Below are positions 1-64,000 of a stretch of 64,000 nt of DNA, piece by piece. The notes under the pieces are model-generated. The model was given only the letters and a program-made list of their open reading frames with translations, was not told the DNA's origin and did no database searches. Made by a program: the position numbers and the translations under genes. Numbering within the stretch: the first letter of the stretch is position 1; each line of letters starts with the position of its first letter. Origin of the DNA: a virus; the IMG/VR virus record IMGVR_UViG_3300045988_163643, positions 1-64,000 of that record, one strand, 5' to 3'.

Positions 1-82
1 GCATTTCTTTTCTTGCTACTTCTTTGTACATTGTTTAATAATATTTGAAAAGAATATCTAGCTCTGTCTATTCCTTGTAATT
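1..82 (-). CDS. hypothetical protein, N-terminal fragment (gene runs off window start)
   Basis: ATG at 80-82 preceded by AAGGAG and a consensus promoter cassette; MVNELQGIDRARYSF... Confidence 0.4.
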
Positions 83-124
83 CATTTACCATATTTACCA
101 ACTCCTTAATAATCATTTACTTAT

Positions 125-153
125 ATTATACTATTGTTCTTATTAAAAGTAAA
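125..153 (-). promoter_or_regulatory. consensus promoter cassette
   Basis: -35 TTTACT 148-153, 17 nt, -10 TATAAT 125-130, then ATAAGTAAAT. Confidence 0.6.
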
Positions 154-160
154 GCATTTT

Positions 161-478
161 TTATATTAACATTGCAAATCTTGATATTTCATAACCATTT
201 AAATAATATGTAAATTCATATATTTTTAATTCATCATTTCTTTTTTCCTCTTTAGTATACATATTTAATGAATATATAGTTAAACTTTGCATTTTTTCTT
301 TTAACTCATTAGCAAAATGAAATAATTCTTCTTTCTTCCATTCTGTAAGTTTATTGGTATCATAATATATTGATTCACATCTTGATTCATATCTTAATAT
401 TCTTTCATTAAAATGTTTTATCTCAATATCCACAAAATCCATTAACTTATTTCTATCATTATTATATTCGTCTCCCAT
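161..478 (-). CDS. hypothetical protein
   Basis: 105-aa ORF with AAGGAGG RBS just upstream of ATG. Confidence 0.6.
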   Translation of the reverse strand: MGDEYNNDRNKLMDFVDIEIKHFNERILRYESRCESIYYDTNKLTEWKKEELFHFANELKEKMQSLTIYSLNMYTKEEKRNDELKIYEFTYYLNGYEISRFAMLI

Positions 479-490
479 TAATTTCCTCCT

Positions 491-937
491 TTATATTTCA
501 TCATATTTAAGACAATTAATACCTCTTAAAGATGCTAACTTCTTACTTAATGGTGCATCATAATCTTCTAAATATATTATTGTATTTATACCACTGTTAA
601 TAATTGCTTTCATACAATTAACGCATGGAAAAGTTGTTACATAAAGAGTAGCACTTTCACAAGATACTCCTACTCTAGCACATTGTAAAATTGCATTCAT
701 TTCTGCATGAACTGCAAAACAAGTATCTAAATTTTCTCCGCTTTTACTTTCTTTTCTTATACAATAACCTTTATCATAACAAGTTTCTATACCTTGTGGT
801 GAACCATTGTATCCTGTTGCTAATATTCTTTTATCTTTTACTATTACTGCTCCTACTTGTCTTGATAAACAACTAGAACGTTTGGCTATGTCTAAACATA
901 CTGTCATAAAATATTCTTCCCATGTTAATCTTCGCAT
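491..937 (-). CDS. dCMP deaminase (cytidine/deoxycytidylate deaminase fold)
   Basis: Zn-binding motifs HAEMNAI and PCVNCMKAI at typical spacing; size 148 aa. Confidence 0.85.
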   Translation of the reverse strand: MRRLTWEEYFMTVCLDIAKRSSCLSRQVGAVIVKDKRILATGYNGSPQGIETCYDKGYCIRKESKSGENLDTCFAVHAEMNAILQCARVGVSCESATLYVTTFPCVNCMKAIINSGINTIIYLEDYDAPLSKKLASLRGINCLKYDEI

Positions 938-958
938 TTAATCATCTCCTTTATTTAT

Positions 959-987
959 ATTATACTATTAATATTATAAAAAGTAAA
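959..987 (-). promoter_or_regulatory. consensus promoter cassette
   Basis: -35 TTTACT 982-987, 17 nt, -10 TATAAT 959-964. Confidence 0.6.
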
Positions 988-989
988 TA

Positions 990-1020
990 AAATCCTAAGA
1001 AAAAATTCTTAGGATTTTTT
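990..1020 (-). terminator. intrinsic terminator hairpin
   Basis: ATCCTAAGA/TCTTAGGAT stem flanked by A- and T-runs, after the permease stop. Confidence 0.65.
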
Positions 1021-1022
1021 AA

Positions 1023-2219
1023 TTATTTCAATTCTTTATGATTTAAGATTATATTTAATATAACTCCAACTATAATTGATAATGTTAATCCACTTATAAC
1101 AATTGTACCTATTGTTATCGCAACACCACTTAAACCAACTATTAATATTGTTGCTATAACCATTAGATTTTTTATTGATTTATATGATTTATTATCTTTA
1201 ATATTTTTAAACCCAATATAAGCAATCATACAATAAAGTTGTAATGAAATACCACCTATTACAGAAGATGGTACTGATTGTAAAGTTGCTCCGAATATAC
1301 CAATGAAAGATAATACAATTGCAATTATTGCAGTTCTTCTTAATAATTTAGGGTTATAATTTTTAGTTATTGCTAATAATGAAGTGTTTTCACCATAAGT
1401 AGTATTAGGGACTGAACCTAATAAACCAGCAACTAAAGTAGCTAATCCATCTCCTAACATAGTTCTATGTAAACCTGGATTCTTAACAAAGTCTTTACCC
1501 ACAACAGTACCATTAGTAGTTATATCTCCTATATGCTCACATAAAGTACATAAGCTTAAAGGTGCAATAATCATTATTGCTTCTAAAGAAAATTTTGGTA
1601 ATGTTAAGGTTGGTATAAATATTAAACTAGAGTTTTGTATTGTTGAAATATCAACTATTCCTAAATATAATGATAATAAATAACCACATATAACACCTAT
1701 CAATATTCCTAATTGTTTTAAAAATCCTCTTCCAAATATAGATATTAATACTGAAGTTCCTAAAGTCACATAAGCAACAAGTATATTTGTTTGTATATTT
1801 GTCATAGCACTAGGTACTAAAGATAATCCTATAACTATAATCATAGCACCAACTATATGAGGTGGCAATATTTTATTGATTTTATCAACACCTATTTTAT
1901 ATACAATAAAAGACATTAATACATATATCAAACCTACAACTATAATACCACCTTGTACATAAGCATAATCATTATACATTGAACTAATAGTTATTATAGG
2001 AGTAATAAAAGCAAATGATGAACCTAAAAATACAGGTACTTTTCCTTTAGTGCATAAATGAAATATTAATGTTCCTATCCCAGCTGTTAATATTGCTATT
2101 GAAGGATTAATCCCTACTAACAAAGGAACTAAAACACAAGCCCCAAACATCGCAAATAGATGTTGTATACTTAATATCCAATCTTTTATATTTTGTTTTT
2201 TATTTGTTATTTTTTTCAT
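1023..2219 (-). CDS. uraA: uracil/xanthine permease (NCS2 family)
   Basis: 398 aa, about 12 hydrophobic segments; N-terminal LFAMFGACVLVPLL and VPVFLGSSFAFI typical of UraA/PyrP. Confidence 0.8.
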   Translation of the reverse strand: MKKITNKKQNIKDWILSIQHLFAMFGACVLVPLLVGINPSIAILTAGIGTLIFHLCTKGKVPVFLGSSFAFITPIITISSMYNDYAYVQGGIIVVGLIYVLMSFIVYKIGVDKINKILPPHIVGAMIIVIGLSLVPSAMTNIQTNILVAYVTLGTSVLISIFGRGFLKQLGILIGVICGYLLSLYLGIVDISTIQNSSLIFIPTLTLPKFSLEAIMIIAPLSLCTLCEHIGDITTNGTVVGKDFVKNPGLHRTMLGDGLATLVAGLLGSVPNTTYGENTSLLAITKNYNPKLLRRTAIIAIVLSFIGIFGATLQSVPSSVIGGISLQLYCMIAYIGFKNIKDNKSYKSIKNLMVIATILIVGLSGVAITIGTIVISGLTLSIIVGVILNIILNHKELK

Positions 2220-2227
2220 TATATCAA

Positions 2228-2256
2228 ATCCTTTCTCTATCTCTCATGGATAGAAT
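2228..2256 (-). promoter_or_regulatory. leader hairpin before the permease gene with weak PyrR-binding-loop resemblance
   Basis: UCUAUC-CAUGAGA-GAUAGA followed by GAAAGGAU, against the recalled ARUCCAGAGAGGYU. Confidence 0.2.
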
Positions 2257-2302
2257 TAAAATTATTTTATTATTAATCTAAAATATACCATTTACCACTA
2301 AC

Positions 2303-2659
2303 TTATTCCTCCTCATTTTCTTCATTTTCCATTTCTTTAATTCTTCTTTCAAACATACATAAGATTTCTTCTATTCTATCTTCTTCATATTGTTTATAGA
2401 CTTCATCTTTTACATTTTCTAATAATTTTCTTATTTGTCTTATGCCTGTTAATAAAGTAAATACTTCACCTGTTACTGGATTAATTAAAGTACCAAAATG
2501 ATAATAGTCTAAAATAAAACCATGAATTTCATTTATTTGTTCGTATATTTCAAAATTATCTTTTATGTGATATCTTTCTATTTCTTCTTTATATTTCTCC
2601 CAATCATTCCCTATCTGATTAAGCATTTCTTTAATTTTTTTATTATTATCATCTTTCAT
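2303..2659 (-). CDS. hypothetical acidic protein
   Basis: 118-aa ORF, start 1 nt after the stop of the upstream gene. Confidence 0.6.
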   Translation of the reverse strand: MKDDNNKKIKEMLNQIGNDWEKYKEEIERYHIKDNFEIYEQINEIHGFILDYYHFGTLINPVTGEVFTLLTGIRQIRKLLENVKDEVYKQYEEDRIEEILCMFERRIKEMENEENEEE

Positions 2660-2660
2660 G

Positions 2661-4076
2661 TTATTTTCCCTCCTTTAAAATATCTTCGGCACAAGCAATT
2701 CCCATACTACACGCAGTTGTTAAACCACGTCCCATTCCACTACAATCACCTATAAAATATACATTTTTATTTGAACTCTTACCATATTTATCAATTAGCA
2801 CTTTATTAGAACATAGCTTTACTTCTAATCCATATAATAATGTTTTATCACCATTAATTCCTGGTACTATCTTATCTAATTCTTCGATAAATTCAAGTAT
2901 ACTTTGTAATGTTCTATATGGCATAGCACTTGTCAAATCTCCTGCATATGCTTTAGCAGTTGGTGTTACATCTAATTCTTTTAATCTTTCATCTGTACTT
3001 CTTCTTTTAAGTTTTATATCTTTTAAAGATTGTATTATAACAGAACCATTACCTAAAGAATTAACTGCTAAAGTTAAAGGATACACATAATTACTTAATG
3101 GGTCTTCCATATCTTCATTAAAATGTCTGCTAACTAGTATTGCAAAATTTGTATTATCAGATTTTTTATTTCTAAAACTATGACCATTAGCACAAAATAA
3201 TTTTTTATCACCATATGGATAACTTTCTATTGTAACAAATCCACCTGGGTTAACACAAAAAGTTCTACAACTATCACCAAAAGAACTAGTAAAATATGTT
3301 TTAAGTTCATAGAAATTTTTATTCAACTTATCCATTATATCATTAGTTGTTTCTACTCTAACACCAATTTGAACTTCACCATTTTTATATTCAATACTAT
3401 TATTATCACATATAGTTTTTACTAATTTATTACCACTTCTACCCATAGCAACAATTATTTTATCACAACTTAAGTGTTTAATATTTCGACCTTCTTTATA
3501 CCATATTTCATTAGATACATCATCTGCTATTATATCGATAACTTCACAATTAGGTATAATATTAACATTGTTATCTTTTAAAAAATCTAGCATTCTTTTA
3601 TATATAATTCTCGAATTTTCGCTTCCAAGATGAATAGTGATACATTCTCCTATATCTAATCTAGGATTATCTTTAATTATATCCATTATTTCTTTTGCTT
3701 CTTCAGTATGTTCTTTTCCATATGCTTTAGATTTAAATTCCTCTATTCCAAATTGTTGATATATTTCATAAGTCTTTTTAAGATATTTAGTTATTTCTTC
3801 TTCGGTCATTAATTCAGCCATATCCCCTCCTACTCTACCAGTAGTATCAAAGTTAAGTTTACTATCTGAAAAAGAACCAGCTCCACCACAACCATGTGTT
3901 ATAGAACATACCTTACATTTCTTACAAGATGTATCAGCAGTTACAAAACATTTTCTTTTTTCTATTGTCTTACCTTTTTCTAACATTGTTATATTAGCAC
4001 CATTGAATCCATTGTTAATTAATTCTATTGCCGTAAATATCCCTGATGCACCAGTTCCAATAATTCCTATATTCAA
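2661..4076 (-). CDS. FAD-dependent oxidoreductase (COG2509-like, function unknown)
   Basis: N-terminal GIIGTGASGIFTAIEL dinucleotide fold; CKKCKVC...GCGGAGSFSDSKL block; C-terminal FIGDCSGMGRG. Confidence 0.7.
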   Translation of the reverse strand: MNIGIIGTGASGIFTAIELINNGFNGANITMLEKGKTIEKRKCFVTADTSCKKCKVCSITHGCGGAGSFSDSKLNFDTTGRVGGDMAELMTEEEITKYLKKTYEIYQQFGIEEFKSKAYGKEHTEEAKEIMDIIKDNPRLDIGECITIHLGSENSRIIYKRMLDFLKDNNVNIIPNCEVIDIIADDVSNEIWYKEGRNIKHLSCDKIIVAMGRSGNKLVKTICDNNSIEYKNGEVQIGVRVETTNDIMDKLNKNFYELKTYFTSSFGDSCRTFCVNPGGFVTIESYPYGDKKLFCANGHSFRNKKSDNTNFAILVSRHFNEDMEDPLSNYVYPLTLAVNSLGNGSVIIQSLKDIKLKRRSTDERLKELDVTPTAKAYAGDLTSAMPYRTLQSILEFIEELDKIVPGINGDKTLLYGLEVKLCSNKVLIDKYGKSSNKNVYFIGDCSGMGRGLTTACSMGIACAEDILKEGK

Positions 4077-4108
4077 TCTATCATCTCCAATCCAATGTCT
4101 TTAATATT

Positions 4109-4137
4109 ATTATACTAATACTATTATTAAAAGTCAA
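4109..4137 (-). promoter_or_regulatory. consensus promoter cassette
   Basis: -35 TTGACT 4132-4137, 17 nt, -10 TATAAT 4109-4114. Confidence 0.65.
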
Positions 4138-4149
4138 CATTTTTATAAA

Positions 4150-4176
4150 AAATAGGGAGAAATTTTCTCCCTATTT
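4150..4176 (-). terminator. intrinsic terminator hairpin
   Basis: ATAGGGAGAA/TTCTCCCTAT stem. Confidence 0.65.
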
Positions 4177-4179
4177 ATA

Positions 4180-4746
4180 TTATCTTGAACCTGTGCTTCC
4201 AAATGAACCTCTGTTTTCTGTACCTAAATCATCAGTTTCATTAAATTCAATAGATGGTGGAATCTTACATATCTCCATTTGACATATACGGTCACCTTTT
4301 TTAATCCATGTTCCACTTACAGTTACCTTATGTCCATTTATCATAACTTTCTCAGTTTGTTTTGCCATAGTACATTGAACTGGATACATATAGATATCAT
4401 CATTGCCACAGTATGAATTATCTATTACGCCAACGTGATTAGTTTGTATTATTCCAAAGTTTTTAAAAGTTGAACTTCTAGGATATAATTTAGCCATATA
4501 ACCTTCAGGTAGTTTTAATGAGAATCCTAAAGATATCAATGCTTGACCCATATAGGGAACAAATACATCTTCATATGCATATAAGTCTATAAAATCACCT
4601 TTTGATATTTTAAATAATTTATTAGCACCTTCTAAATATCTTATATCTGCTTTTAAAGTTTTAGTATCTTCAGAAGTATCTATAATATTTTCTCCTTTTG
4701 TATCTTTTAATCCTTTGAAATATTTATTTAAATCTATATTATCCAT
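4180..4746 (-). CDS. dut: trimeric dUTPase with N-terminal extension
   Basis: Motifs PRSS, GVIDNSYCG, GDRICQM and C-terminal RGSFGSTG. Confidence 0.85.
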   Translation of the reverse strand: MDNIDLNKYFKGLKDTKGENIIDTSEDTKTLKADIRYLEGANKLFKISKGDFIDLYAYEDVFVPYMGQALISLGFSLKLPEGYMAKLYPRSSTFKNFGIIQTNHVGVIDNSYCGNDDIYMYPVQCTMAKQTEKVMINGHKVTVSGTWIKKGDRICQMEICKIPPSIEFNETDDLGTENRGSFGSTGSR

Positions 4747-4988
4747 TATTTATCTTCTCCTTCTTTATTTTCTTCTTTTTCAGTTTCTCTTATAATTGCA
4801 TTAATCTTACCTATAATTATTTCATTCATTTTTGTTAATGCATCGCTTAATTCTTCTGAATCTTCTTTAGTCATTTTTTCTTTTATATCTATTTTTTTAC
4901 CATTTATTTCTAGTTCATATATTTCTAATGATAAAGTACCATTCTCACTAATTAATAATTCACCTATTTGTTCTTTCACAAATATCAA
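4746..4988 (-). CDS. hypothetical protein
   Basis: 80-aa ORF; stop overlaps dut start; consensus promoter upstream. Confidence 0.55.
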   Translation of the reverse strand: MIFVKEQIGELLISENGTLSLEIYELEINGKKIDIKEKMTKEDSEELSDALTKMNEIIIGKINAIIRETEKEENKEGEDK

Positions 4989-5007
4989 CTCCTTATATTT
5001 TATTTAT

Positions 5008-5036
5008 ATTATACTATTATTTTTCTTTATTGTCAA
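5008..5036 (-). promoter_or_regulatory. consensus promoter cassette
   Basis: -35 TTGACA 5031-5036, 17 nt, -10 TATAAT 5008-5013. Confidence 0.65.
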
Positions 5037-5044
5037 GAGAAAAT

Positions 5045-5383
5045 TTAAATAATCTCTCCTTTAAGTTTAATATTTTTTTCAAAAAAATATTCATCTTCAA
5101 GTATCTCAACAAACTTATCCTTTAAATCGTTCAATTGTTCTTCTGAATATAAACAATAAGATAAGTCTTCATCTGTAAGATGTAAAATTTCTTTTAATGT
5201 GCCTAATGTCATATAACAATCTAATAAAATTTTTAAATCATCATTTAAATTAAATACTTCTTTAATCATCATGTCTATATTATAATTATTATTTTTTATT
5301 TTTATATATTTCTTTTTTTGTTGATTCTTTAGAGTTATTAATAAATTTGTCAAAACTAAATTTGCATCATCATTAATTTTCAT
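5045..5383 (-). CDS. hypothetical protein
   Basis: 112-aa ORF in the co-directional array. Confidence 0.55.
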   Translation of the reverse strand: MKINDDANLVLTNLLITLKNQQKKKYIKIKNNNYNIDMMIKEVFNLNDDLKILLDCYMTLGTLKEILHLTDEDLSYCLYSEEQLNDLKDKFVEILEDEYFFEKNIKLKGEII

Positions 5384-5391
5384 TTAATCAC

Positions 5392-6569
5392 CTATTTTAT
5401 ATTATTTAATTTTTTATATAAACACTTGTTGCATTCTTCTCCTATTTTAAGATATTTTCTAACTACGTCATCACTAATATTCATTTTATTGGCTATATCT
5501 ATAACCTTATATTTATTATTCCATAGTTCCCATGTTTTTACACATAAACTACTTTGACTTTCTTCCCATGCCAACCACCAATCTACATTAGATAAATCAA
5601 AGTAATTACTAAGTTCTTTTATGATGTTTTCTTTTAACCATTCTAAAGTAGAATACCTACAATCTATTACTATATAATTATCAATATGATTTTTAGCACA
5701 TTTATACTTAAATAAATCATTCATTTGTTCTTGCTCCAAAGTTCTACCTCTAGCACTACTTTCATAATGTTGTATCCCATTTATTTCTATTATACTATTT
5801 ATTCTAGGTAAATAAAAATCATAATAAAAATAATTTTTATCACTAAATTTTTTAGATGATAATTCAGTTATAAAATCTTCATCTAATTGTTTTAATATAT
5901 TAGCCATAAATTTATTTGGAATACTAATTCCATCAGAACAAATTTCACAAGAAAATCTTCTTTTTACTACATTATCTAATATTTTTTTATTCTTTGATAT
6001 ATTGCCACAATCTAAACATTTAAAATAATATTTTTTATGACTTCCATAAGCTATATTATAACAATCTTCAAAAGTTAAATTATTCTCAGGTATGGCAATC
6101 ATTTTGGCTATATCTGGATAATTATAAGCTAAAGAATCTTTCCAATGAGCTTTTTTTCTAACATTACAATACCCACATCTTCTTCCATTATAAAAATGAC
6201 TACAAGTTATTTTATATCCAATTTTATCACCTTTTCTGTTATAATTATGATAATCATTTTCTAAACAATACAACCAAACTTTTTTCCCGACTGTTTTGAT
6301 ATTTCTTTAGGATTAACTTTATTCTTCTCCCAATTCCATATGTCATCTAAATTTAATCCTAATTCAACTTCTATATGATGTGCAAAACTTTCTTCATATC
6401 TAAAAGGATGTTTTATTTCACCTTTTTTAAAACTTCCATAACTTTTATTATAATTTATAGTATTATCTTCAAATTGAACATCTATATCCTCATAACATCT
6501 ATAAGCTATAATCGTCATTTTTTCTCCTTGTGTATTTAGATTTGTTTCTCCGGTTCTGTCTTTTTTCAT
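5392..6569 (-). CDS. free-standing homing-endonuclease-like protein (Zn ribbons + PD-(D/E)XK/Vsr-like core). Split into ORFs 6261-6569 and 5392-6273; the full length needs a -1 shift
   Basis: Colinear paralog of the intact 26624-28024 ORF (EKMTIIAYRCY.DIDVQFED..., KKVWLYC.E..YHNY, GISIPNKFM, IIEI.G). Frames meet at GGA AAA AAG (6279-6287). Confidence 0.65.
6279..6285 (-). other. A_AAA_AAG slippery heptamer in the zero frame (candidate -1 frameshift site)
   Basis: GGA AAA AAG read in frame. A -1 slip continues GUU UGG... = KKVWLYC, as in the intact paralog. Confidence 0.4.
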
Positions 6570-6570
6570 T

Positions 6571-7083
6571 TTAAACCTCTCTTTTTATTTTCTTATACAT
6601 ATATAAACCAGTCACAATAGCATCGTAAATATCACTTGTTTTTTCTATTTCTTTTGTTTGTTTATCACTATATTCTCCAATATCTATATAATTTTCTCTG
6701 ATATAATTTGCTACTCTTTCTTTTGTAGCATTACCTACACCAATTACCCCTTTTCTTATTGTTGATGGCATATATACACCAATTACAATATTTTTTTTAT
6801 ATGACATTAATGCTTGGCATACAAACCCACATAATCTTGCTAACAAAGTAGATGTCTTTGGGTTTACACCAGTATAAGTATTTTCTATTGCTACATAAGA
6901 TATATCATATTTTTCAGCTAATTCTTTTAATGTATTTGCTATATAATGCATTCTTTTTTCATCTGACCTATTAAAATCAGATGATTTAGTGCATATTTTT
7001 CCACAATATATAATTTCATCATCATTTAATATTGCAAAACCTGTTGAGCTTAATGATAAGTCTAAAGATAATATTTTTTTCAT
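6571..7083 (-). CDS. ruvC: RuvC-like Holliday junction resolvase
   Basis: N-terminal ILSLDLSLSSTGFAIL catalytic Asp block, VAIENTY Glu block, C-terminal SDIYDAI; 170 aa. Confidence 0.8.
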   Translation of the reverse strand: MKKILSLDLSLSSTGFAILNDDEIIYCGKICTKSSDFNRSDEKRMHYIANTLKELAEKYDISYVAIENTYTGVNPKTSTLLARLCGFVCQALMSYKKNIVIGVYMPSTIRKGVIGVGNATKERVANYIRENYIDIGEYSDKQTKEIEKTSDIYDAIVTGLYMYKKIKREV

Positions 7084-7242
7084 CTATTCATCTTCACCTT
7101 CTTTAGTATAATAATATTCTTTTTCTAATAGAAATATTATTAGAGAAGATGCTTTTTTACCATATTTTTCACATAATTCATCAAGTATTTTTCCTTCTCT
7201 TTCATTTACTCTAAATGAAATGGTTTTACTTTTATTATTCAA
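7084..7242 (-). CDS. small ribbon-helix-helix (CopG/Arc-like) protein, TTG start
   Basis: Below the track cutoff. GGAGAG RBS then TTG; LNNKSKTISFRVNEREGKILDELCEKYGKKASSLIIFLLEKE fits a beta-strand plus two helices; stop abuts the ruvC ATG. Confidence 0.5.
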   Translation of the reverse strand: MNNKSKTISFRVNEREGKILDELCEKYGKKASSLIIFLLEKEYYYTKEGEDE

Positions 7243-7270
7243 GATATTCACTCTCCATTTTATGTTATTA

Positions 7271-7313
7271 TTATAATGTAATACATTTTACATTATTTTG
7301 TATTACATTATAA
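7271..7313. promoter_or_regulatory. perfect 14-bp inverted repeat TTATAATGTAATAC-15 nt-GTATTACATTATAA upstream of the RHH gene
   Basis: Arms at 7271-7284 and 7300-7313; about 30 nt upstream of the RHH start. Confidence 0.5.
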
Positions 7314-7331
7314 TAATAAGACTATTATGTT

Positions 7332-7973
7332 TTATTTTTTCTTTGTTTTCTTATTTTTACTTTCTTCGCATTCTTTAATATGTTTATTTATTATAACTTC
7401 TACTTCTCTAATCGCTTCATCTAATCGACCATTATTATTTTTTATTTCATTATATACAGTATGAACTCTAAAAGGCATAAAACGTTCATAATCATCTTTT
7501 AATCTTCTATCAACTTCTGCTTCTAAATCTCCTCTAGCTAATGCTCTAGCCTTTATTTCTTCTTGTGGAGCAGTTATAAATATTGGAACTATCTTATTAT
7601 TACCTACATATGCTTTAAGTTCTTTAAAACCAATTGAATCAACTATAACTATTAAATAATCATCTTTTTCCAATTCTGCTCTTTCTATACCATATCTCCA
7701 AGTTGCATCTTTTTCTATACCATTTTCTTCTACTTTAGTATGATATACTCTTTGTTCTACAAAATCTGTTCCTCTTTCAAAAAAATCTTTATCATTAATA
7801 AAATAATATTCTATACCTTCTGTTTCACCTTTTCTCATAGGTCTAGTTGTCGTACTAATTATTGGTTTGACCATATCTAAATCTTTTAAAACTTGTTTTA
7901 ATATAGTATCTTTACCAGTTGACATATATCCGAGTAATGCGAATATTTTCTTAGCTTTTACATTTCTACTCAT
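7332..7973 (-). CDS. gmk: guanylate kinase-like nucleotide kinase
   Basis: P-loop GYMSTGKDT and the TTRPMRKGETEGIEYYFI signature. Confidence 0.75.
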   Translation of the reverse strand: MSRNVKAKKIFALLGYMSTGKDTILKQVLKDLDMVKPIISTTTRPMRKGETEGIEYYFINDKDFFERGTDFVEQRVYHTKVEENGIEKDATWRYGIERAELEKDDYLIVIVDSIGFKELKAYVGNNKIVPIFITAPQEEIKARALARGDLEAEVDRRLKDDYERFMPFRVHTVYNEIKNNNGRLDEAIREVEVIINKHIKECEESKNKKTKKK

Positions 7974-8002
7974 TTACATCTCTCCTTTATTCATTTACTT
8001 AT

Positions 8003-8031
8003 ATTATACTAATGTTCTTATTAAAAGTCAA
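8003..8031 (-). promoter_or_regulatory. consensus promoter cassette
   Basis: -35 TTGACT, 17 nt, -10 TATAAT, ATAAGTAAATGA. Confidence 0.65.
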
Positions 8032-8249
8032 TTATTTTCTTCCCATTTTGTATTTTTATAATCTGCTTCTATTTTTTCTAATACTTCATCAACTGTTAAT
8101 TCACCACTTACACCTTTACTTAAAGAAAATAACATTGAACAATAATCATATATTGGACAAAATTCTTCACATTGCATGATTGTGTCGCATGGTAAATTAG
8201 AAAAATCAATTAATAATTCACTTAATTCTAAGAGTTTCTTTTCATCCAT
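8028..8249 (-). CDS. hypothetical Cys-containing protein
   Basis: 73-aa ORF flanked by promoter cassettes. Confidence 0.55.
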   Translation of the reverse strand: MDEKKLLELSELLIDFSNLPCDTIMQCEEFCPIYDYCSMLFSLSKGVSGELTVDEVLEKIEADYKNTKWEENN

Positions 8250-8270
8250 ATTATCAACTCCTTTACTTAT

Positions 8271-8299
8271 ATTATACTATTGATATTATTAAAAGTCAA
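8271..8299 (-). promoter_or_regulatory. consensus promoter cassette
   Basis: -35 TTGACT, 17 nt, -10 TATAAT. Confidence 0.65.
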
Positions 8300-8310
8300 T
8301 ATAAAAAGAA

Positions 8311-8342
8311 AAAACCTAGATAAATTATTTATCTAGGTTTTA
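8311..8342 (-). terminator. intrinsic terminator hairpin
   Basis: ACCTAGATAAA/TTTATCTAGGT stem with flanking A/T runs. Confidence 0.65.
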
Positions 8343-8346
8343 AATT

Positions 8347-11300
8347 TTAACTACATTTACTATATCCACAATTTAAACATGAATCACACCCATTAGTTTT
8401 TATTAATGATGGTTCTCCACATTCAGGACACACATTGCCTTTAAAATCTTCTTTTTTATCATTATTTTTATTTGGTTTTTCAACAATTTTTTCTATAACT
8501 TTTTCTTCTTTTCCTATCTCTTTTAAAAATGCTTTCATTTCTTTTAATATAGCCATACCACAATAACTACCATCTGATAAATGATTTCCTTTTCCTCTTT
8601 CTCTAGTAAAACTTGGACAAGCTGACACTCCTGCGAAGCTTTTCTCAATCATAGATAAGTCTCCACCGATTCTAAGTATAGATGACATTAATATGGCTAT
8701 ACATTGTAAGTTCTTTTCACATCCACCACTACCACTCTTAGTTATATAAACATCTTGTATAGTATTTTCACTAGGAGACCATCCTATGAATAGTTTAAGT
8801 TTTCCACAACCAATTATCAAATTACGTTTTACATAATAAGTATCTTCTGCTAAAGATTTCCATTGACCACGTTTTAATAATTCTTTTTCTTCATCTTCTT
8901 TTTCATCTGTAGTTGTAAGAATACCTTGTCTAGCACATCCATCACGATATATTGTTAATCCTTTTAATCCTTCTTTCCATGCTTCCATATACAATTCTTC
9001 AACTTCTTCTATTGTTGCTTCATTCGGTAAATTTATAGTTGAACTAATTGAAGCATCTATATGTTTTTGCCATACTCCTTGCATCTTAACTCTCATATGA
9101 GGATTTAAAGTTTGAGCAGTTACAAAGAAGTTAGGCAATTCTTCTTCTTCATTTAAACCATGAAGTTCCATATATTCTTTTGCTATTGGAGTGTATACTT
9201 TATAATAAACATCTCCCTCTTTATGAAGTGATTCAGTTTTTCTAGTATATGATAAGTTAAATATAGGTTCTATACCTCCACTTACTCCTATCATTGTAGA
9301 TATTGAACCTGTTGGTGCTATTGTCAATAACTGAGAATTTCTAAGTCCATATTTTTTTACTAATTCATAAGTTTCTACACTTGTATTATTTCTTAAAAAT
9401 TCAGAATCTAATATAGAAGTTTTATATTTAGGATAACAACCTTCTTCCTTAGAAAGTAATGCACTAACTTTTATTGATTCATTTGCTAACACCTTACCTA
9501 TAGTATCACATATTTCTATCGCTTCATCTGTGTCGTATTTTAATTCAAGTTTAATTAACATATCAGCTATACCCATAACGCCAATCCCTATTTGTCTATA
9601 ATCTCTTACAGTATCTCTTTGTATTTGTAATGGATGCAATGGTAAACCTTGGTCTAATACATCATTCATTGCTTTTACTATTGTATGAATGTCTTTTTTA
9701 AATGTACATATATCGAAAGTTTTATCGTTAACATAAGCTGATAAATTTACACTTCCCAATAAACAACTTCCACCATTTGGAAGAGGTTCTTCAGCGCCTC
9801 ACACTGTACGTTTCAACTATTTTTCGTACTGTGCGCTGGACTATCGCATGTGGTATCCTCCTTTATACCACCCCTCTCGCTTAGTCTCTCACGGTCAAGT
9901 TAACAACTCGTTCCGCCCTGTCACCATATAGTTAGGTTTCCAAGTCAATCAGAGAGGGTTTTAAATCCGCACATTATTTATTGGCTAACGGATTTACACC
10001 TGCATATTCAAATTCATCATCTTCACTTAATAAATTATAATCTTCTATTTTTGACCAATACAACACCCCTGGTTCCGCAAAGTCCCAGTTGTTTTTACAT
10101 AATAATTTAAATACTTCTTTAGCTTTAACAACTTTTTCCATTTTATCATTTTCTACTTCAAAATACAATGTCCAATCTTCATCATTTTCTACAGCTTTCA
10201 TAAAGTCATCGTTAACCCTTACTGATATATTTGCTTTAGTAACTTTATTTAAATCTGTTTTAATATTTATAAAATCTATAAGTTCAGGATGTGTACAATC
10301 TAATGATAACATTAATGCACCCAACATTTTTACTGTTGTTGGACTATATCTTACCTAATTATTTCATTAGGCTTGGATTCTATTGGGGTTATTAAGAAGA
10401 TATGTCTATCTTCTCCCCTAGTCTCTACACCTTCCTACCCAGTAGGCTCGGCTCGGTATTACACTACTCTTTAGTGCTTCCACCGATTTCTTCCAATTCA
10501 AGACGCAGTACATTTGCTTTTAAATACTTTCTTTGGAGTATGATAAAATCATCATTTTTTGGATATATATAATTTATAAATTTTAATACATCTTCTTTAT
10601 TTGAAAACTCTATTATATAACAATCTTCGTTAGATTTAGGTCTTATAGTTGATGATATTCCTATATTATTATATAACATTTTTTGAACACCTTCTAATAA
10701 GTGTAATTGTGATGTGAAAGATACTTTTTGCCATATTTTATTTCTATCTTTTCTTTTACCCCATGTTATGCAACCATCTGCATCAAAGAAACCTAATAAT
10801 AAGTATCTTTCTAAATCCTTTCTAACTCTAGGATAGTGTCTTTCTTTTTTTAATCGACCACTTGTAAATTTAAGTATATCATTTACTTTTCTTGAAGTTC
10901 TTGCTCTTGGAAATCTTCTTTTTTCTTTATTAAAAGTATTGTCTATACTTACATCAGATTCTATTATATTTGATATAAAGTCGATTATTTCTTTATCATT
11001 TTTTTCTACACTTATTTCTACTATATTTTTAGGTGTTATATTACTATCAGCCAATATAAAACCCAAAGCATATGCTTTTTCTTTTGTGTCTATTTTATTA
11101 AAATTATAATTACTTTTATGTTTTTTATATTTAGTATATTCATTTAAATTATATTTGTTTATCCAATAACCAACAGTACTTTTACCTATTCCTAATTCTT
11201 TAGCTATTGTTCTTGTTGATTTACCTTCTAATAATAATTTCAATAATTCATCTCTACTCATATTATCATACTCCTTATTTTTATTTTATATTTTATCTAC

Positions 11301-11786
11301 TCTATATATTTTCGATAAACAAAGCATTTAAAATTGTTAACGTCTTCCATTCTGCCCGATTGTAGACGTAACTTGAGAGAAGGTATCCATAAAACTACAA
11401 GCACCAGTAGTTTCTTTAGAAGCATTGTTTACTTTCATACCTTTAGCTCTTAATTTAGATATATCGACACCGCATCCACCACCGTAAGAAAATGTCCTAG
11501 CCAAATCACTACAAGTTTTATATATCGCTTCTATACTATCATCTGTTTCAAGTACATAACAGTTTGAATATGTTACTTTTTTACCATGTTTTTCTAATCC
11601 TCTATTGCTTAAAATTCTCCCACCAAACAAAAATTTCTTATCTCTAATTAATTGTTTAAGTTCTTCATCTTTATTTGATATTCTATCTAACCAATCTTCA
11701 AAACTTTCACCCTCAAATTGATATTTATTATGCCATATATCAATTCCTAACTGATTATCTTCTCCTAGCCATTCTTTTATATCCAT
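8347..11786 (-). CDS. nrdJ: class II (adenosylcobalamin-dependent) ribonucleotide reductase. Three exons: 11786-11340, 10321-9988, 9797-8347
   Basis: Exon ends join to ...TIGQNGRR|GALMLSL... and ...YAGVNP|C|AEEPLPNGGSCLLGSVNL...; C-terminal CPECG...CDSCLNCG Zn finger; joined length 743 aa. Confidence 0.85.
9798..9987 (-). ncRNA. ORF-less group I intron 2 of nrdJ (about 190 nt)
   Basis: Splits the Cys codon of NPCAEEPL (U|GC). The intron ends in G. Markedly GC-richer than its surroundings and has no ORF. Confidence 0.65.
10322..11339 (-). mobile_element. group I intron 1 of nrdJ carrying a LAGLIDADG homing endonuclease
   Basis: Interrupts GRR|GALM. The 5' exon ends in U and the intron ends in G. 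GC-richer non-coding core at 10322-10463. Confidence 0.7.
10464..11261 (-). CDS. LAGLIDADG homing endonuclease (double motif) with N-terminal HTH
   Basis: YALGFILADSNI and LLLGFFDADGCI motifs; N-terminal STRTIAKELGIGKSTVGYW. Confidence 0.85.
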   Translation of the reverse strand: MSRDELLKLLLEGKSTRTIAKELGIGKSTVGYWINKYNLNEYTKYKKHKSNYNFNKIDTKEKAYALGFILADSNITPKNIVEISVEKNDKEIIDFISNIIESDVSIDNTFNKEKRRFPRARTSRKVNDILKFTSGRLKKERHYPRVRKDLERYLLLGFFDADGCITWGKRKDRNKIWQKVSFTSQLHLLEGVQKMLYNNIGISSTIRPKSNEDCYIIEFSNKEDVLKFINYIYPKNDDFIILQRKYLKANVLRLELEEIGGSTKE

Positions 11787-11814
11787 ATTATCTCTCCTTT
11801 TAAGTTTAATATAA

Positions 11815-11830
11815 CCACTATATATTGTAG
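11815..11830. promoter_or_regulatory. NrdR-box-like site 1
   Basis: CCACTATATATTGTAG against the recalled consensus acaCwAtATaTwGtgt. Confidence 0.55.
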
Positions 11831-11845
11831 CATATAAAAAATAAG

Positions 11846-11861
11846 ACACTATATATTGTAT
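11846..11861. promoter_or_regulatory. NrdR-box-like site 2
   Basis: ACACTATATATTGTAT, 31 bp from site 1 (start to start). Confidence 0.55.
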
Positions 11862-11896
11862 TTTTAACCCCTAACCTAATAAAAAAAATAAATTAA

Positions 11897-11974
11897 TTAA
11901 TATTTATAAAACTTCATGAATTGATATAATGTTAAAGTTTGTTGTTTTTCTAATGAAGCTAATATATTATTCAT
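11897..11974 (-). CDS. possible 25-aa leader peptide upstream of nrdJ
   Basis: AAAGGAGAG RBS + ATG directly after a promoter cassette; MNNILASLEKQQTLTLYQFMKFYKY. Confidence 0.3.
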   Translation of the reverse strand: MNNILASLEKQQTLTLYQFMKFYKY

Positions 11975-12010
11975 AATTCATCTCTCCTTTATTAAGATTA
12001 TTTTAATTAT

Positions 12011-12039
12011 ATTATACTAATATTATCCATAAAAATCAA
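12011..12039 (-). promoter_or_regulatory. promoter cassette (-35 TTGATT)
   Basis: 17-nt spacer, -10 TATAAT; precedes the leader ORF and nrdJ. Confidence 0.55.
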
Positions 12040-12083
12040 TAAAACAAATGTATATTTTTAAAATCTTTTGATAATAATATTAG

Positions 12084-12169
12084 TATCAAAGAGTTGTCAA
12101 CGTGCTTTCATGATAAACCTATCGCCTTTTTACCAACTGACTAATTGTAAATTTGACAACTCTTTGATA
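12084..12169. repeat. perfect 17-bp inverted repeat (TATCAAAGAGTTGTCAA) enclosing a 52-nt GC-richer loop
   Basis: Arms at 12084-12100 and 12153-12169; begins a few nt after the kinase-HD stop codon. Confidence 0.8.
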
Positions 12170-12172
12170 AAA

Positions 12173-13174
12173 TTATTTTGCTGAATTATCTGCATTATCT
12201 AAAGTCAATAATCTAATGTAATTTAAATATCCAATTTTTTTCACTAATTTTTCAGATGAACATTCTCTTTTTAACATCATATGATTATTTATTAACCAAG
12301 CTATATCCATAATATCTTTATCACAAAGTTTAGTATATTTTATTAATACATCTATAACATCATAAGCTGACATATTTTCATGATTATAATAATGACAATG
12401 TCTACCTTCTTCATCTTCTGTTTTTGCTATTGGTTTACTTATGTCATGCAACATAGAGGCTATTAATAAATTTTCATCAAGTTTACTAACTTCTTTAATT
12501 TTCTTATAACAAAAATACATATGTTTACTTAAAGATAAATTGTGCCATTTACTATCTTGTGGCATTTCTATGCAATTACTTAAGCCTAACTCAATCAATA
12601 AATTAATGTATTCTTTATAATCATCGCATTCAATAAATCTCTCTTTATCCATACCTAAGCCAAATTTTCTTCTATTGTCAATATATAATTTCATTCTATC
12701 ATCGTAATCTATAATAACTTCATCGAACCCTTCACATTTATGTGGTATTTCTATATTTTTATACATTCTTTCTACAACTTCATTAGGAACTTCTCTGTCT
12801 CTTGCTTCATTATCTATAATACAATTTGTTAAATTCTTATATTTAAATAAACAAATTGCTTTAGAATAATATTTTTTCATTTCTTTTAATAAGGCTCTTC
12901 TACGTTTGCTAGATATATTTGTAGCTTCATATATAGTCACATAACCATTAGATAAACTTTCTTTCGTTCTTTTCCTCATTATTTCAAATACTTCTTTATT
13001 TTTGCTTTGGTCTTCTATGTCATTTAATAATTCTTTTCTAATTTCATCTGATGATATAACTTCTATGTTTTTATTTTTATTTTCTTCTATATAATTTTTA
13101 ACCCAAGATGTTTTTCCACTTCCAGGTATACCAACTGTAATAATTAAGATTCCTTGCAATTTTTTTCCACCCAC
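12173..13174 (-). CDS. P-loop polynucleotide-kinase-like domain fused to an HD phosphohydrolase domain (RNA end-healing candidate)
   Basis: GIPGSGKTS Walker A at the N-terminus; C-terminal H...MLHDISKP...NH HD pattern; overlaps the RNA ligase gene. Confidence 0.7.
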   Translation of the reverse strand: MGGKKLQGILIITVGIPGSGKTSWVKNYIEENKNKNIEVISSDEIRKELLNDIEDQSKNKEVFEIMRKRTKESLSNGYVTIYEATNISSKRRRALLKEMKKYYSKAICLFKYKNLTNCIIDNEARDREVPNEVVERMYKNIEIPHKCEGFDEVIIDYDDRMKLYIDNRRKFGLGMDKERFIECDDYKEYINLLIELGLSNCIEMPQDSKWHNLSLSKHMYFCYKKIKEVSKLDENLLIASMLHDISKPIAKTEDEEGRHCHYYNHENMSAYDVIDVLIKYTKLCDKDIMDIAWLINNHMMLKRECSSEKLVKKIGYLNYIRLLTLDNADNSAK

Positions 13175-14379
13175 TTTCTTATTTCATTATATTTTTTATA
13201 CGCACCACTATGAGATTTAAGTATATTATATTTTCTTCCTAAATATTTCATTCTAACAAATTCTCTAATGTCACTATCTAAACAATTAATATATTTATGT
13301 AATTCTTTATCTGTTTGAAGATTACCTTTATTTCTTAATAATTCTATATTTATTCTATTTTTTGTTATTTTCTTATTCATTCCAACTATAAATTTTTCTA
13401 TGGTATCTATTGTGTTTTTATTTGTTTCTTTTAGTGAGGACGACATATTAGCATATAAATCATCTATTGTACCATCTGCATATGCTTTTATTATTGTGTT
13501 AGCAGAACTTAATTTATCATTTAGTCTATGTAATTGTAGATAGTCTTCACATTTAAGTTTTATTTTATGACCGTCTATATTTAATACAAACCCTTCTCCA
13601 TCGTTTATTGTCATTTTATTTAAACGTTCTAAAACTTCTTCTAAGGTATCACATTGATAAATCTTACAACAAGGAACATTAAATTTTATTGATGTTTTTT
13701 TAATGTATTTATAATCATATTCTTTACCATCTAAAACGCTTCTCATACCTATAAGATATAGACCCTTTTCTTTGGAATAGTCATAAGGAATAACATGCTT
13801 ATCTTTTTCTGATATATATTCAAATATAAATGTTATCATTGGACAACTTTTTATCATCTGTTTATGATTATCTGTTAACATTTCAAATCCTTCTTTTAAT
13901 CTAAATGAATTATTTATATCTAAAGATATACTTCCACTACCAACTATTTTTCCGTTATAATACCTATATGATTGCATACTACCATCTAATTTTTCAGATA
14001 CTTCAAACATATCGCAGTTGTTTATTTCTTCTTCTATAATATCTTTCATATTTTCTTTTACTTCATTCATATTAAAAAATTTTCTAAATGGTGTTAATAC
14101 CATTTCTTCATTTTTTATATCAAAAACTAAACTTCTTGCTTCTCTCAGTGGAGAGTTTTCATCTTCCCACATATTTCTTCCCATTTCATGTAATTTATAT
14201 CTAATTAATACTAAGTCATCTTTTTGATTAATTTGTACTTCATCAAATATTTCATTATATGGAATTCCTTCTTCTTTCATTGTATTAATCATGCCATTGA
14301 AATTTACATAATCTCCAAAATACTTAATATAATCATGTTTTAACTTAATACATTCATCAAACATTTTATTCCAACTCAT
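13144..14379 (-). CDS. ATP-dependent RNA ligase (Rnl1-like nucleotidyltransferase)
   Basis: Motif I SEKLDGSM (KxDG), EGFVL (motif IV), KIKLK (motif V). Confidence 0.75.
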   Translation of the reverse strand: MSWNKMFDECIKLKHDYIKYFGDYVNFNGMINTMKEEGIPYNEIFDEVQINQKDDLVLIRYKLHEMGRNMWEDENSPLREARSLVFDIKNEEMVLTPFRKFFNMNEVKENMKDIIEEEINNCDMFEVSEKLDGSMQSYRYYNGKIVGSGSISLDINNSFRLKEGFEMLTDNHKQMIKSCPMITFIFEYISEKDKHVIPYDYSKEKGLYLIGMRSVLDGKEYDYKYIKKTSIKFNVPCCKIYQCDTLEEVLERLNKMTINDGEGFVLNIDGHKIKLKCEDYLQLHRLNDKLSSANTIIKAYADGTIDDLYANMSSSLKETNKNTIDTIEKFIVGMNKKITKNRINIELLRNKGNLQTDKELHKYINCLDSDIREFVRMKYLGRKYNILKSHSGAYKKYNEIRKWVEKNCKES

Positions 14380-14423
14380 ATCATCATCTCCTTAAAAATA
14401 ATAGCTTGTGTATCTTTAATTAT

Positions 14424-14452
14424 ATTATACACAAACTATTATTGAAAGTCAA
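14424..14452 (-). promoter_or_regulatory. consensus promoter cassette
   Basis: -35 TTGACT, 17 nt, -10 TATAAT. Confidence 0.65.
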
Positions 14453-14468
14453 TTATTTTTTATTATTT

Positions 14469-15443
14469 TTATTCAGTATCTTCATCATATTTACTTAATA
14501 CTTCACCTAATGTTTTAGATAATTCATCTTTATCTACTTCTTCATCTACTTTATTTTCTTCTTCATCCTCAGTATCTTCTTCATCTTCTTTGTGGCAATC
14601 ACAATTTCCGTCACATTCACAGTTTCCACCACATTTGCATTCTTTTTTATCTTCCATTTCCTCATCTCCTTCATAATTTTCTTCAACTTCATCGTCAACT
14701 TCTTCTTCATCATCGTTTAATCCTAAAATTTCAGATAAACCTGTATGTAATAAAGTTATCGCTAATTCTCCTTCTTCCATATCCATTAATTGAGCAAAGG
14801 TTTGAACTGCTAAAGCAGTTGCTTGGTTAAATCTTTCATCTAATTCGTCCCAATCAGGTTCACAACCTTCATATCCATAATTTATTATTCCTAACTCTAT
14901 TGCTTCCTCATAATCTATCCAATCATAACATAATCTTGCTTTTTCAACTCTTTCTTTAGTCATATTGGTATTATCGTAAATTATTTGTTCAAATTGTTCA
15001 TCGGTTTTTGCAGAAAATTCTACTGTTCTTCTTTGTTCTTCTATGTATCCCATATTATATGAACTACCACCATGATTCATAAATCTAGCTAATTTACCAG
15101 CAGTTCTCTTCATTCCATTAACATATATTATAAACGCCATTGAATATGCAAAATTACATCGAGTATTAACTTGTATTCCCATTTCCTTCATTTCATCCAT
15201 TCTATGGATTATAGCAGTACCTGAACTAGTGCAACCACCATAACTACTTATTTCTATTGTTATAGGAGGAAAAGGTTGTAAAAATATAGGGTTGATTAAA
15301 GAAGATTCAGTTTTATATTGTTCATATGCTTCTATTATTTTATCAGTTTCTTCATAAAAATATTTAAGTGTTTCTACATTTATTTCGCCAACTATTCTTA
15401 CAGTAGTATTCATTTCTTTTTCATTTTTATTTTCCATATTCAC
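14469..15443 (-). CDS. ClpP/S14-family serine protease-like protein with acidic, Cys-rich C-terminal tail
   Basis: ISSYGGCTSSGTAI, catalytic-Ser context FAYSMAF, His context FMNHGG; tail KECKCGGNCECDGNCDCH. Confidence 0.65.
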   Translation of the reverse strand: MNMENKNEKEMNTTVRIVGEINVETLKYFYEETDKIIEAYEQYKTESSLINPIFLQPFPPITIEISSYGGCTSSGTAIIHRMDEMKEMGIQVNTRCNFAYSMAFIIYVNGMKRTAGKLARFMNHGGSSYNMGYIEEQRRTVEFSAKTDEQFEQIIYDNTNMTKERVEKARLCYDWIDYEEAIELGIINYGYEGCEPDWDELDERFNQATALAVQTFAQLMDMEEGELAITLLHTGLSEILGLNDDEEEVDDEVEENYEGDEEMEDKKECKCGGNCECDGNCDCHKEDEEDTEDEEENKVDEEVDKDELSKTLGEVLSKYDEDTE

Positions 15444-15490
15444 TAGTCTTCCCTCTTATGAGGTACTTCCTTTCTTATTATTTTAATTAT

Positions 15491-15519
15491 ATTATACTAA
15501 AAAATTTATTAAAAGTAAA
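15491..15519 (-). promoter_or_regulatory. consensus promoter cassette
   Basis: -35 TTTACT, 17 nt, -10 TATAAT. Confidence 0.6.
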
Positions 15520-15522
15520 TAG

Positions 15523-16086
15523 TTATTTCAAAATTTCTATTTCTAAAGTTATAGGATTAATGTTTATAATTTCTACAATGTTTTCTTGTTGTAAAGCATA
15601 TCTAATAGTATACCATGTCCCACCATGTTTTTCATGATTCCAACATGAAATAAGAACATTAGAATTATCTATCATTAATTCATTTCTTTTTATTAATTTT
15701 GCAATATGATATTCTCCTTCTATTGTATCTTTAACTTTATATTGTTCTACAGTGTCAACATAAATAACCTCATCACATTTTGATTTCATGATATTATAAA
15801 CTTCAATATCATTTTTTCTCCATTTTTTATATTGTTTTTCAAAAGGTATGCAACCTATTATATTGGTTTTTTGTCTACTAAACCATAATTCCTCAAAGGC
15901 TATTGTATCAAATCCTAATGCTAAACCATTATAAGCATTAATTATTTCACCATATTTATTTTCAACATAAGAAAAAACTTCTTGTAATTTATCTCTCAAT
16001 GGGTCGTATTTTTTACTGTAAATATTATCACCATATAACCCTTTTGGTCTATGACCAGTGAAAGATATATTAACCATATATTTCAC
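15523..16086 (-). CDS. SLOG-fold protein of the YpsA/DUF1273 family
   Basis: N-terminal ISFTGHRPKGL signature and GLALGFD block. Confidence 0.65.
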   Translation of the reverse strand: MKYMVNISFTGHRPKGLYGDNIYSKKYDPLRDKLQEVFSYVENKYGEIINAYNGLALGFDTIAFEELWFSRQKTNIIGCIPFEKQYKKWRKNDIEVYNIMKSKCDEVIYVDTVEQYKVKDTIEGEYHIAKLIKRNELMIDNSNVLISCWNHEKHGGTWYTIRYALQQENIVEIININPITLEIEILK

Positions 16087-16732
16087 CTACTTTTATTCTT
16101 TTTTTATTATCTAAAATTAAACATCCTTTATCTGTTATTGCATAATTTAAAGTTTGCTTAAAAGAGCAATCTAAAAATCTATTAAATTCTCTAAATAATT
16201 CTTCATGATTTTCTTTATCATAATGGACAAATAAGTTAACTATATCTATTAACCCTATTCCTTCATATTTCATTGGTATTGCATTTGTCATTACTACATA
16301 ATATTCTAATAAACACAATGAACCAGCTGACTCCCCTATTAAAATTTTATTATCCAATTGTTTTATTGTATCTAATAATTTATATTTCTTTAACATCATC
16401 ATTAGCATATCCATAGAACCACCAGTAAAATATATTATATCTGACGTATTTATTAGCCATTTAATAAGGTTTAAATTGTCCAAAGGAGTAATTACATTAA
16501 AATCTTTAATCCCATACTCTCTGAAGTGTTTATTATGTTTATTATAAAATTTACCATTATATTGTAAATCAGTTTGATTTTTAAATAAATATTCTAAGTC
16601 ACAAGCAAATGGAATACATGCTACTCTTGAATTAGGTTTTATATATTCTTTAACTTTATTATAACATTGTTTATCTTCTAAGTAATCAGCATTAGATAAC
16701 AATATGTATTTATTCATATTAACCACCACCAC
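16070..16732 (-). CDS. peptidase S51 (dipeptidase E)-like protein
   Basis: IYFTGGSMDML...ILIGESAGSL nucleophile-elbow pattern. Confidence 0.6.
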   Translation of the reverse strand: MVVVNMNKYILLSNADYLEDKQCYNKVKEYIKPNSRVACIPFACDLEYLFKNQTDLQYNGKFYNKHNKHFREYGIKDFNVITPLDNLNLIKWLINTSDIIYFTGGSMDMLMMMLKKYKLLDTIKQLDNKILIGESAGSLCLLEYYVVMTNAIPMKYEGIGLIDIVNLFVHYDKENHEELFREFNRFLDCSFKQTLNYAITDKGCLILDNKKRIKVGEIYG

Positions 16733-16736
16733 CCTT

Positions 16737-16961
16737 TTAATATATTTGTCTGAAGAATTGCACCGTACTTGAGCAACGTGTATTATAAGTTATTATTATC
16801 TCTATTCCTCTATAAAAAGTTCCAGTTTTTATACGATATCCAGTTTCTTTAGATAATTCATTAGCAAAACATTGTTGCATGATACAACTATTTGGAGAGA
16901 TACCCGTTTCCTCATAGTAGTCTTTCCTTTTTTCTATAAAAAATTTTTCATATATATCCAT
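16737..16961 (-). CDS. hypothetical protein
   Basis: 74-aa ORF tightly packed in the operon. Confidence 0.5.
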   Translation of the reverse strand: MDIYEKFFIEKRKDYYEETGISPNSCIMQQCFANELSKETGYRIKTGTFYRGIEIIITYNTRCSSTVQFFRQIY

Positions 16962-16972
16962 ATTACCAACTC

Positions 16973-17353
16973 CTATTCTTTAGCATAACCCATTACATCA
17001 CTACTAGTATTAAGTAAAATAACAGTTACGTTCGTATCGTAACCATAATCTTCATAATGATTTTTAATTGTTTCAGCTAAATCATCTAACTCATATCTAT
17101 CCTCTCCAATATTGTCATCACAATCAGCCACTGTTACTATTATGTTATCTCCATTATTTATTACTTTGGCATTATAAAAATTATCACATAAAATTTCTTC
17201 TATTTCAGAATTTATCTGTTTCTTTGTAACAAATAAATTATTTGTTTCACTCAGTCCACTATCACCTGCACCTAACACAATAATTCCTGCTAACGTTGTG
17301 AATCCTAAAGTTAATCCTATACCTAGTCCTAAAATTTTATTATTTACTTTCAT
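16973..17353 (-). CDS. membrane-anchored or secreted small protein
   Basis: N-terminal hydrophobic helix ILGLGIGLTLGFTTLAGIIVLGAG. Confidence 0.6.
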   Translation of the reverse strand: MKVNNKILGLGIGLTLGFTTLAGIIVLGAGDSGLSETNNLFVTKKQINSEIEEILCDNFYNAKVINNGDNIIVTVADCDDNIGEDRYELDDLAETIKNHYEDYGYDTNVTVILLNTSSDVMGYAKE

Positions 17354-17383
17354 ATCATCAACTCCTTTATCTTATTTACTTAT

Positions 17384-17412
17384 ATTATACTATTACTCTT
17401 ATTAAAAGTCAA
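17384..17412 (-). promoter_or_regulatory. consensus promoter cassette
   Basis: -35 TTGACT, 17 nt, -10 TATAAT. Confidence 0.65.
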
Positions 17413-17420
17413 TATAAATA

Positions 17421-17452
17421 AAAAAAGAGTAGAGAAAAATCTCTACTCTTTA
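17421..17452 (-). terminator. intrinsic terminator hairpin
   Basis: AGAGTAGAG/CTCTACTCT stem. Confidence 0.65.
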
Positions 17453-19356
17453 TATGAAAAATATACTATTATCTTTATCAGCACAAATTATTTTAGTAGT
17501 TTTATTTGATTTTCTAAGTTCTTCTTCCATCTTATCTCTAAATTTATATTTACTATCATCACTATGATGTATAACAATTAAATTAGTATTAATACCTTTC
17601 ATCATTTTAATTATTTCTTCTCCTTGTATATGAGAAGACCATGTATTATATCTTATAACTTTAGCTTTCTTTTTAAATGACATATTTTCAATTTTAACTT
17701 CTTTAGTATTGTCTTTTAATAATAATCCTCCTACTGTCGTTGGAGCACAATAGCCAATTATCATTATAGTATAATTACTATCTTCTATATTTGCTTTTAA
17801 ATGATTTAATATTCTACCTATATTACACATACCAGCAGATGATATTACAATTTTTTGTTGTTCTTTATTAAGTGCTAAATTCATAGATGATTCAAAATCT
17901 TTTACAAAATGAAGTTTTTCCCATGATAATATTTTTTCAAACATATCTTTATCTTCTTTGTTTAATATTTGTTTATAAACATCATTGATTTCCAAAGAAA
18001 GTTTACCATCTAAGAATATAGGAGTTTTAAAATTTGGGTCATTAGAAAAAGTATTATATAAGTAATATAATAAATCTTGAGTTCTGGCTTGAGCAAAAGC
18101 CGGTATTAAAATTGAATGACCTTGTTTTAATTCATTGACTATATCGTCTTTCATTTTCTTTCTTTCTTTTTCGATATCTTTTGCATTAAATCCTCTTGAT
18201 AAATCTGAATAAGTTGCTTCTGTTATTACTAAATTAGCATTTGATATAGTTTTAGTTTTTTTACGGAATGGTTGTTGATTATTAAAACTACCTGTATCTC
18301 CACTATAATATATTTTTTTTGTAACTCCACTTGGCATTTTAAAGAATAATTCTATTGAAGTTGCTCCTACTATATGGTTATTTGGCAAAAGTCTAAAGCT
18401 AACATATTCGTTTAGTTCATGTATAACATCTTCTTCATAAGTAGAAGTCTTTGACAGCATTCTATATACATCGCTTTCAGTATAAAGAGGTTCTACTTTA
18501 TATCCTTGATTACTCATTTGTCTACAATTTCTTTGTAATATATAAGCACCATCTATCAATAAAGGTTCGGATAATTCTTTATTCTCATAACCCATAATAA
18601 ATTTATCTACATTATCTACTATAGCTGGTAGATTTCCTATATGGTCTAGTGATTTCAAAGATGTGAATGAGATACAAAACAAGCTTTTATTTGACCACAT
18701 TCACAAACTTTTTCAACCACCCCCTTATTAACTACATATTCTTCTCTTAAAGCACCATTCATTTGAACCATACCACATTCAATAAGAACTTTTTCATAGT
18801 CTCCTTCTTTTGTTGGATACGATAAAAGTATAGAAGTTCCAACAACTCCATTATGACTTTCTCCTACGAATTCAACTATTACTTTATTTTTATTTTTCTT
18901 ACTTATAATATATGGATTCTTTTTCTTTTTTTTCTTTTTCTTAATTACATTGAGATTTTCTTTTCTACAATCCAAAAAATCACCATTTATAAATTCTATT
19001 TTATTATCATTTCCTAATATGTAATTTTGTAAAGTTGTATTTTTGCCTAATACATCTCCAATGATACAAGAATGTTTTTTATTCCATCTTACATTTTTAC
19101 ATGTTTTTACATCATCTAAATCTATTAATACTCTTTCTTCAAGTTCTTCTTGAAATAAAGCATCATATAATACAATTTCAGCATAATCTTTATGTATTAT
19201 TATTTCATTATTGTCAAATTCTGTTACAGGACTATCTGATATACAAAAACCATATTTCCTATATTCATCCCAATGTTTTTTACAAAGTCCATTTTTATTT
19301 TTTTTGCTTAATAATTTTCCACATTGGCTACAGTATTTTTTATTATCTTTATCCAT
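17450..19356 (-). CDS. metallo-beta-lactamase/beta-CASP nuclease with N-terminal Zn-ribbon + degenerate HNH-like module. Split into ORFs 18655-19356 and 17450-18700 inside the HxHxDH motif
   Basis: The upstream ORF ends ...CFVSHSHL*. The other frame continues LDHIGNLPA. Downstream: ITEATYSD and IVIHHSDD. Confidence 0.7.
18647..18660 (-). other. candidate translational bypass: take-off CUU (18658-18660), stop UGA, landing CUA (18647-18649)
   Basis: Skipping 11 nt gives a perfect HSHLDHIG. Confidence 0.35.
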
Positions 19357-19509
19357 TTATTTCCCTCCATCCATACCCTAATACAAATATTTTTACATTT
19401 TTAATAATAATGTTTTATGGTTAATAATAAATCTATTCTTCATATTCAACACCTCTTTACCTTCATATATTAAATAAGTCAAATTCTTTATAATTATCTA
19501 TTTACTTAT

Positions 19510-19538
19510 ATTATACTATCAGTCTTATTAAAAGTCAA
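19510..19538 (-). promoter_or_regulatory. consensus promoter cassette
   Basis: -35 TTGACT, 17 nt, -10 TATAAT. Confidence 0.65.
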
Positions 19539-19560
19539 GGAGTGAATTTCACTTCACTCC
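19539..19560 (-). terminator. hairpin abutting the -35 element
   Basis: GGAGTGAA/TTCACTCC stem. Confidence 0.5.
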
Positions 19561-19584
19561 TAATAAAACTAAAATTTTATTCAA

Positions 19585-19785
19585 TTACTCTTTTGCAAAC
19601 TCACCTAATTTTTTACCACACATGGGACAATAATTTAATTTTATCCCATATATACTTTCTTTTTTTCCTCCAACTCTATTTTCTTCTAAATAGTTGCAAC
19701 TATTAATTTTTATTGCATAATCACTATTATTTTTATACATTAATGGTTCTTTATCTATATAACTACCTTCGCAATATTTACACAT
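19585..19785 (-). CDS. small Zn-ribbon protein
   Basis: CKYC...CPMCG pairs; 66 aa; own promoter and terminator. Confidence 0.6.
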   Translation of the reverse strand: MCKYCEGSYIDKEPLMYKNNSDYAIKINSCNYLEENRVGGKKESIYGIKLNYCPMCGKKLGEFAKE

Positions 19786-19844
19786 ATTAATCCCTCCTAT
19801 AAGATTAATATAATAATTAAAAATATTATTATCTATTTACTTAT

Positions 19845-19873
19845 ATTATACTACTACTCTTATTAAAAGTCAA
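19845..19873 (-). promoter_or_regulatory. consensus promoter cassette
   Basis: -35 TTGACT, 17 nt, -10 TATAAT. Confidence 0.65.
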
Positions 19874-19883
19874 GGAGTAGAAA

Positions 19884-20282
19884 TTAATCTACTCCTAATT
19901 CTGTAATGTTTGTATTAAAATTTTCATTTAAATATTCACGCAAAATATGTCTATGGCAAAAATCAGTAGACTTTTCATAACACAATAATACAATTTCCGT
20001 ATCTGTAATTCCTTCATAATCATACATATCTTCGAGTATCTGTTCTAAATCTAATTCTTTTAATTTATCAATATACGCATTTATGAAATCTTCTTGTGAC
20101 ATATTATTATTTTTTAGTTTAAAAACATTATTACTAGATGGTGCTAATGGTTTATACTCCATATAGTATTCTTCCCTATCTAAGAACCATTTAGGTAAAC
20201 TGGTTGAAATTAATATCGGCATATATCTATCTTTTTCTTCTTTTGGTAACCTAGAAAAACGTGCATAATAACTTGTTTTCAT
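19884..20282 (-). CDS. DUF488-family protein
   Basis: MKTSYYA start and LLCYEKSTDFCHRHIL signature; start moved to the Met that follows AAGGAG. Confidence 0.6.
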   Translation of the reverse strand: MKTSYYARFSRLPKEEKDRYMPILISTSLPKWFLDREEYYMEYKPLAPSSNNVFKLKNNNMSQEDFINAYIDKLKELDLEQILEDMYDYEGITDTEIVLLCYEKSTDFCHRHILREYLNENFNTNITELGVD

Positions 20283-20297
20283 CACAATCACTCCTTT

Positions 20298-23200
20298 TTA
20301 TTTATTTGCTTTTCTATATTCATATTCTTCTCTATTTAGTTCTTCTATTTCTTCTTCATTAAGTAAATGGTATTCATCACACCATATTTCAAACTCTCCA
20401 TTTTGTACCCATTTTGTTTTAATTATTGTATTTCCATCTTTATCTATTGTTTCAACTTCTTTTTTTTCTTTTTTTGCTTTTTGGAACATATGATATACAT
20501 TAATTACACTAAATGCTTTAAACGGTTGTGCTTCATAAATTCCTTCACCAACTTTTATTTCTATAGTTTTTCCAGTACTTATATTAAAAATCCATGCTTT
20601 TTTATTTTTAAATTTAGTTATAACATCAATAACGATACAAGTTGATGAATCATAATCTTCAAAATAATAGTTGCATTCTCCTGTCATTTCAAGATTAATT
20701 TTAACTTTGTCTATTGATGACATTTCATTATCTTCTATATTCAACATTAATTCATTACATAATTCTAATGCTTTTTCTACTTTATATTGTTTATATTTAT
20801 CTTCTTTACTCTTTTCAGTTGCATATTTTTCTATTATTTCTTTAGGATATGGTAAATCAGCTTTATTAAATGACACTTCACCTTTCTTAGATTTTAATTT
20901 TTTACTCATTATTTTTTCATATAAATCTATAATATCTAATAGTTTTTGAGATTTACCAAATTCATCGAAGAAATCTATTGCTATCAATATATTAAGTTGT
21001 CTTGAATTTATAGATGTTTTATCATTTAAATCAATAAGTAAATCCATAAAACTATTATATTTATTATCTTTTAACATATATAATTCTTGTGATACTTGTT
21101 CGTTCATATATTTTATACTAGCCATACCTTTATATATAGAATTGCTTTCTTTATCCATAAAATATTCAGCTTTAGAATATCTAAATTTAGGAGGTAATAA
21201 TTTTATATCAAAATAACTTAATTCTTTTATTAGTCTATTTGTTCTAGTTGAATCATCGGAATAAATAGATAGAGCAACTGTATAATATTCAAGAGGATAA
21301 TGCGATTTTAAAAATGCTCCATACAGACTATCATAGGCATAAGAAAGTGAATGTGAAGCATTGAATGAATATTTTGAAGCATCATTAACTACTTGCCATG
21401 TTTCTTCAAATCCATCAATTGAACCAACTTTATCTATCCAACCTTTTTTTAATTTTTTTTCTAACTCTATTAATTCTTTTTCTTTAAATTTTTTCTTTGA
21501 TATTTTTTTTATAATTCCATATGTTTCAGGTTCAGGAATACCTAACCATATTAAATATTTCATAATAGATTCTTGATACATTAAATAATGATAACTATCT
21601 TCTAATAAATTATCCAATTCTTTTACACCTGTTGTATATGGTTTTCTTTCTATAAAATTATCTAATAAAGAAGCAAATCCTGGTCTAATTGAAGCAACAA
21701 ATGCACTCATTTCGGCTACACTAGAAACTTTATATCTTGATGCTAAATTGGTTGCAAAATCTGAATCAGATTGATTTATTGTACAAGTTATTTTATCTTC
21801 ATATATTTTAAATGTTTTTTCATCTAACATTTTTTCTAATTCTTTAATAGTCGGTATTTTAATATTAGCTAATTCACAAGTTTTTCTTATTAATGTCCAA
21901 ACTGTAACCGCAAGATACGTTAATACCGTTCCTTTCGGAATACTTTAACACCCATTTAAGGGTCGGACTAGACTATACCTTTATCTTCGACATTACTCGT
22001 TAAGATATGCCTATTATAGTCGTTGAAGGTTAATATGTTTATTATTTAATTATTTCATTTATAAAAATTTTATATTTTCTATCCAAATAAATATTTGCAT
22101 CTTTATATAATATATAATAAATTTCTTTTATTTTATTAAAATTTCTAGTTACACAAGTATAAGTATAATCTCCTTCTTTTTTTATTTTTGTATTAAATTT
22201 TAAATAATTTTGTATAAAAATACAAGTTTCTTTTGTACCAGTATAACCAAAATGATATTGAGGATTTTTTAAATAATTATAATGATATACTTTTATACTA
22301 CCATCACCATCGAACATACCTCTCACAAAATGATTTAATAATTCTTTAGGTATAAAAGATAAAACTCTATTAATATCAATTTCATAACTTTTTCTATTTG
22401 TAAAACCAATATTTCTTAAATCATCACAAAGTTGTTTACAACCTATACTTATACTTGGATTTCCATCTTTATTATATTTTATAGGATGAGTACTTTTAAG
22501 GGATTTTTTAAATTTTTCTATTTCATCTAAATCTTTCATACATAACATTACTTTATTTCTTTTAGATATATGTCCATCGGCTAATAATAAACCTAACCAA
22601 TATGCTTTTTCTTCTGTATCAATTGTTGAGAAATAATTTTCATCTACTTCATAAATACCATTATATCTTTTTCTTAATTTTATATCCCATCTTTTAAATT
22701 GTCTTTGTATTGTTGACCCATCACAATTATAAATTTTTCCTATTTGGATAGTACTTAATTTTTCTTTAAAATATAAATTTAATATATTATCTTTTTCTTT
22801 ATCCCAAAATTCAAATCCACCATTACTCTTATGCAATATTTCATCTCCATTTATTTTATTTAATAAACATATTATTTCCCTGCTGATTATCCATTCATTC
22901 ACCCTTAGCACCCTTACAAGGCTTTTATTTCAGCTTAGGTAATCCTTATAATTTTTTCTGCTTTCGCAACCATCAAGCTTAATGTTACCATTTACTTTGT
23001 GGTTTATAAGGCTTTAGGAACTCCCAGCAATTTAAGGCATCATAATCTACATAATTTCTTATATAGACGACTATTAAATTAATCATTCTTTAGATATTTA
23101 TAAACATCACAATTATAGCCATCTAAATTACAACATATTCCTTCTTTAGTTTTTATTAAACCAATTTCTTCTGAAACATTTTTATCATATAGTAACATTG

Positions 23201-26054
23201 AACAAGGTGATTCTGATATACTTTCTACTACTCCTTTAAATACTTTTGAATCTTTTATTATTTTTCCCCAATATTCATCATTTTCATATTGTTCTAAATT
23301 TTTAGCTATTTCATCATATTTACTAACATGCATATCATTTGCCTTACACCATAGTCTAAAAGCAGATGAATCTTGTAAAGGTTTATATGATAAAATCCAA
23401 GCACAATTTTCTTCGCCTAATAAATCTTTAGTTGCTTGTATAAATACTGAACGGTCTTCTGTATTTAAATCTACATCAGGCAATGAACGTGTACCTAATA
23501 TACGTTCTATACTCATAAATCTAGTTGGATACAATGGAACTGGTGCAGATAACCTATCTATTTCTGTTAAACCTAATAATTTATTTATAATAAAACTTAC
23601 AGCCGAATTATGAACTATCATATTATTAAGTAAATAACTATGCTCATTTTCAACTTCTATATCATATACTGTGGTTTTTTGTTTAGGTAATATAATGATT
23701 TCCTTAATAGGAAGATAATAGTAATTATTATCCTCGAAAGTTCTTTCATTTTTTTTCTGTGAATAATTAGAATTTTTATTTAATCTTAATTTATAAGATT
23801 CTTTACATAAATACCCTTCTTTCATTTTATGTTCTTTTCTTACGCTTAAACTATTTACTCCTTCATCCGTCATTAAACATAATAATTTATATGCGTTTAT
23901 TAAAGATTTTGAAGTATTATCGAAATTGATTCTATATTCACAAAAGCTTCCATCTGATAATCTTAATCCTTTTACTATACCTAATAAATTTTCTTTTGAT
24001 TGATTAAACCATTTTTCATTAAATATTTTATCTTTTCCTTTTTTAGATTCAAATAATTCCTGTTTAACAAAATTACAAAATACTGTAGAATTAATATATA
24101 ATTGACTTAATTTTTTAGTTTTACTTACATTTTCATATATAGATTTATTTAATTTAGATGCTATATTATAAAATATTTCTCTATTATATTTATCTTTTTC
24201 AGTAGTATTGTTTATGGCTAATCCAACACTAGTTTTTTTAGAAGTAAATCCGTCGCCATACATCAATCCTATAAATATATTAAATTCTTTATCTATTTCA
24301 ATATATCTTTCTAATTTTGAAAATTGTTTAGATTTAACATATTTAGAATATTCTTCTTGGGTATTAAAAGGTATATAATCCATTAAAGCTTTATATTTAT
24401 CTTTTTTCCTATTAAAACAATTTTTTTTCATATTTGCAAAATTTTCTACTAATGACTTACCAACACCTATTTTTCTTGCAACATCACTAGGAGAATATTT
24501 ATAAATAGTATTAGTTTTTTCATATATATATTTATCATCAAAATCAAATCCGTTGATATTATAATCATTTAAATCAATTATCTTATTTAAACTATCCGTA
24601 ACATTTATTTTAGGTACACATACATAATCTGTTTTCACTATATCTTTTGCTTGTATCCATTTTAATGTATTATTTCTGTTTATAAGTATTTTATGGTCTA
24701 AAGTACATACAGTTGGATAATATTTATCAGTACCATAGATATGTTTAATTTGAACTAATTCTTCTTCTATATCATATTTTGCAGTGTTAATTACCTTATT
24801 AAAATTTCCACTTTCTGTAATTACATAATCACCTATTTTAACATCCTTTATAGATTTTAAAGAATTTTTTGTATGAACTAAAGCATCTTCAGTAAAACAT
24901 CCTCTTCCAGTCTTGGTTAATAAACCATTATATTTATTTATTGCTCTTTGACATATTTTATAATCTAATATAAAATAATCTTCCATATGTGTTTTTTCGA
25001 TTATATTAAATTCATATTTTATAGCATCTAAATACTCATGCCATTTTTCTTTAGGTATCGTATCTCTTATTTCCACCCATCTTTTATTAATTATATCTTT
25101 TAATTCTTTATTTGGATTATCAGATATTGATGGCATTTTAATTTCTTTATCCAATATAATATTTTCACATTCGTCAAAAATTAAAGTATTATTAATTGCG
25201 ACTTTTATTTGTTCTTCACTTAATACATTTTGTTTATTATATCTTTCTATTATAGTTTCTACATTAGGATAATCTAATATAAAATTTGTTTCTTCTTTAT
25301 ATATAATACCTTTTGCTTTAAGAAATAATTCTCTATAAATATAATCTTGTGGATTAATATAATGAGAATCATTACCATGAATGATATTAATATTATATTT
25401 TTCACTTAAACATATAATTTTTCTATTAAGATTTTTCTGTATATCTTCATTATGGTTTTGAACTTCTAAATAAAAATTATCACCAAAATATTCTTTCATT
25501 TTTATAATCCAATCATCTAAGCCTTCATCATTTCTTAAACGACCAGCAACACAAGCAGTTGTTACGATTACATTGTTTGGATTAACACTAAATAATAATT
25601 CATCATCTATTCTATTTTTATAATATACTCCATCTATATTGCTATAGGATAATATTCTATTTAAATCTCTATATCCATCTTTGTTTTTTGCTATTATAAC
25701 TAAGTGATAATTAGAATTATCTTTTTCTTTTCTATCTTTAACATAATATACTTCTGCACCAACTACCATTTTAATACCTTTGTATGATTTATCACAAACA
25801 TCTTTATATTGACATTTTTCACAATTATGTTTAGTATATTCATTATTTTCTTGAGTAAGTTTCACACATACTTCACTACATAGAGTATGTGCTTCATATA
25901 CGTTACCTTGATAACCATGTTCAGTAGTAAAATATATTGCATCTTTACCATCTAATTCAATTGCTCTAACTATATATTCTATTGGTTTAGCGACTACATC
26001 TAAACTTTTAATATTGCTATATATTTTATGTGAATGATAATTATTACATCTCAT
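20298..26054 (-). CDS. dnaE: DNA polymerase III alpha (DnaE-type). Exons 26054-23082 and 21926-20298; exon 1 carries an intein
   Basis: PHP motif YHSHKIYS..D; TGRG|intein|SAVSFIINKLLGLTEID; exon join ...YKYLKND|VLTYLAVTVW... matches the spacing of K.DfLGL..LTvi. About 1102 aa after removing the intein. Confidence 0.8.
21927..23081 (-). mobile_element. group I intron in dnaE carrying a LAGLIDADG endonuclease
   Basis: The 5' exon ends in U (GAU) and the intron ends in G. GC-richer non-coding flanks at 22912-23081 and 21927-22041. Confidence 0.6.
22042..22911 (-). CDS. LAGLIDADG homing endonuclease (intron-encoded)
   Basis: YWLGLLLADGHI and FVRGMFDGDGSI motifs; N-terminal HTH-like segment. Confidence 0.85.
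   Translation of the reverse strand: MLRVNEWIISREIICLLNKINGDEILHKSNGGFEFWDKEKDNILNLYFKEKLSTIQIGKIYNCDGSTIQRQFKRWDIKLRKRYNGIYEVDENYFSTIDTEEKAYWLGLLLADGHISKRNKVMLCMKDLDEIEKFKKSLKSTHPIKYNKDGNPSISIGCKQLCDDLRNIGFTNRKSYEIDINRVLSFIPKELLNHFVRGMFDGDGSIKVYHYNYLKNPQYHFGYTGTKETCIFIQNYLKFNTKIKKEGDYTYTCVTRNFNKIKEIYYILYKDANIYLDRKYKIFINEIIK
23607..24899 (-). mobile_element. intein (431 aa) with LAGLIDADG endonuclease domain, inserted in the GRGS motif of DnaE
   Basis: Starts CFTEDALV, block B TLDHKIL, ends IVHN followed by Ser; internal IGLMYGDGF and VKGLRLSDGSF. Confidence 0.85.
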
Positions 26055-26084
26055 ATATATTCTCCCTTCTTTCCTTTATTTATA

Positions 26085-26112
26085 TTATACTATATTTTTT
26101 ATTAAAAGTAAA
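26085..26112 (-). promoter_or_regulatory. consensus promoter cassette
   Basis: -35 TTTACT, 16 nt, -10 TATAAT; precedes dnaE. Confidence 0.6.
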
Positions 26113-26113
26113 T

Positions 26114-26140
26114 AAGGATAGAGATAAATTCTCTATCCTT
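26114..26140 (-). terminator. intrinsic terminator hairpin
   Basis: AAGGATAGAG/CTCTATCCTT stem. Confidence 0.6.
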
Positions 26141-26146
26141 AACAAA

Positions 26147-26605
26147 TTAATATATTAATATAATCTTATCTAAATCTCTTCCATTATTATGAACTGTCAA
26201 TGGTAATAAATAACTTGTTATTATGTCACCAGTAACTTTAATATCATCATCACCTATACAGTCAATGAAAATTTGGTCAACTCGTATACCTCTAACTGAT
26301 TCTATATTACAATCACTTTTTATCATTATTAAGATTTTTTCATTATTACCTATTAAACAATCTATAATTATTTCATCAGTTTCTTTTCTTATATTCATAA
26401 TGTCCATGCAATCCATGTATGTAACTATTGTCTTATGAATTGTGCTATAAGTTTTTTCTATATCCGATGTTATAAATAACAATGTCCCATAATTTTTTTC
26501 TCTAAATACCCAATAATCATCTAATAGTTTTTCAAAGGTTCTAACTCTTCTGCTTTTTCTAATGTGCAATACACTATCACAATATTGAAATAATTCTTTT
26601 TTCAT
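26147..26605 (-). CDS. hypothetical protein
   Basis: 152-aa ORF with RBS. Confidence 0.55.
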   Translation of the reverse strand: MKKELFQYCDSVLHIRKSRRVRTFEKLLDDYWVFREKNYGTLLFITSDIEKTYSTIHKTIVTYMDCMDIMNIRKETDEIIIDCLIGNNEKILIMIKSDCNIESVRGIRVDQIFIDCIGDDDIKVTGDIITSYLLPLTVHNNGRDLDKIILIY

Positions 26606-26623
26606 TTTTACATCTCCCCTCTT

Positions 26624-28024
26624 TTATATAAAATTTTCATAATACATCCATTGTAATTTGGTTCCATCTTCTAATTCACCACATGATTTGCGTTTGCCAT
26701 TACAACAATCGCTTATATGGCTTTTAGCTTTTATATTATAAAATTCTGCTCCTTCTTTGATTGTTTCAAATATTTTACCAGTTGTTATACATATAATTTT
26801 TCTAGAATAACGTATCAATCCTTTTGTTTTATCCATACCATTTTTTTTACTTTCTTCCACTGTGTAATCACATCTTTTACATTCTACACCACGTTTTAAA
26901 TATGTAGTTACTGTACTTTGACATATATTTAATATATTACCTATCTCTTTTGTATCATGTAATCCATTGTTCCATAACTTCCATGCTTCAATACATTTTG
27001 ATTTTTGGCTTTCTTCCCATATTAAATTCCAATTAATATTATTTAAATTAAATAAATTGGATAACTCTGAATTTAATACTTGATTTTTTATATAATTAAA
27101 TTTATCATGAGTATAAATATAACTATCTATTAATTTTATTCTTATAGTTTTATATCCTCCATATTTCATATTAAGAAAATCTCTCCAATAATCATATTCT
27201 ATTAAATGTCTATCTTTAAAACATCCATCCATTTCGATTATAATATTATAATCTTTTAAAAAGAAATCAACATGTTGATTGTTTTTAAAATAATATGGTG
27301 AATATTCAGATTTAAATTTAACATTAAGTTGATTTAATAAACTATACATAAACTTATTAGGTATAGAAATACCATCTCCACATTTTTCACATGAGTAATA
27401 TCCTCTTGATACTATTGAATTTAGAATTAATTTTTTATTAGATATTATTTCACATTTATAACATTCAAAATAAAATCTTTTTTTACTATGACAAGCTATA
27501 TTATAGCAATCTTCAAAGGTTAAATCATTCTCAGGTATAGAAATCATTTTAGCAATTTTAGGATATTTATATGCTAAACTATCTTTATAATGAATTTTAT
27601 TATGCCCACAATAACTACACCTTTGATTGTTGTAAAAACTACCACATTGAATTTTATATCCAATTTTATTACCTTCTCTATCATAATTGTGATATTCTTT
27701 TTCTTGACAATATAACCAAACTTTTTTATCACTACATCTAGTTATTTTATAAGGATTAATATCTAACTCATTATTCTTTTCCCAATTCCATATGTCATTT
27801 AAATTTAATCCTAATTCAACTTCTATATGATAAGCAAAAGAATCCTCATATCTAAAAGGGTGTTTTATGTTTCCTATTTTAAAATTATAATATGTTTTAT
27901 TATATGAGACAGCTCCATCTTCAAACTGAACATCTATATCATCATAACATCTATAAGCTATAATCGTCATTTTTTCATTTTTTTTATTATAGACTATTTC
28001 TCCTATTTTATTATTAGTATTCAT
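26624..28024 (-). CDS. free-standing homing-endonuclease-like protein (intact paralog): Zn ribbons, PD-(D/E)XK/Vsr-like core, C-terminal NUMOD-like DNA-binding module
   Basis: CSYCG, CYKCE, CEKCGDGISIPNKFM, DFFLKDYNIIIEMDG; tail IICITTGKIFETIKEGAEFYN...CCNGKRKSCG. Confidence 0.65.
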   Translation of the reverse strand: MNTNNKIGEIVYNKKNEKMTIIAYRCYDDIDVQFEDGAVSYNKTYYNFKIGNIKHPFRYEDSFAYHIEVELGLNLNDIWNWEKNNELDINPYKITRCSDKKVWLYCQEKEYHNYDREGNKIGYKIQCGSFYNNQRCSYCGHNKIHYKDSLAYKYPKIAKMISIPENDLTFEDCYNIACHSKKRFYFECYKCEIISNKKLILNSIVSRGYYSCEKCGDGISIPNKFMYSLLNQLNVKFKSEYSPYYFKNNQHVDFFLKDYNIIIEMDGCFKDRHLIEYDYWRDFLNMKYGGYKTIRIKLIDSYIYTHDKFNYIKNQVLNSELSNLFNLNNINWNLIWEESQKSKCIEAWKLWNNGLHDTKEIGNILNICQSTVTTYLKRGVECKRCDYTVEESKKNGMDKTKGLIRYSRKIICITTGKIFETIKEGAEFYNIKAKSHISDCCNGKRKSCGELEDGTKLQWMYYENFI

Positions 28025-29816
28025 TAAAATGGTATATCTTTGTCTTTCTTATTCTTTTCGATGTGAGTTTGAGCATTTATAATTTCAAAACACGGTTGTT
28101 TTTTATAATCATCCCAACCTATTGAAACAGTCATAAAATCTATAATTATATCAGGTCTTCCAAATATACCCTTCATTTCTTTTTCACATAAAAAGTCTTC
28201 TTTAAATACCCTCGAACAGAAATTTTTCTTAAATTGTATTCCATCTAATTCAAAAACCAACAATGTTGGGTATGGATTTCTTATATTTTTACTATTAATC
28301 TTTAAATTAGATAGACCAAAGGTCGGCTTAGGACAAAACGTAAACCATAATGGTTTTAAATCAACTATTTCATTCATTTGTTTAAATGATATATCATCTA
28401 AATCTATTACACAATCTATATTAATTGCTACATCTTCTACTTCTACATCTTCCATAACTTTATCAATTCTCTTTTTCACTCTTCTTATATTACTATAATC
28501 TGTTTCTACACCAGCAGAACCATTATGTCCTTTTACTGTAAGTATTTCTGTCGATTCAAGAATTGATTTAAAATCATCTATACCATAAGTTCTCATACTA
28601 CCTATTAATCTATCTTTTTTAGGTGAAACAGATAATAATACTACAGGTTTTTTATATATGTCAATTAAATTAGTGGCTATTAATCCAGTTATTCTTTTAT
28701 CAACTAATTTTCTTTCTTCGTCTATTATTGTTAAAACTTTACTATCATTACAATTATTTTCTTCTATATATTTCTCACAAAGTTTTATACATTCTTTTTT
28801 CTTTTTATCTTGCTTTTGCTTAACACTTTTAGCAATTCTAACCATATGTTGTTGTAATGTTTCTATTTGAACTTGTGGGTTAGGATTATTTTTAGATTTT
28901 CTAGGTTTATATTCAAATTCTTCTTCTTCTCCTATTAATGCTTTAAATAATAATTCACATTCTTCCATACTACCAAATCTTATAGTTCCATTTATAATAT
29001 TAGCTAAATTAAACGATATTGTTTCAGGTGTTATATCATTTAAATCAAAGTCTTTTAATATTTCTTTAAAGAATTCATTTCTTATATTTTTTAAACCTTT
29101 ATGCACTAAGTATCCAACTTCTTTATCATGTATATCCATTATATCAGCTATACAACCAATAGCAACTAAATCCAAATAATGTTCTAACTCATTCTCAGTC
29201 ATTCCGACTAGGAGCTTATAAACAACTCCTACACCACTTAAATTATGTGAATATTCACCCAACTGATTATTGACAATAACTCCAATAAGAGCGTTACTTG
29301 TATCTCTAAATACTGTTTTAAACTCTTCTCCATTAGACTGTGGTTGGTGATGGTCAATGACTAAAATTCTTTTGCCTATTGATAATAACTCTTTAATTTC
29401 CTTAAAATCATTAGTAGAAGCATCAGGTATTATCAAAAATTCTACATTAGATTTCTTTATTCGTTTGAAAACTTTTGGGTCAAGTCCATGAAATTTTCCA
29501 TCATGAAAAAATAAAGTTATCTTTTCTTTAGGAATTTGACATTCGTTAATTAAAAATAAATACATTAAAGCAGAACTAGTATATCCATCTACACATCGGT
29601 ATCAACTAAGATACCGATATCACCCCCTTTATCAAGTTCACTTATAAATAACTCTATTCCTTTATCTACGTTCTTTATTTTAAATGGCATTTCTTGATAT
29701 TCTGAAGTAGGATTAAGTAAAAAATTTACATCATTTTCAGTCAATCCTCTATTTTTTAATACTATATCTCTTAATGTTTTACCAAAGGTGTTTTCTGTTT
29801 TTATATTATATTTCAT
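28024..29816 (-). CDS. recJ: RecJ-like DHH/DHHA1 exonuclease. Split into ORFs 29589-29816 and 28024-29565(+) inside DHH motif I
   Basis: The upstream ORF ends ILVDTDV*. The other frame reads DGYTSSALMY. Downstream: VIDHHQP and KGHNGSAG. Confidence 0.75.
29587..29594 (-). other. candidate +2 shift site GUG-UA-GAU (GUG followed by UAG; overlapping GUA)
   Basis: Skipping UA gives VDTDVDGYTSS, the canonical DxDxDG. Confidence 0.35.
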
Positions 29817-29828
29817 ATATTCACCAAC

Positions 29829-30050
29829 CTAATCTTCGTATTCTTCTATTTCTAATAAATTAACATACAAAAATGTTTTATATACGCTTTTATCATAACT
29901 AGATACTTCAAGTTCCACATAACTATTTGTTAAGTCAGCTATTTTTCCTATTACATTTTCATCTTTTGTTCTTACTCTTACATAATCTCCAACAATCAAA
30001 GTAAATTCATTACCATTATTTTCTATTGTATACATTTTTCTTATTTCCAT
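29829..30050 (-). CDS. hypothetical protein
   Basis: 73-aa ORF. Confidence 0.55.
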   Translation of the reverse strand: MEIRKMYTIENNGNEFTLIVGDYVRVRTKDENVIGKIADLTNSYVELEVSSYDKSVYKTFLYVNLLEIEEYED

Positions 30051-30187
30051 TATTTTATATCTTCTCCTTTTTCTAACAATGTGTTATATCCTAATAATTC
30101 ATAAAATGAATAATAACTTAATTTTTTACCTGCTATTTTTGTAATCCCAAATCTATCCTTCATGCGTTTTATAAGAATACTTTTCAT
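30050..30187 (-). CDS. hypothetical 45-aa protein
   Basis: Below the track cutoff. AAAGGAGAG RBS + ATG after a promoter cassette; TAATG overlap with the next gene. Confidence 0.45.
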   Translation of the reverse strand: MKSILIKRMKDRFGITKIAGKKLSYYSFYELLGYNTLLEKGEDIK

Positions 30188-30221
30188 ACTTAATCTCTCC
30201 TTTATTTACTTATTTACTTAT

Positions 30222-30250
30222 ATTATACTATCATTCTTATTAAAAATCAA
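30222..30250 (-). promoter_or_regulatory. promoter cassette (-35 TTGATT)
   Basis: 17 nt, -10 TATAAT. Confidence 0.55.
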
Positions 30251-30253
30251 TTG

Positions 30254-30613
30254 TTATTTAAGATTTTCTTTTGATAATTTTTCTGCAACTTCATTATTTT
30301 CATTGAAATAGAAAAATACATCATGAAATTTTTTAACTTCTTTATCTAATTCTTTAGTTCTACTATAGTGCCCATCAAAAGAACAGTGTATTCTTAAAGG
30401 TAAATCTTTATTATTTATAAGTCTACAACTGTCTAAGATAGAAGAATAAATAACATCTTCTATTTTCTTATATTGTATAACTCCACTACTAACTTTTTTA
30501 TCTGCAATAAGTTCTAATTCATCATTAATGTATTTTAAATAAATACCATAACTAGCTTTAGTTGTTTTGTTTATTTTATTAACAAATATATAAACTTCTA
30601 TCAAACTATTCAT
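30254..30613 (-). CDS. hypothetical protein
   Basis: Start placed at the internal Met whose ATG overlaps the primase stop (ATGAATAG). Confidence 0.5.
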   Translation of the reverse strand: MNSLIEVYIFVNKINKTTKASYGIYLKYINDELELIADKKVSSGVIQYKKIEDVIYSSILDSCRLINNKDLPLRIHCSFDGHYSRTKELDKEVKKFHDVFFYFNENNEVAEKLSKENLK

Positions 30614-31656
30614 ATTTTCTAGCACTTCTATAAAGTTCAAGAAATGCAAATTCACCCCTATCAATTGGAGATTGTTTTAAATCTAAGTATTTACCATTTT
30701 TATCTTCTATGATATAACACTCAAGATTAAAATTTACTATTTTTTGACATATTTTATTTAACTTATTTTCCCATTTCTCTCCTTCTTCTCTATCAAATGC
30801 TAAATATACCTTTTCACAACCATTAACTTTTAAAAGATTAAGTTGATATTCTGATACTGAACTTCCACCTACTGCAACAGAAGGATTATTACCATAAATT
30901 GAATCCATTTTCAATACTGATTTTTCTGCTTCAAATATAATACATTTTTTATATTCTTTTATTGATTCCTTATTTTTATCAATACCATATGCATTCATTG
31001 AAAGTTTATGTTTATATGTTATTTTATGTGTAAATGATGTATAAGGTACATATTTTCTTCCAAATACTTCTACTTGTTTCTTATCTAAATTTCTCTCCCT
31101 TATGCCGACCAGCCTTCCAAACTGGTCTCTATGTGGGTATGATTATTGAATTATTTTCAATGTTAAATTTAATACCATATTTATTCATAGTTTCAATTGA
31201 TATACCTTCACAAATCCATTCGATAGCTTTATAATTGACAAAAGTATTAAGTATGCTTCCATCATATTGTGGCAATTGTTCATTAAAGTCTATTTCTTTT
31301 TTTATAGGTTTTCTTATAGGAACTTCTTTTTTCTTAGGTCTACCAAATCCTTTTTGAAAATTTATATTTAAATTAAAATAATCCTCAATGAACTCAACTG
31401 ATTCTGCAAATGTTAAATCCATTACTTCTTGAACTAATGTTATTATATCAAAACTACCACAATTTGTATAACAATGGAAAATTAAAGAGTCTTTATATAA
31501 TTCACATTTCCATGATTCACCACCATGACATAGAGATGTATTCATAACCATTTTTTCATTTGTTTCCATCTGTTCATTAAATTCTCCGCCTAAATATAAA
31601 ACTAAATCAACTATCATATCCAATGTAAGTTTATCTTTAAGTTCTTTACTATTCAA
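30606..31656 (-). CDS. dnaG: DnaG-type primase (CHC2 Zn finger + RNA polymerase core + TOPRIM). Split: 31129-31656 and 30606-31142 in the +1 frame
   Basis: CHGGES..HCYTNCG Zn finger. ...NNSIIIPT* continues in the other frame as RDQFGRLVGIRERNL...KYVP. TOPRIM IIFEAEKSVL...VAVGGSS...LAFDRE. Confidence 0.75.
31128..31137 (-). other. candidate +1 shift site CCC ACA UAG A
   Basis: Either CCC to CCA re-pairing or skipping U before AGA restores the FPI.D..G..vG..gR-like block. Confidence 0.3.
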
Positions 31657-31679
31657 TTAACTCACCATCCTTTACTTAT

Positions 31680-31708
31680 ATTATACTAAAATTTTTATTA
31701 AAAGTAAA
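31680..31708 (-). promoter_or_regulatory. consensus promoter cassette
   Basis: -35 TTTACT, 17 nt, -10 TATAAT; precedes dnaG. Confidence 0.6.
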
Positions 31709-31710
31709 TA

Positions 31711-31742
31711 AAAAGAGATGTAAATATTCACATCTCTTTTTT
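31711..31742 (-). terminator. intrinsic terminator hairpin
   Basis: AAAGAGATGT/ACATCTCTTT stem plus T-run. Confidence 0.65.
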
Positions 31743-31759
31743 ATAGCATGTCTTATTTA

Positions 31760-33604
31760 TTATTTTTTTATACTCATGTTATAAGTTGTTATAAGTTCTT
31801 CTACTTCATAACCTTCTAATGTTTCTTTTTCCATTAATTCTTCAGCTATTGTTGATATTAATTCTTTATTTTCTTCTACTATTTGCATTGCTTTTCTATA
31901 TGCTTCATCAACTATTTTTTTCATTTCTTCATGTATTTTTTCTTGCATAAATAAATTTCTTTCATCTATTTTCATTTTACCTAATTCACTCATACCATAA
32001 TCACAAACCATACGTTGTGCTATTGCTGAAACACTTCCTAAATCTCCACTACATCCACTACTTTCATGACCGAAGAATACCTTTTCACTTACTGCTCCTC
32101 CAAGAGATACTATCATACTATTTATTAGGTCTTCTTTTGTTCTTATAAATCTATCATCTTCTTCATGATATAAGCAGTAACCTAAAGCATCTGCATGTGG
32201 TATGATTGTACATTTACTTAATTTCTTATTATTTAATATTTCTGACATCATTAAATGTCCAACTTCATGATAAGCAGTTATTTTCTTTTCTCTATCTATC
32301 ATGACTGTAGATTTTCTTTCTAGTCCAGCTATTTGTCTATCTATTGCTCTTAATAACATATTTTGAGTTATTTCATCGGCATCTTCTCTTATTGCTATCA
32401 TTGCACCTTCTGTTAATATAGCTTCCATATCAGCACTAGCCATACCATGTGTTTGACTAGCTATAATTTCTAAATCAACATCTTCTGCTAAAGGTCTACC
32501 AGTAGCATATAATTTTAATATTTCTAATCTTGTTTTTTTATCAGGGTTAGGTATGTATATATGTCTACTTAATCTACCTTGTCTTTTTAAAGCTGGGTCT
32601 AATATATCACTTCTATTTGTTGCACCTATTACTAATATATCCTCATTATCAGGACTTGCTAATTCAACTAATAATTGATTTAATGTGGCATTATGCTCTT
32701 TATTATTTTCTTCTTCTCTTTTTCCACCAACTGCATCAATTTCATCTATAAATATAACGGCAGGTCTATTATTTCTAGCTTTTTTAAATAAATCTCTTAC
32801 TCTTGAAGCACCAACACCAACGTATTTTTCATTAAATTCAGAACCAGCCATTGAATAAAATACTGCATCTGTTTCTCCTGCTATGGCTCTAGCTAATAAA
32901 GATTTACCATTACCTGGTTCACCTTCTAATAACACTCCTCTCGGAGGAGTAACTTTAAATTTCTTAAATTTCTCTTTATCATTAAAACCAGCTATTAGTT
33001 CCATAAGTTCAATTTTAACTTCTTCTAATCCAGCTACATCTTTTAAAGTAGTATTAGATTTTTCACCACCATCGAAATTTTCAGTTTGTTTTTTTATTTT
33101 AGAATTAAATTTAGATGTGTCAAAAGTAAAAAGTCCCATATCTATTTCTTCTTTTTCATCATCGTCATCTGTTTCTTTAGGATTTCTTATTTCATCAAAT
33201 AAATCTTCTATTTTTTTCATACTGCCTTCTATTTCTTTTCTTTCTTTTTCAATTTTTCTTTCTTCATCTTTTATTGATTGTTCTACTTGAAATATTAATA
33301 TATCAACATAACTATCTGCAATATCTTCTGCTACTGATAACGCTTTTTCATTAGGTTCTGCTATTTGAAATAATAATTCCCTAGCTTCAAATTTTGTTTC
33401 TATTGATTCAACATCTTTTATGCTTAAGCTATCTATGTCTACATCATCTTTTAATGTGTCTTTTAGAGTACATGGTGAGCAAACTAAATAATAACCCCTT
33501 ACACTAGGATAAAATAAAGCACTACCATAAGTAAAAATTATATCCATAAAATAACTTTTTTGTTCTTCTCCATTTTTTCTTATTATAACCTTATTCCTTT
33601 TCAT
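31760..33604 (-). CDS. FtsH-like AAA+ Zn metalloprotease with no obvious transmembrane segments
   Basis: Walker A GEPGNGKS, Walker B VIFIDEIDA, SRH ATNRSDILDPALKRQGR, HEVGH; the first ~200 aa are unrelated and hydrophilic. Confidence 0.8.
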   Translation of the reverse strand: MKRNKVIIRKNGEEQKSYFMDIIFTYGSALFYPSVRGYYLVCSPCTLKDTLKDDVDIDSLSIKDVESIETKFEARELLFQIAEPNEKALSVAEDIADSYVDILIFQVEQSIKDEERKIEKERKEIEGSMKKIEDLFDEIRNPKETDDDDEKEEIDMGLFTFDTSKFNSKIKKQTENFDGGEKSNTTLKDVAGLEEVKIELMELIAGFNDKEKFKKFKVTPPRGVLLEGEPGNGKSLLARAIAGETDAVFYSMAGSEFNEKYVGVGASRVRDLFKKARNNRPAVIFIDEIDAVGGKREEENNKEHNATLNQLLVELASPDNEDILVIGATNRSDILDPALKRQGRLSRHIYIPNPDKKTRLEILKLYATGRPLAEDVDLEIIASQTHGMASADMEAILTEGAMIAIREDADEITQNMLLRAIDRQIAGLERKSTVMIDREKKITAYHEVGHLMMSEILNNKKLSKCTIIPHADALGYCLYHEEDDRFIRTKEDLINSMIVSLGGAVSEKVFFGHESSGCSGDLGSVSAIAQRMVCDYGMSELGKMKIDERNLFMQEKIHEEMKKIVDEAYRKAMQIVEENKELISTIAEELMEKETLEGYEVEELITTYNMSIKK

Positions 33605-33648
33605 AAATATCTCTCCAATCTTTTTATAATTTATTTTATTTTATATAT

Positions 33649-33677
33649 ATTATACTATAAAACTTATTAAAAGTCAA
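33649..33677 (-). promoter_or_regulatory. consensus promoter cassette
   Basis: -35 TTGACT, 17 nt, -10 TATAAT. Confidence 0.65.
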
Positions 33678-33712
33678 ATAATTTTCTGAAAATTTATTTT
33701 ATTTATAATATC

Positions 33713-34267
33713 CTACAATTTATCTAATTCCTCTTGTAATCTTTTTATTTGGTTTTCTATGTCTTTTATCTTTGCTTTTCTTTTTTCTTCTTCTTGGTCT
33801 ACTTTTATTTTATAAAATTTATCTTTATAATCCCATAAATCTTTTTGTTTTCCATTAAACTCTTTACAACCTAAATCATATGCTTTCTCTATACCAATAA
33901 ATGGTGCATCCCAATCGCAATGTTCACCTGTACATCCATATCTATAGTCATAACCTTTATCGTTTTCAGTGCAATAACAATATCCTTCCATAATTTCTTT
34001 GTATCCAAAAACTAATCTATATTGATAAAGAAAGCTATCATTACTATCATATATATTTACAAAAAATATAAATTCCTCAAAAGGATTATCTGAAGTCATT
34101 GAATTAACATTATACCCATAATTTTCCATATCATAAAATAAATTTGCGAAACAATCATCATTCTCATATTGTTCTACAACTGCTAAATAAAATGAGGGTT
34201 CTATATTGTTTCTCATCAAATGTCTGTGAATTTCTTTTTTTAATTTACTCTTAATTTCTTCATTCAT
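33713..34267 (-). CDS. hypothetical Cys-rich protein with C-terminal coiled coil
   Basis: 184-aa ORF, own promoter. Confidence 0.55.
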   Translation of the reverse strand: MNEEIKSKLKKEIHRHLMRNNIEPSFYLAVVEQYENDDCFANLFYDMENYGYNVNSMTSDNPFEEFIFFVNIYDSNDSFLYQYRLVFGYKEIMEGYCYCTENDKGYDYRYGCTGEHCDWDAPFIGIEKAYDLGCKEFNGKQKDLWDYKDKFYKIKVDQEEEKRKAKIKDIENQIKRLQEELDKL

Positions 34268-34297
34268 ATTAATCTCTCCTTTATCTTATTTACTTAT

Positions 34298-34326
34298 ATT
34301 ATACTATGCTTTTTATTAAAAGTAAA
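34298..34326 (-). promoter_or_regulatory. consensus promoter cassette
   Basis: -35 TTTACT, 17 nt, -10 TATAAT. Confidence 0.6.
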
Positions 34327-34383
34327 TAAATAAAATAAACTTTTTACTTATTTTTAACACTTTTAATTAAAAGTAAAATAATA

Positions 34384-34405
34384 AAATCCCCTACAAGAGG
34401 GGAAT
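34384..34405 (-). terminator. intrinsic terminator hairpin
   Basis: TCCCCT/AGGGGA stem followed by a T-rich tract on the minus strand. Confidence 0.6.
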
Positions 34406-34427
34406 TTACTACCATTTATCTTCTTTT

Positions 34428-34556
34428 TTAATAAATAAATAATAAAAGAAATCCTACCAACAACATTACTACGCCAAGAATCATTTCACCAACCATTAAA
34501 CTTATTATTCCTATAACCATGTTGCATATACCTACAGCAATACGAAACTTATCCAC
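34428..34556 (-). CDS. 42-aa hydrophobic peptide (GTG start)
   Basis: AGGAGG RBS + GTG; paralog of the adjacent peptide; followed by a terminator. Confidence 0.45.
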   Translation of the reverse strand: MDKFRIAVGICNMVIGIISLMVGEMILGVVMLLVGFLLLFIY

Positions 34557-34566
34557 TTTATACCTC

Positions 34567-34683
34567 CTAATTAATAAACAATAAAAGAAATACTGCTAAA
34601 AACATTGTAATAGCTAAACCTATTTTACCACACATTAAATCTATCACTCCTAGAATAACACAAGCCATAATTATTAAAAACAT
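34567..34683 (-). CDS. 38-aa hydrophobic peptide
   Basis: AAGGAGGG RBS; MFLIIMACVILGVIDLMCGKIGLAITMFLAVFLLLFIN. Confidence 0.45.
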   Translation of the reverse strand: MFLIIMACVILGVIDLMCGKIGLAITMFLAVFLLLFIN

Positions 34684-34699
34684 ATCCAATTTCCCTCCT

Positions 34700-35734
34700 T
34701 TATTGATTCTTATATTCTCTTTCAACTAACCACAATAAGCAAGAGTTTGCTAAGTCTAATATAGTATCGTCAATCTTTTTTACTCTTTGTTCAGGTATAT
34801 TTGGGTCACATAATGTTAATAATTTATTATATTCGTCAGTGATTCTTACTAAGAATGACACACAACCAAATTTTTCATAAGTATCAGCAAAACTATTCCC
34901 ATAATCATTATTTTTAGCTTTATATGTTTCTTCTAAATTGTTTAATAAATATTGGTATATACCTAATCTATCCATTTTAGGCGTTGTAGATTCTTTTATC
35001 TCGACAGGTTCTAACATATCTTTATGCCATGAATAATAATTTGTATCCTCAGGGTTAGCTATAGATTTTAAGCTATAATCTCCATCAAAATCTATATCAA
35101 CTATAACATACATTTTTCCTCTATATTCTAACATAGTCTCTAAAACTTCACAACCCCCATATATTTCCCCTTTTTGTAAGCCCTCTCTTACTTTTACAAT
35201 ATCACCTATTTCATATTCCATATTATTTTTCTCCTTTATTTCATGTTTTAAATCATCTTTCATTGTAACAGGTTCTACCATGTCCTTATGCCATACATAA
35301 GTATTATCTTTATCAGATAAATATAAATCACCAACTGTATCTATATAATATATTGTGTCAGTTGTTCCTCTATATTTTAACATACCCTCTACAACATAAC
35401 AATCACCATATTTTTCTCCCTCTTTTAAATTATCTTTTATTCTAACAATATCTCTTATTTTATAGTCCATATTATTTCCCTCCTTTATTCCATCTATATT
35501 AGTAGATTCTTTTAAATCATCTTTTATTACAACAGGTTCTAACATGTCTTCACTCCACACATAAGGATTATTATTATTCGCTAAATGGTAATTTCCATCT
35601 TCATCTATATTTTCTATAATATCAAGTGTTCCTCTAAACTTTAACATGTCATTTATAGAACTACATCCCCCATACATTTTATCTTCTTGTAAATCATCTC
35701 TTACTTTAACTAAATCACCTATTTTATATTTCAT
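34700..35734 (-). CDS. three tandem SH3-like domains fused to a DUF1599/MazG-like all-alpha domain
   Basis: Three copies of IGD.VKVR..L....YGGC....ML.YRG...W..DMLEPV; C-terminal NNDYGNSF...RITDEYNKL...DTILDLANSCLL. Confidence 0.7.
   Translation of the reverse strand: MKYKIGDLVKVRDDLQEDKMYGGCSSINDMLKFRGTLDIIENIDEDGNYHLANNNNPYVWSEDMLEPVVIKDDLKESTNIDGIKEGNNMDYKIRDIVRIKDNLKEGEKYGDCYVVEGMLKYRGTTDTIYYIDTVGDLYLSDKDNTYVWHKDMVEPVTMKDDLKHEIKEKNNMEYEIGDIVKVREGLQKGEIYGGCEVLETMLEYRGKMYVIVDIDFDGDYSLKSIANPEDTNYYSWHKDMLEPVEIKESTTPKMDRLGIYQYLLNNLEETYKAKNNDYGNSFADTYEKFGCVSFLVRITDEYNKLLTLCDPNIPEQRVKKIDDTILDLANSCLLWLVEREYKNQ
35003..35734 (-). repeat. three in-frame tandem repeat units (about 250-264 nt); units 2 and 3 begin with their own SD+ATG (ATG at 35470 and 35221)
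   Basis: AAAGGAGGGAAATAATATG and AAGGAGAAAAATAATATG lie inside the ORF at the repeat boundaries. Confidence 0.8.
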
Positions 35735-35764
35735 ACTAATCTCTCCTTTATCTTATTTACTTAT

Positions 35765-35793
35765 ATTATACTACACTTTTTATAAAAAGTAAA
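35765..35793 (-). promoter_or_regulatory. consensus promoter cassette
   Basis: -35 TTTACT, 17 nt, -10 TATAAT. Confidence 0.6.
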
Positions 35794-35818
35794 GAGATAA
35801 AATAAAATTTATCTCTTT
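35791..35818 (-). terminator. hairpin overlapping the dnaB stop and the next -35
   Basis: AAAGAGATAA/TTATCTCTTT stem. Confidence 0.5.
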
Positions 35819-37391
35819 ATTGCATTAACATTCCTGTACTTACTTTTCCAGCATATCCATATTCTGTTAATCTTCCGAAACTATCCATTTGATACAATAA
35901 TACAAAATCTGTTCTTCCACTACGATTCTTATCACAAAATAACATTATATAATTTTTACTTTTATCTAAATAACCTTTCTTGTATTCATTTTGTTTATCT
36001 GTACCACCATTTTGACTATTGATTATTTTAAATTTCTTTTGTTTAAATGTTTTTTCAAATTTATTATATTCATAATAAAATGGGTCAATAAAGGCTTTGT
36101 TTTCAGGGTCTAATTCCCAAGGTCTAACCCTTCTTGCTAATAAAACACTATGAGCAACATCTAATACTTGTTTAGCAAAAGCAAGTTGAGAACCAGTTAG
36201 ATATGAAACTTTATCAGTACTTTTTAATAGTTGCATTGTCATAACTACTCCATATCCATTTTTTCTTCCCCATTTATCAAGTATTTTAGAATTATTAACC
36301 ATTTCTATCATCGCACTATCCATATCATCACTCTTAAAAGTATCAACCATTAAATAGTTATATCCTTCTGTCATTCCTAATTTATTAAAAACTTTAGTTA
36401 TTTTTTCAAAATTAAATTCTTCAACACAAACAAAAGTCATTTTTCCTTCAAATTTTTCTTTTATAAAATCATTAGCTTTTTCAAATATTTTATATTCTTC
36501 ATCTGTCAAATCTGCTTCAATTAACTTTTGTCTTGTAATAGTTTTACAATGGAATACATTGCTACATACATAACTAACCATAAGTCTTTTTAAATATATT
36601 GATTCAAATTCATTTGACACATACATAACTTTATTTCCACTTTCAACTAATGCCATAGCTACATTGCATAACATAGTAGATTTACCAACTCCTGTTGTTG
36701 ATGCTATTACATGAATACCTAATCCTCTTGATAAGCCCACCAATTCTTTATCTAAATATTTAAATGATTGTATATATCTATCTTCATTTTCTTCAGTCTT
36801 CCATGTCATTGCTATATCGAAATGAGAAGTATCACTAATTTCTTTTTCTCTTACTTTTCTTTTTTCTTCTTCAGTAAAATGTAAACTCTGTAATTTAAAT
36901 TCTTGAAATTCAACATCTACTCCAACATCTAATATAATTGACTGCATAAGGCTACTAAATTGAGTGCAATTTAAATATGGTGCTTCCTCTATTGGTATTA
37001 TATTTCTTCCACTTATTTCATATTTTCTTTCCAAATTAATACCTAAATCAATATATCTTTCTATTAATATCATTTTTTTCAAACTATCAATATATGATTC
37101 TATATTCTCTACATTAGCTTTTAAGTTTAATAAGTTTTCTATTCTTTCATATCCACCATAATTATTAAAAACTTCAATTAATCCATTACTTCCAACAAAT
37201 CCACTAACAGATAATTCATCAATTTCTTTTACCTTTTTAGCTAACTCATAAGCTAATGAAAAGAAAAATCTTGTATCATTTAAAGAAAAATATTCTGACC
37301 TTAATTCATATTCACTTGTTAATGTTAAATCTTGGTATATACAAGATAGTATAGCACATTCAGTATCTAATCTTTCTTTTGAAATTTTCAT
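35817..37391 (-). CDS. dnaB: DnaB-family replicative helicase
   Basis: N-terminal DTECAILSCIY; Walker A ASTTGVGKST; RecA-like core; 524 aa. Confidence 0.75.
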   Translation of the reverse strand: MKISKERLDTECAILSCIYQDLTLTSEYELRSEYFSLNDTRFFFSLAYELAKKVKEIDELSVSGFVGSNGLIEVFNNYGGYERIENLLNLKANVENIESYIDSLKKMILIERYIDLGINLERKYEISGRNIIPIEEAPYLNCTQFSSLMQSIILDVGVDVEFQEFKLQSLHFTEEEKRKVREKEISDTSHFDIAMTWKTEENEDRYIQSFKYLDKELVGLSRGLGIHVIASTTGVGKSTMLCNVAMALVESGNKVMYVSNEFESIYLKRLMVSYVCSNVFHCKTITRQKLIEADLTDEEYKIFEKANDFIKEKFEGKMTFVCVEEFNFEKITKVFNKLGMTEGYNYLMVDTFKSDDMDSAMIEMVNNSKILDKWGRKNGYGVVMTMQLLKSTDKVSYLTGSQLAFAKQVLDVAHSVLLARRVRPWELDPENKAFIDPFYYEYNKFEKTFKQKKFKIINSQNGGTDKQNEYKKGYLDKSKNYIMLFCDKNRSGRTDFVLLYQMDSFGRLTEYGYAGKVSTGMLMQ

Positions 37392-37393
37392 AA

Positions 37394-37963
37394 TTATTTA
37401 TCCCCTTTCTTTTTACTATCTATTATTTTAAATATATTATTTGAATTTTTATCTGCATTCCTTCTTTGTCTTTCTAATCTTTCAAATATATCGCTATCAT
37501 CTTCATATTTTAAATTTATAATTATATCATCATTAGTATTTATTTCAGTTGTGCCAAAATTTGCCGTATCATCTTTAATTTTGTTTCTAATACAAGCAAA
37601 TATATAACTTATTTTTCCATATTCATCTTGTATATTTTTCATTTCTAAATATCTTTTAATTTCTTCTTTATTGTTTTCTATACAGTTGTATATTTGTTCT
37701 CTTGTATATTCTTTTTCCAATTCCTTTAATTCATTAACCTTCACTTTAGATACAGATGTATAACCTAATATATCATCTATACTAATAAGAAGTTTTTTCC
37801 ATAGACTTTTTAAATATTTATCTCTTTCAAATTCTTCTTTAGAACAATAATATGAATTTGTTTTTTTATTTGTTTCTTCATTAATTTTTGTTATAACATA
37901 TGCTTCATTTTTTTCTATTTTATTTTTACAAATCTTACAAGTTACCTTAGCCATTTTAATCAC
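37394..37963 (-). CDS. hypothetical protein with N-terminal Zn ribbon (helicase-loader position)
   Basis: CKICKN...YYCS; lies immediately upstream of dnaB. Confidence 0.5.
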   Translation of the reverse strand: MIKMAKVTCKICKNKIEKNEAYVITKINEETNKKTNSYYCSKEEFERDKYLKSLWKKLLISIDDILGYTSVSKVKVNELKELEKEYTREQIYNCIENNKEEIKRYLEMKNIQDEYGKISYIFACIRNKIKDDTANFGTTEINTNDDIIINLKYEDDSDIFERLERQRRNADKNSNNIFKIIDSKKKGDK

Positions 37964-38000
37964 CCCCTCTTTATAAGTCTAAAATTCATTTCTTATTTAT

Positions 38001-38029
38001 ATTATACTATGTTTTTTATAAAAAGTAAA
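38001..38029 (-). promoter_or_regulatory. consensus promoter cassette
   Basis: -35 TTTACT, 17 nt, -10 TATAAT. Confidence 0.6.
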
Positions 38030-38030
38030 T

Positions 38031-38060
38031 AAAAACGACTGAAAAAATCAGTCGCTTTTA
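38031..38060 (-). terminator. intrinsic terminator hairpin
   Basis: CGACTGA/TCAGTCG stem with A/T runs. Confidence 0.6.
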
Positions 38061-38169
38061 TATTAATTATAAATTTTCTTTTTTTACAGTCACAACTTCT
38101 CCATCTTCAGTTTCCACTATATAATAAATTAATTTTTCTTTATTATAATACTCAGCTAATATTTTATAA

Positions 38170-38709
38170 TTATTCATTATTATCCCCCTCTTTATCATCA
38201 TCGTTATAGCTAAACACATCATTGAATCTATCCAAATCTAACAAATTATTTCTTTTTAAGACTTTCAAAACTGAAATCATTCTGCAACTATCATCATTAC
38301 AATTTACATATAAATTATTTATCATACAATCATTACAAGGGTCAAAATCAATTGAATATGTAACTTCATTGAAAAAATTTGCAAGTGCTTTTCGTGAATG
38401 TTCTGTTTCACGTGTACAACGATATTCTTCAACTAATTGCTCTTTAGTTTTTCCACAATCAGCTAATAAATAATTTAACAAATCATCCGTACTATATTCT
38501 ACTAACTCAAGCATTGCAAAAGAATAAGTAAATGGATAATATTTAGAATCAAGTATTCTACAACTTCTATGTTTTTCATCTACTTCTGTAGCAGTAAATA
38601 CCTTATCTTCAAATTGTGTCATACTATCTAAATAAACAATTCCATCATAACTTTCACCTACAACTAAACCATCTTTTAATCTAACTTTATCACCATTTTT
38701 TATTTTCAC
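38170..38709 (-). CDS. SH3-like-domain protein with Cys-rich C-terminal domain
   Basis: N-terminal KNGDKVRLKDGLVVGESYDG...MLELV matches the repeat family. Confidence 0.55.
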   Translation of the reverse strand: MKIKNGDKVRLKDGLVVGESYDGIVYLDSMTQFEDKVFTATEVDEKHRSCRILDSKYYPFTYSFAMLELVEYSTDDLLNYLLADCGKTKEQLVEEYRCTRETEHSRKALANFFNEVTYSIDFDPCNDCMINNLYVNCNDDSCRMISVLKVLKRNNLLDLDRFNDVFSYNDDDKEGDNNE

Positions 38710-38734
38710 AATATCATCTCCTAATAATTATTTT

Positions 38735-39115
38735 CTATTCATTATAATTACTTACATCTATTATCTCACCACATTTTGGACATCTTAGTTCAACAATAGT
38801 TATCACATTAGTTGGTGTAACTGTGTATACAAAACTTCTATGTCCTGTTTCACATTTTTTATAATGTTCATGTTGAAATTCTTTTGCTCTTTCCCTTTGT
38901 TCATCACTTAATACAACTAGACTATTTCTTTTGTAAAAATCTAACTCTTCTTTTAGTCTTTTTATTTCTTCATTCTCAAATTTTTCATCTTTAATTTTCA
39001 AATATGCTTTTCTACAATCTTCTTTATCTTCTTGGAGTATGTCTATTTGAGTTTCTAATTCTTTTAATGTTTCCTTTATATCTTTACCTCTAAGAACTGT
39101 AGTTTTCCAATCCAT
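38735..39115 (-). CDS. coiled-coil protein with C-terminal Zn ribbon
   Basis: Start at the Met after GGAGGGTG; CETGH...CPKCG. Confidence 0.55.
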   Translation of the reverse strand: MDWKTTVLRGKDIKETLKELETQIDILQEDKEDCRKAYLKIKDEKFENEEIKRLKEELDFYKRNSLVVLSDEQRERAKEFQHEHYKKCETGHRSFVYTVTPTNVITIVELRCPKCGEIIDVSNYNE

Positions 39116-39141
39116 ATTATTCACCCTCCTACACAATCATA

Positions 39142-39465
39142 TTACATCAATTTAATACCATGAATATCTTGTAAGTCTTTTAACTCATAATACAAATCAA
39201 ATACTTCATCCTTGCTTAATTCATTAGGTACATCAATTTGATATGTTTTATCAAAGTCATCAACCCAAATAGCAAATTCAGTTGGTGGAGTATACATTAA
39301 GGGTTTACCTTCTAGTAATATTAAGAAGAATCCAGTTTTCTCTTGTAATAATAAACTTATATGTTCTAACTCACTAATGGCTTCAGGCTCTAAGATAACT
39401 GTCTCAGAGTCACCATTTATAATACTTTCTAAGTAAGTTCTCAAGTTAAAATCTTTAAATCTCAT
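39142..39465 (-). CDS. hypothetical protein
   Basis: 107-aa ORF with AAGGAG RBS. Confidence 0.55.
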   Translation of the reverse strand: MRFKDFNLRTYLESIINGDSETVILEPEAISELEHISLLLQEKTGFFLILLEGKPLMYTPPTEFAIWVDDFDKTYQIDVPNELSKDEVFDLYYELKDLQDIHGIKLM

Positions 39466-39643
39466 ATTATTTATCTCCTTCTAAATAATTATCTACAAAC
39501 TCACATAAATTTATTTTATGTCTATTTCATCGTATCCTCTTTCACCTAATGGCTACTCAAGTTGGTATGACACTCCAAGGGCGTGAATTCGGGATTGAAC
39601 TTTCCTACATATTAATTTGTTTTTATTATTTTTTATAGGATTT

Positions 39644-40216
39644 TTATAAATTTTCATAATAATTTAAAATTTCACCTAAGCAGTAATCCAATTCTTCCCA
39701 ATTGTCAACTCTAGTATGAATACTAGATTTTATACTTTTATTATGTGGTGCTGAAAATAATATTGTATATGCAAGAGGATGATATTTTTTATAATTATCT
39801 AAATTTCCTATATAATCATCCACTAAAACATCAGCTGATACAATATGTTTACAATCAGTATTTACAAATTTATCAAAGTATTTATCTATATTATATTTTC
39901 TTAATAATTCAACTTTTTTATCAAAAGTATTATTTTCTTCAGTAGCTGAAACTAATATGAAGTGCACACCTTTATTATGATATTTTTCTAAAACATCTTT
40001 TATAATTTCACTTTTTATTTTCATCTCAAGTATAATGTTAGGGTCTTCTAATAATTGAAATAATCCATGTGTAAACTTTGTATTATCTATTTTCCAATCT
40101 GTTACATCATTTTCAACAGTAAAATTTGTTCCGTATTTTTCATTGTATTTATCTACTAAAGTTGGTATAAAATTTATAAGAACATCATCATTATCTAAAG
40201 CTACAATCAAATCCAT
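39644..40216 (-). CDS. 5'(3')-deoxyribonucleotidase (HAD superfamily, NT5C-like)
   Basis: N-terminal VALDNDDVL (DxD motif), LVSAT, VLVDD. Confidence 0.65.
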   Translation of the reverse strand: MDLIVALDNDDVLINFIPTLVDKYNEKYGTNFTVENDVTDWKIDNTKFTHGLFQLLEDPNIILEMKIKSEIIKDVLEKYHNKGVHFILVSATEENNTFDKKVELLRKYNIDKYFDKFVNTDCKHIVSADVLVDDYIGNLDNYKKYHPLAYTILFSAPHNKSIKSSIHTRVDNWEELDYCLGEILNYYENL

Positions 40217-40226
40217 ATCATCACCC

Positions 40227-40646
40227 CTAACTAAATTTTTCTATTTCATAATCTAGTAACATAAATTTCTCATTTGTTAATTGTGGTAAACTTTTAATCC
40301 AATTATGTAGTTCATTCCATGTTATCAATAGTAATTGTTCTTTTGTAAATAATTCAACTTCTTCTTTACTATAATATCTTCTTATTGTCATTAAATCATT
40401 ATCATCAATAGTCCAATTATCTGGAATAGTTTTTGCATATAGTTTTAATCTAAATCCTCCTATGGTGTTAAACTTTATATATGTCCCCATGTGATATATG
40501 CCATTATCTGTTTCAAAAAATTCTTTAATATGTCCTTCACAACAGAAGTCTGTAAAATATCCCATTTCATTTAATGTAATTATATCATCTGCTATATTAT
40601 CATCTAGTTCAAATACTTTAGTTTCTTTAATCAACATACACATCAC
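40227..40646 (-). CDS. hypothetical protein
   Basis: 139-aa ORF; the exact start is ambiguous among three close Met codons. Confidence 0.5.
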
Positions 40647-40658
40647 TTCCCCTTATTT

Positions 40659-40964
40659 TTAATCTAAATATTTTGAATCTAAATTTTTTATTCTTCTCAT
40701 TGGTAAGTTTTTATATTTCTTTAATATTTCTTTATTAGACATTAATCTTAAGTGCCCTTCACCTGATTCTTTATCTTTCTCAGATATTAATTTTACTCCT
40801 TTAACTTTATTGCATTTTACACAATATTCACATAAAAAGTAACCATTTACTTCATCAACATATACTAAACATTCTTTGTATTCATGTTTATGACCTGATT
40901 TCTTAACTGTTTTATTTTTCTTCTTTTTATACTTTGGTATTTCATTTTCATTATAGTTTTTCAT
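40659..40964 (-). CDS. hypothetical basic Cys/His protein
   Basis: 101-aa ORF; HKHEYKEC...CEYCVKC. Confidence 0.55.
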   Translation of the reverse strand: MKNYNENEIPKYKKKKNKTVKKSGHKHEYKECLVYVDEVNGYFLCEYCVKCNKVKGVKLISEKDKESGEGHLRLMSNKEILKKYKNLPMRRIKNLDSKYLD

Positions 40965-40994
40965 TTACATCTCTCCTTTATCTTATTTACTTAT

Positions 40995-41023
40995 ATTATA
41001 CTATTGATATTATTAAAAGTCAA
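40995..41023 (-). promoter_or_regulatory. consensus promoter cassette
   Basis: -35 TTGACT, 17 nt, -10 TATAAT. Confidence 0.65.
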
Positions 41024-41034
41024 TGATTATTTTT

Positions 41035-41062
41035 AAAAAAACTGAGAAAATTTTCTCAGTTA
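41035..41062 (-). terminator. intrinsic terminator hairpin
   Basis: ACTGAGAAAA/TTTTCTCAGT. Confidence 0.6.
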
Positions 41063-41335
41063 TATTGCTAACCAAAGCAATGCAAACATTATTACTATGA
41101 TTGCTACTATTATAAAAGTAATTGCTTTTACAATAAGATAAATTTGTTGATACAACATATCATCATCTAAATCTATATCTTTTTCTTTACAATAATCTAC
41201 AATTTCATTTGAAATTTTTTTATATAACTCACTTTCTTCACCATCTATAAATAACTTTATACAAGGTAATAAGAAAAAAAATATTAAATAGGCTACAACT
41301 CCAATAAAGCAAAGTATTAATAAAAATTTTAACAT
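41060..41335 (-). CDS. two-TM membrane protein
   Basis: Hydrophobic N- and C-terminal helices. Confidence 0.55.
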   Translation of the reverse strand: MLKFLLILCFIGVVAYLIFFFLLPCIKLFIDGEESELYKKISNEIVDYCKEKDIDLDDDMLYQQIYLIVKAITFIIVAIIVIMFALLWLAI

Positions 41336-41348
41336 ATATTCATCTCTC

Positions 41349-42404
41349 CTATTTATTATAATTTTTATATTCTTTAATTAGTTTCTTTGTATAATTGAAT
41401 AAACTATTCGAATCTTTTCTTTGTATTTCAACATCATACCACTCCATAGGTGTTCTTGAATAAAAATCTCCAAACCCTCCTGGTGCAACATGACCATTAT
41501 GTACTCCCATACCTATTTCAGTACCATAATATATACATATATCATTATTTTTAAAAGAGAACATTATTTCCAAAGCCTGTTTTATTTTATTAATATCATG
41601 ATTAAAACTTACAGATATTCTCGTTTGGTCGTGATTATCGAGAAAAATAACAGACCTTTCTTCATTATTGTCAATAACTAAATGTTGTTTATTTATAACA
41701 GTATTTTTAACCCACCCCGATTCCTGGAAGTTAAATGTCTTCATACCTGTTTCTCTTGCATACATATCACTTACTTCAAAACTATCCCATGCTTCCCCTA
41801 CAAGATAAGCATTAGGTTTTATTGAATAAACCATATCACAGAACCATTTCCAAAATTCAATTTTATCGCCACTTGCAAAAATAATAGCATCAAGTCTAAA
41901 TCCATCTACTTTATGTTCTAATAACCAAAATCTAATTACACTCTCAATCATTTCTCTAACTTTTTCAGATTGATTATTAAGCTGGGGCATCTGTTCTGAC
42001 CACGGAGCTAAATACCATTTTTTATTACTGTAACAGTATTTCCATTGGTTATCTATTTGATAATCATTCCAAAAGTAGCAGTCATTTTTTCCTTCTATAC
42101 TCTCTTGAAATAATTTATGATGATATCCAGTATGACATAAAACTAAATCTAATAATACTTCTAAACCATTTTCATGTGCCTTTTTAATAAAATTATCAAA
42201 ATCTTCTAAAGTCCCATATTGTTCTCTAATTTTAAAATATGAATCTACAGAATACCCATGTTCATTATCAGATGGATGAATAGGAGTTAACCATAAAGTT
42301 GTAATTCCCAATTCTACAAAATAAGGTATTTTTTCAGTTAAATCTTTAAAATCTCTACAGAATGATGGGAAAAATATTTCGTATATTATTCTTTTTTTAT
42401 TCAT
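41349..42404 (-). CDS. GH13 alpha-amylase-family glycoside hydrolase (compact, 351 aa)
   Basis: Regions I-IV: DLVLCHTG, GFRLDAI, GEAWD, FLDNHDQTR. Confidence 0.75.
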   Translation of the reverse strand: MNKKRIIYEIFFPSFCRDFKDLTEKIPYFVELGITTLWLTPIHPSDNEHGYSVDSYFKIREQYGTLEDFDNFIKKAHENGLEVLLDLVLCHTGYHHKLFQESIEGKNDCYFWNDYQIDNQWKYCYSNKKWYLAPWSEQMPQLNNQSEKVREMIESVIRFWLLEHKVDGFRLDAIIFASGDKIEFWKWFCDMVYSIKPNAYLVGEAWDSFEVSDMYARETGMKTFNFQESGWVKNTVINKQHLVIDNNEERSVIFLDNHDQTRISVSFNHDINKIKQALEIMFSFKNNDICIYYGTEIGMGVHNGHVAPGGFGDFYSRTPMEWYDVEIQRKDSNSLFNYTKKLIKEYKNYNK

Positions 42405-42436
42405 ACAATCATCTCCATTTATCTTTATTTACTTAT

Positions 42437-42465
42437 ATTATACTATTGCTCTTATTAAAAGTCAA
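42437..42465 (-). promoter_or_regulatory. consensus promoter cassette
   Basis: -35 TTGACT, 17 nt, -10 TATAAT. Confidence 0.65.
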
Positions 42466-42475
42466 TGATTATTTT

Positions 42476-42512
42476 AAAAAAATAGAAAGAATAATTTTCT
42501 TTCTATTTTTAC
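42476..42512 (-). terminator. intrinsic terminator hairpin
   Basis: ATAGAAAGA/TCTTTCTAT with A/T runs. Confidence 0.65.
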
Positions 42513-42518
42513 TAAATA

Positions 42519-42776
42519 TTATTTAGTCACCTTCTTATACTCTTCTTTTGTTATTCTAACAAAATTACCACATCTAATACATTTTGCAAAATAATGAGTT
42601 GGCACAAATAACATTAATATAGCTAATATAAAACATATTAAAGCACCTATCCACCCTATTATTGGAATACACATCATAAACACACCTGCTAATATGAATA
42701 TCGGAGTATAACTTCCTTTACCCATTTTACAATACTCCATATCACCATTACATTTTTTACATTTACGTCTTGTCAT
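42519..42776 (-). CDS. membrane protein flanked by Zn-ribbon halves
   Basis: CKKCNG...two TM helices...CIRCGN. Confidence 0.55.
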   Translation of the reverse strand: MTRRKCKKCNGDMEYCKMGKGSYTPIFILAGVFMMCIPIIGWIGALICFILAILMLFVPTHYFAKCIRCGNFVRITKEEYKKVTK

Positions 42777-42812
42777 TTATATCACTCCCTTTTTATTATC
42801 TTATTTACTTAT

Positions 42813-42841
42813 ATTATACTATTTTTATTATTAAAAGTCAA
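42813..42841 (-). promoter_or_regulatory. consensus promoter cassette
   Basis: -35 TTGACT, 17 nt, -10 TATAAT. Confidence 0.65.
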
Positions 42842-42850
42842 TAATTACTT

Positions 42851-42886
42851 AAAAAAAATAGGAAGAAAATTATCTTCCTATTTTTA
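42851..42886 (-). terminator. intrinsic terminator hairpin
   Basis: ATAGGAAGA/TCTTCCTAT with A/T runs. Confidence 0.65.
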
Positions 42887-42895
42887 TTTATTATC

Positions 42896-43294
42896 TTATT
42901 TATTATTTGTAATTTTAACTGGTTTAATCATTTCAGGCAAGAAGTTGACTTCATATTGATATTGACTTACGTTAGCACCACTTACATCTTCTACTGTATA
43001 AATTGTATATTCATTTAAATAAATATAATGTTTCTTATATTCATTTTTACCAGTTTGACAAGTTACTTCCAATTCATTTTCTGAATTATTATCTATTGAA
43101 AATACTCCAACCAATTCAAACACTGGTTTATCTGTTCTAGCATTAATTACAACAAGCCTTCTTAAAACATTAAAATTATCTGCTTCTTTACTTATGTTAT
43201 AACTAACTCTCTTTGATTCTCTACATCCATTTAATCCTACCATAGTCATACATAACATACCACATAATAATAAACATTTAATTTTTTTATTCAT
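42896..43294 (-). CDS. lipoprotein
   Basis: Signal peptide ending in the lipobox LNGC. Confidence 0.65.
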   Translation of the reverse strand: MNKKIKCLLLCGMLCMTMVGLNGCRESKRVSYNISKEADNFNVLRRLVVINARTDKPVFELVGVFSIDNNSENELEVTCQTGKNEYKKHYIYLNEYTIYTVEDVSGANVSQYQYEVNFLPEMIKPVKITNNK

Positions 43295-43311
43295 TACATA
43301 CTCTCCTTCTA

Positions 43312-43404
43312 TTATTTAAATATTTCAGCTACACTAACTGCAAACATAAATAGACATCCAACACATAAAACACTTACTACTACTGCACCTAACATTTGTA
43401 ACAT
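43312..43404 (-). CDS. 30-aa hydrophobic peptide
   Basis: GGAGATGATAAT-ATG; MLQMLGAVVVSVLCVGCLFMFAVSVAEIFK; paralog at 50408-50497. Confidence 0.45.
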   Translation of the reverse strand: MLQMLGAVVVSVLCVGCLFMFAVSVAEIFK

Positions 43405-43456
43405 ATTATCATCTCCTTTTTAATCTTCATTTTATCTTATTTACTTATATTAAAAA

Positions 43457-43609
43457 TCAATAATTATTTTTTTTATTATTTTCTTTTATTTTTTCTACAT
43501 CTTTCTTAATTTCTACACAACGACTAATCGAATTACAAAACATCGAAATAAATCCAACACAAATCCAAAGTACAATTGATAATCCTATGCACCATCCGAA
43601 AAATTCCAT
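43457..43609 (-). CDS. 50-aa single-TM protein
   Basis: AAGGAGATGATAAT-ATG; MEFFGWCIGLSIVLWICVGFISMF... Confidence 0.45.
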   Translation of the reverse strand: MEFFGWCIGLSIVLWICVGFISMFCNSISRCVEIKKDVEKIKENNKKNNY

Positions 43610-43624
43610 ATTATCATCTCCTTA

Positions 43625-43792
43625 TTAATCTTCATTATCATAAATGAATACTTGAATAAAACAATTGCAATTTTTACATTCAAAAGAATATACCATTCCG
43701 TCATATCCTCTTATACCTTCATCATATAATGTTTTCTCATCTACTAATACCAACTCTCCATCACAATTTATACATCTTTTGTTATTATCCAT
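43625..43792 (-). CDS. 55-aa Zn-ribbon protein
   Basis: AGGAGG RBS; CINCDG...CKNCNC. Confidence 0.5.
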   Translation of the reverse strand: MDNNKRCINCDGELVLVDEKTLYDEGIRGYDGMVYSFECKNCNCFIQVFIYDNED

Positions 43793-43803
43793 GTTATATC
43801 CTC

Positions 43804-44244
43804 CTATTTTGAAACTTTATAACCTTTATCTACAACTCTTTCCAATTTTCTACCACATATCGGACAATAGTTTATTTCTACATCTGTCAATCCATCTAAG
43901 TTACTATCAATCTTAAGTCTATTACCGTTTACTATATCTATTGTTCCATTCTTTGTCAACATAAATTTTTTAGTTTCACAAAGAAAACAAGATTCTATTG
44001 GATTTTCCGTTTTATCAATATCTCCATTAGCAATCTTTCCTTCAAACATTTCTCCTGCCCAAGAAAAATCTACATCTTTTAATTTAAAAAAAATATCAGT
44101 TTTATCAATTTTATCAATTTTATCAATAACTTGTATAGTACCCGAATATTTATTCATAAATTTATTAAAACAACAACCACTATAAAAACTATCTATTTCC
44201 AAATCATCTCTTATTTTAACAACATCACCAACACGATAAATCAT
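43804..44244 (-). CDS. SH3-like-domain protein with C-terminal Zn ribbon
   Basis: N-terminal VGDVVKIRDDLEIDSFYSGC matches the repeat family; CFLCE...CPICG. Confidence 0.55.
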   Translation of the reverse strand: MIYRVGDVVKIRDDLEIDSFYSGCCFNKFMNKYSGTIQVIDKIDKIDKTDIFFKLKDVDFSWAGEMFEGKIANGDIDKTENPIESCFLCETKKFMLTKNGTIDIVNGNRLKIDSNLDGLTDVEINYCPICGRKLERVVDKGYKVSK

Positions 44245-44248
44245 TGTA

Positions 44249-44449
44249 TCACTCCTTTATTATAACATAATTCATATGAATTTTTTTGATTTTATTATCT
44301 TTTATATAATAAATATAATCCTTTTCAAATTTCAAACCTTCATATATCTCAGTATTACATTCAGAACAATGAGGTTGTGCATTAAAACTTATAGCAGTTT
44401 CTATACATGACCTACATTCACTCAAGCTAGGTCTTATTTTAAATCTCAT
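44249..44449 (-). CDS. small Zn-ribbon protein
   Basis: 66-aa ORF; CRSC...CSEC. Confidence 0.5.
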   Translation of the reverse strand: MRFKIRPSLSECRSCIETAISFNAQPHCSECNTEIYEGLKFEKDYIYYIKDNKIKKIHMNYVIIKE

Positions 44450-44452
44450 ATT

Positions 44453-44680
44453 TTAATCCCTCCATTTAGTCCATTGAAATTCTATTACTGCTTTAGAATT
44501 TTCATCTTTCTTAAATTCATATTCTAAAAATACTCTTTTACATTCTGAACAATAAATTTTATCAAGATACATTCCTTTATCGTCCCATCTATAATCTATA
44601 TCGTGTTCAGCTACAACTACACCACCACATTTATTACAAGGAAAACTAAATTCTTTTTGATATGTTGAATCCTCAAACAT
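44453..44680 (-). CDS. small Zn-ribbon protein
   Basis: 75-aa ORF; CNKCGG...CSECK; GGAGG RBS. Confidence 0.55.
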   Translation of the reverse strand: MFEDSTYQKEFSFPCNKCGGVVVAEHDIDYRWDDKGMYLDKIYCSECKRVFLEYEFKKDENSKAVIEFQWTKWRD

Positions 44681-44910
44681 AATATATCATCCTCCAATTA
44701 CTTCTGTTGCTTATTATTTTCATAGTATCTATAATACTTACATGAATATGCTCTATGAACATCGTAATTAATATTATGACCATCAACGTAACACAAATTT
44801 TTTACACTGTAAAAACAATCTTTACAATTTTTAGTATGTGTTAAGGTTATTAATCTTATTAACAAACATTAATATTTCAATAAAATTAATTTATCAATCA
44901 ATTTATCTAA

Positions 44911-46128
44911 CTACAATAAATCTACCTTGAATGGATGTAACCCTACACCCTCTATTCCATCAGCAAATGCTTTAGGAAATACTTTTTTAATAATCTGATA
45001 AGAACCATTTACATCAGCATTTATTTTTATACCTTTATTACTTACAAATAATCCCCTATGTCTTCTTCTATTCTTATTATAATTCTCCTTAATAGGCAAT
45101 TCATTATCTAAAAATGAAGTCCCACTTGTATAACTTTCTTCAGTAATAATAACTTGTATTCCAAATTCTTCTGCTTTATATTGTACCTTCTGAATAAAAC
45201 TATAATAAGGTATACTAATAAAATTTTGATTAACTTTTTTACTCATTTTACTATTTTGTTTCCAATTCTTATTATTACCTATGATAATAGTATTAATTTC
45301 ATTATTTCTACAATAATCAACTACAAATCTACTAGCTTTATGAATATAATCTTCAACTTTATTATTTCTCTTAAATGTTAATTCTCTCATTCTATTAGTA
45401 TAATCTAACTTATTCATTTTCTTTGCTATTGATTTATAATAAGCTATTTGCTTATTATAATATTGATTTATTGATTTTAGACCCTTACCATTTATTACTA
45501 ATGGGATTAATTCACAATTATTAGTTATAGTTACAAAGTTATCTAAACCTAAATCAATACCTATATATCTATCATTATCAATCAATTCTTTAACATCATC
45601 AATTTTATAAACTACTTCAGCAACAATATATTTGTCTTTAGGTATAAATCTCACTTGTTGTAAATTATTTACTTTAGATTTCAAATAAAAACCTTTGAAT
45701 GATTTAGGAAATTTAATTATACCTTTATTAATTTTACAATTTACATAAGTTAATATTAGAATATTTCTATCATTTTTAGATTTATACTTAGGTAATTTAG
45801 GTCTACCTAAGTATTTATTTGGGTTTTTATTATAATCTTTTATACTAGCGAAAAATGATTTCCAATTTTTATCTAATAATCTTAAACACTGTTGGCTTGT
45901 TGCAGAGGATGGCATATTTCTATAATCAAAATCTTTACCTTCTTGTTTTAATATTTTGTCTAATTCATTATATCTTAACCATTTATTGTTATTTATAAAT
46001 TCTTGTCTAATGATATAATTCGCATAATTATATAGATTTTTAGATTTATAACAAAATTCATCTAGTAGACTATAATATTTATTATTTTGTTTAATAATAT
46101 GTTTTTCAACTCTATTGATTTTTATCAC
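44911..46128 (-). mobile_element. tnpB: solo TnpB (IS200/IS605 OrfB-type RuvC-like RNA-guided nuclease family); no tnpA nearby
   Basis: GIDLGLDNFVT (RuvC-I), ITEESYTSGTS (RuvC-II), RGLF...INADVNGSYQI (RuvC-III); GTG start after AAAGGAGG. Confidence 0.8.
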
Positions 46129-46140
46129 CTCCTTTATTAT

Positions 46141-46169
46141 ATGATACTAAAATAAGTAATAAAAGTCAA
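46141..46169 (-). promoter_or_regulatory. variant promoter cassette in front of tnpB
   Basis: -35 TTGACT 46164-46169, 17 nt, -10 TATCAT; flanks resemble the phage cassette. Confidence 0.45.
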
Positions 46170-46314
46170 TAGTATTTAATAAAAATTTTAATATATTTTA
46201 CATATAATTAACATTTATTTGTATTATAATTACTTTATTTTTATTTTTAGGAGTAAACTACCAACAAACTTTAGCTTGTTAGATTCCTAGGTTTAAAGGG
46301 TCATTTCAGCTCTA

Positions 46315-46782
46315 CTAATTAATAATAGTTCCTTCTTTAGCATCAATAGTCATAAAAGGTCTACCTTGATTCATGTCATAACATCTTAGTTTTACTTCAG
46401 TTGTCACATCATATAATTTCTTTATATCACTCACTAACGACTCCATGTCTTTTGTAAATCCAGTATCAACTAAAATTCTTTGTCTTTGAGTTTTGCTTAT
46501 ATCATATAAATCCAACTCTTTATCTACAATTGATATTATCACACAATCTTTTTCATAATGTGAATTTACATCAACAATGTATTTTGTCTTTGGAAACTTA
46601 TCATTTAATATAGATTTCACTATTGAATTTGAAATATCATTAAATGTTTTTGTCTTTTGTTGTTCTACCCTTTGTTCTTCAATTTGTGTCTTTTGTTCTA
46701 AGTTAACTTTGTGTTGACATATCGCATATCCACAACCCATTGATACTATTAAACAAGTAGGTATAACAACTTTTTTATTCAT
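46315..46782 (-). CDS. membrane-anchored or secreted protein
   Basis: N-terminal hydrophobic segment VVIPTCLIVSMGCGYAIC; the ATG has no adjacent SD. Confidence 0.55.
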   Translation of the reverse strand: MNKKVVIPTCLIVSMGCGYAICQHKVNLEQKTQIEEQRVEQQKTKTFNDISNSIVKSILNDKFPKTKYIVDVNSHYEKDCVIISIVDKELDLYDISKTQRQRILVDTGFTKDMESLVSDIKKLYDVTTEVKLRCYDMNQGRPFMTIDAKEGTIIN

Positions 46783-46791
46783 AAAATTATT

Positions 46792-46860
46792 GCAAGGAAA
46801 TACATTATTTTTAGATGATGAAAGGAATTATAATTTTAAGCAATATTCCCGTTTCCTTGC
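46792..46860 (-). promoter_or_regulatory. 69-nt hairpin (perfect 9-bp closing stem GCAAGGAAA/TTTCCTTGC) inserted between an SD and the start codon
   Basis: AAAGGAGAA (46861-46869) - hairpin - AATAATTTT - ATG (46782). Confidence 0.6.
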
Positions 46861-46898
46861 TTCTCCTTTCTAAATTATTAATTTGTTTATTTACTTAT

Positions 46899-46927
46899 AT
46901 TATACTATTCCTATTATCAAAAGTCAA
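46899..46927 (-). promoter_or_regulatory. consensus promoter cassette
   Basis: -35 TTGACT, 17 nt, -10 TATAAT. Confidence 0.65.
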
Positions 46928-46939
46928 CATTTTTTATTT

Positions 46940-48589
46940 TTAAAATTTATTAGCTTTCCATTCTTCCCTCAATTCTTTTAATAAGTCTTTAAATTCGTCT
47001 TCTTCATGATAATTATTAAAATCCATATCAAAATCTATTTCATTTTGTTCGTTTTGAACAACTTTTCTACCTAATATTTCGTTTTCAACTTCTCGCATAA
47101 TTTCTAATTTGTCTTTCTTAAATTTATTTGTTTTAATTTTATCTAAATTTTTATAATCATGATTTTGTATAAGAAAAACTATTTCACTTATATCGTCCAA
47201 TTTATATCCTAATCTTAATAACACTTCCATACTTAAATAAGCAGATATTTTACTATTACCTCTTAAATCATTGAAACATAATGGTTTTCCACAATCATGC
47301 AATGCAATTGCCATTAATGTATTTTTATTTTTAGTTAATTTAGCACCTTCTTTTAATGATTTATACAAATGATTATTTAAATAATAATTTCCATCTTTAT
47401 CTATATGTTCATCACTCATATGAAAACCTATATTATTTTTTAATCCTACTTTTTTTAATAATCTATTAAATTCTATAAAATCAATGTTAGTAAACTTATT
47501 ATCAATATTGTATGTAATTTCATTATTGGAATTATCTACATATCTTATCTCATCAAATCCTTCATTTATATCAGGCAAATTAAAAAATCTTAATTTTTTA
47601 TAAATATACTCATAATCTTTATTATAATTCACTATACAATCATCAAAATTTTTATATATAAACACACCAATTATTTTAGATGCTAAACAACCTAATTTAT
47701 CGATTAATGATTTTCTATTGTGCTTATTCATATTACACATATCAATTATCACGTTTTTACATTGCATTAAAAGTTCACTAGCTTCAGAAATCATAGTTTG
47801 AAATAAATTTTCTTCTTTAACTCCTTGTTTTCTTAATTTATTAGCAGATATAATAAATATAGAGTCAAATTCAACTTCTAATTGTTTACAATATAATGTT
47901 TTACCCGAATTAGGAAGTCCTGTTAATATAAATAATTGTCTTTTATTAGCATAAACATTAGATAACTTTTTTAACGCCTTTTGCTCTAATCTAGTAACGT
48001 GACTTCTATCTACACCTAATAAAGTAGCTACTTCTTGTTGAGTAGGAAAATTTTCTCCATATCTTAAATTTATAACTTTTTGTTCAGCGTTAGTTAATAC
48101 TTCTTTCATACTTTCACGTATTTCTTTATTTAGAAGATTATTTTCAGCAGATTCTTGAACATTTATTTTTTCATCAAAAAGACAATCTTCTATAACAACC
48201 GAGTCATCATCTTTTTTGGTTTCTATTGTGGTATTCATACTACACTCTTTATATTTAGCTCTTTTCACATAATTAGCAGTACGCAAAACCATTCTTAGTT
48301 CATTAGAAACACACGTTGCTAAATATGTACTCCAATTTGTATCTCCCAATATATCATATGTGTCTACAGCTTTTAACAACCCTATCATTCCAGTTTGTAT
48401 AAAATCTTCCCTATCTTGTTCATTCAATACAAATTTATTAACTATCTTAGATACTAATTTTGTATTATGTAAAATTATGTTATCCCTAATTTCTTTTGAC
48501 CCAGTTTCATTATATTCTTTTAACAAATCCATCATTTCATCTTTAGTTAAATTTTTATATTCAAACAAGTCTTTATTCAATTTAATCAT
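46940..48589 (-). CDS. sigma-70-family factor fused to a P-loop kinase + HD phosphohydrolase module
   Basis: Region 2 DREDFIQTGMIGLLKAVDTYD; region 4 TQQEVATLLGVDRSHVTRLEQKALKKL; then GLPNSGKT and ALHDCGKP...IQNHDY. Start placed at the Met after AAAGGGG. Confidence 0.75.
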   Translation of the reverse strand: MIKLNKDLFEYKNLTKDEMMDLLKEYNETGSKEIRDNIILHNTKLVSKIVNKFVLNEQDREDFIQTGMIGLLKAVDTYDILGDTNWSTYLATCVSNELRMVLRTANYVKRAKYKECSMNTTIETKKDDDSVVIEDCLFDEKINVQESAENNLLNKEIRESMKEVLTNAEQKVINLRYGENFPTQQEVATLLGVDRSHVTRLEQKALKKLSNVYANKRQLFILTGLPNSGKTLYCKQLEVEFDSIFIISANKLRKQGVKEENLFQTMISEASELLMQCKNVIIDMCNMNKHNRKSLIDKLGCLASKIIGVFIYKNFDDCIVNYNKDYEYIYKKLRFFNLPDINEGFDEIRYVDNSNNEITYNIDNKFTNIDFIEFNRLLKKVGLKNNIGFHMSDEHIDKDGNYYLNNHLYKSLKEGAKLTKNKNTLMAIALHDCGKPLCFNDLRGNSKISAYLSMEVLLRLGYKLDDISEIVFLIQNHDYKNLDKIKTNKFKKDKLEIMREVENEILGRKVVQNEQNEIDFDMDFNNYHEEDEFKDLLKELREEWKANKF

Positions 48590-48680
48590 CCCCTTTACAC
48601 TTATAACATATTTTTTTAATAAATAATTTAAGCATATTATAAATAGAATAGCAATTTTACTATTATTACTTCTATTACAA

Positions 48681-50288
48681 TTAATTTTCATAGAAAACTT
48701 TATATAATTTATATGTTTCTATTAAATCACGTTTACTAATTATTTCCATTGGACTATGCATGCCTAATGTAGACACTCCAGCATCCATTGTCTCCATACC
48801 TCTTATTCCAAAGAACATAGCAACCGTTCCCCCACCGCCTTCACTAACTTTAACTGTATCAACTTGATATTTCACATCATTATCAATACATAAATCTTTT
48901 ATATATTCTCTCATTTCTATACTTGCATCATTTCCTCTTTTTAATCCAGTAAATGGCACTAAGGCAACACCATTGCCACATACTGCTTTTGCACTATCTT
49001 CAAAATGACTACTATAATTACTATCAAATCCACCAGTTACATCTGCACTAATTACCTTTGTATTTCTCATAAATTCTCTAGCTAATAACATATTTCCATT
49101 TGCTAAAGTAAGGAATATATCATCTATAAATTGAGTTTCAGCACCACTCATTTGTCCACTTCCAGTTTCTTCATAAGCAGTAAATAAAGCTATCTTTGTT
49201 ATTTTATTAGGTTTACTAGTTAATATAGCTTCTAATTCAGCATAAGCACAACTCTTATCATCATGTCCATATCCCATTAATAAATCTTTATCTAATCCCA
49301 TTTCTAATGTTTTAAAATAAGGTACAAAACTTAAGTCAGCTAATTCAAAATTCTCTTTTGTTATTCCATATTCTTTTTCTAACATTTCAAATAGTTCTTC
49401 TTTATTTCCATTACTCATTCTTACTAATAATTTATCATAAGATAAGTCTTTCACTTCTTTTCTACCTTTTAGGTGAGGTAATAAACTAGTTATAGAAAAT
49501 AAATGTCCTTTTTCTCCAGTATTTATATATTTTATTTCATCATCTACTTTTATTTTCCCAACCATTACAAATGGTCTATCTAACCATAATTGTGGTATTA
49601 TTCCACCATATGGTTGTGTTTTTATAAAAGTACCATCATCATTAGATACAATTGGATTACCTACTATAACATCTAATCTAGGACTATCAATATGACTTAC
49701 TATTAAATTAGCACCTTTTGATATGTCCTCGCCTATTTCTATTAAAGCTATCAATTTATCTCTAAATTCAAATATAACCTTATCTCCTACATTAAAGTAT
49801 TTTGAATGATTATAAGATTTATATCCTACATCTTCTGCTTTATCCTTTATATATTTTAATACTTGTGTTTCATGCAATCCTTCTTCTAATAAATATTTAT
49901 ATTCATCTATAAAATTATCTTCTTCATTATTATCTTGTGTTTTATACAATATTTTTCCTAATAAATATTTTACTTCTTCATCAATTATTTCTTTTAAGGT
50001 ATCATATTTTATATCAGGTGAACATTTTGAATATACAACATTATCTCTAAATATTATTTTTGTTCTTGATTCTTTAGCTACAATAGTACGAGTGTTTAAG
50101 TCATAAATCTTTTTCCATTGAGTTGGTAATTCTTTTCCATTCACCCAATGATAACCTAATTCTTCTAATGATATTAACACTTGTTCAATAATTTCTTTAT
50201 CATTGTTGACTTCAATTATAATTTGTTTATCATTTTTTTCACTTAATTCTTCTATTAAATTTGTTAGTCTTTTTATACTCATATTCAT
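48681..50288 (-). CDS. M18-family (aspartyl-type) aminopeptidase with ~130-aa N-terminal extension
   Basis: SHIDSPRLD, GYGHDDKSC, YEETGSG, GGGGTVA, GMHSPMEI. Confidence 0.7.
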   Translation of the reverse strand: MNMSIKRLTNLIEELSEKNDKQIIIEVNNDKEIIEQVLISLEELGYHWVNGKELPTQWKKIYDLNTRTIVAKESRTKIIFRDNVVYSKCSPDIKYDTLKEIIDEEVKYLLGKILYKTQDNNEEDNFIDEYKYLLEEGLHETQVLKYIKDKAEDVGYKSYNHSKYFNVGDKVIFEFRDKLIALIEIGEDISKGANLIVSHIDSPRLDVIVGNPIVSNDDGTFIKTQPYGGIIPQLWLDRPFVMVGKIKVDDEIKYINTGEKGHLFSITSLLPHLKGRKEVKDLSYDKLLVRMSNGNKEELFEMLEKEYGITKENFELADLSFVPYFKTLEMGLDKDLLMGYGHDDKSCAYAELEAILTSKPNKITKIALFTAYEETGSGQMSGAETQFIDDIFLTLANGNMLLAREFMRNTKVISADVTGGFDSNYSSHFEDSAKAVCGNGVALVPFTGLKRGNDASIEMREYIKDLCIDNDVKYQVDTVKVSEGGGGTVAMFFGIRGMETMDAGVSTLGMHSPMEIISKRDLIETYKLYKVFYEN

Positions 50289-50315
50289 CTCTCCTTTATT
50301 AACTTATTTACTTAT

Positions 50316-50344
50316 ATTATACTATTATTCTTATTAAAAGTCAA
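50316..50344 (-). promoter_or_regulatory. consensus promoter cassette
   Basis: -35 TTGACT, 17 nt, -10 TATAAT. Confidence 0.65.
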
Positions 50345-50356
50345 TAATTATTTAAT

Positions 50357-50430
50357 AAAAAAATAGAAGTAGTAATTTTATAACTACTACTTCTACTGCG
50401 ATAATTATTATCTAAATAATTCACTTACAC
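50357..50430 (-). repeat. copy A of a ~70-nt module (3' end of the small-peptide gene + terminator)
   Basis: About 90% identical by eye to 51352-51425. Confidence 0.7.
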
Positions 50431-50497
50431 TAACTACAAACATAAAAATTGCACCTACTGTCAAAATACTTATTAGTAATACACCAAATACACTAAT
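50408..50497 (-). CDS. 29-aa hydrophobic peptide, apparent ATT start (or decayed copy)
   Basis: GGAGATGATATT-ATT aligns with GGAGATGATAAT-ATG of the 43312-43404 paralog; ...FGVLLISILTVGAIFMFVVSVSELFR. Confidence 0.3.
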   Translation of the reverse strand: MSVFGVLLISILTVGAIFMFVVSVSELFR

Positions 50498-50509
50498 AAT
50501 ATCATCTCC

Positions 50510-50605
50510 TTACAAAAATATTCTAATTAATTTAAATAACGACAATACACTTATAACTACTAAAATTATGTATTTTACTATCATCAACCGATACGAGTCT
50601 TCCAA
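50510..50605 (-). CDS. 31-aa hydrophobic peptide (TTG start)
   Basis: AAGGAG + 8 nt + TTG; ...YIILVVISVLSLFKLIRIFL. Confidence 0.3.
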   Translation of the reverse strand: MEDSYRLMIVKYIILVVISVLSLFKLIRIFL

Positions 50606-50619
50606 ATTTATCATCTCCT

Positions 50620-51282
50620 TTAATAATTTATAGCATTTTGTTTATTCATAAAGAAGTGTATCCCACTTGCACATTCATACCATCTGTTTTCATCAAAATT
50701 ATCTACTTTTACTATTTCTCCAACTTTATATATAAAATTAATATCATAATCACTAGGAGTACTTTCTATTTTTTCACCTGTATCTATTTTTTCTATGTCT
50801 AATACTTTAGCTTTATCACATCTACACTTAAGAGTTGTAGCACTACTTCTTTTGCTATCTTCTAATATTAATAATTTAACGATATACTTTCCAGCTTTTT
50901 TATATCCTATGAAACTACCTTCTTCAGGACAAGCTAAATTATATCCTATAGTATACATATTTGTTTTAATATTAGTTAAATTTGCATTATTTAAATTAGA
51001 ACTATATAAATTAGTACCATTTAAATTAGCACCACTTAAATTAGCATTATATAAACTAGCACCACTTAAATTAGCACTATTTAAATTAGCATATTTTAAA
51101 TCAGCGTATCTTAAATCAGCACTATATAAATCAGCACATCTTAAATCAATATTATTTAAATTAGCATATCTTAAATCAACACCTTTTAAATTAGCACCTC
51201 TTAAATCAGCACATTCTCCACCTTCACCATTTAACCATAATTCATGATTCTTTAATATTTTATCTAATTTTTCTCTTTCCAT
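50620..51282 (-). CDS. pentapeptide-repeat protein with globular C-terminal domain
   Basis: About 17 consecutive A(D/N)Lxx pentapeptides (ADLRGANLKGVDLRYANLNN...). Confidence 0.8.
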   Translation of the reverse strand: MEREKLDKILKNHELWLNGEGGECADLRGANLKGVDLRYANLNNIDLRCADLYSADLRYADLKYANLNSANLSGASLYNANLSGANLNGTNLYSSNLNNANLTNIKTNMYTIGYNLACPEEGSFIGYKKAGKYIVKLLILEDSKRSSATTLKCRCDKAKVLDIEKIDTGEKIESTPSDYDINFIYKVGEIVKVDNFDENRWYECASGIHFFMNKQNAINY

Positions 51283-51312
51283 TTAACACCTCTCCTTTAT
51301 TAATTTACTTAT

Positions 51313-51341
51313 ATTATACTATTTCTATTATTAAAAGTCAA
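51313..51341 (-). promoter_or_regulatory. consensus promoter cassette
   Basis: -35 TTGACT, 17 nt, -10 TATAAT. Confidence 0.65.
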
Positions 51342-51351
51342 TAGATAAAAT

Positions 51352-51425
51352 AAAAAATAGAAGTAGTAATTTTATGACTACTACTTCTACTAGAACTACT
51401 ATTATCTAAATAATTCACTTATATT
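51352..51425 (-). repeat. copy B of the module; keeps only a remnant ...NISELFR* of the peptide gene
   Basis: AAAAAATAGAAGTAGTAATTTTAT.ACTACTACTTCTACT...ATTATCTAAATAATTCACTTA shared with copy A. Confidence 0.7.
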
Positions 51426-51469
51426 GATAAATATCTAGTAAAGAAAGTAAATTTATATAGATAATACAA

Positions 51470-52381
51470 TTAATGTTTAACATTTATATAATCTAAAACT
51501 TCATTTAATCCTAAGTGTTCCATACAATATTTATACAATTTAGGATGAGTTTGACTTAATCTCTGAAATCTATTAGGCTCTTTTTCTAAATGGCATCCAA
51601 ATCCACAGAATATACAACCTGTTCTTTTCTCACCAGTAGTTCTCAACATTCCATCTTCACCTTTAATTATGTCTCCATAAACACTCGCTATTTCTAAATT
51701 ATTTTCAACTATATACTGAAGTATATCTTGTTCAGTCCAAAATCCCATTGGCTGACTTCTACCTGTATTAAAAGCATTGCATCCTGTCATAAGATATGCA
51801 GATTCTCTTTGTTGTCCTTCTTCTGCCATAGTTGCTATGAAAGGTACTTTTCCACTTTTCTTTTCATATTTTTTAAATGGTTTTTTCTTTAATTCATTGC
51901 AACATTCATCAGAAATTTTAAATGGAGCATCTAATAAAAATTCCCATTTTCCCTTATTAAACCTAGACCCCTTTTCTAATCCTCGTATTTGTCTTACTCT
52001 TAATGTGTTTTTTCCTTCTTTTATATTTTTTCTAGCCAATCTAACACAGTTTGCAACTGACTTACTTATAATTGGATATCCTTTTTCTTCTACAACTTGT
52101 TTAAATGTTTTTTCAGGTTTAATTATTGTTACATTTTCTTTTGTTTTAACAAATTCTCTTATTTCAGGAAATTCTAATCCAGTATCACTAAATACTGCTT
52201 CAACATCAGGATACATTTCTCTTACTATATGTAAAAGAACTGTACTATCTTTTCCACCACTAAAACTTATATACACCTCTCCATTATAATGTTCATACCA
52301 TTCCCTTATGCGTAATTTTGTTTTTTCGACTTTCATCCATAATGGATACGCTTGTAACATTCTTAATTCATCCTTGGTCAT
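51470..52381 (-). CDS. PAPS-reductase-family PP-loop protein (DndC/phage PAPS-reductase-like)
   Basis: SFSGGKDST PP-loop; C-terminal TGCIFCGFGCH cluster. Confidence 0.7.
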   Translation of the reverse strand: MTKDELRMLQAYPLWMKVEKTKLRIREWYEHYNGEVYISFSGGKDSTVLLHIVREMYPDVEAVFSDTGLEFPEIREFVKTKENVTIIKPEKTFKQVVEEKGYPIISKSVANCVRLARKNIKEGKNTLRVRQIRGLEKGSRFNKGKWEFLLDAPFKISDECCNELKKKPFKKYEKKSGKVPFIATMAEEGQQRESAYLMTGCNAFNTGRSQPMGFWTEQDILQYIVENNLEIASVYGDIIKGEDGMLRTTGEKRTGCIFCGFGCHLEKEPNRFQRLSQTHPKLYKYCMEHLGLNEVLDYINVKH

Positions 52382-52454
52382 GACATTATCCCTCCTAAAA
52401 TTTTATTTTCTATTATATATTTTATGTGAAAATTTTAATATATTTTATCTAAAA

Positions 52455-52486
52455 ATCTTAAGAAGAAAAATTGTTCTTCCTAAGAT
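52455..52486 (-). terminator. intrinsic terminator hairpin
   Basis: ATCTTAAGAAG/CTTCCTAAGAT (1 mismatch) plus T-run. Confidence 0.55.
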
Positions 52487-52497
52487 TTTTTATTATT

Positions 52498-53556
52498 TTA
52501 TTTATTTTCTTTTATTAAGTCTTTCATTTCTTCTATACATAATTCTAATGCTTCGGCATTATCTTGTATTGCTTCATCTAATGTTCTTTGTATTCCTTCT
52601 GAATCTGTACCTAATGCTTTATTCATAATCAATATAGCTTTATCTCTTAATCCTAATTCAGCACATTCTCCACCTAATTTAATTACATCTTCTTTTATTT
52701 CATCTATATCTCTATATCTTTCTGTAAATTCTCCTATTGTAGCTTGTTTTCTTTCTGTTGTTACGTTATCTTCACCAAAACCTTTTATTGCTTTTTCTAC
52801 CTCTGCCCATACTTTCTTAGCACTATCTTTTTCATTTTCTTCTAATTCTATTTCTAATGGCATTCTTACATATTTATTAGTTTTATTCTTACCAAAACAA
52901 GTTTTACATTCATCGGTTATTAAAAATCTATGAACATTTCCTTCATCATCATATCTTTTATCTATAAACCAAACATAATCCATTTCTTTTTTCAATATAT
53001 CTAAAATTCTTTTATTAGATTGTGGTTCATATCTTAAATAACTATGTCCTTTGTTATCAGTTAATTCTTCTACAGTAGCATGACAAGTCCATACAATATT
53101 CCAACCAGCAGATTTTATAGGGTCAAATATTTCATCAAAGTATCTAGTTACTAAAGAATAACCAGCATTCCATTTTTTTACTTCATCCATAAATTGTTTC
53201 CCTGCTCTTGATAATATATATGATTCTATATATGAACCAACTTTAGTAGCAGTATCGACAATTAATGTTGAAAATCCTAATTCTTCAATACTTCCTGGGT
53301 CAGATAAAACTTTTGACATTTCTTTTAAACTTTTAAATGATGCAATTTCTATTTCATTTGCACAAAGACAAGCTTTTGCACCATATTCAGTAGCTAACAT
53401 TAAATGTTTTCCTTCAAACATACCACTAACTAATGATGTTTTTCCACCATCAGGTAAAGAATAAACCAAATAAGAATAAGAACGTGGGTCTATACTTACC
53501 TTTTTCTCTTTATTTTCTTGAGTTCTTTTTTTAATATCATTTAGATTTAATGCCAT
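52498..53556 (-). CDS. Sak4-like RecA-fold ATPase (AAA_24 type)
   Basis: Walker A LPDGGKTS, Walker B LIVDTATK. Confidence 0.6.
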   Translation of the reverse strand: MALNLNDIKKRTQENKEKKVSIDPRSYSYLVYSLPDGGKTSLVSGMFEGKHLMLATEYGAKACLCANEIEIASFKSLKEMSKVLSDPGSIEELGFSTLIVDTATKVGSYIESYILSRAGKQFMDEVKKWNAGYSLVTRYFDEIFDPIKSAGWNIVWTCHATVEELTDNKGHSYLRYEPQSNKRILDILKKEMDYVWFIDKRYDDEGNVHRFLITDECKTCFGKNKTNKYVRMPLEIELEENEKDSAKKVWAEVEKAIKGFGEDNVTTERKQATIGEFTERYRDIDEIKEDVIKLGGECAELGLRDKAILIMNKALGTDSEGIQRTLDEAIQDNAEALELCIEEMKDLIKENK

Positions 53557-53593
53557 ATATCATCTCTCCTTTTTATTTATCTTATTTACTTAT

Positions 53594-53622
53594 ATTATAC
53601 CACTACTCTTATTAAAAGTCAA
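53594..53622 (-). promoter_or_regulatory. consensus promoter cassette
   Basis: -35 TTGACT, 17 nt, -10 TATAAT. Confidence 0.65.
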
Positions 53623-53639
53623 TATTTATTTTAAAAATT

Positions 53640-54116
53640 TTATAATTCAAACATGATTTCTAATTCTAACATCTTCTTTATTCGTAAAAGATAACCTAAC
53701 GCATAGTCGCCCATATTAACTTCTCTCAAATTATCTTTTTCATTTTTCACATATTCTCTTAGATTATACATATTAATATAATATAACTTATCTACTTCAG
53801 ATAAGTAATAAAACATTACATCACATTTTGTCTTCTCAAAACAACCTTTTGTACCATAATGCTTATTACTCATGTATTCATATACTATATTCTTAGAGAG
53901 ATGTGCTTGAGTATCAGTTTTCACTTCTATCTTTAACAAATCTCCATTTTTACAAATTAATATAAAATCGACATCGTTATCTCTCCAAAATTTATCATCT
54001 CTGACGTCTATTATATCTTGTGTAAAATTTTCCTTTTGTAAATATTCTATTGTTTTTATCTCTCCTATTTCACCAGTTTTAAGGTCTATTAAAAATTTAT
54101 CGTTATTATTCCCCAT
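53640..54116 (-). CDS. PD-(D/E)XK nuclease-like protein
   Basis: DVDFILI...LLKIEVKTD core; start at the Met after GGAGAGG. Confidence 0.5.
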   Translation of the reverse strand: MGNNNDKFLIDLKTGEIGEIKTIEYLQKENFTQDIIDVRDDKFWRDNDVDFILICKNGDLLKIEVKTDTQAHLSKNIVYEYMSNKHYGTKGCFEKTKCDVMFYYLSEVDKLYYINMYNLREYVKNEKDNLREVNMGDYALGYLLRIKKMLELEIMFEL

Positions 54117-54200
54117 AATTCCTCTCCAATACTTTATAAAAATAGAGATAGGAATCAATCAGCTATCTCTATTTTTATTTTATATTATACTATTTTTATA

Positions 54201-55208
54201 TTAGAATGGTAAATCTGTTGAAGCTTTTTTACCAAATCCTTTATGTGCAGTAAAATCTTTTGGTTGGTCTTGTTTAAGTTCTTCTAATTTTTTTTCATAT
54301 TCTTCTACACCTTTACTATATAATTCTAAGTTAAATGCATTGTCTCCCTCATATTCTTCTTCTTCAAGTGGGAAACCACCTATTGCTCTTATTTCTCTTA
54401 CAACTTTTGTAGAAGGTGTAAATTCAACTTTTTTACCAAATCCTCTTTTACTAGTTGGTGTTTCTTCTTCAACTGCAACTACTTTTACTGTTGGTACTAT
54501 TGAAGTTGATACAACTACATTTTCTTCAAATTCACTTTCTACGAAATCTTTAGCACCTTCAAATTCTTCATCACTACCAAAATCTTCTTTTTTCATTACT
54601 ATTTCAAATTTATCAACTGCTACACTTTCTTCTCTGTCACCCCATGCATTTCTATATTCAGGAACTGTTAATTCAAATTTTAGATATTCTCCATCGCTAT
54701 CTTCTAATACAACTGGAACTTTACTTACTACACCTATTAATTCACCTTCTAAATAAGGTTCTTTAGCATCTGTTTCTTTTGCTCTATTTACAAAGTTTAC
54801 AGATAATCTAAAGTTTGAATTTAATTGACCATCTCTCATATAATGATTCATTGAAATTTTAATACCTTTATTAGCATATACAAAGTCACATTCTTCTAAA
54901 CTACCTACTGTTGTTGCTACATCTATTTCAGGTTTTGCATCACTATTCATTCTTTTATTTGTTATTGTACTATCCAAAGATTTATATTCATCTTTTATAG
55001 TTTTTAAAGCTTGATAAGATTTATTTGCACTACCTGTTGATGTAAATTCATTTGCAAATATAGTTAAGTCAACTTCTTGATTTTCAGCAACTCTTAATTT
55101 TAATTGTCCCATCATCCAATTTTTCTTAGTTTCTCTGTTTACGCCTAACATTATATTTTTACTTATTAAATAACCACCACATTTTATTCTATTACATTCT
55201 AAAGCCAT
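54201..55208 (-). CDS. single-stranded DNA-binding-like protein with acidic tail
   Basis: Acidic C-terminal third ending in DLPF (as in the SSB tip DDDIPF); repeated GFGKK; sits in a recombination module. Confidence 0.5.
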   Translation of the reverse strand: MALECNRIKCGGYLISKNIMLGVNRETKKNWMMGQLKLRVAENQEVDLTIFANEFTSTGSANKSYQALKTIKDEYKSLDSTITNKRMNSDAKPEIDVATTVGSLEECDFVYANKGIKISMNHYMRDGQLNSNFRLSVNFVNRAKETDAKEPYLEGELIGVVSKVPVVLEDSDGEYLKFELTVPEYRNAWGDREESVAVDKFEIVMKKEDFGSDEEFEGAKDFVESEFEENVVVSTSIVPTVKVVAVEEETPTSKRGFGKKVEFTPSTKVVREIRAIGGFPLEEEEYEGDNAFNLELYSKGVEEYEKKLEELKQDQPKDFTAHKGFGKKASTDLPF

Positions 55209-55254
55209 TATACATCTCTCCTTTTTATTTTTATTTATTTATTATTTTACTTAT

Positions 55255-55283
55255 ATTATACTATTAATCTTATTAAAAGTCAA
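55255..55283 (-). promoter_or_regulatory. consensus promoter cassette
   Basis: -35 TTGACT, 17 nt, -10 TATAAT. Confidence 0.65.
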
Positions 55284-55287
55284 TACT

Positions 55288-55533
55288 TTAATAAAAAATC
55301 ATTTTAGAAAAAAAACTATTAATCATTTCTTCATCTATAAATTCTATTAGCTTATTCTTATCATCCTTATAAGTATGTATTTTCATTACTTTTTCATTAT
55401 TTTCGTCATATCCTAATGTTACTACATAGCTATTCTTACCATTATATCCTATTTTTACTACATTCTTACTTCTTATTGGTATAAATTTACCATCATATAT
55501 AGTTATTGCTCTAGGTTCTCTCACATACATCAA
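55288..55533 (-). CDS. hypothetical protein
   Basis: 81-aa ORF. Confidence 0.5.
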   Translation of the reverse strand: MMYVREPRAITIYDGKFIPIRSKNVVKIGYNGKNSYVVTLGYDENNEKVMKIHTYKDDKNKLIEFIDEEMINSFFSKMIFY

Positions 55534-55536
55534 CTC

Positions 55537-55719
55537 CTACTTATTTTTATCTAAATATATTTTAAAATCATCTGATACTACTTGATAATACTTGCCATCC
55601 ATTTTCATAGAACTATTATTTAACATTTTACAAAGTTCATTTGCGTATTCTTCATCTACTCCCATACAAAATAATTCGTCAGGTTTCATTTTATACAAAT
55701 CTCTAACTAAGATTTTCAT
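55537..55719 (-). CDS. hypothetical protein
   Basis: 60-aa ORF; overlaps the upstream gene by 4 nt. Confidence 0.5.
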   Translation of the reverse strand: MKILVRDLYKMKPDELFCMGVDEEYANELCKMLNNSSMKMDGKYYQVVSDDFKIYLDKNK

Positions 55720-56048
55720 TTTTTATCACCCACCAATTCTTTTAAAATTCTATTTTCTAATTCATTAGTTGTCATATTTAAGACATCTTTTATCAGATGA
55801 CCGAACATTCTAGTTTTTTCTAAATCTATTATTTCTACTGAAGCATTTTTATCTTTTCTAAAAAATGTTACCTTACAGTCTTTTCCAGCTATGACACAAT
55901 AACCAATTAATGTTCTTGCTCTGATTGATGATTCTGAATGAGAATAGGTAAATCCTTTTTGTAGTAAAACATCATCCAAACTTCTTGATAAAACATAATA
56001 GTCATTAGTATTAAACAAGTCTTTGAAATCTTTTTGTTCTTCTATCAT
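55716..56048 (-). CDS. hypothetical protein
   Basis: 110-aa ORF after a promoter cassette. Confidence 0.55.
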   Translation of the reverse strand: MIEEQKDFKDLFNTNDYYVLSRSLDDVLLQKGFTYSHSESSIRARTLIGYCVIAGKDCKVTFFRKDKNASVEIIDLEKTRMFGHLIKDVLNMTTNELENRILKELVGDKK

Positions 56049-56082
56049 TATTTTTCTCCTTTAATTTATCTTATTTACTTAT

Positions 56083-56111
56083 ATTATACTAATAATCTTA
56101 TTAAAAGTCAA
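56083..56111 (-). promoter_or_regulatory. consensus promoter cassette
   Basis: -35 TTGACT, 17 nt, -10 TATAAT. Confidence 0.65.
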
Positions 56112-56128
56112 TAATTATTTTAAAAAAT

Positions 56129-57490
56129 TTATTCATAACTTACTTCATCTTTTTCAAATCTACATCTTTTAAAGACAGGAAAGCGAAGACTTAATTCTCC
56201 TTTTTCATTATTTGTCTCTTCAAAATACTGGATTTCGATAATTTTATTTAAATATTTATCTTTATTATTCCATATTTCATCTCTCATATCATCTGAAAAT
56301 CCACTACCTACCCCTAAATCATATCCTTTATAATCACAAATAATTTTACCTAAAGTTCCTTTAAGTTTTCCGTCCCCTTCTTCAAATCCAATTACCTTAA
56401 GGTCGCAAGTACTCATTACTTTTAATTTTAATAAAACTTTACTACGTTTAAAATCATAAGGTCTATCTATGTTAATCATCGCACCTTCTGCACCTTTATT
56501 TCTCAAATCATTTAAAATTCTAAGTACTTCCTTATCGTCGACACCTTCATATAATATTGGAGTTATATTTATATATTTAGTGTCTTTTATTGTATTTAAT
56601 AAATTTCTTCTTTCAGAATATTTCATTTTACCTTTTTTATTATCAAATTCTACCAATGGAACGATATCGAATATTTGATATTTAATACCATGTTTTTCTT
56701 TATCTTTAGTAGATACAATTTTCATAGTATCTTTATATACTGTTTCATATGGACTTTCTATTGATAATAATTCACCATCTAAGCATATATTATCTAGTCC
56801 TAATTTAATTATTGAATCCTCAATATCAACTAACCCTTCAAAGATTTTATTTTGTCTACTTTTCATTATTATTTTTCCATCTCTTATTTGAGTAAAACAT
56901 CTGACACCATCATACTTCTCAGTTATAAATTTATTTCCTTTGGGTAATTTATTTAAATCACCCTTACTACCTAACATTATATCAAATGAAGGTATTAAAT
57001 TAGGTATAGCTTTATTAACTCCTTTTACATCTATTCCTATCTTCAATGATTTTGTAAATAAACCTATGCAAAATTCCTTATTGGTATCAATTTGTTTATT
57101 ACAAAATTCTCTTACAATAGCAATATCCACATCTCTACCACTATTATGTACTTTCAAGTATTCCATAACCTCTCTAATTGTATCTAATTTAAGTTCATCA
57201 TTGTCTAATGGTATATTTTTATTTATTTTTTTCTCACTTAATTCAGTTACTATATCACTATCCAAGAAAAGCTTCAAGTATTCTATGAATAATTCATTGT
57301 CTAATGGTACATTTTTATTTATTTTTTTCTTACTTAATCCAGTTACTATATTACTATCTAATAAAAATTTCAAACATTCTATAAATAATTCATTGTCTTT
57401 ATTTTTTTTAACTATTTTAATTTTGTCATTTTTACCACTAGTCTTTGTTATTAAGTCAAATATTTCAACAACTTCATTTAAATTTTCCAT
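56129..57490 (-). CDS. ATP-dependent DNA ligase
   Basis: Motif I ITEKYDGVR, EGAMIN, LLKLK; OB-domain-sized C-terminus. Confidence 0.8.
   Translation of the reverse strand: MENLNEVVEIFDLITKTSGKNDKIKIVKKNKDNELFIECLKFLLDSNIVTGLSKKKINKNVPLDNELFIEYLKLFLDSDIVTELSEKKINKNIPLDNDELKLDTIREVMEYLKVHNSGRDVDIAIVREFCNKQIDTNKEFCIGLFTKSLKIGIDVKGVNKAIPNLIPSFDIMLGSKGDLNKLPKGNKFITEKYDGVRCFTQIRDGKIIMKSRQNKIFEGLVDIEDSIIKLGLDNICLDGELLSIESPYETVYKDTMKIVSTKDKEKHGIKYQIFDIVPLVEFDNKKGKMKYSERRNLLNTIKDTKYINITPILYEGVDDKEVLRILNDLRNKGAEGAMINIDRPYDFKRSKVLLKLKVMSTCDLKVIGFEEGDGKLKGTLGKIICDYKGYDLGVGSGFSDDMRDEIWNNKDKYLNKIIEIQYFEETNNEKGELSLRFPVFKRCRFEKDEVSYE
57206..57397 (-). repeat. two tandem 96-nt in-frame repeats in the ligase N-terminal region
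   Basis: DNELFIECLKFLLDSNIVTGLSKKKINKNVPL / DNELFIEYLKLFLDSDIVTELSEKKINKNIPL. Confidence 0.8.
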
Positions 57491-57521
57491 ATCTTTTCTC
57501 CTATCCTATTTATTATTATTA

Positions 57522-57550
57522 ATTATACTAAAATTCTTATAAAAAGTCAA
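57522..57550 (-). promoter_or_regulatory. consensus promoter cassette
   Basis: -35 TTGACT, 17 nt, -10 TATAAT. Confidence 0.65.
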
Positions 57551-57565
57551 TATATTTTAAAAAAT

Positions 57566-58426
57566 TTATATTTTTCTTTTTAGATTATATACAGAATATA
57601 CATTTGCTTTTATATTCATATTATTTAATAAACCTTTGATTTGTTTTTCACTTAATTCAATTCCAGTTTCAAGTTCAAAGTTTTTGATTTTATCTGCAAC
57701 ATAAGAATTATATAAAGAAGTAGTTGATATTCCTTCAACATCTATTCTTCTTAATATTCTATTTATTTTATCTCTACCTGCATTTTCTTTAATCTTATCT
57801 AATCCGTCATTATTAAATTTATTTTTTCTATTTTTCCATAGATATGAATTATTTTCATTATAGTAGTAGTAATCATAATTACTTTTTTCTTTAACATACA
57901 TTTTATATCCACGTTCTTTGGATGCTTTATCAATTATTCCCATAGTATAATCATCTAAAGTTATAGTTTTATCTTCTAATTTTATTTCATTTCTATCAAC
58001 ATTAATATCATTCATTTTTATATTAATGATTTCTTCACCTTTTAATCCATTTCTTAATAATAGTACTATAGCTTTATCTAAATAATTTTCAAATATATTA
58101 ACACCCATTATAACTTCTTCATAAGGGATATATCTTAATGTTCCATTTTCTATATCTAATAAATCATTTTTATTTATATCTCTATATACTTTATTTCCTA
58201 TAAAGATTAAATATTTCTTTAATAAACTCCATTTAACTGCTAATGTATTATATTTTCTACAGTCTAAAGAAGATAACATATTTAAACAATCTTCTTTACT
58301 CCAATCTTCTATTGTTCTGTTTATTGTTGTTTCATGTGCTTCTATATTTTTGAACAATGTAATATATGATTTTCTAGTACTTTCACTCATTTCTTTTTCT
58401 TTTAAAAATCTACTTATATTATTCAT
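57566..58426 (-). CDS. tyrosine-recombinase-like protein that appears to lack the catalytic residues
   Basis: SAM-like N-terminus (STRKSYITLF); LLRNGLKGEEIINIKMNDI where the Arg box is expected; no HxxR or terminal His/Tyr block seen. Confidence 0.5.
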   Translation of the reverse strand: MNNISRFLKEKEMSESTRKSYITLFKNIEAHETTINRTIEDWSKEDCLNMLSSLDCRKYNTLAVKWSLLKKYLIFIGNKVYRDINKNDLLDIENGTLRYIPYEEVIMGVNIFENYLDKAIVLLLRNGLKGEEIINIKMNDINVDRNEIKLEDKTITLDDYTMGIIDKASKERGYKMYVKEKSNYDYYYYNENNSYLWKNRKNKFNNDGLDKIKENAGRDKINRILRRIDVEGISTTSLYNSYVADKIKNFELETGIELSEKQIKGLLNNMNIKANVYSVYNLKRKI

Positions 58427-58443
58427 AACATTCTCTCCTTTTA

Positions 58444-59325
58444 TTAATTATTTGCCTTTTGTTTGGTCATATTTCTAATATCATAAACATTTTTAGTGAT
58501 ACCAAATTCATATTTTAAATAATCCCTTAATTCACTTTGAGTTAAATTTCTTTCTATTTTATGTTGATGTTCAATTACTTTATCAACTACATGACTAAGG
58601 GTAAGGTTACTTAATATGATAGTGTTATCATTTAATTCTTCTTTTATTTTTTGAAGTCTACCTCTCATGCCACTTATTTTTAAGTGTGATAATCCATCAT
58701 TAGTCCATTTAGTTCTTCTAGTCTTAAATAAATATTCACTATCCATATTATATACTATTATTTTTTCATAACTTCCTAATGCTACATATTCTTTTTCTTC
58801 TGTTGCTCTTTTAACTAGATACATTGTATAGTCGTCTATTTTCTTATTATATATCATATTTCTTTTAAAATCAATATCTTTTACTTTTAATTTTACTAAA
58901 TCTTCTGCTTCAAATTTCATTCCTATACCATTTCTAGCTAAAAACAATAAAGCTTTATCAGAATAGTTTTCTAATTTGCTAACTAATTTTATTAAATCTT
59001 CTTTATAAATATATCTTTTTTCTTCATATTCTTTATTGATTTCTATGATTTTATTCAAATCTTTTTTTGTAATTAATTTTATATTTTTATTTCCTATGAA
59101 GTCATAATATCTTTTTAATAAACTCCATTTGCTATTGATAGAATTATATGTACCCTTATCTATGCAATGATTAAGTAATAATGTAAATTCTTCTTTAGTT
59201 TCAATATCTTCTATGTTTTTATTCAATACTTTTTCTAATTCTGTCATTTTTGTAAATAAACCTTCATACATGTTATATGTATTTTCATTATTAATTGTTG
59301 CTAAAAATATTTCTCTACACTTCAT
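58444..59325 (-). CDS. paralog of 57566-58426 (degenerate recombinase-like)
   Basis: Colinear similarity (WSLLK+Y..FIGNK, DDYTM, W.NDGL); start at the Met after AAGGAGTGG. Confidence 0.5.
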   Translation of the reverse strand: MKCREIFLATINNENTYNMYEGLFTKMTELEKVLNKNIEDIETKEEFTLLLNHCIDKGTYNSINSKWSLLKRYYDFIGNKNIKLITKKDLNKIIEINKEYEEKRYIYKEDLIKLVSKLENYSDKALLFLARNGIGMKFEAEDLVKLKVKDIDFKRNMIYNKKIDDYTMYLVKRATEEKEYVALGSYEKIIVYNMDSEYLFKTRRTKWTNDGLSHLKISGMRGRLQKIKEELNDNTIILSNLTLSHVVDKVIEHQHKIERNLTQSELRDYLKYEFGITKNVYDIRNMTKQKANN

Positions 59326-59426
59326 ATATACCACTCCTTTTATATTTTATCTATATTATAGACAAATTTTAGAAGGGATATACAAAATGATAAAGATTTT
59401 TTTATTTTTTTATCTTATTTACTTAT

Positions 59427-59455
59427 ATTATACTATTGTTCTTATTAAAAGTCAA
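59427..59455 (-). promoter_or_regulatory. consensus promoter cassette
   Basis: -35 TTGACT, 17 nt, -10 TATAAT. Confidence 0.65.
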
Positions 59456-59457
59456 TA

Positions 59458-59488
59458 AAAAAAGAGAGAAAATTTTCTCTCATTTTAA
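59458..59488 (-). terminator. intrinsic terminator hairpin
   Basis: GAGAGAA/TTCTCTC stem with A/T runs. Confidence 0.6.
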
Positions 59489-59491
59489 AAT

Positions 59492-60433
59492 TTATAAATC
59501 AAATATATTTATTTTTTCCATAGATTCTTGTATATCCTTACGTTGTTGGATGTAGTATTTCATTGATGTATTGATTGTCGAGTGTCCAAGCGTATCCTTT
59601 ATTTCTTGTAAAGTGATATTTGGATTTTCTCCCATTTTTGTACCTATTGTATGTCTTACATTATGAAAATGAACTCTAGGAACTCCAGCTATGTCACAAC
59701 AGTCATACCAAATTTTTCTTATGCCTTGCGTTTTTAATTGATTAAAATTTCTATCTGTAAGCAAATATTCTCTATTTGGGTTATATGATACTAATTCTTT
59801 TATAAGTTCAACAACTTCATTATTACAATTTGTGCTACGACCAATACGACCCTTGTTACCTTTAGAACGCACCATTATTTTATTATTATCTTCTAATTTT
59901 AAATCTTCTATTTTTATTCTACTCATTTCTCCAATTCTTAATGCAGTTGAAAATACTAATTTTACAATTACTTTATTTCTTAAATTTATATAATTACCAT
60001 GACAATTAAATTCTTCTTTATCTGTTGCTTGTAATATTGCTCTTATAATATCGTCATTAAATGCTTTATCTCCTTTATAATCATTTTCCCCTTTTTCATT
60101 AATCTTAGGAAATCTATATAGGCAATTGTCTTTTAAAAATTCTTCATTGACTAGAAAATTATAAAAACTACTCATTTGTTTTATTTTTTTATTTATTGTT
60201 GCTATTGAAATATCATCTTCATCTTTTTGTTTATTAATCCAATTAAACCAAAACTCCTTATCCATATTAATGAATTCACTAACTTCATTTATTTTTTCAT
60301 CTTTAACAAATTTTTGTAGTGTACTAACATAACTTTTAATTGTAGCTTCGCTTTTGTTTAATAAATTTAAATATTTTACATATTTAAATACACAATTATC
60401 CATACTCATATTTTTATCTAACACATCAACCAC
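59492..60433 (-). CDS. tyrosine recombinase/integrase (XerC/D-like)
   Basis: ALRIGEMSRIKIEDL (Arg I), HNVRHT (HxxR), LGHSTINTSMKYY (His/Tyr). Confidence 0.8.
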   Translation of the reverse strand: MVDVLDKNMSMDNCVFKYVKYLNLLNKSEATIKSYVSTLQKFVKDEKINEVSEFINMDKEFWFNWINKQKDEDDISIATINKKIKQMSSFYNFLVNEEFLKDNCLYRFPKINEKGENDYKGDKAFNDDIIRAILQATDKEEFNCHGNYINLRNKVIVKLVFSTALRIGEMSRIKIEDLKLEDNNKIMVRSKGNKGRIGRSTNCNNEVVELIKELVSYNPNREYLLTDRNFNQLKTQGIRKIWYDCCDIAGVPRVHFHNVRHTIGTKMGENPNITLQEIKDTLGHSTINTSMKYYIQQRKDIQESMEKINIFDL

Positions 60434-60458
60434 TCCTTTTATTTATTTATCTATAATA

Positions 60459-60487
60459 ATTATAACAGGTTATTTATATAGTGTCAA
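60459..60487 (-). promoter_or_regulatory. canonical sigma-70-type promoter with non-cassette flanks (integrase gene)
   Basis: -35 TTGACA 60482-60487, 17 nt, -10 TATAAT 60459-60464. Confidence 0.55.
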
Positions 60488-60490
60488 GTA

Positions 60491-60652
60491 TTATCTAAAA
60501 ACTCTTTTGATTTTTATATTTCTTTCTTTGCAATAAGGACAATATGATATTTCTACTTTATAAATTTTATCTTCTGTGTATAATTTGTAATATGTTTTAT
60601 CTTTTGCAATATAAGTTACTAAACAATCTTTACACCTTCTAATACCAAACAC
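60491..60652 (-). CDS. 53-aa Zn-ribbon protein (GTG start)
   Basis: AAGGAGTGG RBS; CKDC...CPYCK. Confidence 0.4.
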   Translation of the reverse strand: MFGIRRCKDCLVTYIAKDKTYYKLYTEDKIYKVEISYCPYCKERNIKIKRVFR

Positions 60653-60689
60653 CTAATCACCACTCCTTATTATTTATTTTTATACTTAT

Positions 60690-60718
60690 AATATACTATT
60701 ACTCTTATATAAAGTCAA
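60690..60718 (-). promoter_or_regulatory. variant promoter cassette
   Basis: -35 TTGACT, 17 nt, -10 TATATT. Confidence 0.5.
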
Positions 60719-60730
60719 TAGAAATTCATA

Positions 60731-60758
60731 AAAAAACTAGAGAAAATTTTCTCTAGTC
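60731..60758 (-). terminator. intrinsic terminator hairpin
   Basis: CTAGAGAA/TTCTCTAG stem overlapping the yopX stop. Confidence 0.55.
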
Positions 60759-61163
60759 ATTTTGTTTTAATAAATCTTTATTTTCGTATATATTCCCTAC
60801 CACTTCAACTTCGTAAAAACACATGCAACCGTATAAACTGTCTTCCCATTCTCCTTCCTTAATTAAAAGATATTCCCCCATATCAATATCATATTTTACA
60901 TACAAATTAATTGTCTCACCATCAGATTTAACTTTTAATATATCTCCTTCATATATTTCTTTTCCATTTTTATCTTTTAAATTTGTATATTGTCCAACGG
61001 TTTCAGGGTCTACTTTTGTAAAATCAATATATGATATTTCCGAATCATATTGCACAATATATACTTTTTTTTCATCTCTTTTAACATATCCACCATATAC
61101 AAAAGGCATTCTTACTTCCATAAGACCTTCTATTGGTTTCCCTCTAAATTTTATTTCTCTCAT
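60753..61163 (-). CDS. YopX-family protein
   Basis: MREIKFRGK start, GQYTNLKDKNGKEIYEGDIL, VVGNIYEN. Confidence 0.7.
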   Translation of the reverse strand: MREIKFRGKPIEGLMEVRMPFVYGGYVKRDEKKVYIVQYDSEISYIDFTKVDPETVGQYTNLKDKNGKEIYEGDILKVKSDGETINLYVKYDIDMGEYLLIKEGEWEDSLYGCMCFYEVEVVGNIYENKDLLKQND

Positions 61164-61181
61164 ATTTATCACCCTCCAATT

Positions 61182-61718
61182 TTAATACTCTCCTAAATCT
61201 TCTTTTAGATTTTTTATTATTTTCTCAATAGATGCTAATTCTTTTATTTTTTCTTCTCTTTCATTTTTTAATTCATTCATTCTTTTCTTTTTATAACAAA
61301 TTTCTAATCCAATTTTAGGATTGAAAATATCATCTTCATGACATCTAGCAGTGAAGACATTGAAATCTTCAGCTATCGCTATTACTTCAGGATTATTTAC
61401 TATTAACACTTTAATCCCAAAAGATTTTAAAAGACTACAAGAATCATTGGCATCTTGTCTATATATTTCCATTTTATTATTTTTTGTTATAGGCTCTAAC
61501 ATACTCTTGCTAAAGCAATATGGATTATAATAATCATCCGAATCAAGTTTTATTATATATCTAATGCGTTCTTCGTTTCTTGATATCCTTACAATTTCTC
61601 CCACTTTGCCTAAAGTATCCTTCATATCACTTATAAATTTACATCCATCATCGTAAAATGTATCAACTATTAAGTCGTTTTTAACTCTTATTTTATCTCC
61701 AATTTTGAATTTTTCCAT
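61182..61718 (-). CDS. SH3-like-domain protein with distinct C-terminal domain
   Basis: KIGDKIRVKNDLIVDTFYDDGC...SMLEPI matches the repeat family. Confidence 0.55.
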   Translation of the reverse strand: MEKFKIGDKIRVKNDLIVDTFYDDGCKFISDMKDTLGKVGEIVRISRNEERIRYIIKLDSDDYYNPYCFSKSMLEPITKNNKMEIYRQDANDSCSLLKSFGIKVLIVNNPEVIAIAEDFNVFTARCHEDDIFNPKIGLEICYKKKRMNELKNEREEKIKELASIEKIIKNLKEDLGEY

Positions 61719-61739
61719 TTTATCATCTCCTTTAAATTT

Positions 61740-62318
61740 TTAATATAATTCCAAATATTTATGTTTTATTTTTTTTATTGCTCTATTGAAAATTTGATTT
61801 ACATTTTGTTTTGATAAATGTAAAATATTACCCATTTCCTCAAAAGTATAACCAGCTAAAAATAATCTTATAATTTGCCCACTTCTTTCACTTATTAAAT
61901 CTGCACATTTTATTATTTCTTTAATTAAATCTTTTTTATACATAGTTTCTACAACTTCATTTTCTAAATCATAATCATATTCTATTAATTCTAATAATGT
62001 TTTACTTTCTTCTTCATGTACAATTTTTCTATCTAAACTATCAACTATTGAATCTCCTTTTCTTTTCATTGTATTTTTATTTTGATAAAATTTTTTACAA
62101 CTCCATTTAATAGAATTTTCTATAAAAACAGATTTTCCCATTACTTCATCTAATTTATCAAGGTCTTTTAATAAGTTCAATGTTATTTCTGATTTTAAGT
62201 CCTCAAGACTAAAATAATTATTTTTTGCATTACCATAATAAAACATTCTCGCATATTTATCTATCAGCATTTCATAATCATTAATTATATTAACCTTTAA
62301 TTCATTATTCATATACAC
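61740..62318 (-). CDS. sigma-70-family (ECF-sized) sigma factor
   Basis: Region 4 HTH FEEMGNILHLSKQNVNQIFNRAIKKIK. Confidence 0.65.
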   Translation of the reverse strand: MYMNNELKVNIINDYEMLIDKYARMFYYGNAKNNYFSLEDLKSEITLNLLKDLDKLDEVMGKSVFIENSIKWSCKKFYQNKNTMKRKGDSIVDSLDRKIVHEEESKTLLELIEYDYDLENEVVETMYKKDLIKEIIKCADLISERSGQIIRLFLAGYTFEEMGNILHLSKQNVNQIFNRAIKKIKHKYLELY

Positions 62319-62337
62319 ACATCTCCATTTATAATTT

Positions 62338-62592
62338 TTATTTTTCTAATATGTACTCTACTACACAGTATTCTCCTCCTAATAAAGTAGCATACTTAAC
62401 TTTATAGCCTTCTGATAATTTATTTTCCAATTCTTCATAACCATATTTATTGGTTCTGACCACAATCTGACTAGCATTTTTATTTTCTTTTATTGTTTCA
62501 TCACTTGTTTTTATAGGTGAAACTTCTTTTGATTTATAACCAAATACATCAAATCCATAATCATGATTATATAAATCTTTTTCAAAATCCAT
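62338..62592 (-). CDS. hypothetical protein
   Basis: 84-aa ORF after a promoter cassette. Confidence 0.55.
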   Translation of the reverse strand: MDFEKDLYNHDYGFDVFGYKSKEVSPIKTSDETIKENKNASQIVVRTNKYGYEELENKLSEGYKVKYATLLGGEYCVVEYILEK

Positions 62593-62625
62593 TTTATCAA
62601 CCCCTTTATTATCTTATTTACTTAT

Positions 62626-62654
62626 ATTATACTATTATTCTTATTAAAAGTCAA
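62626..62654 (-). promoter_or_regulatory. consensus promoter cassette
   Basis: -35 TTGACT, 17 nt, -10 TATAAT. Confidence 0.65.
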
Positions 62655-62663
62655 TACTAATTT

Positions 62664-62693
62664 AAAAAAATTAAGGAGAAATTTCTCCTTAAT
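62664..62693 (-). terminator. intrinsic terminator hairpin
   Basis: TTAAGGAGAA/TTCTCCTTAA stem. Confidence 0.6.
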
Positions 62694-62937
62694 CTTCTTC
62701 AACAGTAAGTTTTGCATTAGGCATAAGAATTAAAACTAAAAACCAGAACAATCCATTCAGTCCGTTATTATCATTTAGCATAGGTGCTAGCCAACTCAAC
62801 CAAGGGATACCACTGACATTTGCATTAGTTATATCTAAAATCCAAATTATGTAAATTGCCATTTTAACTAAACTAACTAAAGTATTAAATACAAAACATA
62901 TAAAAATATTTCTATATCTCATTTTCATCTTCTCCAA
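62689..62937 (-). CDS. small membrane protein
   Basis: Two or three hydrophobic helices. Confidence 0.55.
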   Translation of the reverse strand: MEKMKMRYRNIFICFVFNTLVSLVKMAIYIIWILDITNANVSGIPWLSWLAPMLNDNNGLNGLFWFLVLILMPNAKLTVEED

Positions 62938-63301
62938 TCTCCTTTAAATATTCTCCAAATTTAATAAAAACTTTTAAATCTCTTAAAGATTCATCAATAT
63001 AATTAGAAGTTTTTATATTTACCTTTTCTAATTTTTCATTTTCACATCGTAATTTATCTATTTCATATTTAATCCTATCACCCTTCTCATCAATTGATTC
63101 ACAATAATATACATCAATTACATATGGAACTTTATAATCAACTCTAACTTTCAATCCTTCTATTTTTCCATTTACAATATGATTTTGTAAACGTCTAAAG
63201 GCTTCTATACCTAGTGTAACCTTATTGCAACGTTTACTATGTGACATATTATATAATTTAATATTCACTACTAATTCATCATAATAACTATATTCCTTCA
63301 T
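62912..63301 (-). CDS. hypothetical protein
   Basis: 129-aa ORF. Confidence 0.55.
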   Translation of the reverse strand: MKEYSYYDELVVNIKLYNMSHSKRCNKVTLGIEAFRRLQNHIVNGKIEGLKVRVDYKVPYVIDVYYCESIDEKGDRIKYEIDKLRCENEKLEKVNIKTSNYIDESLRDLKVFIKFGEYLKEIGEDENEI

Positions 63302-63313
63302 ACTATCACCATC

Positions 63314-64000
63314 CTAATCATTAAATTTGAAAGATACTTTCATATCAGCTTTAGTGCAAGTGGCTTGAGCATTATATTTTTTATTTAATAAATTATATTT
63401 TATTGTATATTTGTTACATCCTAAAGTTTTACAAGCTATTAAATAATTGTCAAATACTTTATGATAACCATCGTTATTAAATACAATTACTTCTTTATCT
63501 TCTATTTTATCATTTTCATCTTCATAATCATATTCATTAATACTTAATTCTTCTTTATTTTTTATTAATTCTTTTCTTAATTTTATTATTAGTTGTTGAA
63601 CTCTTTGTTTACTTATTCCCATTTTACTACCTATTTCCTCGTAGTTATAACCATTCATAAGCATTATAGCTATATCATATAATCTTTTATCTTTTAAAGT
63701 TTTAATATAATTTAATATTTCATTTCTATAAATACCAGTAAAATCATCTAATCTTCCAACAGTTCTATCTCTAACTTTTTCAGTATCTTCGTCCATACCT
63801 TCGTTTTCATGTATTTTTTTCTCTCCACCTTTTTGGACATATTTATATAAATCATTATTAATAAAACTTAGCATTTTATTTCTAATTGATTTAACTGCTA
63901 AAGTACTAAGTTTTCCTTTACTTTCATCATAAGATTTAATTACACTATATAAAGTTATCATTCCGACTTGTCTTAAGTCAGCATATACATCATATTCAGT
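63314..64000 (-). CDS. sigma-70-family sigma factor, 5'-truncated by the window edge, with extra C-terminal domain
   Basis: The frame stays open to 64000 (...YADLRQVGMITLYSVIKSYD, region 2); region 4 YEEIGSKMGISKQRVQQLIIKLRKEL. Confidence 0.7.
   Translation of the reverse strand, partial: TEYDVYADLRQVGMITLYSVIKSYDESKGKLSTLAVKSIRNKMLSFINNDLYKYVQKGGEKKIHENEGMDEDTEKVRDRTVGRLDDFTGIYRNEILNYIKTLKDKRLYDIAIMLMNGYNYEEIGSKMGISKQRVQQLIIKLRKELIKNKEELSINEYDYEDENDKIEDKEVIVFNNDGYHKVFDNYLIACKTLGCNKYTIKYNLLNKKYNAQATCTKADMKVSFKFND

Follow-up and report, generated by a model that had tools for sequence, protein, structure and literature searches.

The window, a stretch of 64 kb (64,000 nucleotides) from a 198-kb human-gut phage, contains four genes that are each interrupted by a short disruption of their reading frame. 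Every gene of this region is encoded on the minus strand, and the repaired proteins fall into the Pfam families Beta-Casp, DHH, Toprim/DnaG zinc ribbon and DUF4379. Three of them, with replication or nuclease functions, carry inserts of 1, 2 and 11 bases that are located in catalytic motifs and recur across many independent assemblies. Because many single-ORF homologs of ~630, ~596 and ~350 aa exist for the broken genes, each pair of ORFs represents one gene. The main features are:

5392-6569, minus strand: broken free-standing homing-endonuclease gene (HEG) of the phrog_4538 family, with a DUF4379 zinc finger and a PvuRts1I-like domain
17450-18646, minus strand: C-terminal part of the β-CASP/MBL nuclease (398 aa), starting DHIGNLP
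18658-19356, minus strand: N-terminal ORF of the β-CASP/MBL nuclease (233 aa), ending ...ACFVSHSHL
26624-28024, minus strand: intact homing-endonuclease paralog, directly after the RecJ-like gene
28024-29589, minus strand: C-terminal part of the RecJ-like DHH exonuclease, DGYTSS..., with DHH and DHHA1 domains
29592-29816, minus strand: N-terminal ORF of the RecJ-like exonuclease (75 aa), ending ...ILVDTDV
30606-31133, minus strand: C-terminal part of the primase in the +1 frame, HRDQFGRLVG...KYE, with the Toprim region
31135-31656, minus strand: N-terminal part of the DnaG-like primase in the zero frame, ending ...IIIP at CCC (31137-31135)

The four breaks are real. Comparison of the assemblies ENA ERZ28624220, JGI 3300030009, ENA ERZ1745248 (SPAdes) and Logan SRR1930134 revealed a RecJ break sequence 100% identical at four loci and an equally identical primase break at the two loci that reach it, whereas related IMG/VR and metagenome contigs also carry the MBL and primase breaks. 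Since the same sequence comes out of independent ENA, JGI, SPAdes and Logan assemblies, the systematic assembly errors contemplated in the earlier note are excluded. A homopolymer at the HEG site and a CC to CCC change in the primase are the kind of places where sequencing could fail, but Illumina errors do not typically take the form of an 11-nt insert or a 2-nt duplication and the breaks are common to diverged relatives, which leaves artefacts with a probability close to nil. The same note was also right in that the zero frame stops at or within two codons in three of the four cases, the stops lying 0, 0, 1 and 5 codons past the inferred shift points. Other overlapping ORF pairs of the window (S51 peptidase/YpsA, RNA ligase/PNK, M18 peptidase/sigma factor and others) proved to be separate genes, and therefore the 64 kb contains no breaks besides these four, intein- and HEG-type interruptions aside; the latter are found in DnaE and RNR.

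Inserts in the metal-binding motif of the β-CASP/MBL nuclease

The N-terminal ORF of the nuclease, stop codon included (18655-19356), reads ...SHSHL-TGA, and DHIGNLP resumes in frame at 17450-18646, in a part where the Beta-Casp domain is recognised with E = 3.5e-26. The repaired motif aligns without gaps with the HAHLDH of a solved β-CASP structure (PDB 8yhd_H). The short shift assumed earlier at this site, implicitly of 1-2 nt, turned out to be an 11-nt insert with the form CUU-UGA-…-CUA-GAC, that is, a take-off codon, a stop and a matching landing codon:

18647-18660, minus strand: proposed hop site, with take-off codon CTT (18660-18658) and stop TGA (18657-18655)
18657-18647, minus strand: 11-nt insert TGAAATCACTA, separating the Leu codon of HSH-L-DH from the Asp codon
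18649-18647, minus strand: landing codon CTA, after which decoding would resume at GAC (18646-18644)

This insert is unchanged in the related loci L001-L004 and L013-L016, and besides four IMG/VR relatives, five further human-gut metagenome contigs carry it in identical form. The corresponding N-terminal ORFs form a cluster of 85 distinct variants of 232-233 aa, single variants being present on up to 107 contigs. Moreover, 12 distinct inserts were found in lineages with identities down to about 30%, all of them at one x|D codon boundary of HxHxDH, with lengths of 1, 1, 2, 2, 6, 6, 7, 8, 8, 8, 9 and 11 nt (inserts in square brackets):

CTT[TGAAATCACTA]GAC (the form of the window)
CTT[TAACTA]GAC
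CTT[TGAAGCTA]GAC
CTT[TGAAACTA]GAC
CTG[TGAGTCTA]GAC
CTG[TGAACTA]GAT
CTT[TGAGAACTA]GAC
CTG[TGACTT]GAC
CTC[TA]GAT (L070; CTC TAG/CTA)
CTC[TC]GAC
CTT[T]GAC (L068; the prfB site CUU UGA C)
GCC[T]GAT (L283; GCC UGA U)

That the same codon boundary has been hit repeatedly in distant lineages had been overlooked before, as had the re-pairing of peptidyl-tRNA on a downstream cognate codon as a feature that the sites would share.

A stop codon lies directly 3′ of the take-off codon in 11 of the 12 variants, and in all ten inserts of at least 2 nt the resume codon GAY comes right after a Leu CUN codon, while in the two 1-nt variants (CUU→UUU and GCC→CCU) the landing codon is not cognate. All three frame classes are represented, with three inserts in frame (TAACTA, TGACTT and TGAGAACTA) and the other nine out of frame. 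The in-frame kinds, together with the rarity of TGA as a stop in the window (it ends 4 of 80 ORFs), would suit readthrough or a reassigned stop, through an alternative genetic code or a suppressor tRNA for example. A stop read as sense cannot help the out-of-frame sites, however, which comprise those nine variants and all three sites of the window, and it would add two to three residues inside HxHxDH where the frame is kept. TAA is also among the stops, and the genes of the window contain no further in-frame stops; this alternative seems extremely improbable. Judging from the sequences, it is only the re-pairing of peptidyl-tRNA (hopping) that would restore HxHxDH in every variant.

Both halves of the nuclease are under purifying selection. 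Within the clade of the window dN/dS is 0.02-0.06 at dS of 0.13-0.23, with 0.05-0.06 for the C-terminal part against relatives sharing the insert. In a second clade the values are 0.02-0.12 for the downstream part (dS up to 0.64) and 0.08-0.28 for the upstream part, a range that holds alike for in-frame and out-of-frame inserts.

Alternatively, these could be split genes whose halves are translated separately and assemble into an active enzyme, as in T4 gp39/gp60 or the MobE-split NrdA. Split phage enzymes associated with HEGs are known (bioRxiv 10.1101/2022.08.31.505936), and the downstream MBL frame of the window contains an ATG that lies 45 nt 5′ of the stop. In most variants, though, the first downstream start codon lies past the essential D-H metal ligands (135 nt in L018, ~30 nt in L068, after DHxG in L070 and L071), which excludes a rescue of the motif by such a start, and the ligand codons are strictly conserved in spite of lying upstream of the first possible start. 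The downstream parts lack an upstream ribosome-binding site and, unlike in the known split cases, the cut falls within a metal-binding motif and the fragments have no added tails. Separate translation of the halves is accordingly quite improbable.

The primase, RecJ-like and homing-endonuclease breaks

The primase ORF (31129-31656) terminates in ...IIIPT-TAG, and the +1 frame, HRDQFGRLVG, is open to 30606, whereas intact relatives read ATA CCA CAT AGA GAC (IIPHRD). The elements of the site are:

31129-31137, minus strand: proposed +1 site CCC ACA TAG, with the zero-frame stop TAG at 31131-31129
31097-31117, minus strand: hairpin of 8-9 bp (GACCAG...CUGGUC) starting 7 nt downstream of CCC, z = -2.75

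All six relatives (L005-L010) and a cluster of 164 protein variants retain the extra C (CCA→CCCA); the N-terminal part measures 175 aa in nearly all of the 15 variants listed, and full-length homologs (~350 aa) have the same end position. The dN/dS is 0.10-0.14 for the N-terminal part and 0.11 in the +1 frame. From the reading frames, the conserved His of the motif would be restored only by a shift at CCC_A. CCC is a rare codon in the window (7 of 341 Pro codons), and where the shift is presumed to occur the A site holds ACA, a common codon that is neither a stop nor rare. The hairpin may stimulate the shift and has been retained in the broken relatives, yet it fails to tell broken from intact alleles because the nearest intact relative (L058) has it too.

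The RecJ-like ORF (29589-29816) terminates in ...DTDV-TAG and, after 2 extra nt, DGYTSS follows. Compared with intact alleles, the lesion is a 2-nt TG/GT duplication, and the resulting site has the same form as the MBL variant CTC TAG/CTA:

29589-29594, minus strand: proposed +2 site GTG TAG, with take-off codon GTG (29594-29592) and stop TAG (29591-29589)
29592-29590, minus strand: landing codon GTA, after which decoding would resume at GAT (29589-29587)

The N-terminal ORF belongs to a cluster of 33 variants, all of 75 aa and present on hundreds of contigs, with the DTDV end in each of the 15 that were read. The C-terminal ORF occurs in several distinct variants of 513-515 aa, all open, next to coexisting intact alleles of 596-598 aa. 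The insert is thus polymorphic, some intact alleles having 98% identity, and more distant lineages have C-terminal-only ORFs that begin at or beside DVDG. The intact homing-endonuclease paralog at 26624-28024 is absent from relatives with an intact RecJ motif. For this gene, a +2 re-pairing is plausible.

The broken HEG differs from the other three. Its ORF at 6261-6569 reads ...SGKKFGCIV-TAG, and the -1 frame, KKVWLYCLENDYHNY, matches the intact paralog:

6279-6285, minus strand: heptamer A_AAA_AAG (A6 run), where a -1 shift would give SGKKVWLYC

Here an A7 run has become A6; intact alleles (392-394 aa, identity of at least 90%) read KKVWLYC, and other alleles are frameshifted with the opposite sign at the same A-run. 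Moreover, the locus is about 1.7 kb shorter in a relative (L105), as would be expected if the HEG were absent from it. Given these intact and oppositely shifted alleles, the break is best read from the sequence as a homopolymer frameshift in a decaying selfish gene, leaky at most through its dnaX-like heptamer. As in the -1 frameshifting of dnaX and IS elements, the heptamer of the HEG is in the correct phase, but it has no flanking stimulator or structure, and the allele pattern resembles homopolymer decay and not a programmed site.

Inactivation could be extended to all the genes, either as pseudogenes or as null alleles tolerated because their functions are dispensable. The HEG alleles and the apparent absence from L105 would fit, as would the intact RecJ alleles circulating beside the broken one. 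On the contrary, the halves of the MBL nuclease and primase show dN/dS of 0.02-0.14 between genomes with a shared break, there is no second lesion in the 85 MBL N-terminal ORFs or in the 164-180 primase cluster variants, the take-off/stop/landing form is kept at MBL while insert length varies, and the RecJ ORF variants of both halves are still open. General inactivation keeps a small but real chance. Very recent lesions, an option of the earlier note, are excluded for MBL and primase, whose breaks are common to relatives at dS of 0.13-0.29 with both halves under purifying selection, and unlikely for RecJ given the 33 N-terminal variants with their DTDV* end. That note had rightly described four broken genes in the region; its option of heavy recoding now stands as supported for MBL and primase and plausible for RecJ, since recent lesions are excluded or unlikely there, and as unlikely for the decaying HEG.

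Removal of the inserts from the RNA is a further alternative, as the window encodes an RNA ligase and a kinase/HD protein:

12173-13174: PNK/HD (kinase/HD) protein
13144-14379: RNA ligase, Rnl1-type

Editing, or cleavage and re-ligation by these enzymes, or transcriptional slippage, conceivable at the A-run of the HEG, might then yield corrected messengers. Inserts of 1-11 nt without a common RNA structure fit no known splicing by endonuclease plus ligase, however, the sites other than the HEG are not homopolymers, and matched Leu codons with an adjacent stop are features read by ribosomes and not by nucleases. Such an RNA-level route is very unlikely.

Proposed ribosomal correction and its relation to known systems

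Altogether, three of the four breaks are probably small inserts in codons of catalytic motifs that the ribosome corrects, and the fourth reflects the decay of the HEG. The role of the ribosome, how efficiently it acts and why the inserts lie in these places are inferred from the sequences. In the proposed mechanism, the P-site peptidyl-tRNA would leave its codon and re-pair slightly further downstream with a cognate NNA codon; decoding would go on from the codon after it and give a full-length enzyme with an intact motif. At MBL, where UGA would occupy the A site, tRNA-Leu would give up CUU for the CUA located 11 nt further on; such a short bypass, or 'stop-hop', would yield HSHLDH. In the primase, the move of tRNA-Pro would be a +1 slip off the rare CCC (31137-31135) to CCA (31136-31134), with CAT (31133-31131) read next to give IIPHRD, and in RecJ, with UAG as the A-site codon, tRNA-Val would pass from GUG to the GUA at +2 to give DTDVDG. 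The junction peptides expected of the repaired MBL, primase and RecJ products are ACFVSHSHLDHIGNLPAIVDNVDK, FNIENNSIIIPHR and ...GILVDTDVDGYTSSALMYLF..., respectively. The efficiency could be low, because the MBL site showed no stable or conserved RNA structure (z of 0 or above) and none of the break sites has an SD-like stimulator. The window itself encodes no tRNA.

Elements of this mechanism are found in several systems. The classic stop-hop construct used the Leu codons CUU and CUA. A review that describes stop-hops (PMC5009743) states that natural in-frame cases were not known, and if hopping is true, one of the inserts would be a natural short stop-hop: the in-frame variants CUU UAA CUA and CUG UGA CUU have that form, and the CUU UGA N5 CUA of the window is a longer version. 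Whereas synthetic stop-hops are low-efficiency reporter events, the MBL sites are natural, conserved and placed in an essential motif under purifying selection. The +1 frameshift site of prfB is exactly reproduced, as Leu-Asp, in the CTT[T]GAC variant, with GCC UGA U as an analogous case, and a stop also occupies the A site at the RecJ and MBL sites of the window; these sites require +2 or +11, however, and have neither the SD-like element 3 nt upstream nor a link to release-factor autoregulation. For the primase, the closest parallel is +1 frameshifting on the Pro codon CCC, known from structural genes of the Listeria phage PSA and from CCC-N slippage in bacteria, with the same movement of tRNA-Pro from CCC to an overlapping CCA. 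In PSA a stop follows CCC and the shift makes a second, longer product, whereas in the primase the common ACA follows, the stop is one codon further and the shift would be obligatory for function. Bypassing on a larger scale occurs with the 81 byps of Magnusiomyces capitatus mitochondria, inserts of 27-55 nt (PMC5009743; bioRxiv 10.1101/2022.08.31.505936). These are likewise tolerated frame disruptions in essential genes with an unreadable A-site codon after take-off, but they are longer, scattered, mitochondrial mobile elements resembling GC clusters, in contrast with the single catalytic codon boundary of MBL.

The T4 gene 60 bypass shares with the sites described here a stop directly 3′ of the take-off codon, decoding that resumes after the landing codon, and an insert in the metal-binding region of a phage DNA-metabolism gene with homing-endonuclease neighbours. 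Its gap is 50 nt instead of 1-11 nt and it has a take-off stem-loop, in contrast to the lack of detectable structure at MBL; added N- or C-terminal extension sequences are missing here, and the gene family (β-CASP nuclease) is a different one, with no sequence homology to the gene 60 cassette. As the gene 60 insert guards against cleavage by MobA (bioRxiv 10.1101/2022.08.31.505936), our working idea is that the present inserts may protect their target sites from crowding homing endonucleases. HEGs flank the MBL gene in L001/L013, L011, L012, L018, L020, L021, L023, L069 and L071, and this frequent vicinity to insert-bearing genes hints, by analogy with gene 60, at target-site immunity. Unlike in the gene 60/MobA cassette, the HEGs adjoining insert-bearing genes come from a number of families unrelated to one another and are missing in some cases, L019, L022, L025, L068 and the window itself having an MBL gene without an adjacent HEG. 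The intact MBL locus L073 has a HEG-like neighbour.

Four interrupted genes in the replication module

All genes of the window (G+C content 25%) lie on the minus strand. The phage replication module at 5-34 kb encodes a DnaG-like primase, a RecJ-like DHH exonuclease, a DnaE polymerase with an intein, a β-CASP metallo-β-lactamase-fold (MBL) nuclease, an RNA ligase with a polynucleotide kinase (PNK), a ribonucleotide reductase (RNR) and a RuvC-like protein. Exact protein look-up placed the window within a phage genome of ~198 kb, which has been assembled repeatedly (ENA ERZ28624220 scaffold_1, 197,740 bp; JGI 3300030009; ENA ERZ1745248; Logan SRR1930134) and whose proteins have entries in NCBI nr as Caudoviricetes sp. 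(DAL23982-DAL23988). No annotated close relative was found in INPHARED by megablast; the closest annotated phages, with Clostridium and Clostridioides hosts, reached only ~70% identity, over DnaE. Human gut is the label of the assemblies that yielded related contigs with the MBL insert.

The earlier note had claimed four genes broken at conserved motifs, each mended by a short shift. The breaks themselves were borne out by reading all four junctions and by the existence of single-ORF homologs.

Junctions of the four interrupted genes (additional nucleotides in square brackets)
18647-18660, minus: β-CASP MBL nuclease; cat tca cat CTT [TGAAATCACTA] GAC cat; HSHL, 11 nt, DHIGNLP
29589-29594, minus: RecJ-like DHH exonuclease; gat acc gat GTG [TA] GAT GGA; DTDV, 2 nt, DGYTSS
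31129-31137, minus: DnaG-like primase; ata CC[C] A CAT AGA GAC; IIIP, 1 nt, HRDQFG; zero-frame TAG one codon later
6279-6285, minus: homing endonuclease gene (HEG); tcg gGA AAA AAG ttt; a -1 shift gives SGKKVWLYC, as in the intact paralog at 26624-28024

For the MBL gene the supposed short shift has to be replaced by an insert of 11 nt. Full-length single-ORF homologs are common in databases (~630 aa for the MBL nuclease, ~350 aa for the primase and ~596 aa for the RecJ-like protein), so each broken ORF pair represents one gene, and the repaired proteins are recognised by Pfam. The remaining overlapping ORF pairs of the 64 kb were considered as extra recoding sites and rejected, all of them being separate neighbouring genes.

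The earlier note had asked whether the interruptions recur in independent isolates; recurrence was found in independent assemblies. Four contigs (L063-L066), each produced by a different assembly pipeline, are contained in the window without a mismatch, with the RecJ junction in all four and the primase junction in both that reach this gene. Moreover, four IMG/VR relatives (97-98% protein identity) carry the MBL insert unchanged, as do five further metagenome contigs, including one of 204,520 bp (ERZ779830) and a human-gut contig of 197,570 bp, and the primase site shows no indel relative to the window in six relatives at ~91% nucleotide identity. Cluster look-up of the ORFs preceding the breaks (N-ORFs) returned 85 distinct variants for the MBL nuclease (233 aa; top variant on 107 contigs), 164 for the primase (175 aa; 125 contigs) and 33 for the RecJ-like gene (75 aa; 107 contigs). 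Pattern scans of IMG/VR and GTDB genomes gave no match to the exact RecJ and MBL junction sequences of the window. Artefacts are ruled out by the identical sequence across pipelines and by its presence in relatives, and the pattern of breaks as a whole is genuine and has biological meaning. In hundreds of public contigs, gene callers have divided these essential phage genes, so that those for the primase, the RecJ-like protein and the β-CASP nuclease are systematically mis-annotated as fragments in this phage group.

Inserts at one codon boundary of the MBL nuclease gene

The most notable result concerns the MBL site. Besides intact homologs at 61-65% identity, a protein search found others at 54-68% that comprise the C-terminal part only, and a series of inserts was gathered from the DNA of the homologs, an alignment-based IMG/VR scan and a GTDB genome scan. 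All 12 distinct inserts separate the x codon of the HxHxDH motif from its Asp codon, a boundary at which intact relatives read CAT CTT GAC (L073) or CAT TTA GAC (L072).

Inserts at the x/Asp boundary of HxHxDH (L-numbers, related loci; insert in square brackets)
Window clade: CTT[TGAAATCACTA]GAC, 11 nt
L018-L020: CTT[TAACTA]GAC, 6 nt, in frame
L021-L023: CTT[TGAAGCTA]GAC, 8 nt
L025: CTT[TGAAACTA]GAC, 8 nt
L011, L074, L075: CTG[TGAGTCTA]GAC, 8 nt
L012: CTG[TGAACTA]GAT, 7 nt
L069: CTT[TGAGAACTA]GAC, 9 nt, in frame
L071: CTG[TGACTT]GAC, 6 nt, in frame
L070: CTC[TA]GAT, 2 nt
L067: CTC[TC]GAC, 2 nt
L068: CTT[T]GAC, 1 nt
L283 (very distant subfamily): GCC[T]GAT, 1 nt

A stop codon (UGA, UAA or UAG) stands directly 3′ of the take-off codon, the one that the peptidyl-tRNA would leave, in 11 of the 12 variants (UGA after CUU in the window), and a Leu CUN codon immediately precedes the codon of resumption in all ten inserts of at least 2 nt. 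The codons of take-off and landing, CUU and CUA in the window, share a cognate tRNA, and the landing codon is CUA or CUU in the eight variants (8/8) whose landing site does not overlap. Resuming 3′ of the landing site restores HSHLDH in a gap-free alignment with intact homologs and with β-CASP proteins of the PDB. A single rule would cover all 12 inserts: the peptidyl-tRNA would leave the x codon and re-pair with the codon that closes the insert, after which decoding would resume at GAY to yield HxHxDH, the expected fused junction peptide of the window nuclease being ACFVSHSHLDHIGNLPAIVDNVDK.

Since the inserts fall in all three frame classes, no single frameshift direction accounts for them. 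The spacing of the HxHxDH motif is invariant in the superfamily, and reassignment or readthrough of the stop codon was rejected because in-frame stops read as sense would put two to three residues inside it. Independent initiation of the downstream part was likewise discarded, since most variants have their first start codon only beyond the conserved D-H ligands.

Selection on the broken genes was estimated as dN/dS between the window and relatives that have the break in common (dS 0.13-0.29). For the MBL nuclease the values were 0.02-0.03 in the N part and 0.05-0.06 in the C part, and for the primase 0.10-0.14 in the N part and 0.11 in the C part read in the +1 frame; neither gene showed relaxed selection or additional lesions past the break (dN/dS 0.02-0.14). 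A second MBL clade (L018-L025, from phages of 133-140 kb) gave downstream dN/dS of 0.02-0.12 at dS up to 0.49, with the same purifying selection for 6-nt and 8-nt inserts. Such low values whatever the insert length indicate that the downstream parts are translated in the frame predicted by re-pairing. The ORFs are also intact in all MBL and primase cluster members read, and pseudogene status was rejected for both genes on the strength of the low dN/dS and the intact ORFs. The MBL nuclease and primase sites are very probably cases of programmed recoding.

In a neighbour-joining tree, insert-bearing and intact MBL genes stand side by side in one clade and the 6-nt and 8-nt forms are mixed among very close relatives, which shows that the insert changes faster than the surrounding gene. 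At locus positions 1183-1200 of L018-L025, the 6-nt TAACTA alternates with the 8-nt TGAAGCTA and TGAAACTA among very close relatives, and the 40 nt flanking these inserts are nearly identical although the insert itself differs. To judge from sequence, the MBL site would represent a natural series of short stop-hops, all at a single catalytic codon boundary and labile in evolution.

With regard to possible stimulators, no RNA structure at the MBL hop was more stable than shuffled sequence (six variants, z from -0.15 to +1.8). In the L018-L025 clade the 80 nt upstream of the hop rank with the most conserved segments of the gene, but not uniquely so; the peptide that they encode is the conserved catalytic core, and its conservation is therefore uninformative on a nascent-peptide signal.

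Several observations come from more distant genes. In the shorter β-CASP subfamily represented by L283 (IMGVR_UViG_3300033741_000108, 884-902), the sequence CAT TCG CAT GCC T GAT CAT creates GCC-UGA, and by its sequence this break looks like an independent origin at the identical x/D position. A further scan of IMG/VR yielded L283 alone. Three ORFs of a representative library (P0488, P0499, P0534) begin right at HxHx/DH; together with the RecJ-like P0425, P0438 and P0443 they belong to lineages at 30-54% identity, and the codon before the motif in these six ORFs specifies Ser, Val or Pro, not Leu. A metagenome pattern scan yielded, among the matches listed, 10 true MBL sites, all of them variants already seen, most matches being due to chance.

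The primase, RecJ-like and homing endonuclease breaks

Intact primase homologs (81-84% identity) read IIPHRD, encoded in L058 and L059 as ATA CCA CAT AGA GAC, and the window clade has one extra C relative to them. A +1 move from CCC to CCA gives IIPHRD, identical to the intact homologs, and allows cognate re-pairing in the P site. The tRNA-Pro would shift by +1 from CCC to CCA, the only such move that restores the conserved His, with FNIENNSIIIPHR as the expected fused junction peptide; a shift one codon later, at ACA_U, was rejected since it would yield Thr rather than this His. In +1 frameshifting, a weakly paired P-site tRNA re-pairs on a better codon, and the rarity of CCC, the least used Pro codon of the window ORFs (7/341), fits this principle. 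No A-site pause signal was found at the shift, where ACA is the commonest Thr codon of the window ORFs (408/872) and the stop comes one codon later. A hairpin of 8-9 bp lies 7 nt downstream of the site (z = -2.75) and is also present in the intact L058.

In the RecJ-like gene, six IMG/VR relatives read GAT GTA GAT GGA, of which the window has a TG duplication. A lesion private to the window was rejected by the 33 N-ORF variants, all of 75 aa; the ending DTDV* is found in 15 of the 15 variants read, and several distinct ORFs following the break (C-ORFs, 513-515 aa) are intact. Intact alleles of 596-598 aa coexist with broken ones; between one of the intact alleles (P0302) and the repaired window protein, identity is 98%, with all 11 differences falling within residues 13-219, around the two DHH-family motifs; the gene was intact in 77 of 77 IMG/VR loci read. 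In form, the break site (GUG-UAG, GUA at +2) matches the MBL variant L070 (CUC-UAG with CUA at +2). Distant C-terminal-only ORFs start at or beside DVDG, namely P0332 and P0333 (76% identity), P0430 and P0431 (54%), P0425 (MTPDVDGY...), P0438 (...SRVDGY...) and P0443 (...CPVDGF...). A +2 translational correction, with an expected junction peptide containing ...LVDTDVDGYTSSALMYLF..., is plausible and on balance more likely than not. A tandem duplication makes matched codons automatically, and the gene may be dispensable.

The RecJ shift site (region 29535-29620, minus) has a hairpin on either side, an upstream one of 11 bp with its 3′ arm ending within the take-off codon and a downstream one (z = -3.1), and both also occur in intact alleles. 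As the hairpins at the primase and RecJ sites (z = -2.8 and -3.1) are shared with intact alleles, they are no marker of recoding. In the relatives L008-L010 (IMG/VR contigs 166499, 160472 and 152729), the RecJ-like gene is interrupted by an insertion of ~1.2 kb at ~2690-4000, directly before the DHH codons, so that a selfish element has hit a second conserved motif of this gene.

The broken HEG has a run of A6 where KKVWLYC is encoded by intact alleles at 90% identity or more (P0311, P0313, P0315; 392-394 aa). This A-run is also the point of breakage in other alleles, P0231 in the opposite direction and P0233 in the same one, and L105 has ~1.7 kb less DNA at the locus, consistent with absence of the HEG. 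An A_AAA_AAG heptamer at 6285-6279 is in phase for a -1 shift of the dnaX/IS type, a configuration that is not conserved across relatives and that is accompanied by no significant structure (z = 0.21); nothing beyond the heptamer favours a programmed event. The break is read as homopolymer decay of a selfish gene.

Known recoding systems and neighbouring endonucleases

To our knowledge, programmed bypassing is restricted to very few systems, namely gene 60 of T4 with its homologs, a single mitochondrial lineage of yeast and some candidates in phages of Streptomyces. The mechanism proposed here would be that of known peptidyl-tRNA re-pairing, which covers frameshifting, hopping and bypassing. 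The MBL site differs from T4 gene 60 in lacking the take-off and 5′ stem-loops found there, in its short gap and in having no homology to the cassette, whereas the architecture of synthetic stop-hops is matched by its in-frame variants. A 2016 review (PMC5009743) knew of no natural in-frame stop-hop and noted the long-standing presumption that gene 60 has shorter counterparts. The prfB shift site CUU UGA C is matched in L068, without the Shine-Dalgarno (SD) stimulator; it does not occur in the window, whose primase uses CCC_A with a sense codon in the A site. No prfB-like SD stimulator ~3 nt upstream was found at any of the sites, the GGGGGUGA element of the RecJ-like gene being 27 nt upstream. 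A search of the full-text literature, whose coverage is incomplete so that an earlier description is possible, found no report of recoding in phage β-CASP, RecJ-like or primase genes. The natural MBL series, with gaps of 1, 2, 6, 7, 8, 9 and 11 nt and the stops UGA, UAA and UAG, is directly clonable into reporters and would show how far the efficiency of hopping depends on the length of the gap, on which stop is present and on how well the landing codon matches the take-off codon.

Endonuclease genes are frequent neighbours of these sites. An HNH endonuclease (phrog_953) directly follows the MBL gene in L018, L020, L021, L023, L069 and L071, a GIY-YIG/I-HmuI-like endonuclease follows it in L011, and a HEG of the window type (phrog_4538) does so in L001 and L013, with a related ORF before the gene in L012. 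The window HEG lies directly after the RecJ-like gene and is missing from relatives with an intact DVDG motif. HNH genes of the phrog_953 family also stand directly upstream of the intact primase genes in L058 (1613-2374) and L059 (5-610), both without the extra C. The association is incomplete: the insert occurs with no HEG beside the MBL gene in L019, L022, L025, L068 and the window, and the intact L073 has a HEG-like neighbour. The L011 endonuclease (1602-2461) is itself split into ORFs of 78 and 175 aa, and in L070, an 82-kb Logan contig, an IS605 OrfB/TnpB-like gene (3142-4146) is found ~500 nt downstream of the insert-bearing MBL gene.

In T4, the 50-nt insert of gene 60 protects the genome from MobA (bioRxiv 10.1101/2022.08.31.505936). 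By analogy, small inserts recurring at conserved target sequences could follow this logic, which, if the endonuclease link holds, would be generalised: an insert protects a conserved target since translation ignores it. Throttled expression of the nuclease, with a truncated product guaranteed to be catalytically dead, is an alternative to immunity. A broader proposal is doubtful and put forward tentatively: that gut Firmicutes phages possess a natural class of micro-bypasses of 1-11 nt, operating by stop-stimulated peptidyl-tRNA hopping and recurring at boundaries within catalytic motifs of nuclease and replication genes (HxHx/DH of the β-CASP nuclease, DxDx/DG of the RecJ-like protein, P/H of the primase) because they confer immunity to HEGs. 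Were it true, phages would have in ribosome hopping a resource of general use in their arms race with selfish endonucleases, and CUU-UAA-CUA and CUG-UGA-CUU would be the first natural in-frame stop-hops.

Other genes of the module are also interrupted. The RNR gene is in at least three pieces (11337-11849, 9974-10327 and 8347-9759, minus; span 8347-11849), with a LAGLIDADG/HTH-like ORF (10464-11261) between the first two. The DnaE (Pol III alpha) gene (20298-26054, minus) carries an intein at aa 386-816 of a 991-aa ORF, which L005 and L007 lack, and a HEG-like ORF (22042-22911) separates its C-terminal piece (20298-21830) from the first. No group I intron was detected by Rfam in either gene, even at E = 0.1. 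The Rnl1-type RNA ligase gene (13144-14379) overlaps a kinase/HD-domain gene (12173-13174), both on the minus strand, and the two look like an RNA-repair pair similar to T4 Pnkp/Rnl1. The 80 minus-strand ORFs of at least 60 aa end in TAA (57), TAG (19) or TGA (4). The MBL hop site accounts for one of the four TGA ends, and a further one or two adjoin the start codon of the next gene, which makes true free-standing TGA stops very rare in this phage.

Follow-up and report, generated by a model that had tools for sequence, protein, structure and literature searches.

A stop codon and short gap inside the catalytic motif of a phage nuclease gene are predicted to be crossed by a conserved short ribosome hop

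A phage gene for a putative beta-CASP nuclease was found to be interrupted inside its catalytic motif by a stop codon and a few extra bases, and comparison with dozens of relatives indicates that ribosomes skip the interruption by a short programmed hop, a kind of decoding so far shown mainly in artificial constructs. The gene lies on the minus strand of a 64,000-nucleotide stretch of viral DNA (IMG/VR record IMGVR_UViG_3300045988_163643, positions 1 to 64,000; here called the window). An earlier note, made from the sequence alone, had pointed out that the gene is broken within HxHxDH and that an 11-nt hop from CUU over UGA to CUA, but not a simple −1 or +1 shift, restores the motif exactly. 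That observation proved correct. The note's interpretation, a hop rather than a gene killed by an 11-nt insertion, is supported by the comparison of relatives that it had asked for, although this support comes from sequence comparison and not from protein data.

The first open reading frame (ORF1, 19356 to 18655) ends CFVSHSHL followed by TGA. In the mRNA, the His-Ser-His codons CAU UCA CAU (18661 to 18669), which are the first half of motif 2, are followed by the proposed take-off codon CUU (Leu, 18658 to 18660), the stop codon UGA (18655 to 18657), the bases AAUCA, the proposed landing codon CUA (Leu, 18647 to 18649), the resume codon GAC (18644 to 18646), which encodes the Asp of HxHxDH, and CAU. 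The second open reading frame (ORF2) lies in the +2/−1 frame, reads SLKSLDHIGNLPA, and runs to the TAA at 17450. Removal of the 11 nt TGAAATCACTA (18657 to 18647; the coding gap UGAAAUCACUA) gives HSHLDHIGNLPA, restoring HSHLDH, the beta-CASP motif 2, whereas a −1 shift would give HSHLLKSLDH and the +1 frame gives unrelated sequence. The predicted junction peptide of the hop product is ACFVSHSHLDHIGNLPAIVDNVDK. ORF1 up to and including the take-off codon (18658 to 19356) encodes an N-terminal Cys-rich, degenerate HNH-like domain (about residues 1 to 150), a poly-Lys linker, and the first ~80 residues of the metallo-beta-lactamase domain. A ~230-residue ORF1 is conserved in all broken relatives. 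From the resume codon to its stop (17450 to 18646), ORF2 encodes the rest of the metallo-beta-lactamase domain, the beta-CASP domain (Pfam Beta-Casp, E value of 8e-26), and a C-terminal RMMBL-like segment.

Four lines of evidence indicated that the match to the motif is more than chance. In a profile comparison, PHROG 36352 matched ORF1 residues 153 to 232 at profile positions 5 to 77 and ORF2 residues 2 to 376 at positions 80 to 474, so the two ORFs are adjacent pieces of one protein with nothing missing or extra. The hop product aligned without a gap across the junction to solved beta-CASP structures and to 27 intact homologues. In that alignment of 28 sequences, H230, H232, D234, H235, H324, D350, E376, H572, and H594 were invariant, covering metallo-beta-lactamase motifs 2 (HxHxDH), 3 (H), and 4 (D) and beta-CASP motifs A (D/E), B (H), and C (H), as assigned from the alignment, and the product matched Pfam Beta-Casp with an E value of 3.5e-26. 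AlphaFold2 predicted the hop product with a mean pLDDT of 90.2, a pTM of 0.87, and a pLDDT of 94 to 95 around the junction, and a Foldseek search with the model gave Cas14 and CPSF73 as top hits and a TM score of up to 0.89 to TTHA0252. Finally, the identical 11 nt are present in at least 14 other independently assembled contigs, so the gap is not a sequencing error.

To determine whether the gap is conserved, relatives of both halves were collected. No allele lacking the insert exists among relatives above 70% identity in a collection of 5.8 billion proteins, and about 100 member sequences were found for each half of the window's clade alone. No near-identical DNA was found in GenBank phages, where the protein-level hits are of 36% identity or less and are intact. 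More diverged relatives, all of them metagenomic, carry the break at exactly the same codon. In total, 13 junction classes were found, with gaps of 1, 2, 5, 6, 7, 8, 9, or 11 nt in all three frames. In all 13, the take-off codon is followed at once by a stop codon (UGA in 11, UAA in 1, and UAG in 1). TGA is a rare stop in the window, ending 3 of about 70 minus-strand ORFs. The take-off codon is CUU, CUG, or CUC in the 12 Leu-type classes and GUC in the remaining class. These are always wobble codons and never CUA or GUA, and landing codons are almost always the NNA codon, although CUG and CUC are each about 0.3 to 0.4% of Leu codons in the window. In 10 classes a landing codon synonymous with the take-off codon (CUA in 8, CUU in 1, and GUA in 1) lies just before the Asp codon; the exceptions are two singleton classes, L003 with CCA and L114 with AUA, and the class with the 1-nt gap. 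Close relatives differ by gap indels that keep these features, such as CUU UGA AA CUA versus CUU UAA CUA, the latter in the class of L011 and its relatives. One relative (P0122) appears to be shifted by 2 nt with no stop after the Leu codon.

The valine class is of independent origin. The sequence GUC UGA GUA GAC was found in five contigs of a 36%-identical subfamily whose intact sisters read GUA GAC. It was turned up by a second alignment-based scan for intact DNA, which otherwise returned few loci because its patterns were too generic. A search of IMG/VR for the DNA of five remoter subfamilies whose called proteins start at the DH found none.

Both ORFs are under purifying selection between broken lineages. 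For the broken lineages L004 and L011, dN/dS was 0.13 for ORF1 and 0.06 for ORF2, and deep pairs had dS above 1 with no other lesions. Six of the 13 classes, including all the in-frame ones and those with 1-nt and 2-nt gaps, have no ATG, GTG, or TTG in the landing frame before the Asp codon.

Two further features, not seen in the earlier note, were observed to track the break. A near-perfect Shine-Dalgarno-like sequence, AAGGGGGUGG (18717 to 18726, minus strand; AAGGAGGUGG in the close variant L068), lies 57 to 60 nt 5′ of the take-off codon and is written into the codons N-K-G/E-V. The form AAGG(A/G)GGUG was present at a fixed place in 20 of 20 unique broken sequences, whereas 64 of 67 intact sequences had a match of 5 nt or less, and it is the only internal GGAGGTG/GGGGGTG in the window. 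Sister pairs encode the same amino acids with and without it (AAT AAG GAG GTG ATG versus AAT AAA GAA GTA ATG), and the probability of AAG GAG GTG given KEV was 6e-4. The second feature is a predicted hairpin, in which AAAG..UGUGAAUG (5′ arm, 18698 to 18711) pairs with CAUUCACA..CUUU, so that the HxH codons and the take-off region form its 3′ arm. In the window its energy was −24.9 kcal/mol (z = −3.8). Duplex energies were −7.6 to −18.3 kcal/mol in broken sequences and −2.2 to −7.6 kcal/mol in intact ones, and a synonymous-recoding test gave a Fisher P of 4e-5 for broken and 0.44 for intact sequences, although per-sequence shuffle P values were modest. Column-wise covariation could not be shown because the helix register differs between classes, RNAalifold recovering only an invariant AGGUG:CAUCU pairing. 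The independent valine case has a clean 8-bp hairpin on its HSH codons and a Shine-Dalgarno sequence 6 nt 5′ of it. The conserved ..EYxxNKEV.. motif of the nascent peptide is also present in intact genes.

We therefore suggest, with good confidence, that the two ORFs are one gene for a phage beta-CASP nuclease of roughly 631 residues decoded by a programmed short translational bypass, or stop-hop. In this model, the ribosome reaches CUU with UGA in the A site; because termination is slow and CUU is only wobble paired, the peptidyl-tRNA-Leu would let go, the mRNA would slide 11 nt, the tRNA would re-pair with the better-matching CUA, and decoding would resume at GAC. Ribosomes that terminate instead would release a 233-residue fragment. 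The two upstream elements are taken to belong to the cassette and probably stimulate or direct the forward movement. The picture we prefer is that the hairpin re-zips as mRNA leaves the exit channel and pulls the message forward, as proposed for the 5′ stem-loop of T4 gene 60, although the 3′ arm would be inside the ribosome at take-off. The Shine-Dalgarno sequence may act by pairing with 16S rRNA or by holding back trailing ribosomes, but one about 57 nt from a shift site has no precedent, known stimulators lying 3 to 10 nt away, so its role is guesswork. The anatomy, its conservation, the selection on both halves, the absence of start codons in six classes, and the association of both upstream elements with the gap are demonstrated by these data, whereas the occurrence of the hop and its single-chain product, its efficiency, the tRNA involved, the roles of the Shine-Dalgarno sequence and hairpin, and the nuclease activity are inferred. 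A single polypeptide lacking the gap-encoded residues is inferred from the conservation of exact HxHxDH spacing, which holds only under the hop model.

Other explanations were considered. That the gene has become two, with ORF2 started separately (for example at the TTG overlapping the stop, cuUUGA, or at ATG 18700) and the polypeptides assembling into an active enzyme, is very unlikely overall. In the window and six other classes an ATG, GTG, or TTG does lie in the landing frame close to the stop, with TTGA or GTGA overlaps like those used in translational coupling, and gene callers predicted such starts in the called proteins P0001 (MKSLDHIG), P0011 (MSLDHTG), and P0057 (MKLDHIG), so coupled reinitiation cannot be excluded for those seven classes alone. 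However, the DHxG(N/L)LP segment is conserved and under purifying selection even in the six classes without a canonical start, the split would fall inside a six-residue metal-binding motif, and this reading does not explain why the codon before Asp is kept synonymous with the last codon of ORF1. No Shine-Dalgarno sequence lies at a usable distance from the candidate starts: the only one is 14 nt from ATG 18700, and neither that start nor any mini-ORF is conserved, which also ruled out a role for it as a ribosome-binding site for that start or for a conserved small ORF. Similarly unlikely is a frameshift or readthrough that translates the gap, the enzyme tolerating 1 to 4 extra residues between HxHL and DH. 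CUU UGA is a known shift-prone site (prfB; PMC6815119), and for the 1-nt and 2-nt gaps (classes L108 and L111) a simple +1 or +2 shift is the same event as the hop. Across the family, however, this would need three mechanisms for one conserved site (+1, +2/−1, and readthrough, the last including the strong stop UAA) and would give a different, noncanonical motif in each lineage (HSHLKSLDH, HAHLELDH, HTHL?LDH), whereas all 67 intact homologues and all solved relatives keep the exact HxHxDH spacing. Nor does it explain conservation of the CUA or GUA landing codon while the spacer bases vary.

A dead gene, in which a mutation or the footprint of a mobile element inactivated the nuclease, is the least likely of all. 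A stop and frameshift do interrupt an essential catalytic motif, and the genome is rich in mobile elements, with an intein and a LAGLIDADG ORF in dnaE; a TnpB gene lies near one relative, and an IS element interrupts the phage c-st homologue. It is already contradicted by the comparative data, namely, the purifying selection on both halves in lineages whose synonymous sites are saturated, the confinement of every lesion to the same codon with no other stops or shifts, the fixation of the gap in the window's clade, and the presence of co-evolved upstream signals. Removal of the defect before translation, by RNA processing or stop reassignment through an alternative code or suppressor tRNA, is also very unlikely despite the rarity of TGA as a stop. 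No known process splices 1 to 11 nt from bacterial mRNA, no Rfam family matched around the site at an E value of 1 or less, reassignment cannot repair the +1 and +2 classes, and all three stop codons are used across the classes. Code 11 tiles the window well, codes 4 and 15 merge no minus-strand genes, and a search for a phage tRNA that could explain the hop found no tRNA gene in the window.

We found no report of this arrangement. Synthetic hops between matched codons flanking a stop, the prfB CUU UGA C site, and hopping of ribosomes stalled at UGA are all established (PMC5009743, PMC6815119). In synthetic stop-hops in Escherichia coli reporters (Weiss, Dunn, Atkins and Gesteland 1987, cited in PMC5009743 and bioRxiv 10.1101/2022.08.31.505936), the peptidyl-tRNA leaves one codon and re-pairs at a synonymous one beyond a stop, so that nine nucleotides specify one amino acid independently of frame. 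The variants CUU UAA CUA, CUG UGA CUU, and GUC UGA GUA found here have exactly this form. The reporter case, as the earlier note also stated, was reportedly CUU UAG CUA, although a literature search did not find that string. Those hops were artificial and of low efficiency, and the 2016 review states that for natural in-frame stop hopping "no occurrences are known" (PMC5009743); here the arrangement is natural, conserved across lineages sharing only about 45% amino acid identity, spans 1 to 11 nt, and comes with dedicated upstream signals. The prfB +1 frameshift shares the P-site CUU, the A-site UGA, forward movement, resumption at GAC, and an upstream Shine-Dalgarno-like stimulator, and class L108/L109, and only that class, carries the identical CUU UGA C. 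The window, however, needs an 11-nt move rather than re-pairing on the overlapping UUU, and most classes move 5 to 11 nt to a nonoverlapping codon. In prfB the Shine-Dalgarno sequence is 3 nt from CUU, a position occupied here by the His-x-His codons, and the distance here is about 57 to 60 nt (about 32 nt in the valine case) with a hairpin in between. As the gene is a phage nuclease and not a release factor, the autoregulatory logic of prfB does not carry over directly.

The relationship to the bypass of phage T4 gene 60 and its homologues (PMC5462505, PMC6551183, PMC11194080, bioRxiv 10.1101/2022.08.31.505936 and 10.1101/2024.12.09.627546) is one of analogy, not homology, and there was no near or protein-level match to T4-like records. 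The T4 cassette comprises GGA/GGA codons, a ~50-nt gap with a take-off stem-loop, the KKYK nascent signal, a topoisomerase gene, and a MobA element. Here the gene differs, the gap is 1 to 11 nt rather than 50 nt (20 nt in one clade), the codons are Leu or Val rather than Gly GGA, no take-off stem-loop 3′ of the codon is evident, the Shine-Dalgarno sequence is far upstream rather than 6 nt before the landing site, and no MobA-type homing cassette is attached. The closest natural analogue in gap size is the candidate bypass of 7- to 10-nt inserts in terminase genes of Streptomyces phage Hau3 and prophages (PMC10732093). There the slow codon is the rare sense codon UUA, tied to the host bldA tRNA, only 3 of 100 terminase genes carry it, and the experimental support is partial; here the A-site codon is a stop, the site has persisted through deep divergence with many gap lengths, and take-off/landing synonymy is documented across lineages. 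The mitochondrial byp elements of Magnusiomyces capitatus (reviewed in PMC5009743) are likewise short inserts bypassed during translation, and they tolerate imperfect two-out-of-three landing matches, which is relevant to the AUA and CCA variants. They are 27 to 55 nt long, mobile, found at 81 sites across a mitochondrial genome, and dependent on an unused A-site codon and relaxed mitochondrial decoding, whereas here there is one specific site in one gene family in bacterial-type translation.

Short-distance hopping over a stop has been known from reporters since 1987, and natural cases have long been expected, but well-studied natural bypassing is essentially limited to T4 gene 60 and its homologues and to one yeast mitochondrion, with a few weakly supported phage candidates. 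This family offers a natural series, close to a ready-made mutational analysis, in which the gap length, frame, stop codon, and even amino acid vary while the take-off and landing logic and two upstream elements stay fixed. It makes directly testable what lets a peptidyl-tRNA leave its codon, how landing sites are chosen, whether mRNA refolding behind the ribosome drives forward movement, and whether a Shine-Dalgarno sequence can act from about 60 nt away. More tentatively, and perhaps slightly less likely than not, the Shine-Dalgarno sequence, hairpin, wobble take-off codon, stop, and cognate landing codon may together form a compact, evolvable cassette that makes short-range bypass efficient, the very strong distal Shine-Dalgarno sequence and re-zipping hairpin acting as a spring that pulls the mRNA forward. 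In this view the cassette arose at least twice at the same catalytic motif of phage nucleases and may be kept because it gates nuclease production according to release-factor activity or ribosome traffic, or because interrupting this highly conserved DNA stretch protects the phage's own gene from a site-specific nuclease, as the gene 60 insert protects against MobA. If so, this would be the first natural, comparatively resolved model for stop-hopping and a new kind of long-range stimulator of recoding.

The finding also matters for annotation, since gene callers split these genes into a ~230-residue and a ~400-residue protein. To find the same cassette in unrelated genes, IMG/VR was searched with the pattern AAGGAGGTG-N44-70-CATCTTTGA; the 45 hits were all by chance, being in another frame with no HxH or DH. 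Within the window, 25 stop sites had a nearby codon sharing two bases with the codon preceding the stop. All are ordinary gene junctions with their own starts, and the one doubtful pair (48683) is an M18 aminopeptidase followed by a sigma factor.

The sequence of the minus strand was found to be as described in the earlier note. ORF1 (19356-18655, 233 codons) ends with C F V S H S H L, the final Leu codon being CUU at 18660-18658, and is followed directly by UGA at 18657-18655. A second ORF (ORF2) lies in the +2/-1 frame, is open from 18700 to the TAA at 17450, and reads S L K S L D H I G N L P A, with its CUA at 18649-18647 and its GAC at 18646-18644. Removal of the 11 nt UGAAAUCACUA (18657-18647) gives HSHLDHIGNLPA, whereas a -1 shift gives HSHLLKSLDH and the +1 frame gives unrelated sequence. 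The observation made in that note is therefore confirmed. The window has 25% G+C, all of its genes are on the minus strand, and the standard bacterial code fits, with TGA ending only 3 of about 70 minus-strand ORFs.

To determine whether the two ORFs encode one protein, they were compared with domain, phage family, and structure databases, and the comparisons indicated that they are pieces of one protein. ORF2 has a Beta-Casp domain (Pfam E value of 8e-26). Both ORFs hit the same phage family, PHROG 36352, in adjacent profile coordinates, with ORF1 residues 153-232 matching positions 5-77 and ORF2 residues 2-376 matching positions 80-474, leaving exactly the Leu and the Asp between them. The predicted hop product aligned without a gap across the junction to solved beta-CASP nucleases (cfvsHsHlDHignlP against CILTHAHLDHSGLVP in 8yhd_H, E value of 4e-28) and also to 27 intact homologues, with H230, H232, D234, H235, H324, D350, E376, H572, and H594 invariant. 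An AlphaFold2 model of the product had a mean pLDDT of 90.2 and a pTM of 0.87, with pLDDT values of 94-95 around the junction, which sits between a strand and a helix as motif 2 does. A Foldseek search found the type VII CRISPR Cas14 nuclease, CPSF73, IntS11, and Thermus TTHA0252, with a target-normalised TM of up to 0.89. The first ~150 residues form a Cys-rich, degenerate HNH-like domain that is shared by the ~625-residue intact homologues. Between this domain and the nuclease domain, at ~18919-18940 on the minus strand, an A-rich run (aag aaa aag aaa aaa aag aaa aag) encodes eight lysines; such runs can be slippery for polymerases and ribosomes.

The gap is real and fixed. The same 11 nt were present in at least 14 other contigs from different metagenomes and assemblers (loci L007-L010, L059-L065, L068, and L069; L numbers denote relatives of the gene for which DNA was obtained). 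In a collection of 5.8 billion proteins, every relative above 70% identity was called as a ~400-residue C-terminal piece, and the closest full-length proteins were 69% identical or less. The ORF1 and ORF2 clusters of this clade have 85 and 103 member sequences, respectively.

Next, the DNA of diverged relatives, all of it metagenomic, was retrieved and the junctions were read. The same codon was found to be broken, and thirteen junction classes were distinguished. The window type is CUU UGA AAUCA CUA GAC, with a gap of 11 nt in the +2 frame. Gaps of 8 nt in the +2 frame were found in L001, L018, and L019 (CUG UGA GU CUA GAC), in L004-6, L013, L015, and L016 (CUU UGA AG CUA GAC), in L017, L070, and L075 (CUU UGA AA CUA GAC), and in L003 (CUU UGA AAC CA GAC, where the triplet before Asp is CCA). 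L002 has CUG UGA A CUA GAU, a gap of 7 nt in the +1 frame, and L114 has CUU UGA UA GAC, a gap of 5 nt in the +2 frame in which the triplet before Asp is AUA. Four classes are in frame, with gaps of 6 nt in L011, L012, L014, and L071-74 (CUU UAA CUA GAC), in L113 (CUG UGA CUU GAC), and in L127 and L129-L133 (GUC UGA GUA GAC, the Val case) and a gap of 9 nt in L110 (CUU UGA GAA CUA GAC). The shortest gaps are those of L111 and L112 (CUC UAG AUC, i.e., CUC to CUA and then GAU; 2 nt, +2 frame) and of L108 and L109 (CUU UGA C, the prfB site; 1 nt, +1 frame).

In all 13 classes a stop directly follows the take-off codon, and decoding would resume at the Asp codon of HxHxDH. In 10 classes the triplet before Asp is synonymous with the take-off codon, while the spacer bases and their number vary freely. 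Close relatives differ by indels that preserve this logic; for example, deleting two bases from CUU UGA AA CUA gives CUU UAA CUA. The two classes without a matched landing codon (L003 and L114) break the landing rule, but they are single contigs that differ from the AA-CUA class by one 3-nt deletion or one substitution. The Val case is a 36%-identical subfamily that lacks the N-terminal domain. Five contigs carry it, one of them a 95% variant, and its intact sisters (L123 and L124) read CAU GUC CAU GUA GAC. It is an independent origin with a different amino acid. A further exception is P0122, a protein relative of ORF1 with 64% identity, which ends with HAHLSTTQDYYQQL. This reads like the DHTGLLP segment shifted by 2 nt, with no stop codon directly after the Leu codon, and is either a variant with a sense codon in the A site or a damaged copy. 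The same break may recur more widely, since five further cluster representatives from remoter beta-CASP subfamilies (P0144, P0162, P0172, P0197, and P0249; 26-36% identical to ORF2) are called as ~400-residue proteins starting 2-10 residues before the DH, for example, MNLDHVGN and MPDHIGL, although a search of IMG/VR did not find their DNA.

The take-off codon was always a wobble codon (CUU in 8 classes, CUG in 3, CUC in 1, and GUC in 1) and never CUA or GUA, and the landing codon was the NNA codon in 9 of the 10 matched classes. In the window's own genes, TTA makes up 75% of Leu codons, CTT 10%, CTA 4.8%, and CTG and CTC 0.3-0.4% each. From standard wobble rules, we infer a tRNA with U34 (anticodon UAG for Leu and UAC for Val), which would pair weakly at take-off and perfectly at landing.

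We then considered whether the gene might instead be dead, the earlier note having offered inactivation by an 11-nt insertion as the alternative, or split into two separately translated genes. The data argue against both. Between broken lineages both halves are under purifying selection: for L004 (8-nt gap) versus L011 (6-nt gap), dN/dS is 0.082/0.64 for ORF1 and 0.020/0.36 for ORF2, and the first 30 codons after the landing site have a pN/pS of 0.15. Deep pairs have dS above 1, with both ORFs intact and no other lesion. Six classes (gaps of 1, 2, 6, 6, 6, and 9 nt) have no ATG, GTG, or TTG in the landing frame between the last stop and the Asp codon, and in these the conserved DHxG(N/L)LP segment can only be reached from ORF1. 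In a neighbour-joining tree, broken and intact genes are interleaved in two clades, while a third clade, with Gly, Tyr, Phe, Ala, or Gln at the x position, is entirely intact. Intact sisters use CUA (L066), CUU (L115), or UUA (L116 and L117). Since slippage between the CUN and CUA direct repeats would remove a gap precisely, one old gain with several losses is plausible, but this is inference. The gene neighbourhood attracts mobile elements: a TnpB (OrfB_IS605/Cas12f-like) gene (L111, 4142-5188) lies about 500 nt downstream of one broken nuclease gene, and the homologue in Clostridium phage c-st (AP008983, 160535-161092) matches only its first 40%, next to an annotated ISCbt1 insertion sequence.

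A Shine-Dalgarno sequence was found to go with the gap. Every broken class has AAGGAGGUG(A/G) or AAGGGGGUGG written into the codons Asn-Lys-Glu/Gly-Val, ending 57-60 nt 5' of the take-off codon, and in six sequences the exact match to AAGGAGGUGAUC, the complement of a Firmicute 16S 3' end, is 11 nt long. The Val case has UAGGAGGU ending 32 nt before the take-off codon, and its intact sisters have nothing. Intact sisters of the other classes encode the same residues with ordinary A/T-rich codons; L115 has AAT AAA GAA GTA ATG where its broken sister L002 has AAT AAG GAG GTG ATG, and L117, L066, L020, and L116 are similar. Given the window's codon usage, P(AAG GAG GTG | Lys-Glu-Val) is 6e-4. Over all unique sequences, 20 of 20 broken ones carry the element, whereas 64 of 67 intact ones have at most a 5-nt match in the same region. 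In the window, GGAGGTG or GGGGGTG occurs four times on the sense strand. Of the other three occurrences, one precedes a start codon and two, at 46132 and 29627 on the minus strand, lie just 5' of ORF ends and were read by eye as ribosome-binding sites. These two read AAAGGAGGTGAT and AAAGGGGGTGAT, so the GGGGG variant seen inside the nuclease gene also occurs at a putative ribosome-binding site in this phage.

A predicted hairpin also goes with the gap, although here the evidence is weaker than for the Shine-Dalgarno sequence, because registers differ between classes, single-sequence p-values are modest, and RNAalifold recovered only an invariant AGGUG:CAUCU pairing. In the window, 18730-18641 folds to -24.9 kcal/mol, compared with an average of -14.4 for dinucleotide shuffles (z = -3.8), and 1 of 200 shuffles does as well. 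UGUGAAUG (18705-18698) pairs with CAUUCACA, the His-Ser-His codons, AAAG pairs with CUUU, and the tail of the Shine-Dalgarno sequence (GGUGGUU) pairs with AAUCACU in the gap. Other classes have their own complementary arms, namely GAUGUGU/ACACAUC, GAUGAGCA/UGCUCAUC, GUGCA/UGCAC, UGUGG/CCACA, and UGUGAGU/ACUCACA, the last in the same register as the window with a compensating change. The best duplex between the upstream window and the HxH/take-off region is -7.6 to -18.3 kcal/mol in broken classes and -2.2 to -7.6 kcal/mol in intact ones. Against synonymous recodings of the 5' arm, the combined p-value is 4e-5 for broken and 0.44 for intact sequences. The independent Val case has a clean 8-bp hairpin (GGGAGUGU/GCACUCCC, -14.3 kcal/mol), whose 3' arm lies on its His-Ser-His codons and ends 2 nt before GUC, with the Shine-Dalgarno sequence 6 nt 5' of the stem.

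The interpretation in the earlier note, that peptidyl-tRNA-Leu hops from CUU to CUA over the UGA and so restores the motif, is supported by these comparisons. While the anatomy of the junction is demonstrated here, the remainder, including the hop itself and the production of a full-length protein, is inferred from established recoding biology rather than from protein or reporter data. This includes synthetic stop-hops with matched codons flanking a stop and the prfB CUU UGA C shift (PMC5009743), the hopping of ribosomes stalled at UGA to codons matching the P-site anticodon and the suppression of prfB shifting by high ribosome load (PMC6815119), and the stop after the gene 60 take-off codon together with forward drive by pairing of mRNA leaving the ribosome (PMC5462505, PMC6551183, bioRxiv 10.1101/2024.12.09.627546). 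In the most likely mechanism, with CUU in the P site and a stop in the A site, the weakly paired peptidyl-tRNA would dissociate, the mRNA would move forward until the anticodon meets its best match, and GAC would then be read. In this view, the 3' arm of the hairpin is inside the ribosome at take-off and the 5' arm is free just behind it. Zipping of the stem as bases emerge could pull the message forward by about as many nucleotides as there are pairs left to form (8-12 in the window), and the gaps are of that order. The Shine-Dalgarno sequence could pair with the 16S tail of the same ribosome across the folded inner hairpin or, equally, could hold a following ribosome. A ribosome paused on it would have its P site about 54 nt behind the take-off codon in the main family and about 27 nt behind in the Val case, distances that are two and one collision spacings of about 9 codons (PMC6815119).

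As inferred, the arrangement would work like the 1987 reporter stop-hops and, for the 1-nt class, like prfB. It does not have the defining features of prfB-type frameshifting, because the window needs 11 nt and has no adjacent Shine-Dalgarno sequence, and it resembles T4 gene 60 in logic but is not homologous to it. The closest natural analogue in size is the candidate bypass of 7-10 nt UUA-led inserts in Streptomyces phage terminases, which also have an internal Shine-Dalgarno sequence and stem-loops (PMC10732093), but that case uses a hungry sense codon, is rare (3 of 100 genes), and is only partly supported. A 2016 review says of natural in-frame stop hopping that "no occurrences are known" (PMC5009743), and our literature searches found no report of recoding in phage beta-CASP genes. 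Compared with the reporter stop-hops, what is new here is that the putative short bypass is natural and conserved and that it has previously undescribed accompanying signals; it is also directly testable.

Several other genes on the minus strand were also noted. The genes neighbouring the nuclease (14469-16732 and 19884-20291) encode a ClpP-like protease, a YpsA/SLOG protein, a peptidase S51, and a DUF488 protein. The DNA polymerase III alpha (DnaE) gene (20298-26075) is in pieces, with one ORF (23079-26075) having a PHP domain, an intein, and part of the polymerase core, followed by a LAGLIDADG endonuclease-like ORF (22042-22929) and a separate ORF (20298-21830) carrying the finger and HhH domains; the polymerase may be reconstituted by way of a split gene, an intron, or a second intein. 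Within 12173-14391, a T4 Rnl1-type RNA ligase (13144-14391) lies next to a kinase (AAA_33) plus HD phosphohydrolase protein (12173-13183), and the pair looks like an RNA (tRNA) repair module. Further away, an M18 aminopeptidase (48681-50303) is followed by a sigma-factor fusion protein (46940-48718).

Follow-up and report, generated by a model that had tools for sequence, protein, structure and literature searches.

Nested in-frame isoforms are known from T7 gp4A/4B, phiX174 A/A*, lambda C/Nu3 and the cyanobacterial CcmM M58/M35. In the endolysins of Gram-positive phages, an in-frame internal start lies in the inter-domain linker, and both products are made and assemble 1:3, 2:2 or 1:5 (PMC9430671). 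In E. coli, internal start sites are detected by Ribo-RET; infB gives the IF2 isoforms, and the internal product of rpnE equals an independent gene (10.1101/520783). Acceptance of in-frame internal starts extends to phage endolysins and to a small number of bacterial genes, mostly with one site per gene.

Here we describe a phage gene, located in a stretch of viral DNA of 64,000 nucleotides that was analysed as a whole (the window), in which a Shine-Dalgarno (SD) sequence and a start codon stand at each boundary of a repeat array. Like the endolysin genes, it belongs to phages of SD-using hosts, it carries a ribosome-binding site (RBS) and a start codon in the inter-domain linker, in frame and with a common stop codon, and homologues retain the site at an equivalent position. 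In the endolysins, the short product is a C-terminal module that assembles with the full-length protein; the equivalent here is predicted from sequence. The array gene differs from the endolysin genes in that it has two nested sites (up to three in relatives), one per repeat boundary, which arose by duplication of its own 5'UTR; its predicted product is not a lysin, and the N-terminal modules are shuffled cassettes.

The infB and other Ribo-RET sites resemble those of the array gene in that truncated proteins (predicted, in our case) come from SD-led internal starts, and in the kind of evidence, namely conservation of the internal start together with locally lowered synonymous variation. The likeness to rpnE is that the predicted array isoforms correspond to shorter family members. 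However, the infB, Ribo-RET and classical phage sites are single or unrelated, whereas those of the array gene are paralogous RBS copies, each repeated with the domain that follows it. With respect to the protein, the comparison is with proteins carrying PF07659 and SH3_15-like domains: relatives that are 85-90% identical in the C-terminal domain pass Pfam, and the units share the SH3-like barrel fold. In cultured phages (Clostridium, Enterococcus, crAss-like), unlike the array gene, each of the two domains occurs only as a single, distant copy. A search of the literature on RBS-containing repeat linkers found no description of such an arrangement; what is new here is the presence of paralogous copies of a gene's own RBS at every repeat boundary, conserved across a family, within a shuffled cassette array.

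Layout of the gene and predicted folds of its product

The gene call gives a 344-aa ORF at 34700..35734 on the minus strand, and every element that an earlier note on this DNA had described (the gene, its three repeats and the internal ATGs) was found there (Table 1). The units comprise aa 1-88, 89-171 and 172-~253, with pairwise identities of 49-52% in protein and 69-74% in DNA and with repeat spacings of 249 and 264 nt. Tandem Repeats Finder reported no repeats in the gene because the copies are too diverged (~70% identical). The product is modelled as beads on a string, with three SH3-like beta-barrel units, disordered linkers and a small helical DUF1599 (MazG-like) domain.

Table 1. Features of the array gene and of its surroundings, in window coordinates.
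Feature	Position	Strand	Evidence or remark
SH3-like unit 1, aa 1-70, type F	35525..35734	-	HMM, AF2 pLDDT 83-93, Foldseek 4tse E 1e-6
Linker 1, aa 71-88, predicted disordered	35471..35524	-	pLDDT 31-38
Internal SD AAGGAGG in linker 1	35479..35485	-	anti-SD pairing -12.2 kcal/mol
SH3-like unit 2, aa 89-158, type D	35261..35470	-	opens with internal ATG 35470..35468
Linker 2, aa 159-171, predicted disordered	35222..35260	-	pLDDT < 50 segment is aa 158-171
Internal SD AAGGAG in linker 2	35231..35236	-	anti-SD pairing -8.8 kcal/mol
SH3-like unit 3, aa 172-253, type J, with short linker KESTTPK	34976..35221	-	opens with internal ATG 35221..35219
C-terminal helical DUF1599-like domain, aa 254-344, and stop codon	34700..34975	-	relatives match PF07659; four helices (AF2)
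SD AAGGAG of annotated start ATG 35734..35732	35743..35748	-	sequence; pairing -8.8 kcal/mol
Promoter-like site TTTACT, 17 nt, TATAAT	35765..35793	-	10/12 matches; weak evidence
Two small paralogous hydrophobic-peptide genes, 34683..34567 and 34556..34428	34428..34683	-	gene calls, sequence
Terminator-like hairpin followed by T run, end of putative operon	34384..34407	-	3 overlapping calls vs 0.2 expected in shuffles

An AlphaFold2 (AF2) model of the window protein, built from a 60-sequence alignment, contained three beta-barrels (pLDDT 83-93), with aa 71-88 and 158-171 between them at pLDDT 30-38. In this model the low-pLDDT (<50) segments stop exactly at M89 and M172, which places the internal start sites between folded domains. 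The barrels matched the Mind bomb REP domain 4tse (Foldseek, E 1e-6; whole-chain TM-scores to 4tse are low because the query is multi-domain), as well as other SH3/KOW/Tudor-like folds. For PF18346 SH3_15, the Mind bomb SH3 repeat, the window protein scored 19.3 bits, under the 24-bit cut-off, and the relative P0003 scored 38.5 bits.

The C-terminus had been described as DUF1599/MazG-like. Its homology to PF07659 proteins was confirmed: the relatives P0003, P0064 and P0108 scored 25.1-30.5 bits for this family (gathering cut-off 25), and relatives that pass the cut-off share 84-90% identity with the window domain. However, a Pfam search with the window protein and with the isolated C-terminal domain gave no PF07659 match at E <= 0.1; the window copy lacks two residues, the 'DE' of VKDEKIDDT. 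The MazG-like part of the description is less secure. The AF2 model has four helices (pLDDT 75), and the best Foldseek matches (2p06, 2gta, 4qgp, 1yvw, 2yxh and dCTPases), which are MazG-like all-alpha NTP pyrophosphatases, are weak (E 0.2-5, TM 0.4-0.6). A profile of the domain retrieved nothing relevant from the PDB sequences. PF07659/DUF1599 is named 'Nucleotide modification associated domain 1' (Pfam), and the literature found on DUF1599/NMAD1 consisted of annotation lists and of an unvalidated prediction that an NMAD of unspecified kind is a defence domain, with no function described.

Units 2 and 3 are opened by the in-frame ATGs at 35470 and 35221. The former follows AAAGGAGGGAAATAAT / ggaataAAGGAGGgaaataat and is read as KEGNNM, the latter follows AAGGAGAAAAATAAT / gaaataAAGGAGaaaaataat and is read as KEKNNM, and in both cases the SD core is 8-9 nt ahead of the ATG. 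When the 417 internal in-frame ATG, GTG and TTG codons of 53 window genes were ranked by anti-SD pairing, 35470 was first (-12.2 kcal/mol) and 35221 fourth (-8.8 kcal/mol). A value of -8 kcal/mol was reached by 1.4% of these internal codons; true starts in the window average -8.4 kcal/mol, and the own start of the array gene has -8.8 kcal/mol. Both internal sites lie within the limits of -8.5 kcal/mol and <15 nt used by others (10.1101/520783), and local RNA structure is weak at both (-2.7 and -3.1 kcal/mol, compared with a gene mean of -5.1 ± 2.8). The SD spacing had been said to be that of real gene starts, and this proved correct: it is 7-10 nt in 20 of the 22 internal sites with a recognisable SD core and 7-12 nt at first-unit starts. 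The first codon of the DUF1599-like domain, ATG 34975, has no SD, and the SD energy at this junction is +0.4 kcal/mol.

The family and the origin of its arrays

A search of ~5.8 billion proteins yielded 111 relatives, with 0 units in 8 proteins, 1 in 47, 2 in 45, 3 in 10 and 4 in 1. The loci were drawn from human-gut metagenomes and IMG/VR, on contigs some of which reach ~200 kb; the relatives are thus human-gut phages, some of ~200 kb. No relative was found in the GTDB genomes, and blastn of the region against the INPHARED phages gave no match. In cultured phages, tblastn found distant single-domain relatives (Clostridium, Enterococcus, Streptococcus, crAss-like), and the array in none of them.

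The 130 units of the 63 closest relatives fall into 28 types at 70% identity. Their order is permuted (A-C/C-A, D-F/F-D, K-A-C/K-C-A, A-D-B/D-A-B), and types A, C, D, F and J were found in first, internal and last positions. The window array is F-D-J, and those of two close relatives, L096 and L097, are D-F and J-A, respectively. Identity of L096 to the window is 98% at the 3' end of dnaB, 100% across the intergenic region, 94% over the C-domain and 98% downstream of the gene; for L097 it is 99% at the 3' end of dnaB, likewise 99% across the intergenic region, and 94% over the C-domain. The D and F units of L096 are themselves 95-96% identical to those of the window, type D (window unit 2) being first in L096 (96% nt identity), and type J (window unit 3) heads the L094 and L097 genes (90-91% nt identity). 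As the arrays differ between phages with flanks that are 96-100% identical, this comparison shows the array to be a recombination-driven hypervariable spot, while the replication-gene region around it is conserved. The gene had originally been viewed as a triplication. Tandem duplication is retained from that view, but not a single old triplication: the gene carries a cassette-shuffled array of 0-4 units in permuted order.

Other arrangements of the same parts were looked for. Units present as separate ORFs split by stop codons were found in none of 105 loci (window included). Genes for the C-terminal domain only do exist, and they have no SH3-like ORF upstream. One locus, L008, in which a foreign ORF truncates unit 1, was considered as a gene driven by a linker RBS and was set aside, since an AroA-like gene, rich in GC, lies on the same contig, which may be chimeric. 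No gene-wide signal of positive selection on the units was observed (median pairwise omega 0.42, >1 in 1% of pairs).

The proposal that the tandem duplication included the RBS is supported. Repeat family D1 runs upstream past the real ATG by 23 nt, to 35757, and therefore the real 5'UTR and its SD are homologous to the linkers; the 3' part of linker 1, including the internal SD, is homologous to the 5'UTR in repeat families D1, D4 and D5. In-frame reading of the first-unit 5'UTRs of relatives yields linker-tail strings (KGGNN, KEVNS, even HVNIIKGGNN), and the whole linker HVNIIKGGNN can be read in the first-slot 5'UTRs of L095, L099, P0015 and P0055. An exact 13-mer encoding KEST is common to linker 1 and to the linker between unit 3 and the C-domain, and marks the opposite end of the duplicated segment. 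The array has most likely grown by tandem duplication of a segment starting ~25-30 nt inside the 5'UTR, so that each internal linker ends in a translated RBS and a start codon; later, recombination has exchanged, permuted, added and removed units.

Retention of SD sequences and start codons at unit junctions

From the relatives, 29 distinct unit-unit junctions were recovered as DNA. The first codon of the unit is ATG in 15, GTG in 10, TTG in 1, ATA in 2 and GTA in 1, so that 26 of the 29 are start-capable; the SD is at or beyond -8 kcal/mol in 23, and 22 combine a strong SD with a start-capable codon. Relatives in which GTG or TTG opens an internal unit include L093, L097 and L101. In the protein census, the first residue at 68 internal junctions is M in 50 cases, V in 13, I in 3, L in 1 and D in 1, the last being the distant P0110, in which two units are joined without such a linker and without Met.

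The earlier note had named missing conservation of the internal SDs at synonymous positions in relatives as one outcome that would speak against its idea, and they are retained. Of 15 K-E junctions, 14 read AAG GAG, where the codon usage of these genes predicts 3.6%; elsewhere in them AAG accounts for 17% of Lys, GAG for 21% of Glu and GTG for 11.8% of Val codons, and 10 of the 11 units that open with Val have GTG. When the linker peptides were recoded synonymously, with codon frequencies taken from the family itself, the mean SD was -5.1 kcal/mol, compared with ~-9.5 observed, and 0 of 1000 resamples reached the observed value (P < 0.001; the junctions share ancestry and are not phylogenetically independent, so that this and other P values overstate the evidence). 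The linker peptide varies (KEG, KEK, KEE, KGG, KGE, KEV), but the purine-rich SD core, GGAG or GGGG, is kept. The KGG form reads AAAGGGGGA, and anti-SD pairing is retained there via G-U wobble.

Other data also place the constraint on the nucleotides. GC3 is 0.6-0.88 solely at columns -5 and -4 and at the start and Met-30 columns, the last two because Met fixes ATG, and is <= 0.52 at the other columns. The paralogous units are near synonymous saturation (codon identity 75%, compared with 63% at saturation), and of the 175 K/E columns that they share elsewhere, only 6 have two codons ending in G. Synonymous sites also vary unusually little over the first ~9 codons of the units, which could result from homogenisation by recombination.

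Six junctions have no SD (unit 2 of L093, unit 3 of L094, unit 2 of L100, L102 and both junctions of L104); at one of the latter two, a synonymous GAG-to-GAA change removed it. In the three non-start junctions (two ATA, one GTA) the SD core is degraded or absent (AAGGGGAAA, AAAGGGAAA and none), and the ATA junction of L004 still pairs at -8.3 kcal/mol. Because 6 of the 29 junctions lost the SD and 3 lost the start codon, the sites are not indispensable, and internal initiation would be dispensable in some lineages. GTG was found in 0 of 51 first-unit starts (ATG 45, TTG 3, and 3 others that are HMM-register artefacts) versus 10 of 29 internal ones. This difference could fit either weaker, tuned initiation or a relaxed constraint. 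Part of the excess of GTG among Val codons at unit starts is mutational, because ATG-to-GTG is the sole single-step Met-to-Val route.

We favour the reading that these are conserved internal initiation sites, giving nested 3-, 2- and 1-unit isoforms with a common DUF1599 domain, and assign it a probability of about 0.55. The internal RBSs and start codons would be held by purifying selection at the nucleotide level, and initiation by ribosomes at the internal sites as well would be the most likely reason for their retention.

The strongest competing explanation is that the SD and the start codon are leftovers of the duplicated 5'UTR, functionless in place, that persist because rapid cassette turnover leaves them little time to decay and because a unit may come to head the gene once the units upstream of it are deleted. 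This accounts for part of the pattern: arrays are wholly different between phages with 96-100% identical flanks, a given unit type can be first, internal or last, some first-slot 5'UTRs (L095, L099, P0015, P0055) can be read as the whole linker HVNIIKGGNN, and the sites have decayed at 6-7 of 29 junctions. As an explanation of the whole we consider it doubtful. In the lineage of the window, the RBS of the first slot, gataaaggagagattaRt, remains in place no matter which unit type heads the gene, and its spacer agattaRt differs from the linker spacers ggaaataat and aaaaataat; therefore, units do not bring their linker SD to the front. Moreover, types that are never first (B, 16 cases; L, 4 cases) mostly retain SD and ATG, as does type E, which is first in the truncated P0058 only. 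At equal divergence, the rest of the linker and the third positions of other K/E codons have become random, in contrast to the SD.

The junction between the last unit and the DUF1599 domain in the same genes has the look of an unselected junction, which also argues against functionless leftovers. In 29 distinct fused genes the SD is absent there (~0 kcal/mol), while genes with the C-domain alone have a strong SD at that point (-10 to -13). The codons at the SD-less junction are ATG in 21 cases, ATA in 6, GTG in 1 and ACA in 1. Among the non-ATG codons at unit-unit junctions, 11 are start-capable versus 3 that are not (Fisher p = 0.006 compared with the DUF1599 junction).

Alternatively, the SD-like sequence might be kept for a role other than initiation, either as homology for unit exchange or for anti-SD pausing that would allow domain-wise folding. 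The SD and the first ~9 unit codons are the most uniform DNA of the repeat, unit exchange clearly occurs near the junction, and the sites are exactly at domain boundaries. Such roles nevertheless leave unexplained both the retention of a start codon (ATG/GTG/TTG) and the coupling of its loss with a degraded SD. In addition, a 6-nt motif is too short to serve as recombination homology. As for pausing, linkers of ~18 residues would leave the preceding barrel partly in the exit tunnel when the SD is reached, and the capacity of SD motifs to cause ribosome pausing is itself disputed, which also counts against this role. We therefore regard a non-initiation role as improbable.

The least probable explanation is a constraint on the protein: the linker, or the first part of the barrel, would require the residues K-E-G-N-N-M, and the likeness of the DNA to an SD would be a by-product. 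IK(E/G)xNN-M is the best-conserved protein part of the linker, but the codon evidence essentially excludes this explanation. The rare pair AAG GAG was chosen at 14 of the 15 K-E junctions, residues are replaced (E to G, G to K to E to V) but the G-rich core persists, and recoded peptides seldom yield an SD this strong. In addition, the segment is predicted to be disordered, and P0110 joins two units without such a linker or Met.

Predicted isoforms and surroundings of the gene

If ribosomes do initiate at the conserved internal sites, one mRNA would give the full 3-unit protein together with 2-unit and 1-unit isoforms that have the C-terminal domain in common. In relatives, 1-unit and 2-unit architectures exist as complete genes, matching the predicted isoforms. 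Some physical initiation, in an AT-rich and weakly structured mRNA, seems likelier than the probability given above for the reading as a whole; the functional importance of internal initiation is less certain than its physical occurrence. The isoforms may co-assemble via the C-terminal domain, as do two-polypeptide phage endolysins; oligomerisation of this domain is suggested by the weak fold matches (E 0.2 or worse), and we infer that the units act as variable binding modules.

A broader proposal, which we put forward as speculative and rather unlikely, is a plug-and-play diversity system. SH3-like binding cassettes, each supplied with an upstream linker ending in an RBS and a start codon, would be shuffled between close relatives among gut phages, and within one phage the resulting graded 3-, 2- and 1-unit proteins would co-assemble on a shared DUF1599 (MazG-like) core. 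If true, one gene would generate combinatorial multivalent complexes able to track a fast-evolving target in a host or a rival, as in an arms race of defence and counter-defence. The array ranks among the most variable spots of these phage genomes, whose DNA on either side is 96-100% identical; this marks the SH3-like units as candidates for host-interaction or counter-defence specificity, and the array offers a handle on DUF1599, a domain of no known function.

Under the favoured reading of nested isoforms, the array gene would be a naturally occurring example of nested proteoforms in several steps, predicted from an RBS that was copied along with a domain, and tandem duplication reaching into the 5'UTR would be a one-step route to internal start sites. 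The GTG junctions allow a clean test, since an initiating ribosome inserts Met and an elongating ribosome Val. Gene callers annotate the long ORF only, or misplace the start (P0015, P0055, P0058), and therefore such proteoforms are invisible in current annotations.

The window has a G+C content of 24.9%, and no tRNA genes were found in it. SD use is heavy: AAGGAG occurs 68 times on the gene strand versus 4 times on the other strand. A DnaB-like helicase gene and an AT-rich hairpin sit upstream of the array gene, and the intergenic region upstream of it is 99-100% identical in L096 and L097. Promoter-like sites such as the one listed in Table 1 are no commoner across the region than in shuffled sequence. 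Downstream, the relatives' genes are followed by 1-3 small ORFs. In the window, the two small hydrophobic-peptide genes are apparently co-transcribed with the array gene, and the first of them has an RBS 16-mer that is the same as that of linker 1 (repeat family D4).

SH3-like units and peptide genes

The SH3-like unit family of the SH3-DUF1599 gene is not confined to that gene. According to the family HMM, three further genes of the window start with one such unit (see table), and their C-terminal parts are unrelated. This recurrence at the N-terminus of genes with differing C-terminal parts makes the unit look, from sequence comparison, like a reusable N-terminal module of this phage.

The two small hydrophobic peptide genes directly downstream of the SH3-DUF1599 gene are paralogous, and one to three small ORFs of this kind are present per relative (loci L094, L095, L097 and L098); these genes are a second tandem array of variable copy number. 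In contrast to the SH3-like units, every peptide copy is still a gene of its own, complete with RBS and stop codon. On the other side of the SH3-DUF1599 gene, the AT-rich hairpin that immediately follows dnaB overlaps the -35 element of the promoter-like site; it was not called by the terminator scan because it contains too few G-C pairs.

Features in the window (strand in brackets) and in relatives' loci
Feature	Position	Details
Single-unit gene	43804..44244 (-)	SH3-like N-terminus, family HMM E 1e-15
Single-unit gene	61182..61718 (-)	SH3-like N-terminus, family HMM E 1e-9
Single-unit gene	38170..38709 (-)	SH3-like N-terminus, family HMM E 3e-6; also matches phrog_7488
Hairpin	35791..35818 (-)	11 bp; arms AAAGAGATAAA / TTTATCTCTTT; 3' of dnaB stop codon
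Peptide genes	34683..34567 + 34556..34428 (-)	~38-42 aa
DUF1599-like domain	34700..34975 (-)	
Tandem paralogues	L100 1501..2529 + 2688..3515	
Tandem paralogues	L051 1075..1881 + 2234..2779	
FtsH-like gene	31760..33604 (-)	AAA+ ATPase and M41 peptidase, Pfam E 4e-39 and 2e-42
Tad3-domain gene	L101 2445..3098	PF25185
DNA polymerase ORF	23079..26054 (-)	991 aa

Variants and paralogues of the SH3-DUF1599 gene

In relative L008 (1..1920), a foreign 155-aa ORF truncates the first SH3-like unit, with a GC-rich AroA-like ORF on the upstream side; the cause is either chimerism of the assembly or an insertion. Provided that this arrangement is genuine, the remaining gene (protein P0058) would have only the linker RBS to start from.

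In the DUF1599-like domain of the window, two residues (DE) are missing from the near-invariant motif VKDEKIDDT, and the ITDKYNR motif has E in place of K; both deviations are found likewise in the relatives' proteins P0002, P0004, P0006, P0007 and P0014. This DE-less variant of the window is no longer detected by Pfam. In some phages the whole gene is present as two tandem paralogues (L100, L051). The first of the two (P0044, which P0010 resembles) has TNNNQDD in place of the conserved KNxDYG motif of the C-terminal domain, so that this copy may have diverged or become inactive.

Neighbouring genes

The phage replication region includes a full FtsH-like gene, whose product has an N-terminal extension of 200 aa and no obvious membrane anchor. 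In one relative, a Tad3-domain gene located two genes 3' of the SH3-DUF1599 gene hints that this neighbourhood may hold counter-defence genes. At residues ~384-495, the DNA polymerase ORF has matches to unrelated PHROGs, both ribonucleotide reductase and unknown-function families; judged from these matches, this stretch may constitute an intein or an inserted domain.
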